Positions 1 to 64,000 of a stretch of DNA of 64,000 nucleotides are shown here, piece after piece (positions within the stretch are counted from its first letter, which is position 1; each line of letters begins with the position of its first letter). The DNA lies in contig JACPLO010000002.1 in assembly GCA_016186495.1 (NCBI GenBank), forward strand, positions 6,857 to 70,856. Reading direction: 5' to 3'. The notes under the pieces are model-generated. The model did no database searches. It was not told the origin of the DNA and was given only the letters and a program-made list of their open reading frames with translations. Made by a program: the position numbers and the translations under genes. The stretch comes from Candidatus Niyogibacteria bacterium. Lineage in GTDB: Bacteria; Patescibacteriota; Minisyncoccia; JACROR01.

Positions 1-545
1 CTTTTATTTCTAAAACCGCGGTTTCCAAGCTTCCTTATGGCACAGGAAGGAGTTTTAGTTTTTTAATCGTAATCTCCGTGGTTATTTTTATTATTTCTTT
101 GGGATTTTTGGCCGGGGCGTGGTTTTATCAGGGTGTTTTGGAAAACGATCTGCGGATTTTAAGCGGCGATTTAGATAAAATTAAAAAAGAATTTGATCTT
201 GTCTCTTTGGGAGATTTTTCCAAAATCGCCGATTCCATAGAAACAGCCAAGACGGTTTTAGGCGATCATAAAGCCGTTTCCCGCGTTTTTGATTTTTTGG
301 AGAAAAATACTTTGCCGGAAGTAAGGTTTTTAAATTTCAATTATGAATCCGCGGAACAGTCATCTTTGGCGTTCAGCGGAGAAGCTAAAGGGTTTTTGGT
401 TTTAGCCCAGCAAATTTTAATTTTGAAAAAAAATGAATTTTTGAAAAACATATCACTGTCCAATCTTTCTTTGAAAAAAGAAGGGCTGGTCGGTTTTACC
501 CTGACGATGATTTTAGATCCGAAATTAATAAAATACGGCCCGTAA
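1..545 (+). CDS. PilN-like type IV pilus assembly protein, 5' truncated by window edge
   Basis: Frame is open from position 3; TM segment then ferredoxin-like PilN domain; directly upstream of PilO-like gene. Confidence 0.65.
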   Translation, partial: FISKTAVSKLPYGTGRSFSFLIVISVVIFIISLGFLAGAWFYQGVLENDLRILSGDLDKIKKEFDLVSLGDFSKIADSIETAKTVLGDHKAVSRVFDFLEKNTLPEVRFLNFNYESAEQSSLAFSGEAKGFLVLAQQILILKKNEFLKNISLSNLSLKKEGLVGFTLTMILDPKLIKYGP

Positions 546-548
546 TTT

Positions 549-1097
549 ATGAAACAAATAATTATCGCCATTATTTTTATCGGAGCGGCCGGAGGAATTT
601 TTTTCGGCTGGAGCGTGCCGATTACCGAAAATATCAAAAATTTATCAAAAGATATTAAAGATTTAGAAGGTGTTTTAAGCCGTTTTTACGATTTAAGAAA
701 ATTCAAAAATGAATTGATGGGAGTCTATAATTCAATCAGCGCCCGGGATTATAATCGTATTCTTGAAATTGTTCCTTTAGCCGCCGGCGAAGGGAATTTA
801 GTGGTGGAATTTGGAAATTTAGCGAAGGAAAATAATCTTCTTCTTAAAAAAATTGACGTGAAATACGCCGTTGAAAGCGAAAAAAAGGCGGTGGTCATAA
901 AAGAAAAATTGCCTTATGAAACCGCGTCTATTTCTTTATCGCTGGACGGCTCTTATAATTCTTTAAAATCTTTTCTTTCCAAATTGGAAAATTCTTTGCG
1001 GATTATTGACATAAAAACGCTGTCTTTTAACGCCGGAGCAAATGATTCTTATGAGTTTAATATTTCGGCCCAAGCCTATTTTCAAGCGAGGGAATAA
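549..1097 (+). CDS. pilO: Type IV pilus assembly protein PilO
   Basis: N-terminal TM, coiled coil, GSYNSLKSFLSKLENSLRIIDI PilO-type motif; operon context. Confidence 0.8.
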   Translation: MKQIIIAIIFIGAAGGIFFGWSVPITENIKNLSKDIKDLEGVLSRFYDLRKFKNELMGVYNSISARDYNRILEIVPLAAGEGNLVVEFGNLAKENNLLLKKIDVKYAVESEKKAVVIKEKLPYETASISLSLDGSYNSLKSFLSKLENSLRIIDIKTLSFNAGANDSYEFNISAQAYFQARE

Positions 1098-1115
1098 AAT
1101 GAAAATATTAATTTT

Positions 1116-1415
1116 ATGAAAAATAATATTTTAATAACAATTTTAGCCATTGGAGCGTTGGCAGCCGCCGGCTTTTGGTATTTTAATTTTTTTTCTTCCG
1201 GCCAGGCCGAAGTCGTGGAAAAAGTTTTATCGGCAAATGAATTATCGGGTGAACCGAGGGAATTGCTCAACGCATTGGCAAAAATGCAGAAAATAAAGAT
1301 AAATACCGCTTTTTTTGAGAATCCTCTCTATCTTGGATTGATTGATTTGTCGCCGACTATTGAAATTCCGGAAATGAAAGGGAGAAAAAATCCTTTTTTA
1401 CCGATCGGAGATTAA
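1116..1415 (+). CDS. Small membrane-anchored pilus-associated protein (PilP-like position)
   Basis: N-terminal TM, C-terminal GRKNPF motif; lies between pilO and pilB. Confidence 0.55.
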   Translation: MKNNILITILAIGALAAAGFWYFNFFSSGQAEVVEKVLSANELSGEPRELLNALAKMQKIKINTAFFENPLYLGLIDLSPTIEIPEMKGRKNPFLPIGD

Positions 1416-1476
1416 AATTAAAATCCTAAATTCAATAAAAATTAGAAATTGAAAATTGAAATAGAATTTCGCTTAT

Positions 1477-3186
1477 ATGGATATTCGATTTGCTGACCTT
1501 CTCGTGGAGAAAAATATAATCTCCGGAGAAGAATTAAATAAAATAAAACAAGAAGCGGCTTCCCGAAGCGTTCCTTTAGAGGATATTCTTTTGGAAAAAA
1601 AAATACCGGAGATTGAAATTTTAAAATCTAAAAGCGAAATTTTGGGAGCGCCGATCATATCTTTAAAAAAAGGTAAAATTCCTTTTGATGTTTTAAAATT
1701 AGTGCCGGAAGAATCCGCCAAACATTATCGGTTTATTCCTTTTGCCGTCAGCGAAGGCGTTTTAGAAGTGGGAATGGTGGATCCGAATGACATCATCGCC
1801 CGGGAAGCTTTGAATTTTATTTCCGCCAAGATTAATATGCCGTATAAGATTTTTTTAATCAGCAAATCTGATTTTACGGCGGTGTTTGAAGATTATAAAA
1901 GTTTGGGCGGCGAAGTAACCCAGGCGTTGGGAGAATTGGAAAGTATGCTGATAGAAGCGGAAAAATCAATGCCGAAAGAGGCGGAAAAGGTTTTGGAATT
2001 CGTTGAAGAAACGCCGGTTATTAAAGTGGTGGCGGTGATGCTCCGCCATGCCGCGGAAGGAAACGCTTCTGATATCCACATTGAACCCCAGCGCGATCAT
2101 TTAAGAATAAGATTCAGAGTGGACGGCATTCTTCATACAAGTTTAGTTTTACCTCTTAAGGTTCATGAGGCGATCGTTTCCCGCATTAAAATTTTAACCA
2201 ATATGCAGCTTGACGAGAAACGGAAGCCGCAAGACGGCCGGTTTTCCGCCAGTATTGAGAAAAGGCAAATTGATTTTAGAGTTTCCACTTTCCCCACTTT
2301 TTTCGGAGAAAAAGTCGTTATCAGGATTTTGGATGTTGAAAAAGGAATAAAAACGCTTGAGGAAGCCGGATTTTCAGGAAATAATCTGGCAGAAATTAAA
2401 AAGGCGCTTGATCGCCCTTACGGATTGATTTTAATTACCGGTCCGACCGGTTCGGGTAAAACCACCACGCTTTACGCGATGCTTCAGATTTTAAATGAAG
2501 AGGGAAGTAATGTGGTAAGTTTGGAAGATCCGGTGGAATATAACGTGGAAGGAGTCAATCAATCCCAAGTAAAGCCGGAGATCAGTTATAATTTTGCCAA
2601 TGGCTTGCGTTCAATTTTACGCCAAGATCCGGATGTGATTATGGTGGGCGAAATAAGAGATAAAGAGACAGCCCAGCTGGCTATTCATGCGGCTTTAACC
2701 GGCCATTTGGTTCTTTCCACTTTGCATACCAATTCGGCCACGGGCGTGATTCCTCGTTTGATTGATATGGGCGTTGATTCTTATTTAATCGCTCCTACTC
2801 TTGTTTTAGCGATGGCTCAAAGGTTATCCAGAACTCTCTGTCCGGAATCGCGGAAAGAAATTCCGGCTGCCGGAAAAATAAAAGAAATTCTGGAAAAAGA
2901 AATGGCGGAAATTCCTTTGGAAATTAAGAAGAGCATAAAAATACCTTCAAAAATTTATCAAGCAATGCCTTCTGCTTCTTGCCCTAAAGGCACGAAGGGA
3001 CGCATCGCGATCAGCGAAGTTATCGCGATGACGCCGGCGCTGGAAAAAGCCATTCTTTCTGACCCGACTGAACCTAATATTATGAAAGCGGCGCGCCAGC
3101 AGGGAATGATTAAAATGCGCGAAGACGGAATTTTAAAGGTTTTGGAAGGAAAAATCGGGCTTGAAGAATTAACGGAAATTATTTAA
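1477..3186 (+). CDS. pilB: Type IV pilus assembly ATPase PilB/GspE
   Basis: ASDIHIEP, Walker A GPTGSGKTTT, LRQDPDVIMVGEIRD, GHLVLSTLHTN. Confidence 0.95.
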   Translation: MDIRFADLLVEKNIISGEELNKIKQEAASRSVPLEDILLEKKIPEIEILKSKSEILGAPIISLKKGKIPFDVLKLVPEESAKHYRFIPFAVSEGVLEVGMVDPNDIIAREALNFISAKINMPYKIFLISKSDFTAVFEDYKSLGGEVTQALGELESMLIEAEKSMPKEAEKVLEFVEETPVIKVVAVMLRHAAEGNASDIHIEPQRDHLRIRFRVDGILHTSLVLPLKVHEAIVSRIKILTNMQLDEKRKPQDGRFSASIEKRQIDFRVSTFPTFFGEKVVIRILDVEKGIKTLEEAGFSGNNLAEIKKALDRPYGLILITGPTGSGKTTTLYAMLQILNEEGSNVVSLEDPVEYNVEGVNQSQVKPEISYNFANGLRSILRQDPDVIMVGEIRDKETAQLAIHAALTGHLVLSTLHTNSATGVIPRLIDMGVDSYLIAPTLVLAMAQRLSRTLCPESRKEIPAAGKIKEILEKEMAEIPLEIKKSIKIPSKIYQAMPSASCPKGTKGRIAISEVIAMTPALEKAILSDPTEPNIMKAARQQGMIKMREDGILKVLEGKIGLEELTEII

Positions 3187-3190
3187 AAAT

Positions 3191-3637
3191 ATGAAAATAA
3201 GAAAAAAATTAGGGTTTACGATTTTGGAAATTTTGGTTGTTTTGGCGATCGGCGCTTTAATTCTTTCTTTTGTTTTTTGGGGCTATCGCGATCTTAAAGC
3301 CAAAAGCCGCGATTCCAGAAGAGAACATGATATTAAAGAAATTCAAAATTCCCTTGTTCTTTACGTGAATGAGGCCGGTGTTTTTCCTTGTACTGGAGAA
3401 GGAGAAATAATTATCGGCGTTAATTCTTGTTTAAAAGACGCGCTTTTGGGAATCGGCGTTATTCCCGCTTTACCCATTGATCCTTTAGGAGGCGCCAGCG
3501 GCAGTTGCGGCAATCCTGCTTCTTACGTTTATTGTTATCAATCTTTGGAAAATGGCTTTAATTATCAAATAAGATATAATTTAGAGACCGACAGCATTTT
3601 AGGCAAAGCAAAAGGCCTTCAAAGCGTATCGCCTTAA
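3191..3637 (+). CDS. Type IV pilin / pseudopilin (GspG-like)
   Basis: Prepilin motif G|FTILE, SRDSRREHDI. Confidence 0.85.
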   Translation: MKIRKKLGFTILEILVVLAIGALILSFVFWGYRDLKAKSRDSRREHDIKEIQNSLVLYVNEAGVFPCTGEGEIIIGVNSCLKDALLGIGVIPALPIDPLGGASGSCGNPASYVYCYQSLENGFNYQIRYNLETDSILGKAKGLQSVSP

Positions 3638-3673
3638 AATGCCCCAGAATAAAAATAAAAAATTTATTGGAAA

Positions 3674-4741
3674 ATGAAAGATTATCAAAAAGAATTAACG
3701 GAACTGATAATGATAATGGTTAAAGAGAGCGCTTCCGACCTCCATATTTCAGTGGGGCGCCATCCGACGATCAGAGTCGCCGGCGAGCTTATTCCGCTTG
3801 TTAAAAGGCCGGTGTTGACTCCGGAAGACACCGCGGGGCTGATTTTTACGATGCTTAATGAAAGCCGGCAAAAAGAACTTTTTGAAAAAAGAGAGATTGA
3901 TTTTTCCTATAATTTTCAAGATAAAGTAAGATTTCGGGTCAATGCTTTTTATCAGAAAGGTTTCTTGGGAATAGCTTTGCGGTTTATTTCTGTGGGAATT
4001 AAAGATGTTAAATCTCTTAATTTGCCGGAAACGCTTTTATCTTTTACCGGAAAAGGGCAGGGTTTTTTTCTGGCGGTCGGCCCGACCGGCCACGGCAAAT
4101 CCACGACTTTGGCCAGTATGATTGATGTCATTAATCATGAAAGAGCCGAGCATATTATCACGGTGGAAGACCCCATAGAATACATATTTATTCAGGACAA
4201 ATCAATCATTGACCAGCGTGAAGTCCAAAGTGACACTCATGATTTCAAGCGCGCTTTAAGGTCAATGTTCAGGGAAGACGTTAATGTGGCAATGATCGGC
4301 GAAATGCGCGATTACGAAACCATTTCCGCCGCGGTCACCGCCGCGGAAACCGGCCATCTTATTTTTTCTTCCCTCCACACCAATAATGCCGCTCAAACTA
4401 TTGATCGCATTCTTGATTCTTTTCCGCCCACCCAGCAAAATCAGATTCGTTCCCAGCTGGCCAGCACCATTATCGGAATTTTTTCCCAACGTTTGGTCCC
4501 GCGGGTTTCCGGCGGCCTTATTCCGGCTTACGAACTTTTGATCGCCAATCATGCTGTTCGAAATTTAATTCGGGAAAATAAAGTCCATGAAATTGATATG
4601 GTGATTGAAACCAGCTCTGATCTGGGAATGGTAAGTTTTAACCGTTCTTTGGTGGAATTGGTCAGGCAGGGAGAAATTACCATGGAAAACGCGCTGGCTT
4701 ATTCTTTGAATCCTTCCGGCTTGCAAGCGTTGTCAAAATAA
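3674..4741 (+). CDS. pilT: Pilus retraction ATPase PilT
   Basis: ASDLHISVG, GPTGHGKSTT, EDPIE, GEMRD, AVRNLIRE. Confidence 0.93.
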   Translation: MKDYQKELTELIMIMVKESASDLHISVGRHPTIRVAGELIPLVKRPVLTPEDTAGLIFTMLNESRQKELFEKREIDFSYNFQDKVRFRVNAFYQKGFLGIALRFISVGIKDVKSLNLPETLLSFTGKGQGFFLAVGPTGHGKSTTLASMIDVINHERAEHIITVEDPIEYIFIQDKSIIDQREVQSDTHDFKRALRSMFREDVNVAMIGEMRDYETISAAVTAAETGHLIFSSLHTNNAAQTIDRILDSFPPTQQNQIRSQLASTIIGIFSQRLVPRVSGGLIPAYELLIANHAVRNLIRENKVHEIDMVIETSSDLGMVSFNRSLVELVRQGEITMENALAYSLNPSGLQALSK

Positions 4742-4786
4742 TTTCAAAGCTTGGAGCGCTGCCATAAGAAAATGAATTTTACAACA
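4738..4786 (-). repeat. Partial inverted copy of the left arm of the family C element (12444-12646)
   Basis: ataatttcaaagcttggagcgctgccataagaaaatgaattttacaa matches the reverse complement of about 12452-12500 with few differences. Confidence 0.8.
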
Positions 4787-4798
4787 TTAGTATAAATT

Positions 4799-6007
4799 AT
4801 GCTTTTTAATTATCAAGCCCGCACTCCGCAAGGGGAAATAAAATCAGGCAATATTGACGCCGCTTCCACGGAAGGCGCTCTCGCTTCTCTTCAACGCCGA
4901 AATCTTATCGTGATTTCTTTGGAGTCGGTTGAAAAATCAACGCCTTGGTATAAAAGAGGCATTACTTTGTTTGAACGCGTTAAGATGCGCGATGTGGTTA
5001 TTATTTCCCGCCAGCTTTCCACGCTTTTTGAAGCCAAGGTGCCGGTGGTGGAATCTTTAAAAGTTCTTGTTTCTGAAACCGCCAGTCCGGTTTTAAAGAA
5101 ACGTTTAGCCGCGATTTTGGAAGACATTGAAAGCGGCACTTCTATTTCCGAAGCTTTAGGCAAGTATCCTGAAATTTTTTCAAAATTTTACGTTAATATG
5201 GTTAAATCCGGAGAAGAATCCGGAAAACTAAACGAGGTTTTTTCTTATTTAGCCGATTATCTGGAACGTTCATATGATTTGACCGTTAAAGCCAGAAACG
5301 CTTTTATTTATCCGGCTTTCGTTTTAACGGTTTTTACGGTCGTGATGATTTTAATGTTGGTTATGGTGATTCCGCGGCTTTCAACTATTCTGACCGAAAC
5401 CGGCCAATCCCTTCCTTTTTACACAAAAATTATTATCGCTTTCAGCAATTTTTTAAGAAATTTCGGCATTTTACTTTTAGTTTTTTTGGCAATCGGCGTT
5501 ATTTTTCTCTGGCGCTATCTTCAGACCGGCGCGGGTAAAATGGCTTTTTCCCGTTTTCAACTGTCTATTCCGATTGCCGGTGAGCTTTATAAAAAATTTT
5601 ATTTGGCAAGAATAGCCGATAATCTGCAAACTCTTTTGGCGAGCGGGGTTCCCGTGGTGCGCGCTTTGGAAATTACTTCCGATGTGGTGGGCAACGAAGT
5701 TTACGCGGAAATTTTAAAAGAAACTATTTCTATGGTTAAATCCGGCAGTCCGATTTCCGAGGCGTTTTCTCGTTATGAAGAAGTTCCTTTATTGATTTCC
5801 CAATCCGTAAAAATCGGCGAAGAAACCGGCAAGCTGGATTTTATTTTAAGCACAATGGCGCGTTTTTACCGCCGGGAAGTGGATAATGCTGTAGATAATA
5901 TCGTCAGTTTAATTGAGCCGGTGATGATCGTGCTTTTAGGTTTGGGAGTCGGCGTTTTGGTGGCTGCGATTCTTGTTCCAATTTATAACATTTCAACGGG
6001 ATTCTAA
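4799..6007 (+). CDS. pilC: Type IV pilus platform protein PilC/GspF
   Basis: Two GspF repeats: SRQLSTLFEAKVP, GEESGKL, GEETGKLD, LIEPVMI. Confidence 0.95.
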   Translation: MLFNYQARTPQGEIKSGNIDAASTEGALASLQRRNLIVISLESVEKSTPWYKRGITLFERVKMRDVVIISRQLSTLFEAKVPVVESLKVLVSETASPVLKKRLAAILEDIESGTSISEALGKYPEIFSKFYVNMVKSGEESGKLNEVFSYLADYLERSYDLTVKARNAFIYPAFVLTVFTVVMILMLVMVIPRLSTILTETGQSLPFYTKIIIAFSNFLRNFGILLLVFLAIGVIFLWRYLQTGAGKMAFSRFQLSIPIAGELYKKFYLARIADNLQTLLASGVPVVRALEITSDVVGNEVYAEILKETISMVKSGSPISEAFSRYEEVPLLISQSVKIGEETGKLDFILSTMARFYRREVDNAVDNIVSLIEPVMIVLLGLGVGVLVAAILVPIYNISTGF

Positions 6008-6052
6008 ATAATTTTCAATTTTCATTGAATTTACAATTTAATAATTTACAAA

Positions 6053-6065
6053 CTAACGGGATAAA
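6053..6065. repeat. Orphan right arm of family A element
   Basis: ctaacggga followed by TAAA; no left arm seen nearby. Confidence 0.5.
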
Positions 6066-6123
6066 TGAGATAATTAATGAAATAAGGTCGATAAAATAAA
6101 AATAATAAAATATACACGCAGAT

Positions 6124-6618
6124 ATGTTTTTAAGAAAAAATAAAGGTTTTACGTTGATTGAGCTTTTAGTGGTGATTGCCATTATCGGCATTTTGGCTTC
6201 GGTGGTGCTCGCTTCCTTGAATAGCGCGCGCAAGAAAGGCCGCGACGCCCGCCGGGTGGCGGATATCAAACAAATTCAGCTTGCTTTAGAGTTGTATTTT
6301 GACGCCAATAAGGAGTATCCGGACGCTCTTAGCGGAAAATTAAATCCCACTTATTTGCCGGCCGTGCCTGATGATCCTTTGAGTGGCGCTTATTTTTATG
6401 ACGCTTACACTACTTCCACCAATCCTCCGGTGGCGGGAGACGATTGCACGGAAGCCAGCGAGATGTGCCTTTCTTATCATTTAGGCGCTGATCTTGAAGA
6501 AAATACCAATCCGGCTTTAAACGCGGATATGGATGCGGACGGAAATACGATTGACGGGCCGGATGCGGATGGATGCGCTGATGCGGCCGGACGTTATTGC
6601 TATGATGTTAGGCCATAA
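6124..6618 (+). CDS. Type IV pilin, probable major pilin
   Basis: KG|FTLIELLVVIAIIGILASVV; own terminator downstream; C-terminal Cys pairs. Confidence 0.9.
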   Translation: MFLRKNKGFTLIELLVVIAIIGILASVVLASLNSARKKGRDARRVADIKQIQLALELYFDANKEYPDALSGKLNPTYLPAVPDDPLSGAYFYDAYTTSTNPPVAGDDCTEASEMCLSYHLGADLEENTNPALNADMDADGNTIDGPDADGCADAAGRYCYDVRP

Positions 6619-6641
6619 TTATTCTGATTTTCAGGTATTTT

Positions 6642-6678
6642 AAACCTCTCCCTCTGGTTAGCCGGAAGGGGAGGTTTT
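6642..6678 (+). terminator. Probable intrinsic terminator after pilin
   Basis: aaacctctccctctgg tta gccggaaggggaggtttt imperfect GC hairpin plus T run. Confidence 0.65.
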
Positions 6679-6717
6679 ATGTTTTGTATTTGGCGGATAA
6701 CAAGTTATTATTTAATT

Positions 6718-7491
6718 ATGGCGGGGATTTTAATTTTTATTTTAGGACTAATCATGGGCAGTTTTCTAAATGTGGTCATCTTTCGGCTGAATACCGGAGA
6801 ATCCGTTGCGAAGGGGCGTTCCCGATGTTTTGCCTGCGGCGCGGAGCTGAAGTGGTTTGAACTTATTCCGATTTTTAGTTTTTTGGTTCAAGCCGGCCGC
6901 TGTCGGGCCTGCCAAAGCAGAATATCTCGGCAATATCCGGCCGTGGAGCTGGCCGTGGCTTTGATTTTTTACGCTTTATATTTAAAATGGCTGGTAATTT
7001 GGCCGCCGAATATTCCGGTGTTTATCTGGTGGCTGGTTTTCTGGTCAATTTTTTTGACGCTGGCGGTTTATGATTTTCATCATAAAATTTTGCCTGATAT
7101 TTTAGTTTATCCTTTAGGAATTATCGCGGTTTTGGGCGGAGCGGTTTTTTTTAAAAAAGATTTTTGGCCGGCTTTGGCGATCGGCGTTTTATTTTTCTTG
7201 TTTTTTGCCGGCCTTTGGCTGGTTTCCAGAGGAAAATGGATGGGGCTGGGGGATGCTAAATTATTTTTCAGCGTCGGCGTTTTTTTAGGCTGGCCTTTGG
7301 CGCTGGTGGCGATGTTTTTTTCTTTTTGGCTTGGCGCTATAATAAGCGGTATCATAGTTATTTTAAAAAGGTCGTTAAATTTAAAAAGCGAGATCCCTTT
7401 CGGCCCTTTTATTTTTTTGGGAGCAATAATTGCTTTTTTCTGGGGGGATCTTGTATTTTCTTGGTATTTAAAAATAATTTTTAACGTATGA
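6718..7491 (+). CDS. pilD: Prepilin peptidase PilD
   Basis: GSFLNVVIFR, two CxxC motifs, MGLGDAKL, IPFGPF; start moved to ATG 6718. Confidence 0.92.
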   Translation: MAGILIFILGLIMGSFLNVVIFRLNTGESVAKGRSRCFACGAELKWFELIPIFSFLVQAGRCRACQSRISRQYPAVELAVALIFYALYLKWLVIWPPNIPVFIWWLVFWSIFLTLAVYDFHHKILPDILVYPLGIIAVLGGAVFFKKDFWPALAIGVLFFLFFAGLWLVSRGKWMGLGDAKLFFSVGVFLGWPLALVAMFFSFWLGAIISGIIVILKRSLNLKSEIPFGPFIFLGAIIAFFWGDLVFSWYLKIIFNV

Positions 7492-7492
7492 A

Positions 7493-7570
7493 CCCCGTTA
7501 GAAATCTTCATAAATAAGGTTTCAAGCGGGGAAATGATTATGCAAAACAAAAAACAAATTTCTAACGGAG
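7493..7570. mobile_element. Family A palindromic element, 78 bp, flanked by TGAA
   Basis: TGAA ccccgttagaaat ... atttctaacggag TGAA. Confidence 0.85.
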
Positions 7571-7995
7571 TGAATATAAACATAAAAAAAGCTTTTCTCC
7601 AGATTTTTATCGGCGCGATAATTATCGGCGGATTGTTTTTTGTCGGCTTATCGCCGCGAGGCCAGAAATTTTCTTCAAATCCGGATAGCGTTAAGAACGG
7701 AGAAAAAAAATATTTTTTAACGCTTAATTACGGCAACGGAAAAATAAGAAAATTCAGCAGCGAAATGGCGGAGGAAAAGACCAGGGCGTGGAATCTGCTC
7801 CAGCTAGCCTCGGCCCAATCGGCGGTGTCAGTGGAAATTGAAGATGGATTTCTTCCCCGTTCCATTGATGGATTTAAAAACACCGATCAAAACAAATGGG
7901 TTTTATTCGTGAACGGAGCAAGGCAAACAAACGGCCCTTTTGAGGTGTTTGTCAAAAAGGGAGATTTGGTGGAGTTTAAGTATGAAAAACAATAA
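7534..7995 (+). CDS. DUF4430-like membrane-anchored protein (start may be GTG 7570)
   Basis: TM then SIDGFKN...WVLFVNG...VKKGDLVEFKY; first residues are encoded by the element. Confidence 0.65.
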   Translation: MIMQNKKQISNGVNINIKKAFLQIFIGAIIIGGLFFVGLSPRGQKFSSNPDSVKNGEKKYFLTLNYGNGKIRKFSSEMAEEKTRAWNLLQLASAQSAVSVEIEDGFLPRSIDGFKNTDQNKWVLFVNGARQTNGPFEVFVKKGDLVEFKYEKQ

Positions 7996-8626
7996 AATAA
8001 ATTTTTTAAGGAGATTTACCCCATTAAATAGTTGCAAAGCAAATTTAACGGGGTTTACGGTTGTTGAAGTGTTGATTACCATGGGAGTTTTTGCGTTAGT
8101 TAGTTCAATGGTTTTGGCGAATTATCCCAAATTTTCCGAGCGGCTGACTCTGGAACAAACCGCTCAAAAAATCGCTTTATCTTTCCGGGAGGCAAAAATC
8201 CTCTCTTTAACGGTCGGAGAATCTGAAATTGGAACGCGAATTTTTCCCGGTTACGGCGTGCATTTTGACGCCGGTGAAAGCGGAAATAATAAAAGATATT
8301 TGATTTTTTCCGATCTTAACGCCGATAAAAAATATGCGGAGCCGGACGACGGAGAAAAAGATATTTTTGGAATCCAAAGCTCCGCTTTTATTTCAGGAGC
8401 TTGTTTCGGGGAAGAAGACGCCGGCAGTTTAAGCGAATGCCAAAGTTATAATCAAACGAAAATTTTAGATATAGTTTTTACTAGGCCAAAACCCAGCATT
8501 GATTTTTATGACGGCGAAAGAAGCCAGTGGCGAGGTGAGCAGAATGTCGGCATTTTTATCGTTAATCCCGAAGGCGATATTAAAAAAATAATTATCTGGA
8601 AAACCGGGCAGATAATGGTTGAATGA
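7982..8626 (+). CDS. Minor pilin (FimT/GspH-like)
   Basis: G|FTVVE prepilin motif, GYGVHF; start ATG 7982. Confidence 0.8.
   Translation: MKNNKINFLRRFTPLNSCKANLTGFTVVEVLITMGVFALVSSMVLANYPKFSERLTLEQTAQKIALSFREAKILSLTVGESEIGTRIFPGYGVHFDAGESGNNKRYLIFSDLNADKKYAEPDDGEKDIFGIQSSAFISGACFGEEDAGSLSECQSYNQTKILDIVFTRPKPSIDFYDGERSQWRGEQNVGIFIVNPEGDIKKIIIWKTGQIMVE
8019..8053. mobile_element. Family A element, 35 bp, flanked by TTTA, in frame in pilin leader
   Basis: TTTA ccccattaaat agttgcaaagcaa atttaacgggg TTTA; 39 nt net. Confidence 0.85.
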
Positions 8627-8640
8627 GATTTTATAATTAA

Positions 8641-8688
8641 TTCAAAAGTCAAAATGCAAAATTCAAAATTTCAATTCAAAATTCAAAA
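8641..8688. repeat. Degenerate heptamer tandem repeat (TTCAAAA)n
   Basis: ttcaaaa gtcaaaa tgcaaaa ttcaaaa tttcaa ttcaaaa ttcaaaa. Confidence 0.75.
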
Positions 8689-8710
8689 GTTTTATTTTTA
8701 ATTTTCAAAT

Positions 8711-9229
8711 ATGGCTTATCCAAAATCCGGCAAAGGTTTCAGCTTATTAGAGACGCTTGTGGCTTTGGCGATTTTAAATGCCGCGATTTTAGGGCCAATC
8801 AGTCTGGCTTATGTCAGCATCCGTTCAGCCAGTTTGTCTCATAACATCACGATTGCCGCTTTTTTAGCCGAGGAAGGAGTGGAATTGGCGCGCAGTCAGC
8901 GCGAAAAAAATATTTACAGCGGCAATGATTGGCTTAATAGCCTTGCCGGTTGCGCGGTTGGCAGTCCTTGCCGAATCGCGACTGCCGCGGACGGCGAAAT
9001 CAGCGTTGTTTCTTGCGGCGGATCATGCGCGCCCCTTAATTATGATTCAGATATCGGTCTCTACTGGTATGAGAGCGGAAATGCTTCAATTTTTACCAGA
9101 AGTTTTACGGTTGAGGAAATAAAAGAAAACAAAGAAGCAAAAGTGACGATGACGGTCAGTTGGAAAGAACGTTTTTTAAGCGGCAATCAAAATATTCAGT
9201 TAGAAAGCCATCTTTCCAATTGGCATTAG
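8711..9229 (+). CDS. Minor pilin (PilV-like)
   Basis: G|FSLLETLVAL, AAFLAEEGVELAR. Confidence 0.8.
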   Translation: MAYPKSGKGFSLLETLVALAILNAAILGPISLAYVSIRSASLSHNITIAAFLAEEGVELARSQREKNIYSGNDWLNSLAGCAVGSPCRIATAADGEISVVSCGGSCAPLNYDSDIGLYWYESGNASIFTRSFTVEEIKENKEAKVTMTVSWKERFLSGNQNIQLESHLSNWH

Positions 9230-9235
9230 AAATTT

Positions 9236-9892
9236 ATGGCTGAAGATTTTAAATTTAAAAAATTAAGGCGCGGGTCGCGGTTTCTAACGGGGTTTACCCC
9301 AGTTAAATCTTTCGCTTCGCGAAATTTAACGGGGTTTACCCCGTTAAATAGTTGCGAAGCAAATTTAACGGGGTTTACTCTGCTGGAGATGATTGTGTCT
9401 TTGGGAGTTTTTTCCGCGGCGATTTTGATTATTTTAGGGGCTATTTTGTCCATTAATGACGCTCAAAAGAAAATGATTAATATTCAGGCCGTTGAAGATA
9501 ATTTGCGTTTCGCTTTGGACGCAATGTCCAGAGAGATTCGGACCGGATCTGTCTATAATTGCGAAGGAGGAGGTTCGGCGTCCGATTGTCCGGCCGGATC
9601 GCCAATTTTCGCTTTTGATTCCATCAGCGGGGGAAGGATTATTTATCGTTGGAACAGCGTTAATAAAAGCATTGAAGAATCGGAAGACAATGGCTCAACT
9701 TATTATCCGATAACCGGCAACGATCTGAAAATAGAAAAATTAACTTTTTATGTTTTTGGAACAAGAACGATTGATTTTAAACAGCCGCGAGTGACAATGA
9801 TTATAAAAGCATTTGCCGGAGAAGAAAGAGTTAAAACTCGCTCGGAATTCAATATTCAAACCACGGTTACGCAAAGAGAATTAGATTCATAA
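9236..9892 (+). CDS. Minor pilin (PilW/PulJ-like) with repeat-expanded leader
   Basis: LTGFT occurs three times; true motif G|FTLLE; MSREIRTG; QTTVTQR C-terminus. Confidence 0.8.
   Translation: MAEDFKFKKLRRGSRFLTGFTPVKSFASRNLTGFTPLNSCEANLTGFTLLEMIVSLGVFSAAILIILGAILSINDAQKKMINIQAVEDNLRFALDAMSREIRTGSVYNCEGGGSASDCPAGSPIFAFDSISGGRIIYRWNSVNKSIEESEDNGSTYYPITGNDLKIEKLTFYVFGTRTIDFKQPRVTMIIKAFAGEERVKTRSEFNIQTTVTQRELDS
9281..9377. mobile_element. Tandem array of family A elements: right arm 9281-9292, unit 9297-9334 (38 bp), unit 9339-9373 (35 bp), separated by TTTA
   Basis: tttctaacgggg TTTA ccccagttaaat..atttaacgggg TTTA ccccgttaaat..atttaacgggg TTTA. Confidence 0.9.
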
Positions 9893-9897
9893 TTTTT

Positions 9898-10353
9898 ATG
9901 TTAAAAGGAAAAAACAAAGGAATCGCGCTTTTATTTTCAATTTTAATGCTAAGCATGGTTTTTACCGCCAGTTTGGCGATTTTTCAGATTGTTTTTACCG
10001 AGTTGAAACTTTCCGAAGGCGTGCGCGATTCCCAGCTTGCTTATTATGCCGCGGATTCGGCCGTGGAATGCGCGCTTTATGTTGATTTAGAGAGTGAAGA
10101 ATTCGGCCAGTCGGGAAAACCGAAAGTGCAGGATGATTGTTCGGGCGTTGATTCTAATGATATTCAAAAATTTGAAAATAATTGGTCAAACGGCGCTATT
10201 TTTACGGTGAATTACAGTAATGGTTCTTGCGCCGATGTGACGGTGGATAAAACCGGCGTGGGAGGATACGGAACATTCATCACCGTTTTAGGATTTAATA
10301 CCTGTGGAAACGCGGCAAGAAAAGTCAACCGCAGTTTGGAAGTGAAATACTAA
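9898..10353 (+). CDS. Minor pilin (PilX-like)
   Basis: KG|IALLFS without E5, AYYAADSAVECALY. Confidence 0.8.
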   Translation: MLKGKNKGIALLFSILMLSMVFTASLAIFQIVFTELKLSEGVRDSQLAYYAADSAVECALYVDLESEEFGQSGKPKVQDDCSGVDSNDIQKFENNWSNGAIFTVNYSNGSCADVTVDKTGVGGYGTFITVLGFNTCGNAARKVNRSLEVKY

Positions 10354-10359
10354 TTTTAA

Positions 10360-12443
<2,084 letters not shown>

Positions 12444-12444
<1 letters not shown>

Positions 12445-12646
12445 ACGCTTATTGTAAAATTTATTTTCTTATGACAGTGCTCCAAGCCTTGAAAATTATA
12501 GTCGTTTTGTTTCGGAAAAATTACGCGGTACCCCGTTCCTCCTTCGCTTCGCTCAGGATTTTCCGACCGCTATTTTTCCTCGTAAAACTTCTTAATTTTC
12601 AAAGTCTTTCCGCAAGTCAACAAAAACGAATTTTACAATAAGTGTT
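12444..12646. repeat. Family C long palindromic element (MITE-like or structured RNA)
   Basis: 18-bp terminal IR aacgcttattgtaaaatt / aattttacaataagtgtt; nested inner IRs ttgaaaatta/taattttcaa and cggaaaa/ttttccg. Confidence 0.75.
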
Positions 12647-12656
12647 ATATTGTAAT

Positions 12657-12944
12657 ATGGACATCAAAAAATTATCCCAATTGGCGCGGATAAAATTAAA
12701 TAAAAAAGAACAGGAATCTTTCGGTAAAGATTTAGAATCTGTTTTGGGTTACATCGGAAAATTAAAAGAAGCAAAAATAGAAAATGTTCCAGAATTAACT
12801 CATATTTTAGCCGCGAAAAACGTTTTTCGCCTTGACGAGGCGCCGGTTGAGTCGTTCGGAAATTCCGCGGAATTGCTGGAAGCAGCGCCGGAAAAAAAGA
12901 AAGGGTTTGTGAAAGTTAAGAAAGTTTTTAATGGCCAAGATTAA
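12657..12944 (+). CDS. gatC: Asp/Glu-tRNA amidotransferase subunit C
   Basis: MDIKKLSQLARI...FVKVKKVF; overlaps gatA start. Confidence 0.9.
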   Translation: MDIKKLSQLARIKLNKKEQESFGKDLESVLGYIGKLKEAKIENVPELTHILAAKNVFRLDEAPVESFGNSAELLEAAPEKKKGFVKVKKVFNGQD

Positions 12945-14370
12945 TCTATCGGAATTATCAATCGCGAAAGTCCGGGAGCTTTCAATCTTCGGCGGTTTTT
13001 CCGCGCGCGAGCTGGTGGAAATTTATCATCGTCAAATTGAAGAAAAAGACAAAGATATTCACGCTTATTTGGAAATTTTCCAAGACGCTTACCAGCAAGC
13101 CGAAGAATTGGATAAGCGCGTTAAACAAGGAGAATCGCCGGCAGAACTTTTTGGCGTTCCGTTCGCCGTTAAAGACAATATCTTAATCAAAGATAAAAAA
13201 GTTAGCGCCGCTTCTAAAATTTTGGAATCTTATCACGCCTCTTACGATGCTTCGGTGATTAAAAAACTTCGCGCGGCTGGCGCGGTATTTTTAGGCAGGA
13301 CTAACATGGATGAATTTGCGATGGGATCTTCCTGTGAAAATTCCGCTTTTGGCCAGACCAAAAATCCTTATGATTTGGAGCGGGTGCCCGGCGGTTCTTC
13401 CGGTGGTTCGGCCGCGGCCGTCGCCAGCCAGATGTGTTTAGCGGCGTTGGGGTCTGACACAGGCGGTTCAGTGCGCGAGCCCGCGGCTTTTTGCGGAATT
13501 GTCGGATTAAAACCCACTTACGGCGCAGTTTCGCGCTTCGGTCTGATTGCGATGGCTTCTTCTCTTGATCAGATCGGCCCTTTGGCTAAAAATATCGGCG
13601 ACGCCGAGGCAATTTTTAATGTCATTAAAGGCCGGGATCCGAAAGATTCCACTTCCGCGGATTACAAAATAAAAAAATGCGGAGCTAAACCGCGGGTGGG
13701 CGTGCCTAAGGAATTTTTTTCTCTTAAAGAAAAAGGGAAAAAAGGCCTTGATCAGGATGTTTCCGCGGCGATAAACCGGGCAATAGAAATATTGCGTTCT
13801 TTAGATTGCGAAATAAAAGAAGTTTCTTTGCCTTCCAGTGAATACGCTCTGGCTTGTTATTACATCGTGATGCCGGCTGAAGTATCTTCTAATTTGGCGC
13901 GTTATGACGGCGTTCGTTTTGGCCAGCGCGCTCAAGGTAAAATTTTAGAGGAAATTTATGCCAAAACAAGAGGGGAATTGCTCGGCCAAGAAGCGCGCCG
14001 CCGCGTTATTCTGGGGACTTACGCGCTTTCCGCCGGTTATTACGAGGCTTATTATGGCCGCGCGCAGAAAGCGCGCTGGCTGATAAAAAAAGATTTTGAA
14101 AAAGTTTTCCAGGATGTTGACATCTTGCTTTCCCCGACCACGGCAGCGCCGGCTTTTAAACTTGGAGAAAAATCGCTTGATCCCTTATCAATGTATCTTT
14201 CGGATATTTTTACGGTTCCCGCCAATTTAGCGGGAGTGCCGGCTTTGTCTCTTCCTTTCAGCCAGACCGGCGATGAAAAAAGATTGCCGATCGGCATTCA
14301 ATTAACGGCGCCCTGGTTTTACGAAGGGACTTTATTTGAAACCGGAAAACTTTTAGAAAAAAATAATTAA
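12931..14370 (+). CDS. gatA: Asp/Glu-tRNA amidotransferase subunit A
   Basis: Amidase signature GGSSGGSAAAV, GSDTGGS, SSNLARYDG. Confidence 0.96.
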   Translation: MAKINLSELSIAKVRELSIFGGFSARELVEIYHRQIEEKDKDIHAYLEIFQDAYQQAEELDKRVKQGESPAELFGVPFAVKDNILIKDKKVSAASKILESYHASYDASVIKKLRAAGAVFLGRTNMDEFAMGSSCENSAFGQTKNPYDLERVPGGSSGGSAAAVASQMCLAALGSDTGGSVREPAAFCGIVGLKPTYGAVSRFGLIAMASSLDQIGPLAKNIGDAEAIFNVIKGRDPKDSTSADYKIKKCGAKPRVGVPKEFFSLKEKGKKGLDQDVSAAINRAIEILRSLDCEIKEVSLPSSEYALACYYIVMPAEVSSNLARYDGVRFGQRAQGKILEEIYAKTRGELLGQEARRRVILGTYALSAGYYEAYYGRAQKARWLIKKDFEKVFQDVDILLSPTTAAPAFKLGEKSLDPLSMYLSDIFTVPANLAGVPALSLPFSQTGDEKRLPIGIQLTAPWFYEGTLFETGKLLEKNN

Positions 14371-14371
14371 G

Positions 14372-14400
14372 AAAAGAAATTTAGGAGTATTTTCGCAATT
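14372..14400. repeat. Orphan right arm of family B element
   Basis: aaaagaaatttaggagtattttcgcaatt versus aaaagcaatttaggagtattttgtaatt at 54831-54858. Confidence 0.7.
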
Positions 14401-14426
14401 GATAGTAATTGATAACATATTAAATT

Positions 14427-14945
14427 ATGGATTTAATTGAAATTTTAAGAAATTTTTTTCCATTTTCTTCAGAATCTTTTATCGCAGGATTCAAGATTTT
14501 TTCTTTTGCCGCTTCCTTTATTTTTATTGCCGTAATTTTTTACAGTTTAACGAAGATTTATAAGATTTTTTCCAAAAAACATTTGGCTGATTTTTTGGAT
14601 GTCTGGAGCGAATATCCGGCGGAGGCGAGAAATTCCCGCTGGCAGGAAGTAAAGAAAAGATTGAAATCGGAAAATGCCTCGGATTGGAAATTTGCTGTTC
14701 TGGAAGCAGACAGTATTTTAGACGACGTGATGAAGAGAATCGGCTATCCCGGAGCTAATTTGGGCGAACGATTGATTGGCGTTGAGCCGAGCGATTTTGA
14801 TTCTTTGAGCGAAGTTTGGGAGGCGCATAAAGTAAGGAATCGCCTTGCTCATGAAGCCGCTGATTTTAAATTTTCCAAAGAAAGAGCCGAAGAAGTTATC
14901 GCGCTTTACGAAAAAGGCCTCAAAGAACTGGAATATATTTCTTGA
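14427..14945 (+). CDS. Conserved hypothetical membrane-anchored protein
   Basis: N-terminal TM; AVLEADSILD, LGERL, WEAHKVRNRLAHE (RNxxxH motif). Confidence 0.7.
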   Translation: MDLIEILRNFFPFSSESFIAGFKIFSFAASFIFIAVIFYSLTKIYKIFSKKHLADFLDVWSEYPAEARNSRWQEVKKRLKSENASDWKFAVLEADSILDDVMKRIGYPGANLGERLIGVEPSDFDSLSEVWEAHKVRNRLAHEAADFKFSKERAEEVIALYEKGLKELEYIS

Positions 14946-14958
14946 ATAAAAAATAAAA

Positions 14959-16233
14959 ATGGAAAATTTTTTCAAGCGGATTCAAAATGAATTTAAGGAA
15001 GCAGCGGCAAAAAATAATTTTGCCGCTGATTTAATCGCAAAACTGCTTACTTGCGACCGGAATCTCTCTTTTGATATTTCATTTCAAAAGAAAGATGGAA
15101 GCGCGGGGACCGTAAAAGGATACCGGGTGCAGCATAATAATATCCTCGGCCCTTATAAAGGAGGATTGCGCTATCATTCTGATGTTTCAATGGATGAAAT
15201 GAAAGCACTCTCTTTTTTGATGACGTTTAAAAATGCCGTGATTGGCGTGCCATTCGGCGGCGGAAAGGGCGGGGTAGCGATTGACCCGAAAACATTAAAC
15301 GAACAGGAGTTAGAAAATTTAACCAGAGCGTTCACTCGGCAGCTCGCTCCCTATATCGGTCCGGAAAAAGATGTGCCAGCTCCGGATATGAATACCAATT
15401 CAAAAATTATGGCGTGGATTTTTGATGAATACGCTAAAATAACCGGCCAATCGGCGCCGGCGGTGGTTACCGGCAAGCCGATTGAATTGGGCGGTTCCGA
15501 AGGGCGCCTTGAAGCAACGGGTTACGGCGGAGTTTACGCTCTTTTGGCGATTTTAAAATTATTAAAAAAAAAGCCGGAAGATTTCACGGTGGCGGTGCAA
15601 GGTTTCGGCAATGTCGGGCAATACGCGGCGGAGTCGTTGCGGCAAAACGGTTTTAAAGTTGTCGCGATTTCCGACTCAAAAGGCGGAATTTATATTCCCG
15701 AAGGCATTTTAGACATTAAAGCATTGGTAAAATGTAAGGCCGAAAAAGGATTTCTTGCCGGATGTTATTGTTTAGGTTCTGTTTGCGATATCCGTAATAA
15801 GCGGATAATGAAAGGGCAGGAGATAGCGCCTGAAGCGGTTTTAACGCTTCCGGTTGATATTATCGTTCCGGCTGCTCTTGAAAATGTGATTGATGAAAGC
15901 AATGCTCGCGATATTCACGCCGGCATTATTCTTGAAATGGCAAACGGCCCGCTGACGGACAAAGCGGATAAGATTCTCGCCGGAAAAAACATTATGATTA
16001 TTCCGGATATTCTTGCCAATGCCGGCGGAGTGGCGGTCAGTTATTTTGAGTGGTATCAAAATATGCGCGGCGAGCGATGGACAAAAGAAAAAGTTTTTTC
16101 AAAACTCAAGAAAAAAATGGAACAGTCCGCGAAAGCCGTTTATCAAATCCATCGTCAGAAAAAAGTCACCTTGCGCGAAGCGGCATATTTGCTGGCGCTG
16201 GAAAAAATCCAGGCTAAATGGCTGAAAAAATAA
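14959..16233 (+). CDS. gdhA: Glutamate dehydrogenase (Glu/Leu/Phe/Val family)
   Basis: GPYKGGLRY, GGGKGG, DVPAPD, GFGNVG, PDILANAGGV. Confidence 0.93.
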   Translation: MENFFKRIQNEFKEAAAKNNFAADLIAKLLTCDRNLSFDISFQKKDGSAGTVKGYRVQHNNILGPYKGGLRYHSDVSMDEMKALSFLMTFKNAVIGVPFGGGKGGVAIDPKTLNEQELENLTRAFTRQLAPYIGPEKDVPAPDMNTNSKIMAWIFDEYAKITGQSAPAVVTGKPIELGGSEGRLEATGYGGVYALLAILKLLKKKPEDFTVAVQGFGNVGQYAAESLRQNGFKVVAISDSKGGIYIPEGILDIKALVKCKAEKGFLAGCYCLGSVCDIRNKRIMKGQEIAPEAVLTLPVDIIVPAALENVIDESNARDIHAGIILEMANGPLTDKADKILAGKNIMIIPDILANAGGVAVSYFEWYQNMRGERWTKEKVFSKLKKKMEQSAKAVYQIHRQKKVTLREAAYLLALEKIQAKWLKK

Positions 16234-16251
16234 TTATATTAGATTAGAAGG

Positions 16252-16326
16252 CGGACCCGACCGGATTTGAACCGGCGATCTTCCCCGTGACAGGGGGACG
16301 TGTTAACCGGGCTACACCACGGGTCC
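16252..16326 (-). tRNA. tRNA-Asp(GTC)
   Basis: Minus strand cloverleaf GGACCCG...CCCC CT GTC AC GGGG...GGTTCAAATCC...CGGGTCCG; CCA not encoded. Confidence 0.93.
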
Positions 16327-16397
16327 TTTAATGATATAAATTATACATAAAATCATTAAAAATTGAAATAAGCATCAAGTGATGTATAATGAATTTT

Positions 16398-16468
16398 AGC
16401 GGGGTAGACCAGTAGTAGGTCGCAAGGCTCATAACCTTGAAGCGCAGGTGCAATTCCTGCCCCCGCAA
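16398..16468 (+). tRNA. tRNA-Met(CAT), initiator-like
   Basis: AGCGGGG/CCCCGCA acceptor with 1:72 mismatch, A11-T24 pair, CAAGG CTCATAA CCTTG. Confidence 0.85.
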
Positions 16469-16469
16469 C

Positions 16470-17435
16470 ATGAAGATATTTATTACGAGGAAAATTCCCG
16501 AAGCGGGAATTAAAAAGCTCGCGGAAAAACACGAGATTAAAATCAGTCCGCATGATCGCGTTTTATCAAAAGAAGAATTGATTGCCGCGCTGAAAAATCA
16601 GGGATACGGCGCGGTGCTTTGCCTTTTAACCGATAAAATTGATGACGATGTTTTAGAAGCGGCCGGCAAGCAATGCCGGATTTTCGCCAATTTTGCCGTG
16701 GGTTTTGATAATATTGATCTGGTTGCGGCCAAAAAACGGGGCATAATAATTACCAATACGCCGGGAGTTTTAACGGACACCGTGGCAGAGCATACTTTTA
16801 CTTTGATGCTGGCGATTTCCCATCGGATTGCCGAAGCGGATAAATTCACCAAAACCGGAAAATACGAGGGCTGGGCGCCGATGCTTTTATTGGGAAATGA
16901 TTTATCAAGAAAAACTGTCGGCATTGTGGGTTTGGGGCGGATTGGCTCGCGCGTGGCCCATCACGCGGCTAAAGGATTTGACGCGCGCGTGATTTATCAC
17001 GACCTTCAGCGCAATAAAGAATTTGAGAAAGAATTTAACGCGGAATACAGGGAAAAATTGGAAGATTTATTGAAAGAGGCGGATTATGTTTCTCTGCATG
17101 TGCCGCTTTTGCCGGCCACGCGGCATTTGCTGAACGCCGAGCGGCTGAAATTAATGAAGCCGACCGCATATCTTATAAATACTTCGCGCGGGCCGGTGAT
17201 AGACGAAAAAGCGTTAGTGGAAGCGCTGCACGCCAAAATTATCAAAGGCGCGGCTTTGGATGTTTTTGAAAACGAACCGGCGTTAGCCGAAGGATTGGCA
17301 AAACTTGATAACGCAATTTTGACGCCGCATATCGCTTCCGCCACCGAAGAAACGCGCGGCAAAATGGCGGAATTGGCGGTAGATAACATTATTGCTGCTT
17401 TAGAAGGGCGGACACCTCCTAATTTAGTGGGGTAA
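16470..17435 (+). CDS. D-2-hydroxyacid dehydrogenase (D-glycerate dehydrogenase / glyoxylate reductase)
   Basis: AVGFDNID, GLGRIG, INTSRG, DVFENEP, TPHIASAT; real start ATG 16470. Confidence 0.9.
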   Translation: MKIFITRKIPEAGIKKLAEKHEIKISPHDRVLSKEELIAALKNQGYGAVLCLLTDKIDDDVLEAAGKQCRIFANFAVGFDNIDLVAAKKRGIIITNTPGVLTDTVAEHTFTLMLAISHRIAEADKFTKTGKYEGWAPMLLLGNDLSRKTVGIVGLGRIGSRVAHHAAKGFDARVIYHDLQRNKEFEKEFNAEYREKLEDLLKEADYVSLHVPLLPATRHLLNAERLKLMKPTAYLINTSRGPVIDEKALVEALHAKIIKGAALDVFENEPALAEGLAKLDNAILTPHIASATEETRGKMAELAVDNIIAALEGRTPPNLVG

Positions 17436-17436
17436 A

Positions 17437-17485
17437 CCCCGTTAGAAATCGCGAACGCAATGTTCGCGTTCTATTTCTAACGGGG
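17437..17485. mobile_element. Family A element, 49 bp, flanked by TAAA
   Basis: TAAA ccccgttagaaat cgcgaac gcaat gttcgcg ttct atttctaacgggg TAAA. Confidence 0.92.
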
Positions 17486-17501
17486 TAAAACAAACAATAT
17501 T

Positions 17502-18476
17502 ATGCGCGGGGCGATTATAAATTTTCCCAAACAATTTGATTATAAACCGGCGACTAAGAATAAAAGCGTTTTGAAAAAGGCGAAACATTTTGTGGTTGTC
17601 GGAATGGGCGGTTCGGGTTTGGTCGGAGATTTATTGCGTGGTTGCAATCCTCGCCTTGATCTTATTATCCATAAAAATTACGGTTTGCCTGTTTTAGCGG
17701 ACGGCGTTTTGGAAAAAAGTTTGATTGTTTTAAGTTCTTATTCGGGAAATACCGAAGAGGTTCTTGATTCCTATCAAGCGGCTAAGAAAAAAAGATTGGC
17801 GATGGCGGCGATTTCTATTGGCGGAAAATTATTGGAACAGGCTAAAGCTGACGGCATTCCTTACATTCAATTTCCGGATCTGGGAATTGAACCGCGTTTC
17901 GCTTTAGGTTTCAGTTTTCGGGCTTTGGCGGAAATAATCGGCGAAAAAAACGCGTTTGAAGAATCGGGCCGGCTGGCTGAGTTGTTAAAGCCGGAAGATT
18001 TTGAAGAAAAAGGAAAAGAACTGGCCGAGAAATTAAAAGGATTTGTGCCGCTGGTTTATTCATCGGAAAAAAATCGGGCCGCGGCTTACAATTGGAAAAT
18101 AAGATTTAATGAAACCGGCCATGTTCCCGCTTTTTGCAATGTTTTTCCGGAGTTGAATCATAATGAGATGGCGGGATTTGATTTTCAAGAATCAACGCAA
18201 GAATCAATAAAAGAACTTTCGCGGAATTTTTATTTTATTTTTTTAAAAGATTCCGGCGACCATCCGCGGATTATTAAAAGAATGGAAGTAATGGAAGCGA
18301 TTTTGCGCGATAAAAAAATGCCGGTTGAAAATGTCAGTCTTGAAGGAGAAAATTTTCTTCATAAGGTTTTTTCTTCAGTCGCGCTCGCGGATTGGACGTC
18401 TTTTTATCTTGTTCAAACATCCGGCTTTAAAGCCGAAAGCGAGTTTATTGTGGAAAAATTCAAAAAATTGATATAA
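17502..18476 (+). CDS. Bifunctional phosphoglucose/phosphomannose isomerase (SIS)
   Basis: GMGGSG, SSYSGNTEE, PELNHNE. Confidence 0.9.
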   Translation: MRGAIINFPKQFDYKPATKNKSVLKKAKHFVVVGMGGSGLVGDLLRGCNPRLDLIIHKNYGLPVLADGVLEKSLIVLSSYSGNTEEVLDSYQAAKKKRLAMAAISIGGKLLEQAKADGIPYIQFPDLGIEPRFALGFSFRALAEIIGEKNAFEESGRLAELLKPEDFEEKGKELAEKLKGFVPLVYSSEKNRAAAYNWKIRFNETGHVPAFCNVFPELNHNEMAGFDFQESTQESIKELSRNFYFIFLKDSGDHPRIIKRMEVMEAILRDKKMPVENVSLEGENFLHKVFSSVALADWTSFYLVQTSGFKAESEFIVEKFKKLI

Positions 18477-18481
18477 TATAC

Positions 18482-18532
18482 TAGACTTCCCCTTAATCGT
18501 TTCCAAAAACAATTTGTCCGTATTTCGTAATT
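18482..18532. repeat. Right-half remnant of family B element
   Basis: tagacttccccttaatcgtttccaaaaacaatt...gtatttcgtaatt matches 54808-54858. Confidence 0.8.
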
Positions 18533-18549
18533 TAAAGTATAATAAATAA

Positions 18550-19572
18550 ATGGTTTCTCACGGATTAAAAATAGCGATTAACGGTTTTGGCCGGATCGGC
18601 CGGATATTTTTCCGGCAGGCTATCGGCGTGCCGGATATTGAAATATTGGCGATCAATGATTTGGGCAGTTTGGAAAACATCGCTTATCTTTTAAAATACG
18701 ATTCTGTTTACGGCCGTTTTGAAAAAGAGATTAAAATCAAGAATGGAATTTTAATCGTGGATGGCCGGAAGATTAAATTTTTCAGCGAAAAAGATCCCGG
18801 CCGGCTTCCTTGGAAAGAATTGGGAATAGACGTGGTGGTGGAATCAACCGGCGTTTTTGATTCCTATGAAAAAGCCGAGCCGCATCTGAAAGCCGGAGCA
18901 AAGAGAGTGGTGATTACGGCGCCAGCCAAAGACAGCGGCCTGACCAAAACCGCCACGCCTAATGTGGGAGTTGATTTTCTAAAAACCGGCTTAATCACTT
19001 CCAACGCTTCTTGCACGACTAACGCTGTGACGCCGGTAGCGGCGGTGATGATGCAAAATCCCGGCGTTAAAAAAGCGATTTTAAACACGGCGCACGGTTA
19101 TACCGCGACTCAAGGAATAGTGGATGGTCCGGCCGGAAAAGATTTTCGCCGCGGCCGCGCCGCGGGGGCGAACATTATTCCTTCATCTACGGGCGCGGGG
19201 GAAGCCGCGGTTAAAGCCATTCCCGCTTTGAAAGGAAAATTTGACGGCGTGGCGATTCGGGTGCCGGTGATTTCCGGTTCTCTGGCTGATTTTACTTTTT
19301 TGGCGGAGAGAAAAACCTCGGCCAAAGAAATTAATGATATTTTTCGCGCCGCCGCCGCGGAGCCGGCTTGGCAAGGAATTTTAACCGTCACCGAAGAGCC
19401 GCTCGTTTCCTCGGATATTTTAAGGCAGCCGTTCGGCGCGATCGTTGATTTGGCGATGACCCGGGTGGTGGACGGCGATTTGGTGAAAGTTTTTTCCTGG
19501 TATGACAATGAGTGGGGATACGGGGCGATGCTTTTAAAACACGTTGAGGCTTTAAAAACTCTTCTGTTATAA
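18550..19572 (+). CDS. gap: Glyceraldehyde-3-phosphate dehydrogenase
   Basis: INGFGRIGR, SNASCTTN, WYDNEWGY. Confidence 0.96.
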   Translation: MVSHGLKIAINGFGRIGRIFFRQAIGVPDIEILAINDLGSLENIAYLLKYDSVYGRFEKEIKIKNGILIVDGRKIKFFSEKDPGRLPWKELGIDVVVESTGVFDSYEKAEPHLKAGAKRVVITAPAKDSGLTKTATPNVGVDFLKTGLITSNASCTTNAVTPVAAVMMQNPGVKKAILNTAHGYTATQGIVDGPAGKDFRRGRAAGANIIPSSTGAGEAAVKAIPALKGKFDGVAIRVPVISGSLADFTFLAERKTSAKEINDIFRAAAAEPAWQGILTVTEEPLVSSDILRQPFGAIVDLAMTRVVDGDLVKVFSWYDNEWGYGAMLLKHVEALKTLLL

Positions 19573-19591
19573 AATTCATTTTAATTATTTT

Positions 19592-20044
19592 ATGTTTGTC
19601 CATCTTGCCGCGGATCATGCCGGATTTGATTTAAAAGAAAAACTTAAAATTTATCTGAAAGAATTGGATTATGAAGTTAAAGATCACGGCGCTTTTGAAT
19701 ACAATGAAAAAGACGATTATCCGGATTTTATCCGTTCCGCGGCCAAAGCGGTGGCGGAAAATCCGGAAATTGACCGTGCCGTTGTTTTAGGCGGATCCGG
19801 CCAGGGCGAAGCCATGCTCGCCAATCGTTTTCAAGGCGTTCGCGCCGCGGTTTTTTACGGCAAACCTTATTCTATAATTAAACTTTCCCGCGAACACAAC
19901 AATGCCAATGTTTTGTCTTTAGGCGCGCGTTTTTTGAGCGAAGAAGAAGCCAAAGAAGCGGCCAAGCTTTGGCTGAAAACGCCGTTTTCGGAAGATGTCC
20001 GCCATCAGAGAAGAATTAAAAAAATTGATGTTAAAAATGGCTGA
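19592..20044 (+). CDS. rpiB: Ribose-5-phosphate isomerase B
   Basis: ADHAG, DDYPD, GSGQG, REHNNANVL. Confidence 0.93.
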   Translation: MFVHLAADHAGFDLKEKLKIYLKELDYEVKDHGAFEYNEKDDYPDFIRSAAKAVAENPEIDRAVVLGGSGQGEAMLANRFQGVRAAVFYGKPYSIIKLSREHNNANVLSLGARFLSEEEAKEAAKLWLKTPFSEDVRHQRRIKKIDVKNG

Positions 20045-20672
20045 TATTATTCCCGCGATTAACGCGGATAATTTTGAAGAAATAAAAGAAAAAATAAAAT
20101 TGGTTGAATCGTACGCGAAATGGCTGCATTTGGATGTCGCGGACGGGACATTTACCAAAAATACTGTTTGGCATAATGCCGATGATCTTCAAGGATTGGA
20201 CGCTTCGCTTTTGATTGAAGTTCATTTAATGATTAACGATGTTGAGAAGCGCGTTGTTGATTGGTTTCTGCCTGTCATAAAAAGAATTATTTTTCATCTG
20301 GAGGCGGTAAAAGACGCTGATTTTATTATTGCCAAATGCCGAGAAGCGGGAAAAGAAGCGGGGATAGCGATAAATCCCGAAACTTCCTGGACCCGTCTTT
20401 ATCCTTATTTTGGAAAAGCGGATATGTTTCAGATTTTGGGAGTGCGTCCCGGCTTAGCCGGGCAAAAATTTAACGAAGAAGTTTTGCGTAAAATAGAAGA
20501 AGTGCGAAAAAACTGCCAAAATTGTATAATAGAAAGCGATGGCGGGATGAATGAAGAAACAGCTTTAAAGGCAGTTCAGGCCGGCGCAAATCTGATTGCC
20601 GCGGCCTCCGCGATATTTAACGATAATATTGAAGAATCTTTTAGAAGATTAAAATCAGCCGTTAACGGATAA
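20037..20672 (+). CDS. rpe: Ribulose-phosphate 3-epimerase
   Basis: HLDVADG, EVHLM, PGLAGQ, DGG; start ATG 20037. Confidence 0.9.
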   Translation: MADIIPAINADNFEEIKEKIKLVESYAKWLHLDVADGTFTKNTVWHNADDLQGLDASLLIEVHLMINDVEKRVVDWFLPVIKRIIFHLEAVKDADFIIAKCREAGKEAGIAINPETSWTRLYPYFGKADMFQILGVRPGLAGQKFNEEVLRKIEEVRKNCQNCIIESDGGMNEETALKAVQAGANLIAAASAIFNDNIEESFRRLKSAVNG

Positions 20673-20700
20673 CCGCGTTTGGCTGATGTTGATATTAATC

Positions 20701-21585
20701 ATGCATTTACACGACGATAAAATCAAAGGATTGGAAGAAATAGCCAATAAAATTCGGCAATCTATCATTGAAATGCTTATCAAAGCGGGCTCGGGGCATT
20801 CGGCCGGCCCTTTGGGCATGGCGGATGTTTTTACTTTGATGTATTTTCATGTTTTAAAGCATGATCCGAAAAATCCTGACTGGCCAGAGCGCGACCGGCT
20901 GGTTCTTTCCAACGGCCATATTTGTCCTGCGCAGTACGCGGCGATGGCGCACGCGGGGTATTTTCCGATAAAAGAATTAAATACTTTGCGCAAATTAGGC
21001 AGTCGCTTGCAAGGCCACCCTCATCGTTCAGCTTTACCCGGTTTGGAAACGACTTCCGGGCCTTTGGGTTCCGGCCTTTCGCAAGCCGTGGGAATGGCGA
21101 TTGCTTTGCGGATGGACAGTAAGAAAAACATCGTCTATTGCCTGATGTCTGACGGCGAACATGACGCTGGCCAGACTTGGGAAGCGGCAATGCTGGCCGG
21201 CCGCGAAAAATTATGGAATTTAATCGCGATAATGGACCGAAATAATATTCAGATAGACGGCAATACTGAAGACGTAATGCCTTTGGAACCGCTTCGCGAA
21301 AAATACGAATCGTTCGGCTGGCATGTGATTGACGCCGGCGGGCATGATTTTCAGGAGCTTAATTCGGCAATTGAAGAAGCAAAAGCGGTTTATGAAAAGC
21401 CGGCCATGATTATCGCCCACACCATTCCCGGCAAAGGCGTTGAATATATGGAGCGCGATTTTCGCTGGCACGGCAATCCGCCCGGCAAAGGTCCGGAAGA
21501 TAAATTTTTGAAAGACAAGCAAGGTCCGGAAGCCCTTAAAGAATTAAGGACATTATGGGGACGCATTAAAAGCGAACACGAATAA
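20701..21585 (+). CDS. Transketolase N-terminal subunit
   Basis: DRLVLSNGH, LQGHP, GPLGSG, SDGE, WHG. Confidence 0.93.
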   Translation: MHLHDDKIKGLEEIANKIRQSIIEMLIKAGSGHSAGPLGMADVFTLMYFHVLKHDPKNPDWPERDRLVLSNGHICPAQYAAMAHAGYFPIKELNTLRKLGSRLQGHPHRSALPGLETTSGPLGSGLSQAVGMAIALRMDSKKNIVYCLMSDGEHDAGQTWEAAMLAGREKLWNLIAIMDRNNIQIDGNTEDVMPLEPLREKYESFGWHVIDAGGHDFQELNSAIEEAKAVYEKPAMIIAHTIPGKGVEYMERDFRWHGNPPGKGPEDKFLKDKQGPEALKELRTLWGRIKSEHE

Positions 21586-21610
21586 TAGAAAGTTAAAAAT
21601 TAAAATTCAA

Positions 21611-21626
21611 TCCGTCGGCTGGCGGA
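21611..21626. repeat. Short REP-like palindrome flanked by CAA
   Basis: caa tccgtcggctggcgga caa in an AT-rich spacer. Confidence 0.5.
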
Positions 21627-21637
21627 CAAAATTAAAA

Positions 21638-22633
21638 ATGATTAACAAAAACGTAAAATTAGTTAAAGAAATTTTTGATTTAAAAAAAATCAGCCAGGCG
21701 CCGACGAGGAACGGTTATGGCGAAGGTTTGATTGAAGCCGGAAAGAAAAATAAAAACATCGTGGTGCTTTGCGCGGATTTGACCGAGTCCACGCGCTCGG
21801 AAGCGTTTAAAAAAGAATTTTCGGATCGTTTCATTGAATTAGGCGTGGCGGAGCAAAATATGGCGTCAGTCGCCTCGGGAATGGCTCTCATCGGCAAAAT
21901 TCCGTTTATTTCTTCTTACGCTATGTTCAGTCCGGGCAGAAATTGGGAACAGATCAGAACAACGATTGCTTATAATAATACTCATGTGGTGATTGCCGGC
22001 GCGCATGCCGGAGTTTCGGTTGGGCCGGACGGCGCGACGCATCAAGCCATTGAAGATATCGCGATTACCCGAGTTATGCCGAATATGTCCGTGATCGTGC
22101 CTTGCGACGCGATTGAAGCAAAAAAAGCCACGATGGCTTCGGCGGGGTTAAAAGGCGCGGTTTATCTTCGTTTTGCCCGTGAAAAAACGCCGGTTTTTAC
22201 AACTTTGGAAACATCTTTTAAGATCGGCAAAGCGGAAATTTTCTGGGATTTTAACAAAAAGCCGGATGTGGCGATAATTGCTTGCGGACCGCTTTTACAT
22301 AACGCCATTTTAGCCGCGGCTGAACTTGAAAAAGAAGGAATCGCGGCGCGAGTCATCAATAATCACACTATAAAACCAATGGATGAGGAAACCATAATTA
22401 AGGCGGCAAAAGACGCGGGAGCTGTGGTCACCGTGGAAGAACATCAGATAAACGGCGGAATGGGATCGGCAGTGGCGGAGGTTTTGGCAAGAAATTATCC
22501 GGCGCCGATTGAATTTGTCGGCGTGGAGAACAGATTTGGAGAGTCGGGAGAACCGAATGAATTGATTGAACATTTCGGAATGGGAGTAAAACATATTAAA
22601 AAAGCGGCCAAAAAAGTTTTAAAAAGAAAATAA
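21638..22633 (+). CDS. Transketolase C-terminal subunit
   Basis: GVAEQNM, GPDGATHQ, TVEEHQ. Confidence 0.93.
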   Translation: MINKNVKLVKEIFDLKKISQAPTRNGYGEGLIEAGKKNKNIVVLCADLTESTRSEAFKKEFSDRFIELGVAEQNMASVASGMALIGKIPFISSYAMFSPGRNWEQIRTTIAYNNTHVVIAGAHAGVSVGPDGATHQAIEDIAITRVMPNMSVIVPCDAIEAKKATMASAGLKGAVYLRFAREKTPVFTTLETSFKIGKAEIFWDFNKKPDVAIIACGPLLHNAILAAAELEKEGIAARVINNHTIKPMDEETIIKAAKDAGAVVTVEEHQINGGMGSAVAEVLARNYPAPIEFVGVENRFGESGEPNELIEHFGMGVKHIKKAAKKVLKRK

Positions 22634-22641
22634 ATAATAAA

Positions 22642-23637
22642 ATGTTTGAACAAAAGTTTGATTTTATCGCGATTGGCGACACGACCACCGACGCTTTCAT
22701 CCGTTTAAAAGAAGCGTCGGCGCATATTGATATTGACAAAGGCGCGAGGGAAATTTGTATGAAATTCGCGGATAAGATTCCTTATGAAGAAGTTATTGTC
22801 GTTCCGGCGGTGGGGAACAGCGCGAATGCTTCTGTGGCCGCGGCGCGCCTCGGATTGAAAAGCGCGCTCGTTTCCAACATCGGCGGTGATTATTTTGGCA
22901 AAGAATGTCTTGCTGTTTTAAAAAAAGAAGCCGTTGCCTTAAAATTCATTAAAATCCATAAAGGCCAAAAAACGAATTACCATTATATTTTATGGTTTGA
23001 GGATGACCGGACTATTTTGATAAAACATGAAGAATTTAAATACGAATTACCCGACATTAACAGCCCCGGCTGGATTTATTTATCGTCTCTTGGCGGAAAT
23101 TCTTCGTCTTTTCATAAAAAAGTTGAAGAATTTTTATCCGAACATCCGAAGATTAAAGTCGCGTTCCAGCCCGGAACTTTTCAGATGAAAATGGGCGTGG
23201 AAGCGCTGAAGGAGATTTATCGGCGAAGCGACGTTTTTTTGTGCAATAAAGAAGAATCGCAGAGGATTTTAAAAACAGAAGAAAATGACGTTAAAAAACT
23301 TCTTTTTATGATTCGGGAATTAGGGCCGAAAATTGCCGTTATTACCGACGGCATTAAAGGCGCGTACGCTTTTGACGGCGTGAATGCCTGGTTTATGCCG
23401 CCATATCCTGACCCGAAGCCGCCTTTTGAAAGAACCGGCGCGGGCGACGCTTTTTCTTCCACTTTTGTCGTCGCTTTGGCTTGCGGCCAATTCATTGAAG
23501 ATGCGCTTCGCTGGGCTCCCATTAATGCTATGTCCGTGGTTCAGCAGGTTGGCGCGCGAGCCGGCCTTCTTTCCCGTTCTCAATTGGAACAATATCTGAA
23601 AGAAGCCCCTTCATACTATAAGCCGGAGAAAATTTAA
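22642..23637 (+). CDS. PfkB family carbohydrate kinase
   Basis: NKEE, RTGAGDAF. Confidence 0.88.
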   Translation: MFEQKFDFIAIGDTTTDAFIRLKEASAHIDIDKGAREICMKFADKIPYEEVIVVPAVGNSANASVAAARLGLKSALVSNIGGDYFGKECLAVLKKEAVALKFIKIHKGQKTNYHYILWFEDDRTILIKHEEFKYELPDINSPGWIYLSSLGGNSSSFHKKVEEFLSEHPKIKVAFQPGTFQMKMGVEALKEIYRRSDVFLCNKEESQRILKTEENDVKKLLFMIRELGPKIAVITDGIKGAYAFDGVNAWFMPPYPDPKPPFERTGAGDAFSSTFVVALACGQFIEDALRWAPINAMSVVQQVGARAGLLSRSQLEQYLKEAPSYYKPEKI

Positions 23638-23641
23638 TTAT

Positions 23642-24505
23642 ATGGCGGACTTAAACGGATTTTTAAAAAAAGCGGCAGAAGAGGGCTGGGCCTTGGGGCA
23701 TTTTAATATTTCCAATCTGGAGCAGCTGCGCGCTATTTTAAACGCAGCTCAATCCGCGATGGCTCCTATTCATATCGGCACCTCCGAAGGAGAACGTGGT
23801 TTTATCGGCTTAAAGCAGGCGGTTTATCTGATCAGGGCTTTTCGCGAAGAAACAGGCCTGCCGATTTTTTTAAACGCGGATCATTGTAAAAGCGTTGCTT
23901 CGGCTAAGGAAGCGGCGGATGCCGGATACGAATCAATTCATATTGATCTTTCAACCGAGCCGTTTGAAGAAAATATCAAAGGGACGAAAGAAGCGGTGGA
24001 ATACGCCAAATCTAAAAATAAAAATATTTCCGTGGAAGGCGAACTTGGTTTTTTAAGAGGCGAATCAAAAATTCAGAAAGAAGTTGTTGAAATAAAACCG
24101 GCAGATTTTACAAAAATAAAAGAAGCCGAAGAATTCGTCAAAAAAACCGGTGTAGACCGTCTGGCGCCGGTGGTCGGAAACATTCACGGCATTGCCGCCA
24201 ATGAACCGAAATTGGACATTGAACGGATCAGAAAAATTCACGAGGCATTGCCGGAAATTACTTTGGTTCTTCATGGCGGCTCCGGCATTCCCGATGATCA
24301 AATAAAAGAAGCGATTAAAGCCGGCATTAGCAACATTCACGTCAATACGGAAATAAGAGTGGCTTACAGCGCGGCTTTGCGCCGAACTCTCGCACAAAAA
24401 CCCGAAGAAACCACGCCTTATAAATTATTTTCGGAAGCAATTAAGGCCGTGGAAGAAAAAGTAAAAGAAAAATTAACGCTATTCAACAGCGTCAATAGGA
24501 TTTAA
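23642..24505 (+). CDS. fba: Class II fructose-bisphosphate aldolase
   Basis: NADH, EGELG, GNIHG, LVLHGGSG. Confidence 0.88.
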   Translation: MADLNGFLKKAAEEGWALGHFNISNLEQLRAILNAAQSAMAPIHIGTSEGERGFIGLKQAVYLIRAFREETGLPIFLNADHCKSVASAKEAADAGYESIHIDLSTEPFEENIKGTKEAVEYAKSKNKNISVEGELGFLRGESKIQKEVVEIKPADFTKIKEAEEFVKKTGVDRLAPVVGNIHGIAANEPKLDIERIRKIHEALPEITLVLHGGSGIPDDQIKEAIKAGISNIHVNTEIRVAYSAALRRTLAQKPEETTPYKLFSEAIKAVEEKVKEKLTLFNSVNRI

Positions 24506-24558
24506 AATTGATTAAACAGGCAGTTGATTTTTTAGCTGTTTTTTATTAAACTGTTTTT

Positions 24559-25257
24559 ATGCTGCTAAAAGTTCAGGAACGGAAAATTAAAGGAAAAAAA
24601 GTAAAAACTTTGCGCCAGCAAGGCTTGATTCCCGCTGTTCTTTACGGCGGAAACGAAAAAGAGAATACGCTTTTCAGCGTGGAAAATAATGAATTTAAAA
24701 AAGTATGGAATGAAGCGGGCGGTTCTTCGGTGATAGAATTGGAAACTCCGGCCGGAAAAAAAAATGTTTTAATCCAGGATGTGGCGTTTAATCCTTTAAA
24801 AGGCGAGCCGCTTCATATTGATTTTTACGCCGTTAGAATGGATAAACTTATTACAACGGCCGTGCCGATAGTTTTTAAAGGGGAATCTCCGGCGGTGAAA
24901 AATTTAGGCGGCATTTTGGTAAAAGTCGTGCATGAGCTTGAAGTTGAAGCCTTGCCTCAGAATTTGCCTTCGGAAATTTTAATTGATATTTCCGGCTTGG
25001 CGAATTTAAACGATCATTTTATTGTCGGCGATCTTGATTTGGAAAAAAGCGTTAAAATCAAGGCGGAAAAAGACGAAGTCATCGTTTTGGTTAAAGCGCA
25101 GGAAGAAGAAAAAGAAGAAGAAAAAGAACTCGCTCTTGAAGATATTGAAGTGGAAGCGAAAGGTAAAAAAGAAAAAGATGAAGAAGCCGGCGCAACGGCG
25201 TTATCGGAAAAATTGCCGGAAAAGCCGTTGGAAAAATCAAAAAGTGAAAAAAAGTAA
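24559..25257 (+). CDS. rplY: 50S ribosomal protein L25 (CTC type)
   Basis: IPAVLYG, LHIDFY, acidic tail. Confidence 0.93.
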   Translation: MLLKVQERKIKGKKVKTLRQQGLIPAVLYGGNEKENTLFSVENNEFKKVWNEAGGSSVIELETPAGKKNVLIQDVAFNPLKGEPLHIDFYAVRMDKLITTAVPIVFKGESPAVKNLGGILVKVVHELEVEALPQNLPSEILIDISGLANLNDHFIVGDLDLEKSVKIKAEKDEVIVLVKAQEEEKEEEKELALEDIEVEAKGKKEKDEEAGATALSEKLPEKPLEKSKSEKK

Positions 25258-25264
25258 AAGCGTA

Positions 25265-26707
25265 ATGTTTTTTAGAAAATTTCAAACTTTTGTTTTAATT
25301 TTTATTTTTATAACGGGCGCTTTTTTAAGCGTCCGTTCCGCGTTTTCTCAAAGCCAAACCGTTGACCCCGTTAGAGGTAAGATTCCGGAGGAATCTGCCG
25401 GTTTGCCGTTAGCAAATCGGACCTCTAACGGGGTTGATCCGGCCGCGATTTTGGAACAACGGGCTAAACTGCTGGAAGAAGAAAAGGAAGTGGAAGAACA
25501 GATTGGCGGATTGATGGTTATTATTCAAAATAAACAAGGGGAAACCGCCAGTTTGGAGCGCGATATCGCCATTATTAACGCCGAGATTAAAAAAGCAAAA
25601 CTGGCCATTAAAGCCAGAACTCTGACGATTGATAATCTTAATTCATCAATCGGAGAAAAATCTAAATTTATTGTTAAACTTTTAGACAAACAAGAGCGCG
25701 AAAAAGAATCTTTAGCCGAGCTTTTGCGGCAATTGAATGAATTTGGAGACACCACTTTAGTGGAGATTATTTTGGGTTATGAAAATCTTTCCGATTTTTT
25801 CGTGAATATGGATTCTTTGGATTTTCTTCAAAAATTCATTCAGGATTCTTTTGACGAAATTAAAATAACAAAAGAGAATACTGAAGAAGAGAAGTCTATT
25901 CTGGAAGAAAAAAAGAAAGAAGAATCAGAACTCCGTTATTTGCAGGAGCTTGAGAAAAAAAGAACTGAAGAAAGAGAAAAAGAAAAGAAAAAGATTTTAG
26001 AAATTACGCGCGGCGAAGAAAATGAATACCAAAAGCTTTTGGCCAGTCGGAAGAAAGATATTGCTCAAATCAGAAATCAACTTTTTATTTTGCGTGGTTC
26101 GGACGCCATTCCTTTTGAAAAAGCCATTGAATACGCCAATATCTCATTTAAGGCAACAGGCGTGCGCCCAGCTTTTCTTTTGGGAATAATTGCCGAAGAA
26201 TCCGAATTGGGCGCTAATTTAGGGTCCGGAAATTGGAAAACTGACATGTACGATTGTTATCGCCGAATCGGCTACAATAAGTCGGCGGAAAAACAAAAAA
26301 CCGCTTTTTTAGCGATTATTTCAGAATTATTTATTGACAGTCCTGATTCAAGGCCGGTTTCCAAAGCGCCGTATTACGGCTGCGGCGGAGCCATGGGGCC
26401 GGCGCAGTTTATGCCCGCTACTTGGTGGGATCCGGTTGGCAATACGGGATATAAAAAATTGATCGCTCAATATACCGGCCATAATCCTCCGGACCCGTGG
26501 AGTCCGGAAGACGCTTTTATGGCCGCGGCGCTTTTGCTTAAAGACAACGGCGCGGCGGCCGGAGGATTTACCGCGGAACGCCGGGCAGCTTTAAGATATT
26601 TAGCCGGCGGCAATTGGAATAAGCCGGCTTACGCTTTTTACGGCGACGACGTGATGGCTTTGGCTAAAAAATATCAAGATCAGATTGATATTTTAACGGA
26701 ATCTTAA
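25265..26707 (+). CDS. Secreted coiled-coil lytic transglycosylase (SLT-like)
   Basis: Signal peptide, long coiled coil, EES catalytic Glu, [13 protein letters not shown]; start ATG 25265. Confidence 0.82.
25366..25433. mobile_element. Family A element, 68 bp, flanked by TTGA, in frame
   Basis: TTGA ccccgttagaggt ... acctctaacgggg TTGA; 72 nt net; two inner hairpins. Confidence 0.92.
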
Positions 26708-27579
26708 TTTTTAAAAGCTTCAATAATTGGATCAAGATCGCCGGCCATTATTTTATCCAGATTATGCCAAGATTTCTTAAGCCGGTGGTCGGTGACGCGG
26801 TCTTGAAGAAAATTGTAAGTTCTTATTTTTTCCACCCGTTCCTGGGCGCCGATTTGCTCGCGCCGCGCTTCGCGCGATTCTTTTTCTTCTTTTAAGCGCT
26901 GTTCTTCCAAAAGTTTGGCTTTCAAAATGCTCATCGCTTTTTCGCGATTTTTTTGCTGGCTTCTTTCGGCGGAAGAAAAAATGATCAGTCCGCTGGGTTT
27001 ATGAAGAAGACGGACCGCTGTTTCCACTTTATTGACGTTTTGGCCGCCCGGCCCGCCCGCTCGCGTAAAACTGATTTCCAGATCATTTGGTTTTATTTCC
27101 AAATTTTTTTCCGGATAAACGGGAAGAATCGCCACGGAAGCGGTGGAAGTGTGGATGCGGCCGCTTTTTTCCGTTTTTGGCACGCGCTGGATGCGATGGA
27201 CGCCGCTTTCATTTTTAAGGCGCGAGTAAACGCCTTTTCCTTCAATTTCGTAAACCGCTTCTTTACAGCCGCCTTGTTCGCTTTTTGATTCGTTGATTAA
27301 GGAAATTTTATAACCTTTTTTCCCCGCGTATTTTACATACATCGCGGCCAGATCATTGGCAAAAAGAGCGGCTTCTTCGCCGCCGGCGCCGGCCCTGATT
27401 TCAAAAATAATCGTCTTAGGATTTTCTTCCGAAGCTGTTTCTTCTTTTTTTGAAATTTGAGCAATTGATCGGGAAAGTTCCTGCAGTTTTTGGGATTTTT
27501 CAGAAGTCCAATTTTGCGAGAGTTCTTTAATTAACCGGTCATACTCTTGTTTTAATTTTTCAGATTCCGGATTATTCAT
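26704..27579 (-). CDS. prfA: Peptide chain release factor 1, short N-terminal domain
   Basis: [16 protein letters not shown] (PxT), [15 protein letters not shown]. Confidence 0.88.
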
Positions 27580-27806
27580 TTATTTGTTTTTCGGGATTTG
27601 GCTTTGGCTTTTTCCTGGCGCGCTTTGAATTTTTCCACTCGTCCGGCGGTATCAATCAATTTTTCTTTTCCGGTGTAAAAAGGATGGCAAGCGCCGCAAA
27701 TTTCCACCATAATATTTTTTTTAACGGAACCCACGGTTTTTTTATGGCCGCAAGCGCATTCAATAACGGCCTCATTATAGTATTGGGGATGGATGTCTTT
27801 TTTCAT
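27576..27806 (-). CDS. rpmE: 50S ribosomal protein L31
   Basis: [21 protein letters not shown]. Confidence 0.96.
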
Positions 27807-27863
27807 AAAGCTATTTTATCTTTTTAGTTGCAAAAACACAAGACTTCGTTTATGATATTATTT

Positions 27864-28691
27864 ATGGTTGTAACTGACCAAGAAAATCAAAATAAAAATG
27901 AAAATAATAATTTGGCTGTCATTCAAAGCGAAGAAAAATCAGATTTAACCGCCAAAGGGCAGGAAACCGCGGTTTTAGCCGAATCCGCCATTCCCGAACG
28001 CTTTGATCAAGAGCTGGAAAAAATGTTTAAAGCCGGCGTGCATTTCGGCTATTCGCGAAGCCGGCGGCATCCTAAAATGACGCCTTATATTTTCGGTTTG
28101 CGGAACAACGCGGAAGTTTTTGATTTGGAAAAAATAAAAGTGAAACTGAAAGAAGCTTCGGCTTTTATCCGAGAGTTGGGAAAAGAGAAGAAAACCGTTG
28201 TCTTAGTGGGAACTAAACCGGCTATTCGCGATATCGTGGAAAAGGCGGCGCGAGAAGCCGGCCTGCCTTATGTGAATGAACGCTGGTTGGGCGGTTTTAT
28301 CACTAATTTTCCCGTCATCAGGAAAAGAATGGATTATTATGAGAATTTAAAAAATGAAAAAGAAAGCGGCGGCCTGGAAAAATACACCAAAAAGGAACGT
28401 TTGGAAATCGCGAAAGAATTAGCGGTACTGGGAAGAAATTTTGACAGTTTGCTGGCGTTAAAAAAACTTCCCGACGCTCTTTTAATTGTTGATCCTGAAA
28501 ATGAAAAAACAGCCGCCAAAGAAGCGGCGGATAAAAAAATTCCCGTGGTCGCTATTTTGAATAGCGACAGCAATCCGGAAAATATTTCTTATCCTATTCC
28601 GGCCAATGACGCTTCCCGGGCGAGCGTGGATTATTTATTGTCAAAAATTACCGAGGCTTATCAAGAAATTACCGATGCGCCGAAGACATGA
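27864..28691 (+). CDS. rpsB: 30S ribosomal protein S2
   Basis: AGVHFG, RWLGGFITN, PANDAS; start set at ATG 27864 after promoter. Confidence 0.93.
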   Translation: MVVTDQENQNKNENNNLAVIQSEEKSDLTAKGQETAVLAESAIPERFDQELEKMFKAGVHFGYSRSRRHPKMTPYIFGLRNNAEVFDLEKIKVKLKEASAFIRELGKEKKTVVLVGTKPAIRDIVEKAAREAGLPYVNERWLGGFITNFPVIRKRMDYYENLKNEKESGGLEKYTKKERLEIAKELAVLGRNFDSLLALKKLPDALLIVDPENEKTAAKEAADKKIPVVAILNSDSNPENISYPIPANDASRASVDYLLSKITEAYQEITDAPKT

Positions 28692-28735
28692 AGGCAATAA
28701 GGAAAAAAAGCAAAAAATTCTGATAAAAAAATGAA

Positions 28736-28858
28736 TCCCGTTAGAGATTAAAGACTTTATTTTTTAACGGAATTTAAAAATATCTTTAATAATGATAATT
28801 AGAAATTATAAGAATAATTTACGGAAATGATTAAAATCATTTCCTATCTCTAACGGGA
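28736..28858. mobile_element. Family A element, 123-bp subfamily, flanked by TGAA, at tsf start
   Basis: TGAA tcccgttagagat ... atctctaacggga TGAA. Confidence 0.93.
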
Positions 28859-29445
28859 TGAAGAATAATTTAGATATTGTTAAAAAATTAAGAGAAGAAA
28901 CCAATGTTTCGGTAATGGCTTGTAAAAAAGCTTTAGAACGAGCGGAAGGCGATTTTAGCCGGGCTTTGGCGTTTTTGAAAAGAGAGAGCGCCGGAATCGC
29001 GGACAAGAAGAGTGACCGCCGGACCAGTTCCGGTTTAGTGGCGTCTTATATCCATTTGGGAGGAAAAATAGGCGTTTTGGCGGAAGTAAGATGCGAGACC
29101 GATTTTGTGGCGCGAAATGACGCTTTTAAAGAATTTGCCGGAAATATCGCGATGCATATCGCGGCGATGGATCCCCATTTTTTGTCTTTAGATCAGGCGC
29201 CGTTGGAAATTAAAAAAGAAATGAGGGAAATTTTTGAAAAAGAGGCCGCGGAAACGGGCAAACCAGCGGAAATAAAAGAAAAAATTGTTAACGGCAAACT
29301 GGAAACTTATCTAAAAGAAAAAAGCCTTTATTCCCAGTTTTACGTCAAAAATCAGGATATTACGGTGGAAGAATATATCAAGGAAACTATCCAGAAATTC
29401 GGCGAGAACATCGTTGTTTCCCGTTTTGCGCGCTTTGTTGTTTAG
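28858..29445 (+). CDS. tsf: Elongation factor Ts (short form)
   Basis: VKKLREET, CKKAL, CETDFVA. Confidence 0.95.
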   Translation: MKNNLDIVKKLREETNVSVMACKKALERAEGDFSRALAFLKRESAGIADKKSDRRTSSGLVASYIHLGGKIGVLAEVRCETDFVARNDAFKEFAGNIAMHIAAMDPHFLSLDQAPLEIKKEMREIFEKEAAETGKPAEIKEKIVNGKLETYLKEKSLYSQFYVKNQDITVEEYIKETIQKFGENIVVSRFARFVV

Positions 29446-29453
29446 CTGAAATT

Positions 29454-29876
29454 ATGTTTTTTTTCTTAATTTTAATTATTGTTTCTTTTTTTGGAATTTT
29501 AACGACTATTTTCAGGCATTGGCCGCGCGTCCGTTCTTTGCCGCCGGAAGAGATTTCTTCGGTTTTAGCGGGGAGCCGTTCATTTTTGGACGGATTTATT
29601 TTTGGTTTTCTTATTCCGTCTTTCCGGCGCGTTCAGAGCAGTTGCGTGCCGATATTTTACGTTACTTCGGAAAAAACCGTCAGGCGGTCGCGCCTTTTAA
29701 TCCTTAAAATAGAGAGCCGCCTTCAAAAAATAACCGACCATTTGAAAGGCAGGCGGATTTTGAACGTCCAAAACAAAAATAATGGCCGCAATTATGAATA
29801 CTGGCAGGAGATAAACGAACATCAAAACGGTTTAAAAGAGGAAATAAAAGAAGGAGAAAAACCTAAGCCGAGGTAG
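29454..29876 (+). CDS. Hypothetical membrane-anchored protein
   Basis: N-terminal TM; stop codon falls inside the decayed tRNA 5' half. Confidence 0.65.
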   Translation: MFFFLILIIVSFFGILTTIFRHWPRVRSLPPEEISSVLAGSRSFLDGFIFGFLIPSFRRVQSSCVPIFYVTSEKTVRRSRLLILKIESRLQKITDHLKGRRILNVQNKNNGRNYEYWQEINEHQNGLKEEIKEGEKPKPR

Positions 29877-29904
29877 CTCAAAAGCAGAGCAATGGTTTTG
29901 CCCG

Positions 29905-30009
29905 CCCCGTTAGAAATGCCGACGTAGCTCAGTGGTAGAGCAACGGTTTTGTAAACCGTAGGTCGTGGGTTCAAATCCCTCCGTCGGCTCATCGGCATTT
30001 CTAACGGGG
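29905..30009. mobile_element. Family A element, 105 bp, carrying a tRNA gene
   Basis: 18-bp perfect IR ccccgttagaaatgccga / tcggcatttctaacgggg; right flank TAAA, left flank CCCG. Confidence 0.9.
29918..29989 (+). tRNA. tRNA-Thr(TGT), inside the element
   Basis: GCCGACG/CGTCGGC acceptor, GCTC/GAGC D-stem, ACGGT TTTGTAA ACCGT, GGTTCAAATCC; one T-stem mismatch. Confidence 0.9.
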
Positions 30010-30157
30010 TAAACAGGTTGGAGGTTCGAATCTTCTCCTCGACTCCAAGATTAGATTTTTTACAATCATAATTCATGCGGCTTGCTTATTTATCAATGGA
30101 GATTAAAAAATGTTAATATTATGTTATGAAAGTTGTTCTGCTAACGTTCAAGTCCTC

Positions 30158-30877
30158 ATGAAAAAACCGCGGCACATTATTTATCATTCACGGATACATC
30201 TTTTAATAACTATCGGAATAATTTTTATTCCTTTTGTTTTTCTTTTACTCTTTTCGCAATATGCAAAAATTAGCACCGCGAAGCTCTTCGCCAATCTTTT
30301 TGTTTCTTTCTTAAGACTGCTCGCCGCATATCTTATCGCGGCTGTACTTGCTTGGACGAGCGCAGTCTTACTTTATCGGGGGCGGCGAGCTCTTGTCGCG
30401 CTTCCTATTTTTGATGTCTTGCAGAGTTTTCCGACTTTCGCGGCCTTGCCGCTCGCAGTTTATCTCTGGGGGCCGTCAGCAATAACCGTTATCGTATTTT
30501 TAATTTTGACTATTATCTGGCCGATTTTTTTCTCGCTTATCAGTTCTTTAAAGCTTATGCGTAAAGATTGGGAAGAAGCCGCGGCCATTGCGGGACTTCG
30601 CGGTTTTGATTATCTTCGCCGGTTTCTCTGGCCAATCAGCCTTCCCGGCCTTATCACCGGGTCAATTATTGGCCTGGGCGAAGGATGGGAAGCTTTGGTT
30701 GCCACGGAAATAATCGTAGCGGCGCGGACCGGACTCGGCAGTTTTTTCTCTCTCTATGCTCAAGACACCTTCATAACTGTGTTTGGAATAATTGGGCTTC
30801 TTCTCTTTATATTCAGCGTTAATAAAATATTTTGGCTTCCGCTTCTTGAGCGAAGCCATCGTTTGATGGAAGAATAA
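30158..30877 (+). CDS. ABC transporter permease (NitT/TauT type)
   Basis: DVLQSFP, EAA loop WEEAAAIAG, WEALVATE. Confidence 0.85.
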   Translation: MKKPRHIIYHSRIHLLITIGIIFIPFVFLLLFSQYAKISTAKLFANLFVSFLRLLAAYLIAAVLAWTSAVLLYRGRRALVALPIFDVLQSFPTFAALPLAVYLWGPSAITVIVFLILTIIWPIFFSLISSLKLMRKDWEEAAAIAGLRGFDYLRRFLWPISLPGLITGSIIGLGEGWEALVATEIIVAARTGLGSFFSLYAQDTFITVFGIIGLLLFIFSVNKIFWLPLLERSHRLMEE

Positions 30878-30890
30878 ATGGAAGAATAAT

Positions 30891-31475
30891 ATGAACTCGA
30901 TTATCTTTTCATATCTTACACATTGGCGAAGTTTGGGGTATGCGCTTGTATTTATCGGGATGATAATTGAAGGAGACATTATTTTGTTTACTTCTTCGTT
31001 TCTTGCGCATCAAGGTTTTTTTAATATCGGCGATTTAATGTTCTTTGCATTGGCCGGCGTATTAATAGGAGATTTACTGTGGTATTTGCTCGGCTGCCTG
31101 ATGGATAATCATATTAATAATAATTCCAATTTATCTTTTGTAGCCCGCTGGATAGCAAGAATCGCGAAGCCGCTTGACGCTCATCTTCTTAATCGTTCAT
31201 ACCGCACTATTTTTATTTCAAAATTTGCATTCGGCTTTCATCATGCGCTCTTAACGCGTTTAGGCATGCTTCGCTTTTCTTGGAAAAAATTTATTAAAAT
31301 TGATTTTATTTCCGCTGTGCCTTGGATGATTATAGTCGGCGGGCTCGGATATTTTTCTGGAGCAGCTTTTTTTGCTTCAAAACATTATCTTCGGTTAGCG
31401 GAAACAGGATTATTAATTACGCTTGTTCTTTTTCTTGCTATTGAACATTTCGTAATAAAGAAACTGAAACTTTGA
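30891..31475 (+). CDS. DedA family membrane protein
   Basis: IEGD, GDLLWYLLG, ISKFAFG. Confidence 0.85.
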   Translation: MNSIIFSYLTHWRSLGYALVFIGMIIEGDIILFTSSFLAHQGFFNIGDLMFFALAGVLIGDLLWYLLGCLMDNHINNNSNLSFVARWIARIAKPLDAHLLNRSYRTIFISKFAFGFHHALLTRLGMLRFSWKKFIKIDFISAVPWMIIVGGLGYFSGAAFFASKHYLRLAETGLLITLVLFLAIEHFVIKKLKL

Positions 31476-31476
31476 T

Positions 31477-32238
31477 ATGAATCCTACGCTCATTTTAAAA
31501 AATATTTCAAAAAATTTTCAGGAAGATCGCGGGCAGAAACTCCCTGTGCTTAAAGGCATTGATCTTGAAATAGCCGCTGGAGAATTTTTCATAATCCTCG
31601 GGCCCTCGGGGTCAGGCAAGTCAACGCTTCTTCGCATTATGAGCGGCCTTGAATCGGAGTATGAAGGAAAAATCGGATACGGCAGCGGCATTACGCCGTC
31701 TGATTTCAGCTTTGTATTTCAGCAATTTGCGCTCTTCCCGTGGCTTACCGTATTTGAAAATATCGCCATCGGGCTCCGAGCGCGGCATACGCCGGAAAAC
31801 ATTATTAAAGAACGGGTAGAAAATGAACTCAAACGGTTTAATCTAAAGCATTTTGCCGATTCTTTCCCAAAAGAATTATCGGGAGGGATGAAACAGCGCG
31901 TTGGCATCGCCCGGGCATTAACAACCGATCCTAAGATTATTTTTATGGACGAACCATTCTCGGAGCTTGATTCTTTCACCGCTGAAGAGCTTCGCAAAGA
32001 ATTTTCGCATATTTGGAAAGGGCGCCAGCTTGTTGAAGCTGGCGCCCGCCAAACCATTATTATGGTGACCCATCTCATAGAGGAAGCGCTGGAGCTTGCT
32101 GACAGAATCGCCGTGCTTACCCCGCGGCCCGGAAAAATAGAAAGGATTATTACGAACACTCTCGCCAAGCCGCGCAATAAACGATCTCCGGAATTCTTTT
32201 GCCTTGAAGATGAGATTTATAAATTAATAAGGCCGTAA
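31477..32238 (+). CDS. ABC transporter ATP-binding protein (NitT/TauT type)
   Basis: GPSGSGKST, LSGGMKQR, MDEPF, VTHLIEEA. Confidence 0.92.
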   Translation: MNPTLILKNISKNFQEDRGQKLPVLKGIDLEIAAGEFFIILGPSGSGKSTLLRIMSGLESEYEGKIGYGSGITPSDFSFVFQQFALFPWLTVFENIAIGLRARHTPENIIKERVENELKRFNLKHFADSFPKELSGGMKQRVGIARALTTDPKIIFMDEPFSELDSFTAEELRKEFSHIWKGRQLVEAGARQTIIMVTHLIEEALELADRIAVLTPRPGKIERIITNTLAKPRNKRSPEFFCLEDEIYKLIRP

Positions 32239-32250
32239 ATTCCGTAATTT

Positions 32251-32934
32251 ATGAAAAAATACATAATTTCAGCCATAATTTTAATTTTGGGCTTAAGCGC
32301 GTATTATTTTATTTATCAGCTAAAAATCGGAGATAATAATATGAAGGAAGCAAACGAAAATTCTAAGGAGGATTTGAATCCCGTTAAAAATAACGAGTTG
32401 AGCGATGTTGAGAATAGCGCCGCGAAACAGCGTAAAATTTCTAACGGGATGAATCCGCGCGCGACGCTGGAAACGAGCATGGGTAATATTACGATAGAAC
32501 TTTATCCTAAAGATGCGCCGAAAACCGTGGCTAATTTTATCGGTTTAGCTAAAAAAGGATATTATAACGGCGTTATTTTTCATCGGGTGGTAAGCGGTTT
32601 TGTCATTCAGGGAGGCGATCCGACCGGCACGGGCGCCGGCGGCAATTCCATTTACGGCGGCGATTTTGAAGACGAACTTGATTTAAATACGGAAAGTTAT
32701 CAGCGCGGATATTTAAAAGGCGCGGTCGCGATGGCTAATCGCGGGCCTGACACTAATTCCAGCCAATTTTTTATTATGCTTGAAGATAAATCTTTGCCTA
32801 AGCTTTACACTATTTTCGGCAAAGTGGCGGAAGGAGATGATGTCGTCCAAAATATCGGCCGGGTGAAAGTAGGCGCTAATGACAAGCCATTGGCGCCGGT
32901 TATCATAAATAAAATTATTGTTGAAGGAAATTAG
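32251..32934 (+). CDS. Cyclophilin-type peptidyl-prolyl isomerase with membrane anchor
   Basis: APKTVANF, FHRVVSGFVIQGGDP, NSSQFFI. Confidence 0.92.
   Translation: MKKYIISAIILILGLSAYYFIYQLKIGDNNMKEANENSKEDLNPVKNNELSDVENSAAKQRKISNGMNPRATLETSMGNITIELYPKDAPKTVANFIGLAKKGYYNGVIFHRVVSGFVIQGGDPTGTGAGGNSIYGGDFEDELDLNTESYQRGYLKGAVAMANRGPDTNSSQFFIMLEDKSLPKLYTIFGKVAEGDDVVQNIGRVKVGANDKPLAPVIINKIIVEGN
32379..32449. mobile_element. Family A element, 71 bp, flanked by TGAA, in frame
   Basis: TGAA tcccgttaaaaat ... atttctaacggga TGAA; 75 nt net. Confidence 0.88.
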
Positions 32935-32938
32935 TCTT

Positions 32939-32955
32939 ATTTCTAACGGGATTGA
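32939..32955. repeat. Orphan right arm of family A element
   Basis: atttctaacggga TTGA. Confidence 0.65.
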
Positions 32956-33014
32956 TTTATTTTTTTTATAATGATATTTTTTAAATAAATAAGTTCATTT
33001 ATATCGGAGGCGAT

Positions 33015-33644
33015 ATGGATACAGGAAAATTCATTGTTTTTGAAGGCGGGGAAGGCTGCGGAAAAAGCACCCAAGCGAATTTACTCTTTGAATGGCTGAA
33101 AAAAAACGGCTATGATGTTTTACTAACCAAAGAACCCGGAGGCGACGAAGGAATTTGCCGAGAGATAAGATCAATTCTGCTTAATAAAAATTATCAAGAA
33201 TCATTTTCCGAAAGAACGGAATTGCTTCTTTTTACGGCGGATCGGGCCCAGCATGTTGATTTTACGATTAAACCGGCTTTAGAGTCCGGAAAGTTCGTGA
33301 TCAGCGATCGTTATGAAGCTTCCACTTTTGCGTATCAATGCGGAGGCCGGAAAATCGAGCCGAAAAATTTTCTATGGTTAAACAGATATGCCGCTAAAGG
33401 GTTGCGTCCGGATTTTACTTTTTGGCTTGATCTTGATCCGAAGATCGGTTTGCGCCGGAATATGAATACGGAAAAGCGCGATCGGTTTGAAACTGAAGAT
33501 GTTATTTTTCACAATCAAGTTCGCGAAGGATTTGTTAATTATTTTCAGGCCATTAATTCTTATTCGTACAAAAAACTGGAAGGACAGTTATCAATTGAAG
33601 AGCTGCATCAATCGGTTTTAACAACAATAAGACAGTTTATCTAA
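33015..33644 (+). CDS. tmk: Thymidylate kinase
   Basis: FEGGEGCGKST, KEPGG, ADRAQH, SDRY. Confidence 0.95.
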   Translation: MDTGKFIVFEGGEGCGKSTQANLLFEWLKKNGYDVLLTKEPGGDEGICREIRSILLNKNYQESFSERTELLLFTADRAQHVDFTIKPALESGKFVISDRYEASTFAYQCGGRKIEPKNFLWLNRYAAKGLRPDFTFWLDLDPKIGLRRNMNTEKRDRFETEDVIFHNQVREGFVNYFQAINSYSYKKLEGQLSIEELHQSVLTTIRQFI

Positions 33645-33661
33645 CTGTCTTATTTTTTTTT
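33626..33661 (+). terminator. Intrinsic terminator after tmk
   Basis: aataagacagtt tatct aactgtcttatt plus T run. Confidence 0.75.
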
Positions 33662-33717
33662 GATCAGAAATTTTTTTTGCTTGTTTTATTATTTTTTGTT
33701 AATTAAAATTAAAAGAT

Positions 33718-34992
33718 ATGACAACTTCTAACGGGGTAAAACAAAATATCGTTATTTTGGGAGCGGGGTTTGCCGGCGTGAGAGCGGCTTTGGATTTAGC
33801 CAGATACCTGCCTTCGGAAGCGAAAATTACCCTGATTGACCGGAATTCTTTCCATTCATACACGCCGGCTTATTACGAAGTGGCGGCCGCTTTTTTGCCG
33901 GAAAAAGAAGAGCTTTCCCGGGAACAATTTGAATTATTGGCTTCAACCGCCGCCATTCCTCTTAAAACTATTTTTGAAAAATATAAAAATGTGGAATTGG
34001 CAATCGGCGAAGTGGCGGATATTTTGCCTGAAAAAAATCAGATTGAGATAAAATCGGGCGGAAAATACCGCTATGATTGGCTGATCATCGCTTTGGGAAG
34101 CGAACAAGATTATTTCGGGTTATCGGAGATCAAAAAATATGTTTATACTTTAAAAAGCCTGGAAGGCGCGCTTAATTTGCGGAACGGCATTGATGAATTA
34201 TTTTGGCGCCGGGCTAAGCATGAAAAAATAAAAATAATAGTGGCGGGCGGCGGATTTTTGGGAAGCGAGATAGCGGCCGAACTTGCCGGTTATGTCAAAA
34301 AACTTAATCGCCAACATTCTCGGCCAAAAGAAAATTGCGAAATAAGCATTATTGAAGGAGGACAGAATGTTTTAGGAAACGCCAGCGAATGGGCGCGGAA
34401 AAAAGCGGCCGGCCGGTTGGAAAAATTGGGCGTAAAAATTTCAACAAACAGTTTAATCAGCAAAGTAACCGAAGAAAAATTGATTTTGAAAGACGGCCAA
34501 ACTGTTTCTTATGATATTTTAATTTGGACAGTCGGCGTTCGGGCTTGCGCGATTACCGGCCAACTGGTCGGCCAAGGGCAAGAATTAAAGGGCAAAGGAT
34601 GCCTGGCCGTTGACCGATATTTGCGCGTCATTCCCTATGAAAATATTTTTGCCGCCGGAGATATTGCTTACGCGTCCGATTACGAAATAAATACTTTTAT
34701 GCCGATGACCGCTCAAGTCGCTATTCTTCACGGCCAATATATCGCTTACACGATAAAAAGAATGATTCGCAAACGCCGCCCGTTCCCTTATTGGCCGCAC
34801 CAAAATAGATTTAGCATCGCGCTTGGCGGAAAATACGCGCTTTTTGACGGAAAGCGGTTTAAATTCTCCGGTTTTTTCGCCTGGCTTTTGAAACATTTGA
34901 CGACTTTAAAATATTTCGCGGGCATTCTTCCTTTTTATCGCGCTTTTTTTATCTGGCAACGGGGTTTTAAGATATATAAAGATAACGATTAA
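33718..34992 (+). CDS. Type II NADH dehydrogenase-like FAD oxidoreductase
   Basis: GAGFAG, GGGFLGSEIAAE, FAAGD, TAQVA. Confidence 0.82.
   Translation: MTTSNGVKQNIVILGAGFAGVRAALDLARYLPSEAKITLIDRNSFHSYTPAYYEVAAAFLPEKEELSREQFELLASTAAIPLKTIFEKYKNVELAIGEVADILPEKNQIEIKSGGKYRYDWLIIALGSEQDYFGLSEIKKYVYTLKSLEGALNLRNGIDELFWRRAKHEKIKIIVAGGGFLGSEIAAELAGYVKKLNRQHSRPKENCEISIIEGGQNVLGNASEWARKKAAGRLEKLGVKISTNSLISKVTEEKLILKDGQTVSYDILIWTVGVRACAITGQLVGQGQELKGKGCLAVDRYLRVIPYENIFAAGDIAYASDYEINTFMPMTAQVAILHGQYIAYTIKRMIRKRRPFPYWPHQNRFSIALGGKYALFDGKRFKFSGFFAWLLKHLTTLKYFAGILPFYRAFFIWQRGFKIYKDND
33723..33740. repeat. Orphan right arm of family A element in NDH-2 N-terminus
   Basis: aacttctaacgggg TAAA; same subterminal sequence as 37516-37535. 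Confidence 0.8.
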
Positions 34993-35055
34993 CCGCGGCC
35001 TTGATTTTTTTTTAAAAAAAGCGAATAATAGAAGTCGTTTAATTTTAATGATGAA

Positions 35056-36270
35056 ATGATAAAAAGGATTTATCTTGATCATGCTGCCGCCACTTATCTG
35101 GATAAGCGCGTCCGGCGGGCAATGAATTCATTTTGGGAAGAAAATTTCGGCAATCCTTCTTCTTTATATAAAGAAGGAAGAAAAGCGAAGAAAGCGCTTG
35201 ATCAGGCGCGGGCGGGCATCGCTTCGCTTATCAACGCGCGGCCGGATGAAATTATTTTTACCGGCAGCGGCACGGAAAGCGATAATTTGGCGATTTTCGG
35301 AATAGCCAAAGCGCTTGGAGTTCCGATTTCCAAGCCAAAAGGGCATATTATCACCACTAAAATAGAACATCACGCGATTTTGAACGCGGTTGAAAATTTA
35401 GAGGAAGAAGGTTTTGAGGCGACTTATCTGAATGTGGATAAAAATGGGCTGGTTGATCCGATTGACGTTAAAAAAGCCCTGCGTCCGGACACCGCGCTGG
35501 TTTCCGTAATATACGCCAATAATGAAATCGGAACTATTCAGCCTATCGCGGAAATTTCCGAAATAATCAAAGAATACCGGAAAAATAAAATGGGAATTCA
35601 GGAAAAAACTCCGTTTTTTCATTCCGATGCCTGCCAAGCCGCGGGTTATTTGGAAATGGACGTTGAAAAATTGGGCGTGGATTTGATGACGGTCAACGGT
35701 TCAAAAATTTATGGCCCAAAAGGGATAGGATTTTTATACGTCAGATCGGGCGTAAAATTAAAACCGATTATTTACGGAGGCGGCCAGGAAAAAGGTTTGC
35801 GTTCAGGAACGGAAAATTTGGCGGCGATCGTTGGTTTGGCCGAGGCCTTTAAAATCGCTCAACAAGAAAGAAAAAAAGAATCGGCGCGCCTGATAAAACT
35901 TCGCGATAAGCTGGCTCAAGGCATTTTAAAAACCATTCCTAAAACCGTTTTGAACGGCCATCCTGAAAAACGTTTGCCCAACAACGTGAATGTTTCTATT
36001 CTTGATATTGAAGGGGAAAGCACTATGCTTTATCTGGACGCTCGCGGCATTGCCGTTTCCACTGGTTCGGCTTGCACTTCACGGAGTTTAGAGCCCTCTC
36101 ATGTCATTTCCGCGCTGGGCCGGCCTTTTGAATATGGCCACAGTTCGCTGCGCCTTACCTTAGGCAGAAAAACCAGCAAAAAGGAGATAGATTATGTTTT
36201 AAAAATTTTGCCGGAAGTGGCGGGGATTTTGAGAAAAATTTCTCCTTTTTTGCTGAAGGCAAAAAAATAA
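35056..36270 (+). CDS. iscS: Cysteine desulfurase (IscS/NifS)
   Basis: YLDHAAAT, GNPSS, SKIYGPKG, STGSAC, EPSHV. Confidence 0.92.
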   Translation: MIKRIYLDHAAATYLDKRVRRAMNSFWEENFGNPSSLYKEGRKAKKALDQARAGIASLINARPDEIIFTGSGTESDNLAIFGIAKALGVPISKPKGHIITTKIEHHAILNAVENLEEEGFEATYLNVDKNGLVDPIDVKKALRPDTALVSVIYANNEIGTIQPIAEISEIIKEYRKNKMGIQEKTPFFHSDACQAAGYLEMDVEKLGVDLMTVNGSKIYGPKGIGFLYVRSGVKLKPIIYGGGQEKGLRSGTENLAAIVGLAEAFKIAQQERKKESARLIKLRDKLAQGILKTIPKTVLNGHPEKRLPNNVNVSILDIEGESTMLYLDARGIAVSTGSACTSRSLEPSHVISALGRPFEYGHSSLRLTLGRKTSKKEIDYVLKILPEVAGILRKISPFLLKAKK

Positions 36271-36279
36271 TAAAGAAAA

Positions 36280-36741
36280 ATGAAGAAGAAAAAAAATAAT
36301 AAAAAATTTAAAAAAGACATTAATGTCGCCAATCAATTCACCGGCGAAGGATGGGTTTATTCGGAGACGGTAAAAAAACATTTTTTTTATCCAAAAAATT
36401 TATTGCTTAAAGATCCGAAACCCGGAGATTTTGACGCGGAAGGAATGGTGGGTTCTCCGGCTTGCGGCGATATGATGAGAATGTGGCTTAAAGTTGATCC
36501 TAAGACTAAACAGATTAAAAAATTAAAATGGCGGACTTTCGGCTGCGCTTCGGCCATTGCTTCCACTTCTATGTTTTCCGTAATGGCGACGGAAAAAGGA
36601 GGAATGACTATAAATGAAGCGCTTAAAATAAAACCGCAGGATATTTTGAAGCGGCTCGGCGGCTTGCCGGAGATTAAAATTCACTGTTCGGTTTTGGCGG
36701 ACCAGGCTTTCCGAAAAACCGTTGAAAATTTACCGCAATAA
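36280..36741 (+). CDS. iscU: Fe-S scaffold protein IscU/NifU-N
   Basis: PACGD, FGCASAIAS, KIHCSVLA. Confidence 0.9.
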   Translation: MKKKKNNKKFKKDINVANQFTGEGWVYSETVKKHFFYPKNLLLKDPKPGDFDAEGMVGSPACGDMMRMWLKVDPKTKQIKKLKWRTFGCASAIASTSMFSVMATEKGGMTINEALKIKPQDILKRLGGLPEIKIHCSVLADQAFRKTVENLPQ

Positions 36742-36798
36742 ATTTGCTTCGCAAAATTAAAAAGACACCGATTGATTAATATGTTAAAATTATAAACG

Positions 36799-37032
36799 AT
36801 GGCGAATAAAAAGATTAAAATAGGCAAAATTTACGTGGATCGCGGCCTCTGCATCGGTTCGGGATCTTGCGCGGCGGTGGCGCCGGAGGTTTTTGCTTTA
36901 GATAAGGAAAATAAAGCCTATGTTTTTAATGAAAAAGGAACGGATGACGAGATGATTTTTTTAGCGGCCCAATCTTGTCCGGTTAAGGCGATTTTTATTT
37001 ATGATGAAAATAGCCGGCAAATTTATCCGTAG
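36799..37032 (+). CDS. Ferredoxin
   Basis: CIGSGSCAAVAP, SCPVKAI. Confidence 0.88.
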   Translation: MANKKIKIGKIYVDRGLCIGSGSCAAVAPEVFALDKENKAYVFNEKGTDDEMIFLAAQSCPVKAIFIYDENSRQIYP

Positions 37033-37088
37033 TTTTTAGAAATTCATTTATTATTTACGATATATCGAAAATAAAAACATTATTATTT

Positions 37089-37433
37089 ATGGAACAAAAA
37101 ATAAATCCCGTTAAAAGTTTTATAGCAAAAAAAGTATTAACTAAAAAGAAAGCCGAAGGCGAATTTGTCGACAAAAGTATGGATAACGACAAGCTCGGCA
37201 GAACTTCTAACGGGATAAAAAAAATTTTAGAAACTGAAATCGCGCCGATGCTCGCGATGCATGGCGGAAGAGTGGAATTTGTCAGTTTTGAAGAGGGGAC
37301 GGTAAAAATTCGGCTTAAAGGCGCTTGCCATGGCTGCGCGCTTTCCGAATTAACCTTGAAAGAAGGCGTGGAAAGAATTCTTAAAGAAAAAATCCGCAAA
37401 ATAAAAAGCGTGGAAAATGTTGAACCCCGTTAG
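37089..37433 (+). CDS. NifU C-terminal (NfuA-like) protein with 38-aa element-derived insertion
   Basis: PMLAMHGG, GACHGC; removing the insert gives MEQKIKKILETEIAP. Confidence 0.85.
   Translation: MEQKINPVKSFIAKKVLTKKKAEGEFVDKSMDNDKLGRTSNGIKKILETEIAPMLAMHGGRVEFVSFEEGTVKIRLKGACHGCALSELTLKEGVERILKEKIRKIKSVENVEPR
37106..37215. mobile_element. Family A element, 110 bp, flanked by TAAA, in frame
   Basis: TAAA tcccgttaaaagtt ... aacttctaacggga TAAA; 114 nt net. Confidence 0.9.
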
Positions 37434-37535
37434 AAGTTCAACCATGCTTTATTATATTAAAATCAAAAGTAAGCAAAGTCGCCTAACGGCTCACTTTAAT
37501 GTAAATTTTTATTATTATGACAACTTCTAATGGGG
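37425..37535. mobile_element. Family A element, 111 bp, flanked by TGAA
   Basis: TGAA ccccgttagaagtt ... aacttctaatgggg TGAA. Confidence 0.88.
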
Positions 37536-38716
37536 TGAATAAATCGCGATCTAAATATATTTATTTTGATTATGCCGCCACTACGCCGGTTGACGCGGAA
37601 GTTTTGTCCGCGATGGAGCCCTATTTCAAGAAAAAATCCGGCAATCCCAGTTCTTTGCATTTAATGGGCCAAGAAGCGAGGCGGGCCGCGGATGATGCGC
37701 GCGAACAAATGAAAAATTTTTTAAATGCTTCGTCTCTTCGGGAAATTATTTTTACCGGCTCCGCGACCGAAGCCAATAATTTGGCGATTTTTGGCGTGAT
37801 TAAAGCGATGAGATATTGGCCGGCTAAATTGCCGCATATTATCACCACGGCGATTGAACATAAATCAGCGTTGGCGCCATGCCAAGAATTGGAAAAAAAG
37901 GGGGAAGCAGAAGTCACTTATTTAAAACCAAACAAAGAAGGGTTTATTAATGCTGAAGAATTAAGGCAAGCCCTGCGTCCGGATACCGCACTGGTTTCCG
38001 TAATGTACGTCAACAATGAAATCGGGACTATTCAGCCCATCGCGGAAATTTCCGAAATAATCAAAGAATACCGGAAAAATAATTTAAAAATAACTCCGTT
38101 TTTTCATTGCGACGCCGTTCAAGCGGCCGGATTTTTGGACATGGACGCGCAAAAATTAGGCGTGGATTTGATGGTTGTTTCCGGTCATAAGATTTATGGG
38201 CCAAAAGGCATTGGCGCGTTGTATGTCCGGGAAGGCGTGAAAATTCAACCCTTGGCTTACGGCGGAGAACAGGAATACGGAATAAGGCCCGGCACGGAAG
38301 CCGTGTCTTTAATCGTCGGTTTAGGCAAAGCAGCGGAAATAACCGCCAGATGGAAATTTGATAAAAATAATCTGGAAAAAATTTTAAAGTTGAGAAATTA
38401 TTTGATTGACGAATTGTTAAAAATCCCGGGAATCCAGTTAAACGGCTCGCGTGAAAATCGTTTGCCTAATAACGCAAATATCGCTTTAACCGGCTATAAT
38501 ATGGATTCTTTGCTGATTAATCTTTTTGAAAAAGGAATCTGCGTTTCTTCCGGCGCGGCTTGCGGCGCCAGAGGGCGTAACCCTTCGTATGTTATTTTTG
38601 CGATCAGCGGCGACCGGAAACGGGCGATTTCCAGTTTGCGCATTACTTTAGGGCGGGAAACAAACAAAAAAGAAATAGATTTATTTTTAGAAAAATTGAT
38701 TGGCACTCTTGCATAA
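37517..38716 (+). CDS. Second cysteine desulfurase
   Basis: YFDYAATTP, GNPSS, SGHKIYGPKG, SSGAAC. Confidence 0.9.
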   Translation: MTTSNGVNKSRSKYIYFDYAATTPVDAEVLSAMEPYFKKKSGNPSSLHLMGQEARRAADDAREQMKNFLNASSLREIIFTGSATEANNLAIFGVIKAMRYWPAKLPHIITTAIEHKSALAPCQELEKKGEAEVTYLKPNKEGFINAEELRQALRPDTALVSVMYVNNEIGTIQPIAEISEIIKEYRKNNLKITPFFHCDAVQAAGFLDMDAQKLGVDLMVVSGHKIYGPKGIGALYVREGVKIQPLAYGGEQEYGIRPGTEAVSLIVGLGKAAEITARWKFDKNNLEKILKLRNYLIDELLKIPGIQLNGSRENRLPNNANIALTGYNMDSLLINLFEKGICVSSGAACGARGRNPSYVIFAISGDRKRAISSLRITLGRETNKKEIDLFLEKLIGTLA

Positions 38717-38726
38717 AGACTGCCAA
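38700..38726. promoter_or_regulatory. CIRCE (HrcA operator) overlapping the htrA promoter -35
   Basis: TTGGCACTC-N9-GACTGCCAA versus consensus TTAGCACTC-N9-GAGTGCTAA; TTGCAT-17-TAAAAT. Confidence 0.8.
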
Positions 38727-38743
38727 TTTGTTAAAATATTAAA

Positions 38744-40036
38744 ATGGACTTGGAAAAACTGTCTAAATTTCAAATAGTGCTGTTGACGCTTTTAGTGAGT
38801 TTTATGACTTCACTGGTTACCGGCATTGTGACCGTAACTTTGGTTAATCAGGCGCCGCCGGCGATGACCCAAACTATCCATAAAGTCATTGAAAAAGTCC
38901 CGATCTTAAAAGAAGACAATCGGCCGAAAGAAATTATTGAACGGACGAAAATCATTACCCAGGAGGATTTGATTATCGGATTGGCAAAAGAATATTCAAA
39001 CGCGGTTGTCAGCGTGATTGCCACCAAAGATTTGCCGGTGGTTGAACAATATTTTGTTGATCCTTTTGAAAATGATGATTTTTTCCAGCAATTTATTCCG
39101 CCAGAGCTTCTGCCAAAATTTCAGGTGCCCCGATACCGCCAAAAAGGAACGGAAGAAAAGCAGATTTCCAGCGGCACGGGATTTTTCGTTTCCGCGGACG
39201 GCCTGCTGGTGACCAACCGCCATGTGGTGGAAGATAAGGAAGCGGAATACTCAATCATAATGAATAACGGGCAAAAAATGTCCGTGAAAATTTTAGCAAG
39301 GGATCCTCTTCAGGATGTCGCTGTTTTAAAAGCGGAAGGCGTAAAAGGTTCGGATTTTATTTATATTCCATTGGGAAATTCGGATAATTTAAAAGTAGGG
39401 CAGACCGTGGTGGCGATCGGCAATGCTTTAGGCGAGCTTCAAAATACGGTTTCCGTGGGCGTTATTTCCGGTTTGATGCGGACGGTTATGGCGAGCGGAG
39501 CGTTGGCCGGACCGGAAATTCTCCAGGAAGTGATTCAAACCGACGCGGCCATTAATCCGGGAAATTCCGGCGGCCCGCTTCTTGATTTGGAAGGGAAGGT
39601 GATCGGCGTTAACACGGCGATGGCATACGGCGCACAAAGCGTCGGGTTTGCTTTGCCGGTCAGCATTATTAAAAAAGATATCGCCGATGTTAAAGAATTC
39701 AATAAAATAAAATATCCGTTTTTAGGCGTCCGATATTTGATCGTTAATTCTAAAATTAAAGAAGAAAAGAACTTGTCGGTTGATTACGGCGCGCTTCTCA
39801 TAAAAGATGAAAAAGGCGCGCCGGCCGTGATGGCGGGAAGTCCGGCCGCCGCCGTCGGGCTTAAAGAGGGAGATATTATTTTAGAATTCAATAAAATAAA
39901 AATTGATCAGGAAAATAATCTGGCTAAATTATTAAGCAAACATAAGGTCGGAGAAAAAGTTTCGCTTAAAATTTTACGCGATGGAAAAGAAATAAATATA
40001 GAAATGGAATTAATGGAGAGGCCGGAAAATTTATGA
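38744..40036 (+). CDS. htrA: HtrA/DegP family serine protease
   Basis: TNRHV, TDAAINPGNSGGPL, PDZ domain. Confidence 0.92.
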   Translation: MDLEKLSKFQIVLLTLLVSFMTSLVTGIVTVTLVNQAPPAMTQTIHKVIEKVPILKEDNRPKEIIERTKIITQEDLIIGLAKEYSNAVVSVIATKDLPVVEQYFVDPFENDDFFQQFIPPELLPKFQVPRYRQKGTEEKQISSGTGFFVSADGLLVTNRHVVEDKEAEYSIIMNNGQKMSVKILARDPLQDVAVLKAEGVKGSDFIYIPLGNSDNLKVGQTVVAIGNALGELQNTVSVGVISGLMRTVMASGALAGPEILQEVIQTDAAINPGNSGGPLLDLEGKVIGVNTAMAYGAQSVGFALPVSIIKKDIADVKEFNKIKYPFLGVRYLIVNSKIKEEKNLSVDYGALLIKDEKGAPAVMAGSPAAAVGLKEGDIILEFNKIKIDQENNLAKLLSKHKVGEKVSLKILRDGKEINIEMELMERPENL

Positions 40037-40058
40037 TTTAATAAATTTATTATAGAGT

Positions 40059-42749
40059 ATGCTGCCATTTTCAAATTTTACCATTAAAGCTCAAGAAGCG
40101 ATTCGCCGGGCTCACGAGCTGGCGATTGAAAGGGGGCAAAATCAGATTGACGCGCCCCATCTTTTAGCTGCCTTGTTTCTTCAGGAAGAGAGCATTGTTA
40201 TTTCTCTTTTAGAAAAAATGGAAATTGATATTGACGCTTTGTTAGACGATGTTTTAGCGGAAATTGAGGACAATTCAAAAATGGCGGTTCCGCTCGTTTC
40301 GCCGCAAGTTTATTTGAGCCAGGATTTGGGGCGCGTGATTGAAGCGGCGCAGAGAACGGCTGCGGCAATGAAAGATCAGTTTATTTCAACGGAGCATCTT
40401 TTTATCGGTATTTTGGAAACGCCTTTAAAAATCAGCGGCCTTTTAAGCCGTTATAACATCAAGCGGGAAGAAGTCATGAGAATACTTTCCGATTTAAAAG
40501 GCGCCCAGCGAGTGACCGATGTTGAACCGGAAACAAAATACCGTTCTTTAAAGAAATATACCCGCGATCTGACGGAAATGGCGAGAAAAGATCAGTTTGA
40601 TCCGGTCATCGGCCGAGATGAAGAAATTCGCCGTTTGATGCAGGTTTTGAGCCGCCGCACCAAAAATAATCCGGTTTTAATCGGCGAAGCGGGAGTGGGG
40701 AAAACAGCGATTGTTGAAGGTCTGGCTCAACGCCTGGCTTGCGGCGAAGTGCCGGAATCTTTGAAAGATAAAGAACTCATCGCTTTGGATATGGGATCGC
40801 TTATCGCCGGCACTAAATATCGGGGCGAATTTGAAGAGCGGCTTAAAGCGGTAATGCGCGAAATAAAAAAATCCGAAGGGAAAATTATTCTTTTTATAGA
40901 TGAACTTCATACTTTAGTGGGAGCGGGAGCGGCGGAAGGCGCGATGGACGCTTCTAATTTGTTAAAGCCGGCTTTGTCGCGCGGAGAATTGCGGACAGTC
41001 GGCGCCACCACTTTAAAGGAATATCAGCGCCACATTGAAAAGGATCCGGCTCTGGCTCGGCGATTCCAGCCGGTTTACGTGGATGAACCAGGAATAGAAG
41101 ATACGATTGCCATTTTGCGGGGCATTAAAGAAAAATACGAACTTCATCACGGCGTGCATATAAAAGACGATGCTTTGCAATCCGCGGTTTATCTTTCCAG
41201 CCGTTATATTGCCGATAGATTTTTGCCGGATAAAGCCATTGATTTGATGGATGAAGCGGCTTCCGCCCTTCGTTTGGAGCTGGAAAGCATGCCGGAAGAA
41301 TTAGAAACAACGGGGAATGAGATTCGGCGCCTGGAAATAGAAAAAGAGGCCTTGAAAAAAGAAAAAGGCGTGAAAAACTCGGCAAAAATAAAAAAAGTCC
41401 AGAAAAACATTGATGATCTTAAAGAAAAAATTTCCGGATTGGAACTCAAATGGAAAAATGAAAAACAAGCCATTGGTTTTATCCGCCAGTATAAAAAAGA
41501 TTTGGATGAATTGCGTTTGGAAGCGGAAAACGCCGAGCGTAAAGCGGACTTGGCGCGGGTGGCGGAAATCCGCTACGGCCGAATACCCGAATTAACCAAA
41601 AAACTTCGCGCCGAAGAAACACGGCTTAAGAAATTTCAATCTTCCCACCGCATTCTGAAAGAAGATATTACCGAAGAAGACATCGCGGAGGTGGTTTCGC
41701 GCTGGACCGGCATCCCGATTAAAGGGCTTTTAGAAGAAGAGTCGCAAAAATTATTGCGGATGGAAGAAGATTTGGCAAAACGGGTGGTGGGGCAGAATGA
41801 AGCTCTAAAAAAAATCGCCAATGCGGTCCGGCGTTCGCGCGCCGGCATTTCCGAAGAAGACCGGCCAATCGGTTCATTTATATTTTTAGGCCCGACGGGC
41901 GTGGGAAAAACCGAATTAGCCCGCACTTTAGCTGAATTTCTTTTTAATGACGAAAAAGCGCTTATTCGCGTGGATATGTCGGAATATATGGAAAAACACG
42001 CAATTTCAAAATTTATCGGTTCGCCGCCAGGTTATGTCGGATACGAAGAAGGAGGCCAGCTGACCGAGCTTATCCGTCATCGGCCTTATTCAGTCGTGCT
42101 TTTTGACGAAATTGAAAAAGCTCATCCGGAAGTTTTCAATATAATGCTTCAAATTTTAGATAACGGCCGGTTAACTGATGCCAAAGGCCGGCACGTTAAT
42201 TTTAAAAATACCGTTATTATTATGACTTCCAATATCGGTTCTGAATTTGTCAGGGAAATGGAGACTTTAGGTTTTGAAACGGAAATTAAAGACGTTAACC
42301 GGAAAAGCGATGATTTGAAAGAAAAAATAAAAAAAGCGCTGGAAAAAAAATTCCGGCCGGAATTTTTAAATCGTTTGGATGAAATTATTGTTTTTAATTC
42401 TTTAAGTGAAGATAATTTGGCGACTATTGTCGGCATTCAGCTTGATCGGGTGCGCAAACGGCTGGCTAGAAAAAACGTTTTTTTAAAAATTTCAAAAGAA
42501 GCGAGCGCGCTTTTGGCAAAACAGGGATATGACCCTCATTATGGCGCGCGTCCCCTTAAACGGCTGATTCAAAATAAAATTTTAAATCCTTTATCCGAGA
42601 AAATAGTGGCTGGAGAGATTAAAGCGGGTGATAAAGCGCATATTACCGTTGAAAACGGCGAATTAGCGATTGAATCAAGCGGCCGGAAGAACCAAATGGA
42701 AATGCCTTTATTAAGGCCGGCAAAAATTAAAACAGCGAAAACAGGATGA
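40059..42749 (+). CDS. clpB: ATP-dependent chaperone ClpB
   Basis: Two AAA modules ([16 protein letters not shown]) and long M-domain (AEIRYGRIP). Confidence 0.92.
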
Positions 42750-42756
42750 TTAAGCG

Positions 42757-43458
42757 ATGGAAAATTATCAAGTTAAAATTAAACAGTTTGAAGGGCCATT
42801 TAATCTTTTATTGGATTTGATTGAAGAGCGGAAACTTTCCATCAATGAGATTTCTCTGGCGGAAGTTTCCAGCCAATATCTCGATTATCTTAGAAAACTT
42901 CCTCAATTGCCGCGCGCCGAAGCCGCTTCTTTTTTAGTTGTGGCCGCGGCTTTAATTTTAATAAAATCAAAATCGCTGCTTCCTTCTTTTGAGCTGACCG
43001 GGGAAGAAGAAGAATCCATTGAAGATTTAAAAAAACGGCTTGAACTTTACAAAAAAATGCGGCAGTTTTCATTTTATATTAATTCTTTATACGGCAAAAA
43101 AATAGTTTATAAACGTGAAGCTTTTTTGGGCGTCAAACTTGGTTTTATTGAACCGAAAGGAATCAAGATAAGCGCGCTTTGCGCGGCTCTTAAAAATTTA
43201 ATGAGAACTTTTCCGGCAAAAGAAATAATTCCAGAGAAAATAATTGAAAAAGTGGTAAAACTGGAGGATAAAATAGATGAACTGCGCCGGCGGATGGAAA
43301 AAATGATAAAAACTTCTTTTCGGGAGTTTGCCGGTTTTGAAGATAAAACCGGTTTGGTGGTCAGTTTTTTAGCGATGCTCGAGCTGGTAAAATTAGGAGC
43401 AGTTGCGGTTATTCAAAAAGAGCATTTTGGCGATATTGAAATCAGCAAATCATTTTAA
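42757..43458 (+). CDS. scpA: Segregation/condensation protein A
   Basis: FEGPFNLLLDLI, IKSKSLLP, FLAMLELVK. Confidence 0.92.
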   Translation: MENYQVKIKQFEGPFNLLLDLIEERKLSINEISLAEVSSQYLDYLRKLPQLPRAEAASFLVVAAALILIKSKSLLPSFELTGEEEESIEDLKKRLELYKKMRQFSFYINSLYGKKIVYKREAFLGVKLGFIEPKGIKISALCAALKNLMRTFPAKEIIPEKIIEKVVKLEDKIDELRRRMEKMIKTSFREFAGFEDKTGLVVSFLAMLELVKLGAVAVIQKEHFGDIEISKSF

Positions 43459-43466
43459 ATAATGAA

Positions 43467-43588
43467 TCCCGTTAGAGATTAAAACCTTTATTTTTTAACG
43501 GAATTTAAAAATAACATCAATGAAAATAATTAGAATTACAAGAATAATTCACGGAAATGATTTTAATCATTTCCTATCTCTAACGGGA
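43467..43588. mobile_element. Family A element, 122 bp (123-bp subfamily), flanked by TGAA, at scpB start
   Basis: TGAA tcccgttagagat ... atctctaacggga TGAA; interior similar to 28736-28858. Confidence 0.93.
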
Positions 43589-44217
43589 TGAATTTATCCA
43601 ACATTATAGAATCAATTTTGTTTATTTACGGCGAGCCGATGAAAATATCGCGGCTGGCTGAAATTTTAAACAAAAAAGAAAACGAAGTGGAAGAGGCTTT
43701 GGCGGTTTTGGAAAATAATTTAGCGGAACGGGGATTAAAATTAATTAAAAACAACGGCGAAGCAACGCTGGCCACTGTTTCCGAAGCTTCCGAATTTATC
43801 CAAGGGCTTTTAAAAGAAGAATTCAGCGGTAAATTAACCAAAGCGGCTTTAGAAACTTTGGCGATTGTCGCATATTCAGGCCCTTTGCCGCGCGCGGAAA
43901 TTGATTTTATCAGGGGAGTAAATTCTTCTTTCATTTTGCGGAATTTGCTGATCAGCGGGCTGGTGGAAAGGGAAATTAATCCTAAAGACCGGAGAACTTT
44001 TATTTATAAGCCGTCAATGGATTTTTTGCGGTTTTTAGGCCTTAGTAAATTAGAAGATTTGCCGGAATACGGCGAATTTCGGAAAAGTTTGGAAGATTTT
44101 TCGTCCCTCACGCTTAATTTAAACGTGAGGGGCGAAGAAGAAATAAATCCCGTTAGAAGCCGTGATCGCTTTATGAAACAGCCGCAATCTAATGAAAATC
44201 AAAATTCATCAGAATAA
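43588..44217 (+). CDS. scpB: Segregation/condensation protein B
   Basis: ALETLAIVAY, IRGVNS, FGL-type LGLSKLEDLP; tail extended by repeats. Confidence 0.92.
   Translation: MNLSNIIESILFIYGEPMKISRLAEILNKKENEVEEALAVLENNLAERGLKLIKNNGEATLATVSEASEFIQGLLKEEFSGKLTKAALETLAIVAYSGPLPRAEIDFIRGVNSSFILRNLLISGLVEREINPKDRRTFIYKPSMDFLRFLGLSKLEDLPEYGEFRKSLEDFSSLTLNLNVRGEEEINPVRSRDRFMKQPQSNENQNSSE
44100..44136. repeat. Palindrome inside scpB tail
   Basis: ttcgtccctcacg ... cgtgaggggcgaa, 13-bp arms with one G.T. Confidence 0.65.
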
Positions 44218-44264
44218 AATTAAATTTCTATCAGATCGCCGATCACAATCTGCTTCTAACGGGA
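44148..44264. mobile_element. Family A element, 117 bp, flanked by TAAA
   Basis: TAAA tcccgttagaagc ... gcttctaacggga TAAA; inner gtgatcg/cgatcac. Confidence 0.92.
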
Positions 44265-44279
44265 TAAATAATAAAGAAA

Positions 44280-45200
44280 ATGTTTAAAATTAAAGGTTTA
44301 ATTTCATTTCCGCTGATTTTCAGTTTTTTGTTTTTAGTTTTTATCTGGAATATTTCTTTGCCCGAAAATTTTCAGGAAGCGGCCGTGGCGGTTGACGGTT
44401 TTGCAAAATCAGGAACGGAATTTTCCGAGTTGATTGCTGAAACTAACATTGAAGGCCAGAGTTATCTTGTTTTTGATTTTTTCGGGAGAATTATTGCTTC
44501 CCGTAAAAGTGATTTACAGTGGCCGTTGGCCAGTTTAACAAAATTGATGACCGCTCTTTTAACCGAAGAAAATATCGGAAAAGAGGCGGTTATTTCCGTT
44601 TCCCGCCGGGCGATTTCAGCGGAAGGCGATGACGGTTTTTTAGCGGAAGAAATTTTCCGGCGCGATGATTTGCGCGACGCCATGCTGATCCATTCTTCCA
44701 ACGATGCCGCTTACGCGCTGGCCGAACATTTTGGCTGGGATGAATTTATAAAATTAATGAATCAAAAAGCGGCGTTTCTCGGCATGGCCCAAACATTTTT
44801 TTTCGATCCGGCCGGTCTTGATTTTTCCAAAACCAGCGCTGGCGCTTACGGTTCAGCCGGAGATTTGATGATTTTACTGGGATATTTAATGGAAAATCAT
44901 CCTCAAGTTTTAGAAGCAACGCGCTTGCCGTTTTTGAAAATTGAATCTTTGGAAGGAAATAAGCATCGTTTTACCAATACTAACCGGCTAATTTACGAAA
45001 TTCCGCAGTTTTTGGCCGGAAAGACCGGTTTTACCGACATTGCCGGCGGTAATTTGGCGGTGGTGGCGGATATCGGCATTAATCAGCCGGTGGGGATAAT
45101 TATTTTAGGGTCTTCGGAGAAAGGAAGATTTGAAGATGTGTTAAAATTATATCAGGCAACCAGAAAGTGGTTTCAAAATCATCCCTTACTCTTCAAATAA
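44280..45200 (+). CDS. D-alanyl-D-alanine carboxypeptidase (peptidase S11)
   Basis: ASLTKLMT, SSNDAA, GKTGFT. Confidence 0.9.
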   Translation: MFKIKGLISFPLIFSFLFLVFIWNISLPENFQEAAVAVDGFAKSGTEFSELIAETNIEGQSYLVFDFFGRIIASRKSDLQWPLASLTKLMTALLTEENIGKEAVISVSRRAISAEGDDGFLAEEIFRRDDLRDAMLIHSSNDAAYALAEHFGWDEFIKLMNQKAAFLGMAQTFFFDPAGLDFSKTSAGAYGSAGDLMILLGYLMENHPQVLEATRLPFLKIESLEGNKHRFTNTNRLIYEIPQFLAGKTGFTDIAGGNLAVVADIGINQPVGIIILGSSEKGRFEDVLKLYQATRKWFQNHPLLFK

Positions 45201-45214
45201 TTGAAGGGTGAGGG

Positions 45215-46288
45215 ATGATCTTAAATGTTCTGAAAATTTTCGGGCTTTCATCTTTAGCATTTTTTATCGGCATTTTTCTTACGCCGCTTTTAACGCATTA
45301 TCTTTATAAATACAAAATGTGGAAAAAGAAGAGTGGGAAAAAAATCGCGTTAGGAGGAGGAGAAACGACGATTTTTAATGAACTGCATAAAGAAAGAGAT
45401 ACGGGCACGCCGCGGATGGGCGGAATCATAATTTGGGCAAGTGTTTTACTGACCATTATTATATTTTGGTTGATTTTTCAGTTTTTTCCGTCTGAACTTA
45501 CGAAAAAACTTAATTTTTTAAGCCGAGAACAGACTTGGCTTTTATTGTTTACGCTCGTGTTCGCTTCCGTGGTCGGCTTGATTGAGGATTTTTTAATTGT
45601 TTTTGGCCGAGGGTATAAGAGAGATTCAGGCCTGGAATTAAAAACAAGAATTTTTATCGTGCTTTTGATCGGTTTGATCGGCGCCTGGTGGTTTTTTACA
45701 AAGCTTGAAGTGTCAAGCATTATGATCCCTTTTTTGGGGCAACTGGAGCTGGGCTGGTTTTTTATTCCGTTTTTTATGTTGGTGATGCTTGCTTTGTTTT
45801 CAGGGGGCGTTATTGACGGCTTGGATGGATTGTCCGGAGGCGTAATGGCGGCTATATTTTCATCTTACGCCGGCATTGCTTTTTTTCAGAATCAAATAGA
45901 CACCGCCGCGTTTTGCGCTGTTGTTGTCGGAGGAATCCTCGCTTTTTTATGGTTTAATATCCCCCCCGCCCGTTTTTATATGTCTGAAACCGGAATACTG
46001 GGGTTGACCACAACCTTGGCGGTTGTCGCTTTTTTGACCGGCCAGGTAATTATTTTGCCGATTATCGCTTTTCCGCTTTTTATAACAACTGCTTCTAATA
46101 TCATTCAGATTTTGTCTAAAAAATTTAGAAGCGGCAAAAAAGTATTTTTGGTGGCGCCTCTTCACCATCATTTTGAAGCCAAGGGCTGGCCGCCTTATAA
46201 AGTAACGATGCGTTTTTGGATTGTCAGCGTAGTCTTCGCGATTTTAGGAATAGTCGTCGCTTTAATCGGAAAAGTGCCTCCACGCTAA
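45215..46288 (+). CDS. mraY: Phospho-N-acetylmuramoyl-pentapeptide transferase
   Basis: GTPRMGG, DGLDGL, APLHHHFE. Confidence 0.93.
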   Translation: MILNVLKIFGLSSLAFFIGIFLTPLLTHYLYKYKMWKKKSGKKIALGGGETTIFNELHKERDTGTPRMGGIIIWASVLLTIIIFWLIFQFFPSELTKKLNFLSREQTWLLLFTLVFASVVGLIEDFLIVFGRGYKRDSGLELKTRIFIVLLIGLIGAWWFFTKLEVSSIMIPFLGQLELGWFFIPFFMLVMLALFSGGVIDGLDGLSGGVMAAIFSSYAGIAFFQNQIDTAAFCAVVVGGILAFLWFNIPPARFYMSETGILGLTTTLAVVAFLTGQVIILPIIAFPLFITTASNIIQILSKKFRSGKKVFLVAPLHHHFEAKGWPPYKVTMRFWIVSVVFAILGIVVALIGKVPPR

Positions 46289-46315
46289 TTAAGTCATTGT
46301 TCGCTAGTGCGGGAA

Positions 46316-47371
46316 TTATAACTCTATTTTAGAAAGCGCGCCGCCATCCAAAACATAGACGGTTTTTTGAGAAGGGCGGACGGCAAAAGTCGGATTTTTG
46401 CCTTTGTAAATCGGCTGCATATTGCGATTGCCGCGGCCGTCAATTTCTAAGGCAAAAATGCCGTTTTCCGCGGCAAAAATAATAACATCTTCTCTTAAAG
46501 GAAAGAAATCAATATTTTTGATGGGAGAACGGGTTTTGATAATCATTTCTTTTTCCGCCGACAAATAATAAGGAAGAGGGAGATTTTTTTCCAGCCATTC
46601 GGTCCAGATTTCATTGTCTTTTTCCAACCAGATTTTTAATTTTTTATGCTTGTCAAATCTGATAAATTGGCGCGCCTGATCCTCGCCTTCATTTTCGGTT
46701 AGAAGATATTCGGGAGCTGGCGCGGGAAAAGCGCGAACCGTTTTGTTTTCAAAATCAAATTCGGTTTTTAAAAAAGAACGATCGGAAAAAGAAAGCAAAG
46801 CCGTTTGATTTTCCGGCCAATAAACATCGCCTATTTTTTTAAAAGAAGAAAAGATTTTATTTATTGAGATTGAGGCGTTTGTCATAAATTCTTCGGAAGC
46901 CGGAAGATAAAAAACTATTTTTCTCATTTCGTTTTTTAATTCTTCCAGGATTAATATTTCATCAAAAGGTGAAGCAAAAACGGAGATAAAAGGTCCTCGC
47001 GCCAGAGTTTTTCCCTCCGGCGAACGGGGAATTAGGAAAGCGCGGGCTTCCGTTACCAATTGAGGATTTATTTTCAGATTTTTTTGCCAAGGCCAATAGT
47101 TTTCTTTAGCCACCAGAGCGGAATAAACATCGGGTTTTAGATTTTGGATGAAGACTCCGCCTTGCAAAAGATTTGTTTGTTTTTCCAGGTTGTTGTCAAT
47201 AAATATCTCTGAACTGGAAAGAGGAGAATAAATATAAATTCCTCCGGTTTTGGCTAAAGACCAATTATTCGCCAAGCGATAGCCGGCGGTATACAAAAGA
47301 ACAAGCGGCGTGATAATAAAAAAAACCGCGATTGAAAGAAAAAGTAATTTTCGCCGATATTTAAGAGTCAT
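46316..47371 (-). CDS. PEGA-like domain membrane-anchored protein
   Basis: TM, AGYR, TGGIYIYSP, KENYWPWQKNL, EIDGR. Confidence 0.7.
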   Translation of the reverse strand: MTLKYRRKLLFLSIAVFFIITPLVLLYTAGYRLANNWSLAKTGGIYIYSPLSSSEIFIDNNLEKQTNLLQGGVFIQNLKPDVYSALVAKENYWPWQKNLKINPQLVTEARAFLIPRSPEGKTLARGPFISVFASPFDEILILEELKNEMRKIVFYLPASEEFMTNASISINKIFSSFKKIGDVYWPENQTALLSFSDRSFLKTEFDFENKTVRAFPAPAPEYLLTENEGEDQARQFIRFDKHKKLKIWLEKDNEIWTEWLEKNLPLPYYLSAEKEMIIKTRSPIKNIDFFPLREDVIIFAAENGIFALEIDGRGNRNMQPIYKGKNPTFAVRPSQKTVYVLDGGALSKIEL

Positions 47372-47435
47372 TAATAATCATTATATCTTCTGCTTTTTCC
47401 TTGTAAAGCGCCGGAAAATAGGATAAAATTTCGGC

Positions 47436-48716
47436 GTGAGGCGATTGAACGAAGAAAAATTCATTATTAAAGGATCGGCTGGAAGGCTCAAAGGAATTAT
47501 TCCGGTCAGAGGTTCAAAAAATGCCTGTTTGAAGGCGATGGCTGCCGCGGTTTTAACCGATAAGCCGATAACAATTAAGAATGTTCCTTTAATTGAAGAT
47601 GTTTTTAGAATGCGGGAGCTTTTGGAATTTTTAGGCGCCGAAGTTAAAGAAACAGGCCGGCGTTCTTTTTTAATTTCAGCGGAAAATATAAAAAAATCCT
47701 GTCTTGATTTTGAGATCGCTAAATCTTTTAGGGCGTCTGTGGTGCTGACCGGACCTCTTTTAGCCCGTTTGGGGACTGTTTCTTTTCCTTTCCCCGGCGG
47801 CTGCGTGATCGGCAAGCGGCCGATCGATATGTTTCTTAATGGTTTTGAAAAAATGGGAGCCAAGGTTTTTACAAATGGAAAAGGAAATAATTTTACGATT
47901 AAAGCCAAGGTATTGAAAGGCGCGGAAATTTTTTTTCGGATAGTCAGCGTAACCGGCACGGAGACTTTAATGATGGCGGCAACATTGGCGCGAGGGCGCA
48001 CTGTTTTGCGCAATGCCGCTCAAGAACCGGAGATCATAAATTTAGCTGATTTTTTAAACAGTTGCGGAGCGCGAATTAAAGGCGCCGGCACCAGTACCAT
48101 CGTCATCAACGGCGTAAAAAAGCTCGGCCCCGGAGTTTTTAATACGCCGCCTGATCGGATTGAAACCGGAAGTTTTTTGATTTTAGGAGCGCTTTCAGGG
48201 GATAAATTACGCGTGATTCATTGCAATCCTCTTCATATTTTAAGTCTGATTGAATATTTGGAATCAATGGGCGTTAGTTTAAAAAAAGGAAAGGATTGGG
48301 TGGAAATAAGCCGGCCGAAATTTTTCAAGCCAGTGAACATAAAGACCAGCGAGTATCCCGGTTTTCCTACCGATCTTCAAGCGCCATTTTCCGTTTTATT
48401 GACCCAAGCTAAGGGAACAAGTTCGTTGTTTGAAACGGTTTATGACGGCCGTTTGAATTATATCAATGATTTAGTTAGAATGGGCGCGAATATTATTTTA
48501 TGCGACGCGCATCGGGCGATATTCCACGGGAAAACTTATTTAAAGGGCAGGGAAGTGGAAGCCCCGGATCTTCGGGCCGGCCTGACTTTTATTTTAGCCG
48601 CTTTGATTGCCAAAGGAAAATCTATCATTCATAATGTTTATAATATAGATCGGGGATATGAAAAAATAGAAGAAAGGCTGTGGGACGCGGGGGCGGCCAT
48701 CAAAAGAATTATTTGA
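47436..48716 (+). CDS. murA: UDP-N-acetylglucosamine 1-carboxyvinyltransferase
   Basis: GSKNA, PGGCVIGKRP, PGFPTDLQ, DLRAG, DRGYE. Confidence 0.95.
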   Translation: MRRLNEEKFIIKGSAGRLKGIIPVRGSKNACLKAMAAAVLTDKPITIKNVPLIEDVFRMRELLEFLGAEVKETGRRSFLISAENIKKSCLDFEIAKSFRASVVLTGPLLARLGTVSFPFPGGCVIGKRPIDMFLNGFEKMGAKVFTNGKGNNFTIKAKVLKGAEIFFRIVSVTGTETLMMAATLARGRTVLRNAAQEPEIINLADFLNSCGARIKGAGTSTIVINGVKKLGPGVFNTPPDRIETGSFLILGALSGDKLRVIHCNPLHILSLIEYLESMGVSLKKGKDWVEISRPKFFKPVNIKTSEYPGFPTDLQAPFSVLLTQAKGTSSLFETVYDGRLNYINDLVRMGANIILCDAHRAIFHGKTYLKGREVEAPDLRAGLTFILAALIAKGKSIIHNVYNIDRGYEKIEERLWDAGAAIKRII

Positions 48717-48748
48717 CTTTTACTTTTTGATTTCTGAATTTTTTTATT

Positions 48749-49762
48749 ATGTCTATTTTTGTTAAAAAATTAGGGATAGATTTGGGTACGGCCAATACTT
48801 TGGTTTTCGTGCCCGGCCGGGGAGTGATTTTGAATGAACCGTCAGTGGTGGCGGTTTCGGTTCCGGATAATAAAGTAATCGCCGTGGGGAATGAAGCGCG
48901 CGTGATGATCGGCAAAACGCCGGACGACATCGTGGCTTATCGTCCGATGAAAGACGGAGCAATCGCCGATTATCGGGTAACCGAAGCCATGCTTCGTTAT
49001 TTTATCGGCAAAGCTCTTCCCAAGTGGAATATTTTTAGGCCGGAAGTGATGGTTTCCGTGCCGGCCGGCGTTAATTCCACTCAGACAAGATCGGTGATGG
49101 AAGCGGCGATGAAAGCGGGAGCGCGCGCCGCTTACGTTATTAAAGAGCCGATTTTAGCGGCGATCGGCGCCAACATTCCCATTCATGAGCCGACCGGACA
49201 TATGATTGTTGATATCGGAGGAGGAACTACGGATGTGGCGGTTATTTCTTTAGGCGGAATTGTGGTTTCTACTTCCGTAAAAATGGCAGGCAATAAAATT
49301 GACCAAGCAATCATTGATTATGCCAAGAAAGCGTTTAATTTGGCGATTGGCGACCGAACCGCCGAAGACATTAAAATTACGATTGGTTCGGCTTTAGCTT
49401 TAGGCGAAGATTTGGCTTATCAAGTCAAAGGGAGAGATTTTCTGACCGGCCTGCCCCGTTCCACGGAAATAAAAACTTTTGAAATCGTAAAGGCGATTGA
49501 ATCTGAACTTCAAGAAATTATCAAAGCGATTAAGGCGGTTCTTCAGGATACTCCGCCGGAACTTGCTTCGGATATCATTGATAAAGGAATTACGATGAGC
49601 GGCGGTTCTTCGCTTTTAAGGAATTTAGACGAATTAATCCATCGGGCGACCGGCATTAAAGCGTATTTAGCCGAAGATCCTCTGCTTTGCGTGGCCCGCG
49701 GCACGGGCATTGCTTTGGAACATTTGGATATTTATAAAAAAAGCGTCATTACTAAAAAATAA
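48749..49762 (+). CDS. mreB: Rod shape-determining protein MreB paralogue
   Basis: IDLGTANT, EPSVVA, DIGGGTTDV. Confidence 0.9.
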   Translation: MSIFVKKLGIDLGTANTLVFVPGRGVILNEPSVVAVSVPDNKVIAVGNEARVMIGKTPDDIVAYRPMKDGAIADYRVTEAMLRYFIGKALPKWNIFRPEVMVSVPAGVNSTQTRSVMEAAMKAGARAAYVIKEPILAAIGANIPIHEPTGHMIVDIGGGTTDVAVISLGGIVVSTSVKMAGNKIDQAIIDYAKKAFNLAIGDRTAEDIKITIGSALALGEDLAYQVKGRDFLTGLPRSTEIKTFEIVKAIESELQEIIKAIKAVLQDTPPELASDIIDKGITMSGGSSLLRNLDELIHRATGIKAYLAEDPLLCVARGTGIALEHLDIYKKSVITKK

Positions 49763-49779
49763 TAATTGCCGCAAAAATA

Positions 49780-50478
49780 GTGCCTTACCCATTTTTATTG
49801 CAATCCCATATTAAATCCGGCCGATTGGCTCACGGATATTTGTTGATCGGTTCAATTGAACAGGCAAGAAAAATCGCGGCGGAAGCGGCCGGCCGGCTGC
49901 TTGAAAATTTCAATCAAAACCATCCTGATTTTTTTGAATTTTGCGGCGAATCTTTCGGCATCAGCGAGGCGAGAGAGTTAATCAGAAAAACTTATCTGAA
50001 AGCATTCGGCGCCGGCAACAAAAAAATATTTTTTATCGGCGCGGAAACTATAACTTTGGAAGCTGCCAGCGCGCTTTTAAAAACAATGGAAGATTTTTCA
50101 GACGCGGCGCATTTTTTTCTTTCCGTTCTTTCGGAGGAAAATTTGCCGGTTACTCTTTGTTCGCGATTGGTTAAAATCCGGATGGCTTTTGAGCCGGAAG
50201 CGGGCTTCACGGACTATTGGCGGAATTTTGAAAAGAAACCTCATATTGATAAAATGGAATATCTTAAAAAAATAGCGGATAAAAAAGATGAAAAAGAACA
50301 AAAAAAAATTTTGGACGCCCGCGAAATTTATTTTGAAGATATTTTAAAAAATAGCGGCAATGACGAACAGCGAAAAAAATCTTTGGAAAATTTGGAAAAT
50401 CTGGTTTTCGCGAGAGAATTAATGGACGGTCCGGCCGCTTATCCTAAATCTATTTTAGAATATCTGATATTAACATGA
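49780..50478 (+). CDS. Divergent DNA polymerase III delta-prime-like protein
   Basis: LAHGYLL, HPD, AASALLKTME, TLCSR. Confidence 0.7.
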   Translation: MPYPFLLQSHIKSGRLAHGYLLIGSIEQARKIAAEAAGRLLENFNQNHPDFFEFCGESFGISEARELIRKTYLKAFGAGNKKIFFIGAETITLEAASALLKTMEDFSDAAHFFLSVLSEENLPVTLCSRLVKIRMAFEPEAGFTDYWRNFEKKPHIDKMEYLKKIADKKDEKEQKKILDAREIYFEDILKNSGNDEQRKKSLENLENLVFARELMDGPAAYPKSILEYLILT

Positions 50479-50479
50479 A

Positions 50480-50602
50480 TCCCGTTAGAGATTAAAACCT
50501 TTATTTTTTAACGGAATTTAAAAATATCATCAATGAAGATAATTGGAAATTACAAGAATAATTTACGGAAATGATTTTAATCATTTCCTATCTCTAACAG
50601 GA
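50480..50602. mobile_element. Family A element, 123-bp subfamily, flanked by TGAA
   Basis: TGAA tcccgttagagat ... atctctaacagga TGAA. Confidence 0.92.
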
Positions 50603-50685
50603 TGAAATACGCTTTAATTATTATTTTAACATTTTTAATAATTATTTTTGTTGTTTCGGCGATAAGATTGATGATAGGAAATTAG
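50602..50685 (+). CDS. Putative 27-aa single-TM small protein
   Basis: MKYALIIILTFLIIIFVVSAIRLMIGN; without the element its ATG overlaps the upstream TGA (ATGA). Confidence 0.45.
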   Translation: MKYALIIILTFLIIIFVVSAIRLMIGN

Positions 50686-50697
50686 TTTTTATTCAAA

Positions 50698-51255
50698 ATG
50701 CAAAATTATAATGATTTCTCAAAACTTGATATTGAAATTCAAAAAGCGATTCATTGGTTTGGCAATGAAATTATTTCTTTAAGAACCGGCCGCGCCAACC
50801 CCGCTTTAGTGGAGGATTTAGAGATTGATTCTTACGGTTCTAAAATGCCTTTAAAGCATTTGGCCGCGATCAGCACGGAAGACGCGCGCACTTTAAATAT
50901 CAAACCTTGGGATAAAAATAATATTCAAGCGATTGAGTTGGCGGTTCGTTCTTCCAATTTAGGGCTTCAGCCCCTGGTGGATCAGGATATTATCCGGATT
51001 ATTATTCCTGAACTTACCGAAGAGCGCCGCGGGGCTTTAAAAAAAATGCTTAAAGAAAAATTAGAGCAAGCTAAAGTTTCCGTCCGCCGAGCCAGGGACG
51101 AGGTTTGGAGCAAAATTCAGGAGAAAGAGCGCGCCGGAGAAATCAGCGAAGATGAAAAATTCCGCCTTAAAGACAAAATGCAGGAAAAAATTGACGCGGC
51201 TTTCAAAAAACTGGAAGAGATAGCCGATAAAAAAGAAAAAGAAATAAGTTTTTAG
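50698..51255 (+). CDS. frr: Ribosome recycling factor
   Basis: LRTGRANP, PELTEERR, ISEDE. Confidence 0.95.
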   Translation: MQNYNDFSKLDIEIQKAIHWFGNEIISLRTGRANPALVEDLEIDSYGSKMPLKHLAAISTEDARTLNIKPWDKNNIQAIELAVRSSNLGLQPLVDQDIIRIIIPELTEERRGALKKMLKEKLEQAKVSVRRARDEVWSKIQEKERAGEISEDEKFRLKDKMQEKIDAAFKKLEEIADKKEKEISF

Positions 51256-51256
51256 A

Positions 51257-52339
51257 ATGCTGACCACTCTTTTTATTTTTTTTGTTATTTTAGTTTTATT
51301 GATTCTTTCGCATGAATTCGGGCATTTTATTTTTGCTAAATGGAATGGCGTTAAGGTGGAAGAATTCGGCTTTGGCTTGCCGCCGCGGCTTTTCAGCGTT
51401 AAAAAAGGAGAAACGGTTTATTCAATAAATCTTTTGCCTTTTGGCGGATTTGTGAAGATAGAAGGGGAAGAAATAAAAGACGATTTGCCGATCGGGCCGC
51501 GCAGTTTCGCGGCTAAAAGCATAAAAGCGCGGGCGATGATTATCGCGGCGGGCGTGTTTTTTAATCTTATCTTGGCGTTTTTTATTTTTTCTTTCGGCAA
51601 TTGGTGGGGAACGCCGGCCGCGCTCGGCGACGGAGAGAGAGCCGAAGATGAAAAAATATTTATCGTGGAAGTGCAGGAAAAATCTCCGGCGGAAACAGCC
51701 GGCCTTTTGGCGGGCGATACGCTGCTTAAGCTTAGAAGTAAAAGTGAAGAGTTGGCAGTTTCAAAAATCAGCGAAGTTCAGAATTTTATTAAGCAAAATC
51801 GCGGCCGGGAAATCACTGTTTTTTACAAAAGAGACGGGCAAGAATTAACCAGTTTGGCTAAACCGCGTTCGGAAACCAAAGAAAATGAAGGAGCGTTAGG
51901 AATCGTGATGGCTAAAATAGGGACAAAAAGTTATCCGTTCCATCAGGCAATCTGGCAAGGTTTAAAAACAACGATTTTTTTAACCGGCGCTATGGTCGCG
52001 GGCATTGTTGATTTTTTTGTGGTTTTAATCAGAGGTGAAGGAGGATTAGGGCAGATTGCCGGGCCGATAGGAATCGTCGGTTTGGTGGGAAGCGCGGCCA
52101 GTTTCGGTTTCTTATATCTTTTGCAATTTATGGCTTTTTTATCGGTTAATCTGGCGGTGATAAATTTTATTCCTTTTCCCGGGCTGGATGGCGGTCGGCT
52201 GTTTTTTTTGGCCGCGGAAGCGATCCGCGGCAAGCCGATTGGCGCTAAAATTAGCACATGGGCGCACGCGGTCGGTTTGGTTCTTCTTTTAATTTTAATG
52301 CTGATAATTACTTATAATGATATTGCGAAGATTCTTTAA
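51257..52339 (+). CDS. rseP: RIP metalloprotease RseP
   Basis: HEFGH, LPFGGFV, PDZ, NFIPFPGLDGG. Confidence 0.92.
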   Translation: MLTTLFIFFVILVLLILSHEFGHFIFAKWNGVKVEEFGFGLPPRLFSVKKGETVYSINLLPFGGFVKIEGEEIKDDLPIGPRSFAAKSIKARAMIIAAGVFFNLILAFFIFSFGNWWGTPAALGDGERAEDEKIFIVEVQEKSPAETAGLLAGDTLLKLRSKSEELAVSKISEVQNFIKQNRGREITVFYKRDGQELTSLAKPRSETKENEGALGIVMAKIGTKSYPFHQAIWQGLKTTIFLTGAMVAGIVDFFVVLIRGEGGLGQIAGPIGIVGLVGSAASFGFLYLLQFMAFLSVNLAVINFIPFPGLDGGRLFFLAAEAIRGKPIGAKISTWAHAVGLVLLLILMLIITYNDIAKIL

Positions 52340-52354
52340 TTTTAAGTTTAGTTA

Positions 52355-52702
52355 ATGAAAAAATTAAAAGACAGTTTTAAATTCGCTTTTAACGGTTTGA
52401 AAGAAACTCTTATTTTTGAGAGGAATTTTAAAATAATGCTTTTTGCCGCTTTATTGATGGCCGGAGCGGTATTTTATTTTGATTCCACTCGGACGGAAAA
52501 AGCGGTTATTTTTACGGCGATTTTCGCGGTTTTGACTTTGGAATTGGTGAATACCGCGATTGAACGAATTTTGGATTTTCTTGAACCGGCGCATCATGAA
52601 CAAGTGCGGATTATAAAAGACTTGATGGCCGCCGTGGTAATGGTGGCTTGTTTTGGCGCGGTTATTATCGGTTTAATAGTGTTTTGGCCGCATTTTAGAT
52701 AA
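52355..52702 (+). CDS. dgkA: Diacylglycerol/undecaprenol kinase family
   Basis: ERNF, ELVNTAIE, IKDLMAA. Confidence 0.88.
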   Translation: MKKLKDSFKFAFNGLKETLIFERNFKIMLFAALLMAGAVFYFDSTRTEKAVIFTAIFAVLTLELVNTAIERILDFLEPAHHEQVRIIKDLMAAVVMVACFGAVIIGLIVFWPHFR

Positions 52703-52734
52703 AAATAAGATAAGAAAAACTAAATTAATATTAT

Positions 52735-52770
52735 AAAAATCCAGCAAGGAATATTCTTTGCTGGATTTTT
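52735..52770. terminator. Bidirectional intrinsic terminator
   Basis: aaaaatccagcaagga atat tctttgctggattttt between convergent genes. Confidence 0.8.
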
Positions 52771-52782
52771 AAAACAATAGAT

Positions 52783-53343
52783 TTAAAAAAAATGGATGGT
52801 CAGAAAACCTTGAACTCTGGCGAGTTCAATAATCGTTGATAAATCATCAACGATTACAGTTTCGTTTACTTCTATGTTATTTTCAGCAATAAATGATTTT
52901 AAATTTTTGAATACGCAAATATCCGGTTTTATTTTTTTTGATTTTTTAAATTTAATGTTAATCGGCAGAGTAAATAAAAACGGCTTTATAAATAAATCCA
53001 GAATATTTTCTCTAGTTTGGATAAAATCAAAATCGCTGAATTCAAAAGGAAGATTATTTTCAAAAAAAATAATCCGATGAAGAGACCAAAGCGATCGGTC
53101 GGTCAGAAGGCCGACCAGACAATGATTTTTCTTTAATTTTTTTATGCTTTCTACCATCTCTGTCTTTATTATCACTTGCGATTTCTTATTTAAGATAAAT
53201 TCAGTAATTTCCTGGAGAAAAAGGAAAATTTTTGGCGTTCTTATTTTCATTTTTTTTGCCAGCCATCGCCATAATTTTTCTCCTTTCCCGCATTCCACGA
53301 TAACGCCGTCAAAATCCAAAACCACCATTTTTATCTGCGGCAA
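52783..53343 (-). CDS. HAD superfamily hydrolase-like protein
   Basis: LDFDGV, KPD, VDD; TTG start with AGGAGGT SD. Confidence 0.75.
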   Translation of the reverse strand: MPQIKMVVLDFDGVIVECGKGEKLWRWLAKKMKIRTPKIFLFLQEITEFILNKKSQVIIKTEMVESIKKLKKNHCLVGLLTDRSLWSLHRIIFFENNLPFEFSDFDFIQTRENILDLFIKPFLFTLPINIKFKKSKKIKPDICVFKNLKSFIAENNIEVNETVIVDDLSTIIELARVQGFLTIHFF

Positions 53344-53474
53344 TCAAACCACCTCCTTTTTATATTATAAAAGTGCCGTTTAATCTTTTTAATAAGATTA
53401 AGATATCGCGGCAATTATGTCAAAAAAATTATGTTTTGTTTGTTCATCGCCGGAAATAATGTTAATCTGTCAGT

Positions 53475-54722
53475 ATGCGCCAATCAAAACTTTTCGCTAA
53501 AACCGGCAAAAACGCTCCGAAAGACGAGATTACGAAAAACGCCGCGCTTCTTGTCCGCGCCGGTTTCATAGATAAATTGATGGCCGGAGTTTACACTTTT
53601 TTGCCGCTGGGTTTTCGCGCGCTTAAAAAAATTGAAGCGATTATCCGGGAAGAAATGGAAAAAGCCGGCGGCCAAGAAATTTTAATGCCCGCGCTTCAGC
53701 CGAAGGAAAATTGGGAAAAAACCGGCCGCTGGAAAACGATGGATGATCTTTATAAAATTAAAGATAAAAGCGGGCGTGAATTTGCTTTAGGCCCGACCCA
53801 TGAGGAAGTCATCGTGCCTTTGGTTAAAAAGCATATTTTTTCTTATAAAGATCTGCCGTTCTGCGTTTTTCAGATTCAGGATAAATTCAGGATGGAATTG
53901 CGGCCTAAGTCCGGCCTTTTGCGCGGCCGGGAATTTATGATGAAAGATTTTTATTCTTTCCACGCCGACCAAAAAGATTTAGAAAAATATTACGAAGAAA
54001 TGAAGCGCTATTATCGGAATATTTTTGAAAAATGCGGCTTGGCCGGAAAAACTTATCTTACTTTTGCTTCCGGCGGAAGTTTTTCAAAATATTCCCATGA
54101 ATTTCAGGCCATAACCGAAGCCGGTGAAGATACAATTTATCTTTGTGAATCCTGCCAAATTGGGGTAAATAAAGAAATTATAAACGAACAAAGCGATTGC
54201 CCCGAATGCGGAAACAAAAATTTAACCGAGAAAAAATCGATTGAAGTCGGAAATATTTTTAATTTAAAAACAAAATTTTCCGATGCTTTCGGTTTGAAAT
54301 ATAAAAATGAAAAAGGCGAAGAATTTCCCGTTTTTATGGGTTGTTATGGCCTTGGCTTGGGGCGGCTTTTAGGCGCAATCGCGGAAACGCAAAATGACGA
54401 CAAAGGCCTGATTTGGCCGAAAAATGTCGCGCCATATTCGGTTCATTTAATCAATATTGCCGGCGTTGAAAAAGAAGCGGATAATCTTTATGAAGATTTG
54501 AAGAGCCGCGGGTTTGAAATTTTATATGACGATCGCGGCGATAAAAGCGCGGGCGAGAAATTTTCCGACGCGGATTTAATCGGTTTGCCTTTCCGGGTGG
54601 TGGTCAGCGAGAAAACGATAAAAGAAAAAAAGTATGAAATTAAAGAGCGGGGCAGAAAAACGATAAAGTTGATAAATAAGAAAGAATTGTTAGAAATTTT
54701 AATTAAACAATGTGAATTATAA
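53475..54722 (+). CDS. proS: Proline--tRNA ligase (short type)
   Basis: LGPTHEE, LLRGREF, IEVGNIF, MGCYG, ADLIG. Confidence 0.93.
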   Translation: MRQSKLFAKTGKNAPKDEITKNAALLVRAGFIDKLMAGVYTFLPLGFRALKKIEAIIREEMEKAGGQEILMPALQPKENWEKTGRWKTMDDLYKIKDKSGREFALGPTHEEVIVPLVKKHIFSYKDLPFCVFQIQDKFRMELRPKSGLLRGREFMMKDFYSFHADQKDLEKYYEEMKRYYRNIFEKCGLAGKTYLTFASGGSFSKYSHEFQAITEAGEDTIYLCESCQIGVNKEIINEQSDCPECGNKNLTEKKSIEVGNIFNLKTKFSDAFGLKYKNEKGEEFPVFMGCYGLGLGRLLGAIAETQNDDKGLIWPKNVAPYSVHLINIAGVEKEADNLYEDLKSRGFEILYDDRGDKSAGEKFSDADLIGLPFRVVVSEKTIKEKKYEIKERGRKTIKLINKKELLEILIKQCEL

Positions 54723-54858
54723 AATACTCCTAAATTGCTTTTCTCAACGCGGTAAGAGGGAGACCCTAAATCCCCCCTATTATAACAGGTCGCAAAGCGA
54801 CCTAAAGTAGACTCCCCCTTAATCGTTTCCAAAAGCAATTTAGGAGTATTTTGTAATT
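54715..54858. repeat. Family B long palindromic element
   Basis: 28-bp terminal IR with one mismatch; inner aggtcgc aaa gcgacct hairpin; partial copies at 14372 and 18482. Confidence 0.85.
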
Positions 54859-54874
54859 AAAAGTTTTATAATTT

Positions 54875-55927
54875 ATGCTTAATAAAATTTTTTCACTTTT
54901 TTCCCATGATATCGGCATTGATTTAGGGACAGCCAATACGTTAGTTTACGTGAAAGGCCGGGGAATTGTCATAAATGAACCTTCGGTTGTGGCGATTAAT
55001 CAGAAAACCGGGCAGATCGTGGCAATTGGCGCAAACGCCAAAAGAATGGTGGGCCGGACGCCAACTCATATTGCGGTGGTGCGTCCTTTGGTGGAAGGAG
55101 TGATTTCTGATTTTGAAGTAACCGAAGAAATGATTTCTTATTTTATCCGTAAAGTGCATTCTAACCGCGCTTTTTTGACGGCGCGGCCAAAAGTGGTGAT
55201 CGGGATTCCTTCGGGCATTACGGAAGTGGAGAGGCGCGCCGTCAGGGACGCGGCTAAAAATGCCGGCGCCCGGGAAGTTTATTTAGTGGAAGAGCCGATG
55301 GCGGCGGCCATCGGCATTAGAATGCCGATTTACGAACCGATCGGCAATATGATAATTGATATCGGCGGCGGGACGAGCGATATCGCGGTTATTTCATTGG
55401 GAGGAATTGTAAAATCCACCAATCTGCGCGTGGCGGGCGATCGTTTCAATCAAGATATTATAAATTACGTGCGCGATGAATTTAAAATTTTGATCGGTGA
55501 AAGAACCGCCGAAGACGTTAAAATGGCGATCGGTTCCGCTTATAACAACGGCGATTCTTCAGAGTCTATTATTCGGGGCCGCGATCTGATAACCGGTTTG
55601 CCGCGCGAAATATCGGTAAGCGACGCTGATATCAGAGAAGCTATTTCTAAATCCGTAAAATCTTTAATTTATTCGGTCAAGGAATTAATTGAAGAAACGC
55701 CGCCGGAACTGGTTTCGGACATTATGCATCGCGGCATTATGATGGTGGGCGGCGGATCATTTTTAAAAGGCTTAGATAGAATTATAGAAATGGAAACTAA
55801 AATACCGGTAAAAGTGGCCGAAGATCCTTTAACGGCAGTGGTGCGCGGAACCGGGATTATTCTTGAAGATATCGCGGCGATAAAAGACGTTTTAATAAAC
55901 CATGAAGACGATTTACCGCCCCGATAA
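54875..55927 (+). CDS. mreB: Rod shape-determining protein MreB
   Basis: IDLGTANT, EEPMAAAIG, DIGGGT; first gene of mreBCD-mrdA. Confidence 0.95.
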   Translation: MLNKIFSLFSHDIGIDLGTANTLVYVKGRGIVINEPSVVAINQKTGQIVAIGANAKRMVGRTPTHIAVVRPLVEGVISDFEVTEEMISYFIRKVHSNRAFLTARPKVVIGIPSGITEVERRAVRDAAKNAGAREVYLVEEPMAAAIGIRMPIYEPIGNMIIDIGGGTSDIAVISLGGIVKSTNLRVAGDRFNQDIINYVRDEFKILIGERTAEDVKMAIGSAYNNGDSSESIIRGRDLITGLPREISVSDADIREAISKSVKSLIYSVKELIEETPPELVSDIMHRGIMMVGGGSFLKGLDRIIEMETKIPVKVAEDPLTAVVRGTGIILEDIAAIKDVLINHEDDLPPR

Positions 55928-56693
55928 GTCTTTTAAAAGCGTTAGTTTTAAGATATTGGCAAGCGTTTTTATAGCGCTTGTTTTATTGACCGTGGCTTAT
56001 TTTGATTTTTTGGAAGCGGCTTTGGCAAATTCTATTTTTAATTTTTTCAAACCGATTTTAAATTTTTCAATCTCGGCTAAAAATACTTTAAACGGCTTTA
56101 TTTTCATTTTCGCGGATAAAATCCGGCTGGCGGAAGAAAACAAGAATTTGCAAGAAACCGCGGATGATTTGAAAGGGCGTTTGGAAAATTTAGAATTAAT
56201 TAAGAAAGAAAATAAAGAATTACGGGAAATGCTGGGCCGGATTTCCGAAGAGAAAATTTTAGCCAATGTTGTTTTATTTTCGCCGGAAATCTATGATGCT
56301 TTTATTTTAGATGTCGGCGGAGAAGAAGGCGTGAAAGCGGGGATGAATGTGGTTTCTTCGGGAGATATCTTTTTAGGTTATATTAGCGAGGTTTACGCTA
56401 AGACCAGTCGGGCAACTTTTATTTCCTATCCTAATCAGGAAACTAACATTTTTTTGGAAAATAGCGGGACGCCGATTACAGCCGTAGGATTAGGAGGAGA
56501 AATGATGAAATTTTCTTTGCCGCGCGAAGCTTCTGTTCAGGTCGGCGAAAGAGCGCTGATTATGGCTAAGACGGCGCGCTTGGTCGGTTTTGTGGAAAAA
56601 ATAGAAAAATCCAGCACGAATTCTTTGCAAAATGTTATTTTACGTTTACCTTTGAATATCCGAAATTTAAGAACCGCGTTGATTATTAAATAA
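55902..56693 (+). CDS. mreC: Rod shape-determining protein MreC
   Basis: TM, coiled coil ENKELREML, ILDVGGEEGVKAG. Confidence 0.85.
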   Translation: MKTIYRPDKSFKSVSFKILASVFIALVLLTVAYFDFLEAALANSIFNFFKPILNFSISAKNTLNGFIFIFADKIRLAEENKNLQETADDLKGRLENLELIKKENKELREMLGRISEEKILANVVLFSPEIYDAFILDVGGEEGVKAGMNVVSSGDIFLGYISEVYAKTSRATFISYPNQETNIFLENSGTPITAVGLGGEMMKFSLPREASVQVGERALIMAKTARLVGFVEKIEKSSTNSLQNVILRLPLNIRNLRTALIIK

Positions 56694-56699
56694 ATCCCG

Positions 56700-57173
56700 A
56701 TGGCTTTAAATGTTATTTTAGAGAGAATTTTATATTTTTTTATTTTGATTTTTGGAATTTTTATTTTGCCTTGGCCGGCGTTATTTGGATTTTTTTCGTA
56801 TTTAATAGCGCGTTTTTCCTGGGCGTTTGAATTAATTATCGTCGGCATAGTGTTGGACGCTTTCAGCGGTTTGCCTTTCGGTTTTTTTTCTTTTTTATTT
56901 TTAGTAAGTTTATTGGCGATAGAATTTTTAAGATCGTTTTTTTATGAACAAGGATTTTATGTCATTCTTATCCGGGGGTTGGCGGCAATATCGGTTTTTT
57001 TTATTCTGGAAACGGCATTTTTCGGAATTTTTCAGGGAGCCGCTGTTTATGGAAACTTTGGATTTTGGAAAGCGTTATTTTTCAGTTATTTGACGGCTTT
57101 GATTGTTTTGTTTTCAGCTTTAATTTTTCATTTGATTATTTCTTATGCGGCAAAGAAAGAAAATTTTTTCTAA
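56700..57173 (+). CDS. MreD-like membrane protein
   Basis: Hydrophobic, GIVLDAFSGLPFG; position between mreC and mrdA. Confidence 0.65.
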   Translation: MALNVILERILYFFILIFGIFILPWPALFGFFSYLIARFSWAFELIIVGIVLDAFSGLPFGFFSFLFLVSLLAIEFLRSFFYEQGFYVILIRGLAAISVFFILETAFFGIFQGAAVYGNFGFWKALFFSYLTALIVLFSALIFHLIISYAAKKENFF

Positions 57174-58857
57174 AAAAGACATATCTCCCGACGAAATATT
57201 TTTAGACGCCAAAAATATGCCGAATTTCAGCCGGGAAAGTTTTGAGGGAATAATGGAAAAAGCCATTATTTCCGCCAACGCTTGGGTAATGACGGCGGTT
57301 TTCGGATTGGTTTTAGCGGTTATGTTTTTGAAAGTAGGTATTCTTCAGATCAGCCAAGGAGAAATGTTTTATCAGAGAGCTAAGGAAAATCGTTTGCATT
57401 TAATGTCCCTTTTTCCGGAAAGAGGAGTAATTTATGATCGGCGCGGCCTGGAGTTGGCCCGGAATGAAAATTTTTCCAATGAAATTATCCGCGTTTACGC
57501 TGATTTGCCCGGTTTGTCGCATCTTTTAGGATATATGGGTTTTCTTTCAGAAGAAGAATTAAAAGAAGGAAATTTTGATCGGCAGTCTAAATACGGCCGG
57601 GCGGGGCTGGAAAAAGGGCTGGATAATTTTTTAAGAGGAAAAGAAGGGCAGCGTTTGGTGGAAGTTGATTCTTTAGGCAAAATAGTTTCGGAAAGTATTC
57701 AACGAGCGCCGGAAAATGGAGCTAATATCACGCTTAGCATTGACGCCGAGATGCAGTCAAAACTTTTTGAGAAAATTCAAAATACCGCCCAAGACCGAGG
57801 GTTTAAAGGGGGAGCGGGAATTGTAATGGATTCTCAAAACGGCGAGATTTTAGCGATGACCAGTTGGCCGGAATACGATCCTAACGCTTTTTCAAAAGGA
57901 GAAGCTGAAAAATTGCCTTTTTTCTTGAATAATGAGGAAAAACCGCTTTTTTTTAGGGCAATTTCCGGACTTTATTCGCCGGGTTCCTCGATTAAACCAG
58001 TTATCGCTTTAGCGGCTTTAAAAGAGGGAGTGATTGATAAGGACCATTCTATTTTCAGCGCGGGAAGCATTTCTGTGGCTAATCCTTACGATCCCGGCAA
58101 GAAATCCGTGTTTTACGATTGGAAAGCGCATGGCTGGGTGAATCTTGAAAAAGCGCTGGCGGTTTCATCAAATGTTTATTTTTACGCGATTGGCGGCGGT
58201 TTTGAAGAAATCAGCGGCCTTGGCGTTTCGCGCCTTAAAAAATATTTTGAAATGTTCGGTTTGGGGAAAAAGACCGGGCTTGAATTTTTGCCGGAAGAGG
58301 AAGGGTTTATTCCAAGCCCGGATTGGAAAGAAAAATATTTTTCAGACAAAATTTGGCGCTTGGGAGACACTTATAATTTAAGCATCGGCCAAGGATGGCT
58401 TGAGGTTACTCCGCTTCAAATGGCGGTCGTGACTTCAATCATCAGCCAAAATGGCAAAAAAATTAAACCCCATTTGGTAAAAGAGATGATTTTTACCGAT
58501 AAAAAGAATGTTCCTTTGCCGTTAAGTTTTGAGAAAATTGATATTGAAGAAAAATATTTTAAAATTGTTAAAGAAGGAATGAAGATGGCCGTGGAAGAAG
58601 GAACCGCAAAAGCGCTTTCCGGTTTAAGGGCAGAGATAGCGGCTAAAACCGGCACAGCCCAAATCGGAAGCAATAGGGTGGATTCCTGGCTTGTCGCTTT
58701 CGCGCCTTATGATAATCCTCGGCTGGTTTTAACCATAGTTTTGGAAGGAGGAAACGCCAATAATTTAATAGGCGCTCCTTTTGCGGCTAAGCAATTTTTT
58801 GAGTGGCTGATTTTAAATCGTCCCGAATATCTGGCTGTTGATAACGGGATTGACTGA
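57145..58857 (+). CDS. mrdA: Penicillin-binding protein 2
   Basis: ERGVIYDR, PGSSIK, SSN, KTGTAQ. Confidence 0.9.
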   Translation: MRQRKKIFSKKDISPDEIFLDAKNMPNFSRESFEGIMEKAIISANAWVMTAVFGLVLAVMFLKVGILQISQGEMFYQRAKENRLHLMSLFPERGVIYDRRGLELARNENFSNEIIRVYADLPGLSHLLGYMGFLSEEELKEGNFDRQSKYGRAGLEKGLDNFLRGKEGQRLVEVDSLGKIVSESIQRAPENGANITLSIDAEMQSKLFEKIQNTAQDRGFKGGAGIVMDSQNGEILAMTSWPEYDPNAFSKGEAEKLPFFLNNEEKPLFFRAISGLYSPGSSIKPVIALAALKEGVIDKDHSIFSAGSISVANPYDPGKKSVFYDWKAHGWVNLEKALAVSSNVYFYAIGGGFEEISGLGVSRLKKYFEMFGLGKKTGLEFLPEEEGFIPSPDWKEKYFSDKIWRLGDTYNLSIGQGWLEVTPLQMAVVTSIISQNGKKIKPHLVKEMIFTDKKNVPLPLSFEKIDIEEKYFKIVKEGMKMAVEEGTAKALSGLRAEIAAKTGTAQIGSNRVDSWLVAFAPYDNPRLVLTIVLEGGNANNLIGAPFAAKQFFEWLILNRPEYLAVDNGID

Positions 58858-58895
58858 AATTCAGGAGTAAGATAAGGTGTCTAAATAAATTTAAT

Positions 58896-59384
58896 ATGGC
58901 TAATCATAATTATAATATTGAATATTTAAGCAAAGAAGGTTTTGAAAAACTTCGGGAAGAGTTGAGGATTTTAAGTAATGAACGCCGCCGAAAAATAGCC
59001 GAGCGTTTGGAATACGCAAAATCTTTAGGTGATCTTTCCGAGAATGCCGAATATCAGCAAGCTAAAGAAGATCAAACTTCCAATGAAATGCGCATCGCGG
59101 AATTGGAAAATATTCTGCAGGGAGCGGAAATTATCCAAAAATCTTCGGCCGATACTGTGGAAGTAGGCGCAAAAGTGGTGGCGGAAAAAAGCGAAACAAA
59201 AGCGGCCAAGCGCGGCGTTTGCGAATTTTTAATCGTTGGTTCAGAAGAAGCGGATCCGGCGGCTAACAAGATTTCTCACGAATCTCCCATTGGCCGCGCT
59301 TTTTTGGGAAAAAAGAAAGGAGAAGAAGTGAATGTTCTTACTCTCAAAGGCGCGGTTTATTACAAAATTTTGGATATTCTTTAA
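58896..59384 (+). CDS. greA: Transcription elongation factor GreA
   Basis: GDLSENAEY, ISHESPIG. Confidence 0.95.
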   Translation: MANHNYNIEYLSKEGFEKLREELRILSNERRRKIAERLEYAKSLGDLSENAEYQQAKEDQTSNEMRIAELENILQGAEIIQKSSADTVEVGAKVVAEKSETKAAKRGVCEFLIVGSEEADPAANKISHESPIGRAFLGKKKGEEVNVLTLKGAVYYKILDIL

Positions 59385-59468
59385 ATTCAGCCTTTTATTG
59401 TGTTATAATAATATGATAATGCTTGCCTGAAATTTGCCATTTAGCGGTATAATAACAGATTTCTAAAA

Positions 59469-60944
59469 GTGAATAGTTTTGAAGAAATTCGCCAAGGGCG
59501 GATTAAAAAATTAAACGAATTGAAAAAGGCGGGGCAAGAGCCGTTTCCGGCGGAAGTTCCCGAAATTTTATCTTTGGAAGAAATTCAAAGTTCTTTTAAT
59601 AAATTGAAAGCCAAGAAAAAGCCGTTTTGGGCCGCGGGGCGATTAATGGCGTGCCGCGAGCACGGCGGATTGCTTTTTGCCGATCTTTATGACGGAACCG
59701 TTAAAATGCAGATTTGTTTTAGAAAAGACGATTTGTCGGAAGAATTGTTCAAAATTTTTAAAGATCAAGTTGATATCGGCGATTTTATTTTAATTGAAGG
59801 AAAACCTTTTTTAACGAAAAAGAAAGAAAGAACTCTGGCGGTAAGCGCTTGGCGGATTTTATCCAAGAGTTTGAGGCCGCTGCCGGAAAAATGGCACGGC
59901 CTTCAGGATGTGGAAGAAAGATACCGCCGCCGATATCTTGATCTTTTAATGAATGATGAAATTAAAAAAAGATTTTTAGCGCGGTCAAAAATAATCAGTG
60001 AAACGAGAAATTTTTTGGAAGAGAACGGCTATTTGGAAGTGGAAACGCCGATCCTTCAGCCGCTGGCCGGAGGAGCCGCGGCCGTTCCTTTTAAAACCCA
60101 TCATCAGGCGCTGGATATTGATCTTTATTTAAGAATCGCGCCGGAACTTTATTTAAAAAAACTTTTAGTGGGAGGCCTTAACAAAATTTATGAGCTTGGC
60201 AGGAATTTCAGGAATGAAGGAATAGACGCGACGCATAATCCGGAATTTACCATGCTGGAATTTTATGAAGCTTATTCTGACGCGAAAAAACAGCGCGTTT
60301 TCGTGGAAAAAATGATCAAGCATCTTGTTAAAAAAGTTTTGAAAAAGAATTATTTGGAATACGGCGGAATAAAAATAGATTTTTCTCAAAAATTTTCGGT
60401 GATTTCTTATTTTGATCTTTTGAAAAAATATGCTTTGATTTTGGATCCAAAATCAGCTTCAAATTATGATTTGGCGCTGATTGCCAAACGGTTGGGCGTG
60501 GAGGCGGCTGATTCCGACGCTAAAGATAAAATTATGGATAATATTTATAAAAAAATTTGCCGGCCGCGGCTTATTCAGCCAATTTTCATTATTGATTATC
60601 CGGCGGAATTTTCTCCTTTTGCCAAAATAAATCCGGAAAAGCCCGAATTTATAGATCGTTTTCAGCTGGTCATCGGCGGATTGGAATTGGTTAACGCTTT
60701 TTCAGAACTTAATGATCCTTTGGAACAAAGGGAAAGATTTTTAGAACAGGATAGAAAAAGAAAAGAAGGGGAGGCGGATGTTTCGCCGAGCGACGAAGAA
60801 TATCTGGAAGCGATGGAATACGGCATGCCGCCGGCTGGCGGCGTAGGCATCGGCTTTGACCGTTTAATGATGCTTTTGACCGGAGCTCAAAATATCCGGG
60901 AAGTGATTTTATTCCCCACATTAAGGCCAAAACCCTCTCACTAA
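59469..60944 (+). CDS. lysS: Lysine--tRNA ligase
   Basis: RRRYLDL, LRIAPELYLK, HNPEF, YGMPP. Confidence 0.96.
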   Translation: MNSFEEIRQGRIKKLNELKKAGQEPFPAEVPEILSLEEIQSSFNKLKAKKKPFWAAGRLMACREHGGLLFADLYDGTVKMQICFRKDDLSEELFKIFKDQVDIGDFILIEGKPFLTKKKERTLAVSAWRILSKSLRPLPEKWHGLQDVEERYRRRYLDLLMNDEIKKRFLARSKIISETRNFLEENGYLEVETPILQPLAGGAAAVPFKTHHQALDIDLYLRIAPELYLKKLLVGGLNKIYELGRNFRNEGIDATHNPEFTMLEFYEAYSDAKKQRVFVEKMIKHLVKKVLKKNYLEYGGIKIDFSQKFSVISYFDLLKKYALILDPKSASNYDLALIAKRLGVEAADSDAKDKIMDNIYKKICRPRLIQPIFIIDYPAEFSPFAKINPEKPEFIDRFQLVIGGLELVNAFSELNDPLEQRERFLEQDRKRKEGEADVSPSDEEYLEAMEYGMPPAGGVGIGFDRLMMLLTGAQNIREVILFPTLRPKPSH

Positions 60945-60996
60945 TAAAACTATTATTTTTATTCAACGTTAAATTTTATCATTGCCGCGTAATTTT

Positions 60997-61033
60997 AACC
61001 TCCGCACTTATGTATAAGTGCGGAGGTTTCTTT
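60997..61033 (+). terminator. Strong hairpin after lysS, probable terminator
   Basis: aacctccgcactta tgta taagtgcggaggtt followed by tcttt. Confidence 0.7.
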
Positions 61034-61105
61034 ATTAGTGTGGTGGTAATGTTTTCCACAGGGGGGTATTGGAAAATTATTTGAAGTGGTATAAACTACT
61101 AACAT

Positions 61106-61145
61106 AGTGGTAAATTGTGGATAAATCTGTGGATAGTGTGGATAA
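61106..61145. promoter_or_regulatory. GTGG direct repeats upstream of mraZ (MraZ operator), including two perfect DnaA-box 9-mers
   Basis: GTGG at 61107, 61117, 61129, 61138; TGTGGATAA at 61116 and 61137. Confidence 0.7.
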
Positions 61146-61166
61146 CTTTTAAAAGCATGGAAATAT

Positions 61167-61601
61167 ATGCTAATTGGTGAATTTTTACATACTATAGACG
61201 CTAAAAAACGGATTTCTTTGCCGGCAAAATTCAGAAAAGAGATCGGTAAAGGAGCGGTCATCACCAAAGGTTTGGATAAATGCCTTTTTGTTTACCCGGT
61301 TTCTGAATGGAAAAATTTTGCCGAATGGTTAAGCGCTTTGCCGATGGGACAAAAAGACAAAAGAGATTTGACGCGGATTTTTTTAGCCAGCGCCTCGGAA
61401 GTGGAAAGCGATAAATTGGGGCGGATTTTAATTCCGGATTATTTGAAAAAATACGCCGAATTAGAAGAGAAAGCGGTAATTTGCGGAATGTACAAACGTT
61501 TGGAAATTTGGAATGAAAAAAGATGGGAAAAATATCGGGAAGAAACGGAAAAGCAAGCTGATATTCTGGCGGAAAAAATGGGAGAAATGGGAATAGCTTA
61601 A
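61167..61601 (+). CDS. mraZ: Transcriptional regulator MraZ
   Basis: DAKKRISLPAKFR, DKLGRILIP, LEIW. Confidence 0.95.
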   Translation: MLIGEFLHTIDAKKRISLPAKFRKEIGKGAVITKGLDKCLFVYPVSEWKNFAEWLSALPMGQKDKRDLTRIFLASASEVESDKLGRILIPDYLKKYAELEEKAVICGMYKRLEIWNEKRWEKYREETEKQADILAEKMGEMGIA

Positions 61602-61604
61602 TTT

Positions 61605-62510
61605 ATGACCCATACCCCGGTTCTTTTAAAGGAAGTCGTAGAATTATTGAATGTTGAAAACGGCAAAGTATTCGTGGATGCCACGGCTGACGGCGGAGGC
61701 CATCTTCAGGCAATTTTAGAGAAACTTCCAAGAGACGGAAAAATTATCGGCTTGGATCAGGATGAAGAAATGATCGGCCGCTTGATAAAAAAATTCAATA
61801 AAAACAGCCGGCTGAAATTTATCACGGGGAATTTTAGAAATCTTGGCGATTTATTAAAAAATTACCAAGGGAAAATAGACGGCATTTTATACGATTTAGG
61901 CTTAAGTTCTTGGCAGCTTGAATTTTCCGGAAGAGGATTTTCTTTTCTTCGGGATGAACCGCTTCTAATGACCTTTAAAGCCGAGCTTGAACCTTTTGAT
62001 CTTACCGCGGAAAAAATTATCAATGATTGGAATAGAAAAGAGCTTGAAAATTTAATTAAAAAATACGGCGAGGAAAAATACGCGGCGCGAATAGTCGAGG
62101 CGATTATTGAAGCGAGAAAGAGAAAGAGAATAAGGAGAACCGGCGAATTGGCTGAAATTATTAAATTCGCAACGCCGGAAAATTATGAAAAAGGGCGCCT
62201 TCATCCCGCTACCCGCACTTTTCAAGCCTTGCGTCTCACAGTTAATGACGAGCTTAACGTTTTAAGCGAAGGGCTGGCGGCCGGTTGGGAGCTTTTGAAA
62301 AATGACGGGCGGCTGGCGGTTATTTCATTCCATTCGCTTGAAGATCGGATTGTTAAAAATTTTTTTAGAGATAAAAAACAGCAAGGAAAAGCGGAAATTC
62401 TGACCAAAAAACCGATTAGCCCTTTGCCGGAAGAAATCAGAGTTAATTTCCGTTCGCGTTCCGCCAAATTAAGAGTTGCCAAAAAATTACAATATGGCGC
62501 ATTTTATTAA
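61605..62510 (+). CDS. rsmH: 16S rRNA m4C1402 methyltransferase
   Basis: HTPVLL, DLGLSS, RTFQALR, SFHSLEDR. Confidence 0.96.
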   Translation: MTHTPVLLKEVVELLNVENGKVFVDATADGGGHLQAILEKLPRDGKIIGLDQDEEMIGRLIKKFNKNSRLKFITGNFRNLGDLLKNYQGKIDGILYDLGLSSWQLEFSGRGFSFLRDEPLLMTFKAELEPFDLTAEKIINDWNRKELENLIKKYGEEKYAARIVEAIIEARKRKRIRRTGELAEIIKFATPENYEKGRLHPATRTFQALRLTVNDELNVLSEGLAAGWELLKNDGRLAVISFHSLEDRIVKNFFRDKKQQGKAEILTKKPISPLPEEIRVNFRSRSAKLRVAKKLQYGAFY

Positions 62511-62820
62511 AATAAAAATAATGGATAATAACCGAATTTACGTCTGCGGTATTTTAGTAATTCTCGCGATTTTTCTTTCTTTTTTTTATCTTCATTTGAT
62601 CGGCGTCAGGATTCAGAAGAATTTTTCTAAAAACGAACTTAGCGAGAAATTGGATTCAGCCCATAAATATTATCAGAAAATGGAGCTTGGTTATATCCGT
62701 GAATTGGCTTTGGTCAGCGAAAAACAAAAAGAATACGGGTTTGTGGGGGCCGGCGAGGTTAAATTCGTTAGCGCTGAAGAAAAAGATTTGGCGCGCGCTT
62801 ATTTTCCCGTTAATCCTTAA
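62494..62820 (+). CDS. FtsL-like cell division protein (by position)
   Basis: Single TM plus short coiled coil between rsmH and PBP gene. Confidence 0.55.
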   Translation: MAHFIKIKIMDNNRIYVCGILVILAIFLSFFYLHLIGVRIQKNFSKNELSEKLDSAHKYYQKMELGYIRELALVSEKQKEYGFVGAGEVKFVSAEEKDLARAYFPVNP

Positions 62821-62834
62821 ATTTGATTTCGGCG

Positions 62835-64000
62835 ATGCTTAAGATTATTGCCAGAAGAATCAACTGGGTTTTTTTATTCAGCTTTTTTTTAGGAGGGTCT
62901 TTGTTGGCTCGCTTGTTTTTTTTACAGATAATTTCGGGTGGATATTACCAATCTGTGGCGTCGCGCCAACGAAATTATTCCGCGGTGCTTGAGCCGCGCC
63001 GGGGAAATATTTATTTTCAAAATAAATCGGGAGAATTAATTACCGCGGCTGGCACTAAAGAAGGTTATGATATCTATATCAATCCGCGACTTTTAAATGA
63101 AACTAACGCTGACGCCGAAGCGCTTTATAAAAAATTAGAGGTTATTTTTCCGTTGAAAGCGGATCAGCCTTTGGCGGAAAAATTAGACCGGGAATATTTT
63201 TTCAACCGTTTAAAGCGGATAAATGATCCTTTTGAAATTATAGTTAAAAACGTAGAAGAAGAAAAAGCGGTTTTAGTCCGGGATTTAAAAATAGACGGCG
63301 TAGGTTTGGCGCCAACCGAATGGCGTTATTATCCGGCGGGAAAAACTGCTTCTCATGTTCTCGGATTTTTAGGATACAATGGCGATCAGCTTGAAGGCCG
63401 TTATGGAATAGAGCAGTATTTTGAGGAAGTGATTAAAGGCAAAAAAGGCTATATTGAAGGAGAAAAATCAGCTCAAGGATTTTTAATTGATTTGGGAAAA
63501 AAAATATTGAATTTGCCTCAGGAAGGGCAGGATGTGGTTTTAACGATTAACATTGACGTTCAGTTGTTTTTAGAAGAAACTCTCGGAAAAACGCGGCAAA
63601 AATGGAGAGCAAAAAGCGCCGCCGGAATAATCATAGAGCCGCGGACGGGGAAAGTTTTAGCGATGGCCAGCCAGCCTGATTTTGATCCTAATAAATATGG
63701 CGAAGCTGAAGACTTGAGTGTTTTTGTTAATCCGCTGGTGGAAAGAATTTATGAATTCGGTTCGGTTTTCAAACCGCTGACCATGGCGGCGGCTTTAGAT
63801 AAGGGGGTAATAACGCCGGAAACAAAATATTACGACCGCGGTTATTTGATTTTAAATAATCGGCGCATTGAAAATTATGACGGCAAAGGCCGGGGAGAAG
63901 TTGATATGCAGAAAGTCTTGGAAGAATCTCTGAACACCGGCGCGGTTTTCGCGATGCAGAAACTCGGCAAAGAAAATTTTTACGATTATATGCAAAAATA
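62835..64000 (+). CDS. ftsI: Division penicillin-binding protein (FtsI-like), 3' truncated; absent from ORF track
   Basis: Own translation from ATG 62835: TM, PRRGNIYF, WRYYP, GRYGIE, GSVFK, SLN. Confidence 0.85.
   Translation, partial: MLKIIARRINWVFLFSFFLGGSLLARLFFLQIISGGYYQSVASRQRNYSAVLEPRRGNIYFQNKSGELITAAGTKEGYDIYINPRLLNETNADAEALYKKLEVIFPLKADQPLAEKLDREYFFNRLKRINDPFEIIVKNVEEEKAVLVRDLKIDGVGLAPTEWRYYPAGKTASHVLGFLGYNGDQLEGRYGIEQYFEEVIKGKKGYIEGEKSAQGFLIDLGKKILNLPQEGQDVVLTINIDVQLFLEETLGKTRQKWRAKSAAGIIIEPRTGKVLAMASQPDFDPNKYGEAEDLSVFVNPLVERIYEFGSVFKPLTMAAALDKGVITPETKYYDRGYLILNNRRIENYDGKGRGEVDMQKVLEESLNTGAVFAMQKLGKENFYDYMQK
63143..63184. repeat. REP-like palindrome within ftsI
   Basis: atttttccg ttgaaagcggatcagcctttgg cggaaaaat; aaaaattaga direct repeats 48 nt apart. 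Confidence 0.55.

Follow-up and report, generated by a model that had tools for sequence, protein, structure and literature searches.

Several described systems join hairpins, short repeats or tRNA genes to mobility. REP/REPIN sequences with RAYT, IS200/IS605 and IS91 have hairpin ends and tetranucleotide feet and act in trans, and Rickettsia palindromic elements occur as in-frame copies in genes, in which we take them to resemble the elements reported here. In the available sections of the respective papers, bacterial MITEs are likewise similar to our elements in their terminal inverted repeats, direct repeats, length below 200 bp and long hairpins (PMC3184786), while the GIY-YIG nuclease SsnA (cd10448) cuts single-stranded DNA sequence-specifically at the foot of a hairpin whose loop is dispensable, and an IS-like NTS-ssnA-NTS unit has been proposed for Ssn (PMC11893778). 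T4 SegB is a free-standing GIY-YIG homing endonuclease that spreads tRNA genes and leaves 2-nt 3′ overhangs (PMC2330249, available sections).

The window analyzed herein is a 64,000-nt stretch of a Candidatus Niyogibacteria genome (G000), for which G001, from the same genus and ~84% identical, served as the sister genome. All 14 palindromic copies of 35-123 bp listed in an earlier note on this DNA were present (Table 1), as compared with a simulated mean of 0.07 arm pairs and a maximum of 1 (100 third-order Markov simulations), and exact arms numbered 64 + 57 across G000 versus 6 + 4 for a control pattern. An exact 4-bp direct repeat flanked 13 of the 14 copies, the exception being 29905 with CCCG and TAAA, and 38 of 62 across G000. 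The reported covariation of the arms was borne out, with stem positions 1, 9, and 11-13 pairing well above cross-copy expectation; pairing dropped to chance level at position 14 in the same comparison. Strong hairpins were formed by the elements (folding z = -8.1 for 25366), and lone right arms stood at about 9279-9292, 32938-32951, and 33723-33736. That the interiors are mostly unrelated held only in part: 28736, 43467 and 50480 make up one subfamily, and relatives of 37425 (three), 37106 and 9339 were found at other places in G000. Rfam at gathering score returned three tRNAs in the window and nothing else, in agreement with the earlier failure to match a named family.

Table 1. Elements, lone arms and tRNA genes in the window; labels of host genes come from reading the translations rather than from profiles.
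Feature	Position	Strand	Remarks
78-bp element	7493..7570	.	TGAA repeat, at gene start, internal ATG; absent in G001
35-bp element	8019..8053	.	TTTA repeat, in frame, directly before GFT motif; absent in G001-G003
Lone right arm	9279..9292	.	heads tandem array
38-bp element	9297..9334	.	TTTA repeat, in frame; left arm one base longer
35-bp element	9339..9373	.	head-to-tail with 9297; end restores G of GFT; absent in G001, G003
49-bp element	17437..17485	.	TAAA repeat, 3′ end of dehydrogenase-like gene
68-bp element	25366..25433	.	TTGA repeat, in frame (+72); G001 empty site with one TTGA
123-bp element	28736..28858	+	both extended parent ends; absent in G001
Decayed tRNA-Thr gene, 5′ half (target)	29867..29900	+	
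105-bp element	29905..30009	+	feet CCCG / TAAA, without direct repeat, in anticodon loop of split tRNA-Thr
Cargo tRNA-Thr(TGT), intact	29918..29990	+	sole tRNA of that anticodon in assembly
Decayed tRNA-Thr gene, 3′ half	30014..30047	+	
71-bp element	32379..32449	.	TGAA repeat, in frame (+75); absent in G001
Lone right arm	32938..32951	.	downstream of stop codon
Right-end remnant, 111-bp subfamily	33718..33736	+	start codon of next gene; G001 has plain ATGAA start
110-bp element	37106..37215	.	TAAA repeat, in frame (+114); clean empty site in G001
111-bp element	37425..37535	+	TGAA repeat, two-gene overlap; clean empty site in G001
122-bp element	43467..43588	+	parent-ended, on start codon
117-bp element	44148..44264	.	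TAAA repeat; contains upstream gene's stop codon
123-bp element	50480..50602	+	parent-ended, on start codon of gene now a stump

The view that these copies are mobile and non-autonomous, with their ends as the defining feature, gained support from G001, which lacked all 14 and at 25366, 37106, and 37425 retained a clean empty site with the repeat in single copy; 17437 was not seen in G002 or G003, and in G001, rearranged in this region, the sequence ahead of the next gene did not contain it. Local capture of neighboring DNA was rejected as a general source of cargo, because the interiors at clean sites are unlike the empty site and members of one subfamily turn up at unconnected loci; at C10, one inner copy does duplicate the outer host. 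As had been reported, copies within coding sequences added 39, 42, 39, 72, 75, and 114 nt with reading frames open, and those at gene boundaries 82, 53, 127, 115, 126, 121, and 127 nt, only one of these being a multiple of 3. The genes hit by 8019 and 9297 presumably carry a prepilin-like leader, as read from the translation, and we take those hit by 32379 and 37106 to be cyclophilin-like and NifU-like, respectively. Across G000, 17 of 18 copies in coding sequences kept the frame versus 14 of 32 elsewhere (p=6e-4), and in 27 of 38 cases the last base of the element was the same as the base preceding the duplication (p=0.001, A/G table), the start-codon and frame counts resting on naive ORF calls. 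At 28736 the last A followed by TG forms the ATG of the next gene, and 37425 provides a stop to one overlapping gene and a start to the other. The preservation of host genes proposed earlier is partly by design, since a terminal purine plus TG rebuilds the start codon and a replacement tRNA is carried, and partly survivor bias. It has exceptions: behind 50480 only a stump of the gene is left in G000, whereas in G001 the gene is intact, with about 1 kb more gene sequence.

Our searches for long copies, made in two size windows, exposed a candidate parent that was not of the expected type (a transposase, tyrosine recombinase or HUH enzyme), namely an element of ~280 bp whose 13-bp arms are the same and whose interior is taken up by the gene of a single-domain GIY-YIG nuclease of ~86 aa. 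Y5, Y16, R26 and E62 are invariant residues of the nuclease. The last residues of the nuclease are encoded by the right arm, such that the protein end and stop codon are built from arm and foot. Arm pairs 263-293 bp apart occurred in 44 of 401 genomes of the class (control pattern, 2) and in five of 201 of the phylum. Among 30 fetched loci, 26 had a GIY-YIG frame, two a broken frame and two none, with flanks that differed each time, and the Pfam GIY-YIG match had E of about 1e-16 to 1e-18. Of the 120 best homologues, 104 have L[ST]LTG as their last residues, a sequence that the right arm encodes, and 53 start with read-through of the left arm. The element enzymes formed one branch of moderate support (93/88); the model of the enzyme came closest to UPF0213 and Slx1, without a hit at E<=0.001, and an NCBIfam search gave nothing above cut-off. 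In all three forms, that is, the parent, short derivatives and tRNA-carrying derivatives, the stem pairs to position 13 and ends at 14, and 26/26 parents pair at all 13 positions. The extended ends of the parent are shared by 28736, 43467, and 50480, and 28736 agrees with them past the core. In viral contigs, no relatives of the nuclease were confirmed among 108 pattern matches, and 39 matches to a circle-junction pattern turned out to be hairpins of other kinds, none with more than one full arm close by.

An intact tRNA-Thr is the cargo of the copy at 29905, which itself interrupts a tRNA-Thr gene, an arrangement missed by the earlier note. For the tRNA-carrying copies, flanks best matched the amino-acid family of the cargo in 88 of 102 CPR cases, the copy's own cargo being left out (20 on average and at most 32 in permutations), and another tRNA family in the remaining 14. 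The supposition of arbitrary cargo was therefore not upheld: a tRNA cargo predicts the target gene, and other interiors group into subfamilies. These copies sit in different loops of the target tRNA, in both orientations and without target duplication, and have fixed feet, CYYG on the left and TRAA on the right, with 2-7 target bases lost; in G000 a tRNA was carried by 7/7 CYYG-footed copies versus 0/38 direct-repeat copies. CTTG is reportedly a target of IS91 too. The stem is one and the same for ten or more amino-acid families and for several positions, and the exact-match tRNA elements listed are about 90-140 bp long, with no further gene and no integrase. The 29905 cargo is ~95% identical to the cargos of L167 and L172, the host halves differing. 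Split halves were closer than cargo to the tRNA of the sister genome for Ala, Leu(TAA), and Arg(TCG), and no closer for Gln, Leu(CAG), and the Thr of the window.

Ssn resembles this family in that a single-domain GIY-YIG protein of about 90 aa is tied to a repeated hairpin, and one strand of the tRNA-carrying copies reads TTCA-stem-CRRG, near the NTS feet GTCA and CYRG. However, the element nucleases fell outside the Ssn clade, with NTS-adjacent proteins on a separate 100/99 branch in a test where six NTS-adjacent GIY-YIG proteins stand in for Ssn (cd10448) over 88 columns, and the SRM motif matched 0/26 parent loci and three times in G000. Moreover, the gene here is enclosed by a single stem, whereas in the proposed Ssn unit a hairpin stands on either side of it, and the available sections of PMC11893778, the main text of which contains neither 'tRNA' nor 'Patescibacteria', describe no target duplication, no landing on start codons and no tRNA cargo. 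As in MITEs, terminal inverted repeats (the 13-bp stem) and a target duplication, confirmed by empty sites at three places in G001, were found, but the tRNA-carrying copies lack the duplication and have their target dictated by cargo, and long copies in the two size windows encode GIY-YIG in place of an IS transposase. SegB, in the sections available, homes between allelic phage regions and has neither inverted-repeat ends nor non-autonomous partners, whereas insertion here is at many unrelated sites. In tRNA-dependent lysogeny of actinobacteriophages (PMC10865867, available sections), as here at sequence level, a same-isotype tRNA complements the disrupted gene, but instead of an integrase-bearing prophage with an att core we found a 100-bp element without integrase. 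The family differs from REP/RAYT, IS200/IS605 and IS91 in having no linked HUH gene and in its 4-5-bp duplication. No description of it was found in the literature searched, where the main text of a prokaryotic MITE survey (PMC11602168) does not mention Patescibacteria, CPR or GIY; the supplements of the Ssn and MITE papers might list such repeats.

The sequences compared demonstrate a stem common to the parent (form A, with the ~86-aa nuclease gene as loop), the short derivatives (form B, with various loops) and the derivatives with a whole tRNA gene as loop (form C). They likewise demonstrate insertion at empty sites, a 4-5-bp TNAA duplication for forms A and B, rebuilt start codons, and the location of form C within tRNA genes of the same amino acid, with fixed feet and 2-7 target bases lost. 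We give a probability of about 0.62 to a reading in which the three are one mobile family with a 13-bp stem, moved by the GIY-YIG nuclease and inserted through pairing of the foot or the loop. An Ssn/Slx1-like nuclease would recognize the stem in single-stranded DNA, on the lagging strand or in incoming transforming DNA, comparable to the SsnA hairpin, and would cut at its foot, and host repair or recombination would join the stem-loop into a target paired through the TNAA foot for forms A and B and through the tRNA loop for form C. Re-copying of one arm from the other would make the variable stem positions covary, and the carried tRNA would become essential to the cell after insertion. For G000, with forms B and C alone, the enzyme may have acted in trans or since been lost. 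It counts against this model that GIY-YIG enzymes hydrolyze and that, to our knowledge, they have no joining step. We only tentatively, and at somewhat below even odds, extend it to a new class of transposon, in which an 86-aa GIY-YIG protein would be the sole enzyme, the stem would license movement, and the single-stranded loop would be a DNA guide choosing the target; any loop would then steer insertion to its homologue, so that rival tRNA lineages would overwrite each other across CPR genomes.

We consider it unlikely that the GIY-YIG gene is simply the most successful cargo, with the stem moved by another enzyme of host or element (Xer-type recombinase, HUH or DDE transposase). On that view, a head-to-tail junction would be where recombination takes place, with a core of 6 bp; the commonest spacer at right-arm/left-arm junctions, 6 nt (15/33, mostly RTNAAY), does resemble an 11-6-11 recombinase site, and mixed feet within one subfamily (TTTA/TGAA, TTCA/TAAA) resemble coupling sequences; the parent is also missing from G000 despite about 60 copies, the only GIY-YIG there having different arms. 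Yet the nuclease takes its C-terminus and stop codon from arm and foot and groups in one clade. Single stems of 263-293 bp (30 fetched) and of 355-385 bp (seven among 114 loci) showed no further enzyme gene, and nuclease and tRNA came together in one stem at 0/114 loci. In G000, arm pairs around 0.4-6 kb included none that convinced, two weak candidates being rejected as neither had real ends. A Y1/HUH mobilizer was rejected for want of a link to the arms: Y1_Tnp (PF01797) was absent from G000 and seven further genomes of 16 rich in arms and present in two without them, and 10/10 Y1 loci had no surrounding arm pair.

Slightly less probable again is a history in which the nuclease is the mover but the tRNA nests go back to a few founders that arose by chance and selection, spread as modules by SegB-like homing or by homologous recombination through the tRNA halves. 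The junctions inside tRNA genes recur at a limited set of sites, many of the cargo anticodons have C as their first base and are often dispensable (Ala CGC 27 and Val CAC 15 of 111), the window halves are no nearer than cargo to the G001 tRNA, and the 2-nt losses match the 2-nt 3′ overhangs described for SegB in the available part of PMC2330249. Against such founders, one Arg(TCT) cargo lineage occupies three positions (D-loop, variable region and T-loop), one Ala(CGC) lineage is found both ways round, and the halves around them have a mean identity of 36-64%. At Ala and Leu(TAA) the host halves are native, and random landing predicts many tRNA-carrying copies outside tRNA genes, whereas most are in cognate genes. 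That the inserts are intron-like and removed from RNA, leaving the outer tRNAs and genes intact, is highly improbable: the strong hairpins and the paired stems kept in some outer halves would suit it, but anticodon bases are lost at the junction, many outer halves are decayed, the in-CDS copies hold a frame that removal would render unneeded, and Rfam found no intron.

The palindromic inserts of the window are thus apparently an undescribed family of mobile DNA. We know of no insertion-sequence family moved by a lone GIY-YIG nuclease. Such movement was only proposed, for another clade, in the available sections of the Ssn paper (PMC11893778), and with parent, derivatives and empty sites at hand it can be tested, using short oligonucleotides and a protein of 86 aa. 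The family also alters pilin leaders and the starts of proteins, which affects annotation. If 100-bp elements do land in tRNA genes that match their cargo, both the targeting and the host dependence would be of a new kind, and, if the reading of the loop as guide is true, the system would be a very small programmable insertion tool. CPR genomes are shaped by this family, with eight of the 48 called tRNAs of G000 lying between its arms.

The 14 copies reported in the earlier note, with their lengths, flanks and frame arithmetic, were all borne out on rechecking the sequence, against a chance expectation of 0.07 arm pairs per window (maximum 1 in 100 simulations). In the 654-kb genome that contains the window (G000), the arm 10-mers ranked top in over-representation, exact arms numbered 121 versus 10 for a control pattern, and 62 elements were paired, two or three of which are mis-paired tandem or lone arms. 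At least 19 exact arms were present in 15 of 40 relatives, the control pattern never exceeding 17, and the records with related loci were nearly all labelled Patescibacteria. Matches within records labelled Bdellovibrionales, Desulfobacterales and Gammaproteobacteria (L073, L084 and L086) may reflect mis-binning or wider spread. About ten G000 copies of 78-80 bp were constant in length, with interiors diverged almost past alignment. Two copies in locus L407 apparently lay within a 23S rRNA gene, identified by eye, and a lone left arm at G000 C5:2871 adjoined an apparent 5S rRNA gene.

Mobility, also claimed earlier, was upheld at empty sites. The same-genus genome G001 was syntenic with the window at ~84% identity and had none of the 14 copies; where copies 25366, 37106 and 37425 (named by window start) reside, it had a single 4-mer each. 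At 17437, the region upstream was rearranged in G001, and absence was demonstrated only before the next gene. A 37-bp copy with a TTGA repeat was noted in G001 (L011:12215-12251), with none found in the window. Exact 4-bp repeats flanked 38 of the 62 G000 copies and were nearly always TNAA on one strand. Since the element's last base was the base preceding the repeat in 27 of these 38, the duplication appears often to be 5 bp rather than 4, the first base probably having been copied across the stem.

Reading frame was kept in 17 of 18 copies inside coding sequences versus 14 of 32 elsewhere (p = 6e-4; repeat-type feet, naive CDS calls, G000), which is best read as survivor bias. An ATG or GTG was rebuilt from the last purine plus the TG of the repeat in 11 of 62 G000 copies; among 8,333 TGAA words, only 153 were at ORF starts and 1,099 were intergenic. 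Copy 37425 now separates two overlapping genes, one of which takes its stop codon and the other its start codon from the element; 8019, 9297 and 9339 re-create the G of GFT at host sites that we take to be prepilin-like leaders. Behind 50480 lies a gene stump (window 50603-50697), the G001 counterpart of which (L542) extends ~1 kb further.

A candidate parent was identified in two further relatives, G004 and G010, as two 280-bp arm pairs, the space between the arms being taken up by a single ORF (86-89 aa). The product is a GIY-YIG domain with a confidently predicted structure, nearest UPF0213 and Slx1, with no match at E <= 0.001. Parent-sized arm pairs were present in 44 of the 401 genomes scanned from the class (control, 2) and in 5 of the 201 from the phylum; 30 loci were fetched, with a nuclease frame in 26, a broken frame in two and none in two, and their surroundings differed in every case, ATGAA start codons often being the site. 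The right arm encodes the last nuclease residues, and the foot TGA is the stop codon in most parents. Among the best 120 of 3,513 homologues, 104 had a C-terminal L[ST]LTG and 53 an N-terminal left-arm read-through. Element nucleases formed one branch (93/88), separate from the remaining GIY-YIG proteins of CPR genomes and also from six GIY-YIG proteins adjacent to NTS, the hairpin repeats of Ssn nucleases, in a tree of 88 columns with weak deep forks. No parent was found in G000; the ends of 28736, 43467 and 50480 match the parent's past the core. Two parents with G..C terminal bases (L251 and L259) each lay on the 5′ end of a tRNA-Pro gene and had a longer duplication.

Stem positions 1 and 11-13 varied among copies and paired within them in G000 copies (n = 58), tRNA-carrying copies (n = 114) and parents (n = 26), as did position 9 in the first two sets. 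Pairing fell to near chance at position 14 in all three, and this fixed stem length ties the three forms together.

Copy 29905 carries the sole tRNA-Thr(TGT) of the assembly and interrupts a decayed tRNA-Thr at its anticodon loop. Of the 48 tRNAs called in G000, eight were directly between family arms, and two more were within nests having other or variant arms. A genome-collection scan, in which flanks were not a search condition, returned at least 120 loci; the figures that follow are for the matches listed. tRNA was carried by 114 of 120, and flanks best matched the cargo's own amino-acid family, own cargo excluded, in 88 of the 102 loci from families with at least five members (nine small-family loci and three at contig ends omitted); permutation gave a mean of 20 and a maximum of 32. 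The CYYG foot was present in 74 of 111 and the TRAA foot in 93, orientations were 47 versus 47 with 17 unassigned, and 2-7 target bases were missing in 45 of the 47 best-matched cases. In G000, tRNA was present in 7/7 CYYG-footed and 0/38 direct-repeat copies. One Arg(TCT) lineage was seen at three positions and one Ala(CGC) lineage in both orientations; each of two Ala lineages was found as cargo within the other. Ala split halves scored 0.87/0.84 to the intact G001 gene versus 0.60/0.63 to the cargo. By such sequence comparison, split halves are native at Ala and Leu(TAA), and likewise, on short stretches, at Arg(TCG); Thr, Gln and Leu(CAG) halves were ambiguous against intact G001 genes. 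None of 114 loci of 355-385 bp held nuclease and tRNA in one single stem.

According to PMC11893778, the 94-aa GIY-YIG enzyme SsnA cuts single-stranded DNA within a few bases of a specific hairpin, whatever its loop, and is active on transforming DNA that is entering the cell. The CPR enzyme would similarly cut single strands at the 13-bp stem, and host repair would insert the freed stem-loop at sites that base-pair with its TNAA foot or, in the case of tRNA copies, with its loop, the target then being the cognate tRNA gene. We consider the predicted enzyme probably the mover and, granted this, loop-guided landing quite likely; for both together we put the probability at about 0.62. Head-to-tail junctions had a 6-nt spacer in 15 of 33, which fits circles as well as re-insertion at a foot already in place.

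The elements behave like a MITE family, paired with an Ssn-like enzyme, yet membership in the Ssn system failed on clade and motif, and in RAYT/IS605 on the absence of Y1. The tRNA copies resemble tRNA-dependent lysogeny (PMC10865867) in miniature, although membership failed there too, the integrase being absent. No description of this family was found in the literature, the search mostly not reaching subscription papers.

Nested tRNA elements and a GIY-YIG mini-element with different arms in G000
Feature	Location	Remark
tRNA-Val(TAC) three-layer nest (ninth element)	C10:20450-20850	Innermost cargo duplicates outermost 5′ half plus upstream bases
tRNA-Leu(TAA), variant arms, in D-loop of native tRNA-Leu(TAA)	C11:80255-80362	Gene intact in G001
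tRNA-Pro(GGG) within split tRNA-Pro	C11:63578-63678	Unrelated 12-bp AT-rich arms
Second GIY-YIG mini-element, 87 aa, different 17-bp arms	C9:152711-152999 (L234)	Right end seems to give next gene's ATG

From its sequence, the tRNA-Pro(GGG) element is a putative parallel family sharing the tRNA-nesting habit. Many further small CPR GIY-YIG genes (L210-L238) adjoin tRNA genes and have palindromes of their own, which suggests that several nuclease-hairpin families may exist in parallel.

Follow-up and report, generated by a model that had tools for sequence, protein, structure and literature searches.

The stretch of DNA analysed here, a window of 64,000 nucleotides from a Candidatus Niyogibacteria genome (G000), contains three copies of a small repeat subfamily, each 122-123 bp long and each placed on a start codon, namely those of tsf, scpB and a small ORF. 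The copies are 89-96% identical in pairwise comparison and end in 13-bp inverted arms, TCCCGTTAGAGAT and ATCTCTAACGGGA, which are exact in copies 1 and 2, with one mismatch in the right arm of copy 3. With up to 2 mismatches allowed, the window contains 17 instances of the arm motif, compared with 0.98 ± 1.0 after shuffling (0/100 shuffles reach 17). As a sequence-only reading of the window had recognised, the three similar copies sit at ATGAA; TGAA is found on either side of all three, and an A precedes the left TGAA each time. Their only coding content is a 6-codon relic ORF, and the individual features are collected in Table 1.

Table 1. Positions in the window of the three start-codon repeats, their parts and the genes that follow them.
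Feature	Position	Strand	Remark
Original tsf start ATG (28731-28733) and left TGAA duplication (28732-28735)	28731..28735	+	G001 empty site ...gaataATGAAaacgg
Relic mini-ORF ATG AAT CCC GTT AGA GAT TAA (MNPVRD-stop)	28731..28751	+	Opens at the original ATG, spans the entire left arm
Copy 1, element proper, 123 bp	28736-28858	+	tsf
Left arm TCCCGTTAGAGAT	28736..28748	+	Same sequence as the left arm in the nuclease-bearing element of G004
Inner "arm mimic" TTTTTTAACGGA	28760..28771	+	Left-arm pairing over 10 bp including 2 G-U
Subterminal hairpin GGAAATGAT-loop-ATCATTTCC	28823..28844	+	Remnant of the parent's covarying inner stem
Right arm ATCTCTAACGGGA	28846..28858	+	Last A is the A of the rebuilt ATG
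Right TGAA duplication	28859..28862	+	
tsf (EF-Ts, 195 aa) from the rebuilt ATG	28858..29445	+	N-terminus aligns with the EF-Ts starts of G001 and G002
Copy 2: ATGAA 43462-43466, element 43467-43588 (122 bp), TGAA 43589-43592	43462..43592	+	
Rebuilt ATG (43588) of copy 2, opening scpB (209 aa)		+	Site empty in G001
Copy 3: ATGAA 50475-50479, element 50480-50602 (123 bp), TGAA 50603-50606	50475..50606	+	Right-arm mismatch CAGG

In the same-genus comparison genome G001, the tsf, scpB and small-ORF sites are all empty and read as uninterrupted ATGAA; the three copies are therefore insertions with a 4-bp duplication. The rebuilt ATG codons at 28858, 43588 and 50602 open ORFs of 195, 209 and 27 codons, respectively, at a spacing of 127, 126 and 127 nt from the old ATG, which is followed by a stop after 6 codons. 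Pfam identified the first two downstream proteins as EF-Ts, with an E of 1.5e-34, and ScpB, whose match begins at residue 6 with an E of 1.1e-39; the 27-codon ORF is conserved in G001, and the left TGA of copy 3 is the stop of a 240-codon upstream frame. The N-termini of the host proteins are unchanged by the three insertions, because the terminal purine and the duplicated TG rebuild the start codon. Junctions such as TTGAA^C..G^TGAA in other family members indicate that this terminal purine, and not a 5-bp duplication, creates the new ATG or GTG. The ORFs, the Pfam matches and the empty sites thus confirm the earlier proposals that the last A of the right arm and the repeated TG recreate the ATG and that the insertion is harmless to the protein downstream.

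The subfamily belongs to a wider set of elements with the same type of arms, in which perfect 4-bp direct repeats of varied sequence flank 35 of the 45 non-tRNA members in G000. The duplications are varied T-N-N-A words (TGAA, TTCA, TAAA, TTTA, TTGA, TTAA). Other subfamilies in G000 occupy TAAA/TTTA, TTGA and TTAA sites that are not starts, and TCAA/TTGA target sites are common in G012, hence start codons are not the sole target of the family. Stop codons, the spaces between genes and in-frame positions inside genes accommodate many copies, the insert at window positions 32379-32449 being one of the in-frame kind. The same arms also bracket tRNA genes; the copies concerned lie within tRNA relics that have diverged but share the identity of the tRNA they carry, which fits replacement and not splicing, and ARAGORN in intron mode gave inconsistent calls on them. 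Four groundwater metagenome runs, searched over 25001-36200, contained many contigs that share the arms with other interiors and flanks, and among the joints listed for these runs none skipped exactly the element.

Transposase genes were sought in five genomes. The IS1380-type transposase (NF033539) was found in 0/5 and DDE_Tnp_1 (PF01609) in 1/5, with the arms absent from its locus, which led us to reject a DDE partner of the IS1380/piggyBac type. Y1_Tnp was present in 3/5 genomes, though not in G000, with no such arms within ~1.3-1.5 kb; a hairpin element derived from IS200/IS605 (PATE/REPIN) was likewise rejected, given the target duplication and Y1_Tnp genes that are not flanked by the arms.

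The counts support an association with start codons far above a survival-only null, a null that was built for G000 on crude longest-ORF gene calls. Of the G000 family members with a TGAA/TTCA flank, 13/25 adjoin an ORF of at least 80 codons, compared with 161/869 free TGAA sites outside CDS interiors that lie at starts (binomial p 1.7e-4). Within the subfamily, and including 17 subfamily-like copies from other genomes and metagenome contigs, ORF starts are occupied by 3/3 copies in G000, 9/9 in other genomes and 5/8 on metagenome contigs, or 17/20 overall, against 219 of 617 ATGRR sites (p 7.6e-6). The duplications of the start-site copies are TGAA, TGAG or TGGA, each preceded by A, and the hairpin faces the gene in 16 of the 17 (p 2.7e-4). 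The exceptions are three subfamily-like copies off starts and a single reversed copy at a start. Random placement of the copies elsewhere, which would have spoken against the sequence-only reading, was thus not what we found; the inner arm mimic, its other touchstone, turned out to be strong in one lineage only, as described below.

The same arms and right subterminal sequence bracket a longer element of ~280 bp in related Patescibacteria, whose sole gene encodes a GIY-YIG nuclease of ~95 aa. In G004 (locus L083), the 280-bp element shares the 13-nt arms and also the 19 nt of the right end, TTTCCTATCTCTAACGGGA, and its 95-aa ORF, which begins at the host ATG and finishes with the TGA of the rebuilt ATGA, matches Pfam PF01541 (GIY-YIG) with an E of 1.7e-18. 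The nearest solved chain is PDB 1ZG2 (UPF0213; E 2.1e-5), and NCBIfam yielded nothing beyond a weak, sub-threshold match to the group I intron endonuclease model. In many parents the nuclease frame opens at the host ATG, reads the left arm as M-N/S/D-P-V-R-D and goes on across an inner stem and then the right arm (..R-F-L-S-L-T-G), to end with the TGA of ATGA. Relatives of the nuclease are present in 147/201 genomes of the class (E ≤ 1e-8), and 14 of the 30 loci retrieved hold an intact, arm-flanked nuclease frame. In nine of these 14 the frame starts at an ATG situated 5 nt ahead of the left arm, in 13 it ends with the flanking TGA, and 12 adjoin an ORF of at least 144 codons at the rebuilt ATG/GTG; 4 further parent copies with ATGAA^..^TGAA are broken or frameshifted. 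Use of the host ATG is not universal, since five of the 14 have neither the left ATG nor the left duplication, the frame is out of register with the host ATG at L102 and L104, and the parents share a conserved internal Met (..MFYTYV..) that may be the real start of the nuclease.

Beyond the arms, ~30 nt on the left side and 19-25 nt on the right side of the small copies match the parents, the 5' strand of their hairpin matches the LRK codons of the parents (..TTACGGAAA..), and the relic mini-ORF is homologous to the N-terminus of the parent nuclease ORF (MSPVRD.../MNPVRD...). Judged from the arms and subterminal sequence that they share, the 123-bp repeats are cut-down, non-coding (MITE-like) copies of the ~280-bp nuclease element, and they display the features by which MITEs are known, that is, inverted arms, a duplication with empty sites, no coding capacity and a longer coding element, the last outside G000. 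What is new here is that repeats on start codons are tied to a parent element with a GIY-YIG gene only, through the arms and the right end they have in common. A nuclease-bearing element with these arms was not found in the G000 assembly, where the one strong GIY-YIG gene carries different arms, ATCCCTCACCC, and where CCCGTTAGA words number 85.

Inspection of the interior revealed the hairpin GGAAATGAT/ATCATTTCC and the left-arm-complementary segment TTTTTTAACGGA in all three copies. In the parents, the two strands of the inner stem lie ~150 nt apart inside the ORF and covary. Across 13 parents, pairing reaches 98.8% in the outer arms, where 8 pairs have changed on both sides, and 89% in the inner stem, which has 6 such pairs; the total of 14 compensatory pairs compares with 6.3 ± 1.3 after shuffling (0/500 reach 14) and with 1-6 when the strands are slid. 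The hairpin of the small copies is this covarying inner stem, minus its loop. Being inherited from a coding parent, it more probably serves the mobile element in cis than acts as a switch of translation; the conserved hairpin that had been pointed out beside the right arm is real, but a part in regulating initiation is not supported for it.

The arm mimic fared similarly. In the G000-type lineage the predicted duplex of left arm and mimic has an energy of −11.6 to −15.9 kcal/mol (p 0.003-0.01), the value for copy 1 being −11.6 kcal/mol against −4.1 ± 1.7 for shuffled sequence. A left-arm-complementary segment is found 24-28 nt into the element in four lineages, but the pairing is weak in Wolfebacteria-type copies (p 0.01-0.24), L013 and L022, and absent in L018 and in 10/13 full-length parents; the mimic noticed about 25 nt into the element is thus present in all three copies and strong in this lineage only. 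Both of the alternative folds that had been envisaged are predicted. Folding of the 5' part alone pairs left arm and mimic in each of the 3 G000 copies and in most others, and the arm-mimic fold is the minimum-energy fold of the whole region in 3/12 contexts (the small-ORF copy, L021 and L024). However, the arm-arm duplex, at ~−21 kcal/mol, is about twice as stable, and folding with the left arm held open gave no clear or consistent gain in the accessibility of the start codon.

The region was also examined for signals of transcription and translation. Rfam covariance models gave 0 matches at E ≤ 1 over 28650-28950, and scans for sigma-70-type promoters and terminators in the three copies gave no excess over shuffles (2, 2 and 0 promoter-like sites against shuffle means of 1.2-1.8). 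No Shine-Dalgarno sequence precedes the rebuilt ATG at the copy 1 locus, and the organism uses few such sites, with GGAG or GAGG at a spacing of 3-12 before ~11-12% of 492 long ORFs. We also considered a full-length upstream mini-ORF that always ends 4 nt before the rebuilt ATG, an arrangement present in only 5/16 subfamily-like copies and 2/15 G000 elements, and discarded it.

In light of these data, we asked how else the position of the repeats could be explained. Survivorship might suffice if the elements were cut and pasted at loose T-N-N-A sites in either orientation and the start-codon copies were merely the harmless ones left; the varied T-N-N-A duplications, the many copies at stops, between genes or in frame within them, and a coding density of 0.905 would all agree with this. 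Free non-coding TGAA sites, however, outnumber start sites ~4:1 (665 + 43 vs 161), yet 13/25 copies are at starts, and the 17/20 subfamily copies at starts each follow an A and are restricted to TGAA, TGAG or TGGA. Moreover, with T..A at the ends of the element, the ATG would be restored just as well by a copy in reverse, yet 16/17 share one orientation, and the arms were found beside no DDE-type transposase gene in the five genomes, leaving this account unlikely. Alternatively, a full-length nuclease element could have landed at each site and later lost its interior, the short form itself never having moved. Indeed, full-length elements are found at sites of this kind and face the same way, and broken and frameshifted ones exist; nevertheless, independent deletions would have differing endpoints, whereas one deletion architecture is common to the three G000 copies, at 89-96% identity, and another (120-121 bp) to the eight copies of a Wolfebacteria MAG, and decay in place appears very improbable.

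A different possibility, which the sequence-only reading had favoured, is that the repeat is a portable 5' leader kept for its function, in which the left arm would pair with either the mimic or the right arm and so tune initiation. The prediction of both folds, with mimic pairing when only the 5' part is transcribed, the recurrence of the complementary segment in four lineages, the 16/17 orientation relative to the gene and the scarcity of Shine-Dalgarno sites, which would make structure around the AUG matter, are all consistent with a leader. Against this stand the inheritance of hairpin and arms, with their covariation, from a coding parent, a mimic that is weak or absent outside the G000-type lineage and in most parents, the greater stability of the arm-arm duplex and the lack of an Rfam match or promoter-like excess; furthermore, the genes served are unrelated, and G001 runs the same three without the element. 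A regulatory leader is accordingly not borne out, and we regard it as distinctly unlikely. The arm-arm stem could also act at the RNA level, as an RNase III-type or intron-like signal through which the mRNA would start, or be rejoined, at the AUG. The start codon does lie exactly at the base of a 13-14-bp stem, and tRNA genes are bracketed by the same arms, but the varied 4-bp direct repeats and the empty sites in G001 indicate insertion of DNA, and the tRNA-nested copies in same-identity tRNA relics fit replacement, so that such a device is hardly credible.

Taken together, we favour, with a probability of about 0.6, the reading that the repeats are cut-down, non-coding copies of a GIY-YIG element and that a nuclease of this kind, provided from elsewhere, probably inserts them into A^TGA(A/G) at start codons. 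Mobilisation by a small GIY-YIG nuclease would explain the landing on start codons. The nuclease, which resembles the Ssn nucleases discussed below, would recognise the folded arms, the inner hairpin and the target A^TGAR, and such recognition would make the insertion specific in site and orientation; the 4-bp duplication and the last A of the element would then rebuild the ATG. Stop/start coupling at ATGA would provide for translation of the host gene behind a parent element. In the 123-bp copies, ribosomes from the retained original ATG may read the 6-codon relic ORF across the left arm, thereby opening the arm-arm stem and freeing the rebuilt ATG, and in an organism with few Shine-Dalgarno sites an unpaired AU-rich start region would suffice. 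Of course, GIY-YIG enzymes hydrolyse DNA and are not known to join strands, and hydrolysis by itself would account neither for the pasting-in of the element nor for the 4-bp duplication; this, together with the failure to find a nuclease-bearing element with these arms in the G000 assembly, counts against mobilisation by the nuclease.

More tentatively, the repeats could be non-coding satellites of a new class of bacterial transposon, with an Ssn-like nuclease of ~95 residues as its only protein and a borrowed start and stop, that would form a new, translationally coupled cistron ahead of housekeeping genes across Patescibacteria. The element of such a class would insert orientation-specifically into A^TGA(R) and take the host ATG for its nuclease, and the host would receive a rebuilt ATG overlapping the borrowed TGA stop of the nuclease.

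By landing on the one word whose 4-bp duplication brings back a start codon and a stop codon together, the element would illustrate a way for mobile DNA to persist in genomes with almost no spare DNA. The link between a large, undescribed set of hairpin repeats in Patescibacteria and a tiny GIY-YIG nuclease turns into a testable question whether a hydrolytic, hairpin-specific nuclease can be the engine of a transposon. For annotation, the starts of tsf and other essential genes will be set wrongly by gene callers at these sites, which also offer a natural test bed for translation initiation beside a stable stem in bacteria poor in Shine-Dalgarno sites.

Several known systems share parts of this organisation. 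Correia elements of Neisseria and classical MITEs are ~100-150 bp long, with terminal inverted repeats, a short duplication, many copies and co-transcribed hairpins; Correia elements duplicate TA and have, to our knowledge, no known autonomous partner, and classical MITEs derive from DDE insertion sequences, whereas here a GIY-YIG nuclease is all that the partner encodes, and insertion is at a start codon. IS200/IS605 and REP/REPIN-RAYT systems (Y1 HUH) combine a hairpin-recognising enzyme, orientation-specific insertion by a short word and non-autonomous hairpin derivatives, and the last two are seen here too, but those systems use an HUH tyrosine enzyme and make no target duplication, unlike our element, and the Y1_Tnp genes in 3/5 genomes are without the arms. 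piggyBac and IS1380 likewise make a 4-bp duplication of a T..A word, and their ends beginning CCC may resemble those of the element, although an IS1380-type transposase was absent from all five genomes. Elements of the type of the Rickettsia palindromic elements (RPEs) are hairpin-forming mini-elements tolerated inside or at the edge of genes, and we know of no nuclease-bearing parent for RPEs. They are named among the in-frame palindromic repeats in the text of PMC3184786. Other members of the family in G000 are in-frame inserts as well, but the 123-bp subfamily sits at the start codon, adds 126-127 nt that include stop codons and is not read into the host protein. The REP2 or contact-regulatory repeats of Neisseria, as the same text describes them, are dispersed, 120-150 bp long, with internal stem-loops, adjoin ORFs and supply the ATG, and carry their own promoter and ribosome-binding site without terminal inverted repeats (PMC3184786). 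Our element is likewise a dispersed repeat of similar size with an internal stem-loop directly against ORFs, yet it is bounded by inverted arms, duplicates its target and has no more promoter-like sites than shuffled sequence, and its ATG is rebuilt and not brought.

Among the papers listed in a literature search, none dealt with inverted-repeat elements at start codons in Patescibacteria or with a bacterial GIY-YIG-only element with target duplication, though the lists of Ssn homologues and SRM counts that accompany PMC11893778 might include Patescibacteria. The closest system is Ssn, in which, according to the text of that paper, a small single-domain GIY-YIG gene is bracketed by hairpin repeats with many gene-less copies (Chenal et al. 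2025, PMC11893778), and its authors remark there that NTS-ssnA-NTS resembles an insertion sequence. The main text does not contain the terms "start codon", "duplication" or "Patescibacteria". Our putative nuclease resembles, by their description, the hairpin-specific single-strand nucleases of the Ssn family, which belong to CDD family cd10448 and cut single-stranded DNA at specific sites. As in the Ssn arrangement described, the GIY-YIG gene of the parent is flanked on both sides by its hairpin repeat, which is multiplied in the genome. The arms TCCCGTTAGAGAT do not fit the NTS/SRM consensus as printed in that text (CGTCATTCCCGCG..GCGGGAATC..), TCCCG alone being shared by eye, and the repeats form one long inverted pair and an ORF-internal stem, whereas those described for Ssn are separate ~30-bp hairpins. 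Unlike Ssn, the copies described here carry 4-bp target duplications on start codons, and the ORF borrows its start and its stop from the target.

The three repeats of 122-123 bp in the window (the 123-bp subfamily) are near-identical, with left end TCCCGTTAGAGAT and right end ATCTCTAACGGGA, and each lies between two TGAA words with an A ahead of the left one, so that the terminal A of the element and the TG of the right-hand TGAA rebuild an ATG in all three cases. The rebuilt ATGs open ORFs for EF-Ts (195 aa), ScpB (209 aa, with a Pfam match starting at residue 6) and a hydrophobic product of 27 codons (MKYALIIILTFLIIIFVVSAIRLMIGN), which is conserved in the same-genus genome G001 and is therefore probably a real small membrane protein. 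The arm motif is matched 17 times in the window, against 0.98 ± 1.0 by chance. In G001 the orthologous tsf and scpB sites and the small-ORF junction are uninterrupted (...gaataATGAAaacgg, ...caagatcATGAAtttacc and ...atacgaATGAAatacgc, respectively), and relative to these sites the genome studied here, G000, has gained the element and a second TGAA. The three copies are insertions with a 4-bp duplication, and the start codon is rebuilt by the terminal purine of the element. EF-Ts N-termini from G000, G001 and a further genome, G002, align at one common start. The sequence-only observation, that repeats at start codons regenerate the ATG, is confirmed and extended, and its reading as a harmless insertion is supported.

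Positions of the elements and associated features (window coordinates, the window being G000 C1:6857-70856, or G000 contig:position)
Feature	Position	Remark
123-bp subfamily, copy 1	window 28736-28858	at tsf
123-bp subfamily, copy 2	window 43467-43588	at scpB
123-bp subfamily, copy 3	window 50480-50602	at small ORF; one arm mismatch
Inner mimic	window 28760-28771	TTTTTTAACGGA
27-codon ORF	window 50602-50685	3' of copy 3
71-bp family member	window 32379-32449	flanks AGGAGGATTTGAA (left), ATGAATCC (right)
Similar in-frame member	C12:50463-50558	102 nt
Tandem 35-bp minimal hairpins	window 9339-9373; C9:32466-32537; C9:161746-161817	
AGAAAG subfamily, 78-80 bp	C4:8324; C6:26455; C8:5523; C9:39278; C11:68156; C12:15042; others	
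GIY-YIG unit of G000	L087:1481-1769 (C9, about 152711-152999)	arms ATCCCTCACCCTTT / AAAGGGTGAGGGAT
tRNA-enclosing unit	window 29867-30048 (C1:36723-36903)	
tRNA-enclosing unit	C6:25712-25845	
tRNA-enclosing unit	C9:30598-30704	
tRNA-enclosing unit	C10:20551-20787	doubly nested
tRNA-enclosing unit	C11:11209-11315	
tRNA-enclosing unit	C11:12979-13079	
tRNA-enclosing unit	C11:68507-68614	

A scan for paired arms with core CCCGTTAGA revealed 52 pairs in G000, spanning 27-273 bp, with largely unrelated interiors and small subfamilies only. In every pair the base ahead of the left core is a pyrimidine and the base behind the right core is its matching purine, and 35 of the 45 tRNA-free pairs show a perfect direct repeat of 4 bp beyond these two bases (TGAA/TTCA, TAAA/TTTA, TTGA, TTAA or TTTG). 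Cases such as TTGAA-C...G-TGAA and ATGAA-C...G-TGAA (hyphens mark element boundaries) show that the duplication is 4 bp and that the terminal purine creates the new start codon, ATG or GTG; likewise, ATGGA-C...G-TGGA in the genomes G012 and G004 converts ATG to GTG. In G012, another family-level genome, about 12 copies (among loci L026-L060) replace an ATG start by a rebuilt GTG, and the commonest duplications there are TCAA/TTGA, in GTCAAC/GTTGAC contexts. The 71-bp member in the window adds, with its duplication, 75 nt in frame without a stop, and is either an in-frame insert or an exchange of a TTG start for a rebuilt ATG. Tandem 35-bp hairpins have a common 6-nt spacer, GTTTAC/GTAAAC, and look like insertion of a new copy in the duplicated target of the previous one. 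The AGAAAG subfamily is located at TAAA, TTTA or TTAA words, two of which are stop codons of long ORFs, and since T-rich sequence often follows these copies, they may act as terminator-like hairpins.

Seven arm-flanked units in G000 enclose intact tRNA genes, without a 4-bp duplication (flanks CTTG and TGAA, or similar), and most of these units lie between the two halves of another tRNA-like gene, which has diverged. The outer tRNA could be identified directly in three: a Gln(CTG) interrupted in its T-loop by a unit with an inner Gln(CTG), and two relics, one Leu and one Thr(TGT)-like, both split in the anticodon loop. ARAGORN called 48 tRNAs in G000, with no tRNA-Gln(TTG) among them.

The preference for start codons was evaluated with our own crude gene calls for G000 (671 ORFs, coding fraction 0.905), in which free TGAA sites comprise 161 at ORF starts, 43 at stop codons, 665 in intergenic or edge positions and 7387 inside CDS. 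Thirteen of the 25 family members flanked by TGAA/TTCA adjoin an ORF of at least 80 codons via a rebuilt ATG or GTG, compared with 161/869 free TGAA sites as background (binomial p 1.7e-4). For the 123-bp subfamily, an exact scan for the hairpin-plus-arm motif in one genome per species gave 9 further copies, 8 in one Wolfebacteria MAG and 1 in another Patescibacteria MAG, all flanked by an A followed by TGAA, TGAG or TGGA, with the identical four bases at the right. A metagenome scan gave 8 loci: three with the arrangement of the genome copies (L021, L022 and L024), one with its right end on a 116-codon ORF and a composite left side (L023), one reversed on an opposite-strand start codon (L018) and three away from starts (L019, L020 and L025). 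In total 17/20 copies lie at ORF starts, against 219 of the 617 unoccupied ATGRR sites outside coding interiors in G000 (p 7.6e-6). The hairpin end is on the gene side in 16 of these 17 copies (p 2.7e-4), and two other G000 subfamilies also keep one orientation to the gene (3/3 and 2/2). Both element ends read T...A and a reversed copy would restore the ATG equally; the orientation bias is therefore unexplained by start-codon repair alone.

Pfam searches of five genomes found PF01541 matches of ~88-100 residues in each (2 in G000, one of them strong, 2 in G012, 5 in G004, 11 in G011 and 9 in the Wolfebacteria MAG). At L083, a G004 locus, one of these small GIY-YIG genes is enclosed by the exact arms of the 123-bp repeats, with junctions ...gcggaATGAG-TCCCGTTAGAGATCC ... 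CGTTTCCTATCTCTAACGGGA-TGAGtaaa. The left ATGAG provides both the TGA stop of the upstream ScpB-like gene and the ATG of the nuclease frame, which runs for 95 codons (Pfam E 1.7e-18; nearest solved chain 1ZG2, E 2.1e-5), is translated as MSPVRD across the left arm and as ...RFLSLTG across the right arm, and ends at a TGA that consists of the three bases next to the element; the next host ORF starts at the last A of the element plus TG. This parent element has an ORF whose start and stop codons are both borrowed. Relatives of the nuclease occur in 147/201 genomes of the class (E <= 1e-8). Among 30 nuclease loci examined, 14 contain an intact frame between CCCGTTAGA-type arms, opening at the ATG five bases before the left arm in 9, stopping at the flanking TGA in 13, with a perfectly matching 4-bp duplication in 8 and an adjoining ORF of at least 144 codons in 12; five are without the left ATG and the left duplication. 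The other 16 loci include 11 more with arm pairs 270-285 bp apart, four of which have ATGAA-...-TGAA, but with a stop or frame shift. A conserved Met around codon 9-11 (..MFYTYV..) may be the nuclease's own start; the host ATG is therefore used often but not universally.

The arms of another parent, L121 (CCCCGTTAGAAGT), are those of the 110-bp subfamily of G000, and its N-terminus, MNPVRS, matches the relic frames of that subfamily. Other CCC-initial arms also flank GIY-YIG genes, including G000's own, and a cognate parent of the 123-bp repeats was not found in the G000 assembly. The only strong GIY-YIG gene of G000 (87 aa from its own ATG) has different arms; its unit occupies the gap from the stop TAA of one gene to the ATG of the next, without a duplication, and the nuclease stop TGA lies within the right arm, 3 nt ahead of that ATG. 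G000 contains just 5 occurrences of the word CCCTCACCC. Y1_Tnp (HUH) proteins of ~224-270 aa are present in 3 of 5 genomes searched (L079 and L082 in G004, five copies in G012, and G021), and their genes are not adjacent to the studied arms.

Sequence matches identify the 123-bp repeats as cut-down parents. The small copies match full-length elements over ~30 nt beyond the arms at the left end (for example, ATGAATCCCGTTAGAGATCAAAGACTTAT in L100 and ...GATTAAAGACTTTAT at tsf) and over 19-25 nt at the right end, their hairpin corresponds in its 5' strand to the nuclease codons ...TTACGGAAA..., and the relic mini-ORF, MNPVRD-stop, is the beginning of the old nuclease frame. In the parents, this codon segment (GGAAACGYTTNAA) and TTNAARCGTTTCC, the latter just inside the right arm, form an inverted repeat ~150 nt apart within the ORF. 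In an alignment of 13 parents, pairing reaches 98.8% in the outer arms, where 8/13 pairs have changed on both sides, and 89% in this inner stem, where 6/15 have; the 14 both-side changes compare with 6.3 ± 1.3 after shuffling (0/500 reach 14) and 1-6 for slid partners, and both stems are under selection. The conserved hairpin noted from sequence alone is thus this inner stem without its loop, a structure that the mobile element keeps, most simply as a cis-acting signal to the agent that mobilises it.

A portable regulatory leader with two folds had also been suggested, in which the left arm pairs either with the inner mimic or with the right arm. In the three G000 copies the mimic can pair with the left arm at −11.6 kcal/mol, and in L021 at −15.9 kcal/mol (p 0.003-0.01 vs shuffled interiors), compared with about −21 kcal/mol for the arm-arm duplex, and predicted folds alternate between the two, with local pairing when only the 5' part is present. 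Elsewhere the complement is weaker, at the same distance of 24-28 nt in L024, L013 and Wolfebacteria-type copies (p 0.01-0.24) and at about 47 nt in L022 (p 0.26); L018 has no complement, and 10/13 parents have nothing above shuffles. In the Wolfebacteria-type copies the mimic aligns to the nuclease Y-T-G codons. Two folds are therefore possible, with modest conservation; the regulatory leader is an unproven reading, and a structure acting in cis for mobility is the more likely one.

By analogy with Ssn nucleases, which recognise their repeats, we infer that the nuclease would recognise the folded ends together with an A followed by TGAR, giving site- and orientation-specific insertion that gene-less copies would inherit. 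For the parent, translational coupling at the ATGA overlap would tie the host gene to the end of the nuclease frame. The 123-bp copies retain the original ATG with its upstream region, and there ribosomes on the six-codon relic frame would open the left arm and so expose the rebuilt ATG; GGAG/GAGG at SD spacing precedes only about 11-12% of 492 long G000 ORFs, so an open AU-rich start would be enough.

A literature search on start-codon inverted-repeat elements in Patescibacteria and on GIY-YIG-only elements did not find this arrangement among the listed records. Among described systems the closest is Ssn, with NTS/SRM repeats and GIY-YIG nucleases that are hairpin-specific, act on single strands and recognise their own repeats (PMC11893778); a term search of that paper gave nothing on target duplication, start codons or Patescibacteria. 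In both Ssn and the parent, hairpin repeats with many further copies in the genome bracket a small GIY-YIG gene (PMC11893778). RPEs, Correia elements, REPINs/RAYT and IS1380/piggyBac each agree with the 123-bp repeats in some traits and differ in others. The Neisseria REP2 repeat likewise supplies the ATG of downstream genes, but it is without inverted ends and brings a promoter and RBS (PMC3184786).

Follow-up and report, generated by a model that had tools for sequence, protein, structure and literature searches.

The window analysed here is a 64,000-nucleotide stretch of a Candidatus Niyogibacteria genome (G000; 654-kb assembly, 12 contigs, 100% complete, 48 tRNA calls). On its + strand lies an rpsB-tsf-orf-tRNA-Thr locus, of which the third gene is a 140-aa ORF (29454..29876) with no Pfam match. 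The stop codon of this ORF (TAG, 29874-29876) falls inside the D-stem of the 5' half of a dead tRNA-Thr gene; its orthologues in G001 (same genus) and G118 (another family) end ahead of the tRNA. That 5' half (29867..29900) covers positions 1-35 of the resident tRNA-Thr(UGU), now displaced, and behind it, all on the + strand, follow a CCCG tag (29901..29904), a left flank of the CYYG type typical of tRNA cassettes and without target duplication, a left 13-bp inverted repeat (IR; 29905..29917) and an intact cargo tRNA-Thr(UGU) without an encoded CCA (29918..29989). Beyond the cargo lie a second TCGGC (29992..29996), a predicted competitor of the acceptor strand in the precursor, the right 13-bp IR (29997..30009) and TAAA (30010..30013). 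This TAAA is a right flank of the TRAA type; it corresponds to tRNA positions 36-39 and occupies the place of the stop codon in related nuclease elements. The displaced 3' part (30014..30047) retains the T arm, acceptor strand and CCA, and has lost 3 nt of the anticodon stem.

The initial annotation had described a complete tRNA-Thr(TGT) gene inside the halves of another one split in the anticodon loop, the 3' half (30010-30047) ending in CCA, and both observations were borne out. The inner gene was called by ARAGORN and matched Rfam RF00005 (76.5 bits, E 5e-15). As had also been proposed, the IR reaches into the first five bases of this tRNA, up to 29922, giving a perfect 18-bp inverted repeat (29905-29922/29992-30009). 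The element had been given as 105 bp. That length holds for the IR-bounded part (29905-30009), but 109 bp separate the two halves when CCCG is counted, so that the inserted unit is CCCG plus 105 bp (plus TAAA), i.e. 109-113 bp.

The outer and inner 5' halves are 82% identical over 34 nt, and the rejoined outer tRNA matches the inner gene at 55 of 72 positions. The outer copy shows a C2.A71 mismatch, lacks the D-loop GG and misses 3 nt of the anticodon stem; ARAGORN at its default threshold called neither the in-silico rejoined outer gene nor the junction forms. The resident gene is dead. No second Thr(TGT) was detected in the assembly, even at a relaxed threshold, and the long ORFs of G000 hold 1117 ACA codons among 162,966. 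Being the sole Thr(UGU) of the assembly, the cargo is likely required for survival, and as the sole UGU reader we infer it to be essential in G000. No promoter-like site was found on the + strand upstream of the tRNA (29600-29900).

Misassembly was checked with Logan contigs from four runs of two studies; one of these runs may be the source sample. In each run they extended across the left junction (from 29500 to 29941-29952) and across the right one (from 29950-29973 to 30400), with no one contig crossing the full stretch. The one joint that skipped the insert, in run X1 (side 25 nt), has different stem letters and was attributed to the tRNA of another organism; contigs are blind to rare empty sites.

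Horizontal movement of the tRNA-Thr cassette

Throughout the class, a tRNA-Thr(UGU) locus is conserved behind rpsB-tsf-orf. Among 29 loci fetched by similarity, 21 were linked to tsf, of which 17 had a plain gene and 4 had this IR. Plain tRNA-Thr genes stand at the orthologous locus in G001 (EF-Ts 90% identical) and in G002 of the same family, whereas G118 carries a cassette at its rpsB-tsf locus that is identical to that of G000 at 111 of 113 bases. The neighbours of the two cassettes are far more diverged (EF-Ts 52%, S2 50% and the ORF 31% identical), as are the outer tRNA halves (26/35 and 21/31 identical), and identity past the flanking 4-mers extends for only 5 nt per side. This comparison shows that the cassette moved horizontally as a unit, alone, and inserted site-specifically.

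The relic in G034 is itself a former 91-bp cassette. Near-identical 91-bp cassettes bear different left tags, which indicates that junctions were made more than once. The plain tRNA-Thr of G001 (L007) is preceded by GATTAGAAAT, close to the tail of the left IR of the cassette; this gene may represent an older cassette that has eroded completely, or the likeness may be due to chance, the TAG being also the stop of the ORF.

The inverted-repeat family in the source genome

The IR (YCCCGTTAGA...TCTAACGGGR) forms 54 paired copies in G000. The tRNA-free pairings have an identical 4-mer on both sides in 36 of 47 cases, and this 4-mer differs within subfamilies. A tRNA is enclosed in seven copies (Thr-TGT, Gln-CTG, Leu-CAG, Val-TAC, Ala-CGC, Arg-TCG and Val-GAC); their flanks are never equal, one side reading CYYG and the opposite side TRAA, and most of them lie within a relic of the same tRNA. 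The Thr cassette is thus not a one-off, with at least seven cassettes sharing its IR in this genome. Addiction to the cargo, as first suggested, does not hold for every cassette, because G000 also possesses a plain Val(TAC) gene.

Three gene-less family members lie on the + strand of the window. One is situated between rpsB and tsf with TGAA on either side (28736..28858), and two others belong to its subfamily (43467..43588 and 50480..50602). Past the IR, both ends of the three copies match the nuclease elements described below at 11-13 of 16 nt, and judging by these ends the copies are deletion derivatives of GIY-YIG elements.

Other nests were seen in the same assembly. A tRNA-Val(TAC) on contig C10 (20500-20850, - strand) is enclosed in three to four layers of two IR families. 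Its innermost gene and its outermost layer have identical 5' halves, and one IR begins with CCCGTCAT, which resembles the NTS upstream motif. A tRNA-Pro(GGG) nest (C11:63545-63720) has a different, AT-rich IR, a tRNA-Val(CAC) nest (C3:60060-60260) has a variant of the main IR, and the tRNA-Gln(CTG) cassette (C6:25711-25846, - strand) sits in the T-loop of the old gene. The assembly has no convincing tRNA-Gln(TTG) and two tRNA-Ile(TAT) genes. A 41-bp IR element (C11:16607-16647) lies, apparently in frame, inside the sole Xer-like tyrosine recombinase frame.

Breadth, target rule and insertion scars

The IR-tRNA-IR pattern matched at least 120 stretches in GTDB and occurred in 38 of 401 genomes of the class, with 0 matches for the reversed control. 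Among the matches listed, the carriers of the family were labelled as Patescibacteria groups in 68 of 80 records, as unclassified in 7 and as others in 5. Two tRNA-Ala(CGC) cassettes (L036, L049) come from records labelled Bdellovibrionales and Gammaproteobacteria; these may reflect bin contamination or real spread beyond Patescibacteria.

Pooling and de-duplication left 142 distinct matches, of which 133, mostly from Patescibacteria, contain a tRNA, with 21 anticodons in all; G239, tRNA-free by eye, was left out of the genome list. Both halves mapped into a gene of the same anticodon for 85 of the 133, compared with 52 of 2482 (2%) in a wrong-amino-acid control, and 48 cassettes were not mappable. 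Of the mapped insertions, 72 lie in the anticodon arm, 9 in the D-loop, 3 in the T-loop and 1 in the variable region. A cruder balanced test on 76 of 80 loci (3 tRNA-free loci and 1 with a short flank were dropped) assigned 45 to the same anticodon, 13 to the same amino acid and 18 to others. The relic was on the cargo strand in 62 of the 76 scorable cases and on the opposite strand in 0.

None of the 133 tRNA cassettes had equal flanks, i.e. a target duplication. The GTAAA target named in the initial annotation therefore describes one half of the junction only. Pieces of 2-7 nt were lost from the targets, with T first in 66 of 83 and G last in 78 of 83, an echo of TRAA and CYYG. Most Thr(UGU) cassettes show the loss of positions 36-42, seen as the 3-nt gap beside TAAA. 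Since this loss recurs among Thr(UGU) cassettes, the stem deletion in the window reads as an insertion scar rather than later decay, as which it had first been listed together with the mismatch and D-loop defects. These alignments show cassettes inserted into resident genes of the same anticodon, with a few target bases removed and none duplicated. Together with the near-identical cassette in another family and the plain genes in relatives, the family-wide anticodon match upholds the original idea of a mini-element delivering a whole same-anticodon replacement.

Cassettes measure 90-140 bp. The smallest (90-93 bp) have an IR overlapping U73-C74, and some cassettes reinvade earlier ones to give several nested layers. 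The similarity of a cargo to its own outer relic was not significantly higher than to the remaining relics sharing its anticodon (n = 62, p = 0.30), and the test thus gives no support for guidance by close homology.

Several tRNA relics (L046, L004, L043, L077 and others) contain extra small hairpins tagged with CYYG at the T-loop and D-loop, some of other palindrome families. Nested tRNA-Thr genes in L009 (G012) and L017 (G040) have other IR families, also with a CGGGA end followed by TAAA; a census of one IR therefore undercounts the phenomenon.

GIY-YIG nuclease elements as the candidate mobiliser

A search for starts of the form CYYG-IR returned two IRs with a start codon immediately behind them. 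The elements first seen were 276-280 bp long, with an 86-89-aa GIY-YIG ORF as the sole gene and the right 4-mer as its stop codon. In total, 108 distinct elements of 263-317 bp (about 280) were collected; 106 have an undamaged ORF, and in 67 the right flank serves as the stop codon. The catalytic Y, YTG, R, H and E are at least 95% conserved among them. Positions 1, 11 and 13 of the 13-bp stem covary in the nuclease elements and likewise in the tRNA cassettes. Flanks of the nuclease elements were equal in 30, CYYG-left as in cassettes in 10, TTYA/TRAA in 22 and other in 46. The 109 loci of GIY-YIG relatives had this IR (78), another IR (16) or none by script (15, including script misses).

Nuclease elements were present in 13 of 37 cassette genomes and in 29 of 364 others (OR 6.3, p = 2e-5, with kin not independent); G054 and G359, which lack the gene by eye, were left out of the nuclease genome list. 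The element pattern was unmatched in 24 of the 37 cassette genomes, and no cognate nuclease element was found in G000. The only GIY-YIG gene of G000 (C9, L032:1480-1770) has its own, different IR (TCCCTCACCC...GGGTGAGGGA), which suggests that several nuclease-IR pairs exist. No tRNA was found inside the IRs of the 109 nuclease loci, and only 3 had one within 150 nt. We regard the GIY-YIG nuclease as the probable mobiliser of the cassettes.

The only solved relatives of the nuclease are the UPF0213 proteins BH0048 (PDB 1zg2, E 4e-7) and EF2693 (1ywl, E 8e-4), whose entries describe hypothetical proteins and give no mobile-element context. An NCBIfam search with the nuclease yielded nothing over the cut-off. 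Profile searches of G000 for four families, Y1 (PF01797), IS110, DDE_Tnp_1 (PF01609) and reverse transcriptase, gave no match; one Xer-like tyrosine recombinase is present.

Viral contigs contained no relative of the nuclease. The element-size pattern matched them 19 times, 0 with a GIY-YIG motif, and the cassette pattern 5 times; the 2 matches inspected were a tRNA-free repeat, and there was no tRNA cassette among those examined. A single match resembling a circle junction, with an 8-nt spacer, lay within unrelated sequence and was rejected. The IR resembles GTTRRRY, and a Xer/integron reading of it was dropped because the spacer would be 4 bp.

Discussion

Proposed mechanism

We consider it probable (about 0.68) that the locus holds a non-autonomous mobile tRNA cassette, CCCG-IR-tRNA-IR-TAAA, which is mobilised in trans by a GIY-YIG nuclease and replaces the cognate gene. 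The nuclease would bind the IR stem in single-stranded DNA with the cargo looped out; both DNA strands of the window cassette are predicted to fold into stems of at least 18 bp. Like SsnA at its own hairpin, it would then cleave each strand about 4 nt 5' of the stem. This would release the ends CYYG and TTYA, which would join the target through microhomology of 1-4 nt, and host repair would complete the reaction. We know of no strand transfer by GIY-YIG nucleases. Base pairing of the cargo might steer the cassette to its cognate gene, the least certain step, which we rate slightly below an even chance. The insertion would be tolerated because the cargo replaces the gene that it breaks. Once in place the cargo would be the only reader of ACA, so that its precise loss would leave behind a dead gene; a cargo that is the sole UGU reader could not be lost cleanly.

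The cargo would be part of the rpsB-tsf operon transcript and would reach its mature form through RNase P, 3' trimming and CCA addition; G000 has an RNase P RNA and a PolyA_pol-family gene of the CCA-adding type. That GCCGA at the start of the tRNA could pair with TCGGC at 29992-29996 instead of its own acceptor strand was foreseen in the initial annotation, and folding agrees: in the RNA precursor the IR extension is predicted at -53.7 and the acceptor stem at -47.9 kcal/mol, 5.8 in favour of the IR extension, so maturation is not self-evident. The acceptor strand would be transcribed first, and a cut by RNase P would take away the competing TCGGC. This extra TCGGC may be left over from the 3' end of a previous cargo.

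Alternative explanations

The same cassette with the same outcome could be moved by an undetected DDE, HUH, IS110-type or Xer-like enzyme, the GIY-YIG gene being a mere passenger. The equal, subfamily-variable 4-mers in 36 of 47 tRNA-free pairings resemble DDE target duplications, G000 has one tyrosine recombinase, and the cognate nuclease was not found in G000. Against such a mover, however, Y1, IS110, DDE_Tnp_1 and reverse transcriptase, the four families searched, had no match in G000, and GIY-YIG is the only recurring gene among the IR-started matches listed. The gene's frame is undamaged in 106 of 108 elements, with the right flank as stop in 67, and further GIY-YIG relatives possess different IRs of their own. 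We regard another mover as unlikely. It is less probable again that cassettes insert unguided at many loop sites, that those in cognate tRNA genes survive, and that they then spread by recombination in the tRNA halves, as in homing-like gene conversion. Junction sequences shared across genomes would fit this course, as would the negative cargo-relic test and C43 of the relic, which is unpaired with its own A27 in the window and paired in G118, as if derived from a donor. Yet copies at neutral sites should then greatly outnumber those in one 72-bp gene, and at least 85 of 133 lie in the cognate gene. Moreover, the 5 nt shared by G000 and G118 beyond each 4-mer are too short for RecA, and the different left tags on near-identical 91-bp cassettes show junctions formed repeatedly.

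An intervening sequence acting at the RNA level, with the outer tRNA cut and ligated or with a two-conformation regulatory switch kept by the host, would explain why the insert in its entirety forms a single long hairpin at position 35/36 and why the precursor favours the IR extension. It is contradicted by the failure of the rejoined gene in ARAGORN, by its acceptor, D-loop and anticodon-stem defects, and by the overlapping stop codon; Rfam shows no intron but only the tRNA, relics elsewhere are eroded or full of further hairpins, the competing TCGGC of G118 has a mismatch, and most cassettes lack the extension. We therefore hold it very improbable. An assembly artefact built from similar tRNA sequences would agree with the lack of a single Logan contig across the stretch, but it has a negligible probability, given that both junctions lie deep within contigs of four runs from two studies, that the same cassette occurs in another genome with different flanks, and that there are 133 independent cases.

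Comparison with known systems

The proposed cassette works like tRNA-dependent lysogeny, yet it is no member of that system, having no phage, integrase or att core. The published account for actinobacteriophages (Guerrero-Bustamante and Hatfull 2024, PMC10865867) describes a prophage tens of kb long, equipped with a tyrosine integrase and an att core of about 10 bp, that breaks an essential host tRNA without rebuilding it and complements it with a phage tRNA of the same isotype. The Thr locus is alike in that the tRNA is disrupted without rebuilding and the element holds a tRNA whose isotype matches. Unlike the prophages, the cassettes are 90-140 bp long, have no ORF, are bounded by inverted repeats, share no core with the target and cost it 2-7 bases. 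They also serve 21 anticodons with one IR family, nest repeatedly, and were not found among the viral matches examined.

The closest enzymatic precedent is SsnA of Neisseria, a 94-aa GIY-YIG nuclease which, according to Chenal et al. (2025, PMC11893778), binds an ssDNA hairpin and cuts a few bases 5' of it, requires the three bases upstream of the stem and accepts extended loops. The authors liken the Ssn layout to an insertion sequence; the paper shows cutting, not mobility. Its main text makes no mention of tRNA or Patescibacteria, and no CPR name was found in 12 supplements searched. Both systems have a single-domain GIY-YIG gene of about 90 aa flanked by its own repeat and many gene-less repeat copies, and the catalytic Y6/Y17/E64 of Ssn correspond to Y5/Y16/E62 of the cassette-linked nuclease. 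In contrast to Ssn, the two repeat arms here form a single stem around the entire gene or cargo. The SRM motif, known from Ssn, was found at 0 of 78 nuclease loci and not at the Thr cassette.

Islander genomic islands, as described in PMC4383910, use the anticodon loop and T-loop region as sites, and their tyrosine integrase restores the target with a tRNA fragment. In such islands the fragment displaced from the target lies at the far end. The cassettes use the same two regions and D-loop sites too, but they destroy the target, supply a whole separate gene and leave the old halves outside.

Bacterial MITEs and palindromic elements (Correia, RUP, Rickettsia RPE) are short, non-coding and multicopy, with terminal inverted repeats. 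Known MITEs depend on DDE transposases and, to our knowledge, carry no functional tRNA. The family shares with them the terminal inverted repeats, the lack of a transposase, the many copies and, in 36 of 47 tRNA-free pairings, equal 4-bp flanks. It differs in that the tRNA cassettes have no target duplication (0/133) and go to one cognate gene, and in that the same ends enclose GIY-YIG genes and no DDE-transposase IS, with PF01609, the DDE family searched, not found in G000. The Y1 HUH transposase of IS200/IS605 and REP-RAYT (PF01797) was not found in G000. Unlike a group I or BHB tRNA intron, the locus shows only tRNA in Rfam, and the rejoined gene is defective.

Implications

A literature search, conducted mostly among papers outside subscription, did not turn up any account of nested tRNA cassettes or GIY-YIG mini-transposons. 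The logic of replacement is known from phage tRNA-dependent lysogeny, and each ingredient has a precedent; for the combination we found none. We tentatively raise the further possibility, which we hold somewhat less likely than not, that this is a new class of mobile DNA, in which a GIY-YIG protein of about 86 residues would be the sole enzyme, a 13-bp stem would be recognised in ssDNA, cargo in the loop would be moved, and tRNA cargo would guide itself to the cognate gene. Serially nested, self-complementing replacement would then be turning over the tRNA set of Patescibacteria.

If true, the proposal would mean a new transposition chemistry, in which a GIY-YIG nuclease acts without a known transposase, and a self-complementing selfish element smaller than any other known. 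With this system, the suggested mobilisation of repeats by Ssn-like nucleases could be tested directly. Should cargo homology determine the target, the cassettes would also amount to a very compact programmable insertion system. For Patescibacteria, the cassettes show that tRNA genes, usually regarded as stable core markers, undergo repeated horizontal swapping, which touches about a tenth of one class through this IR family alone.
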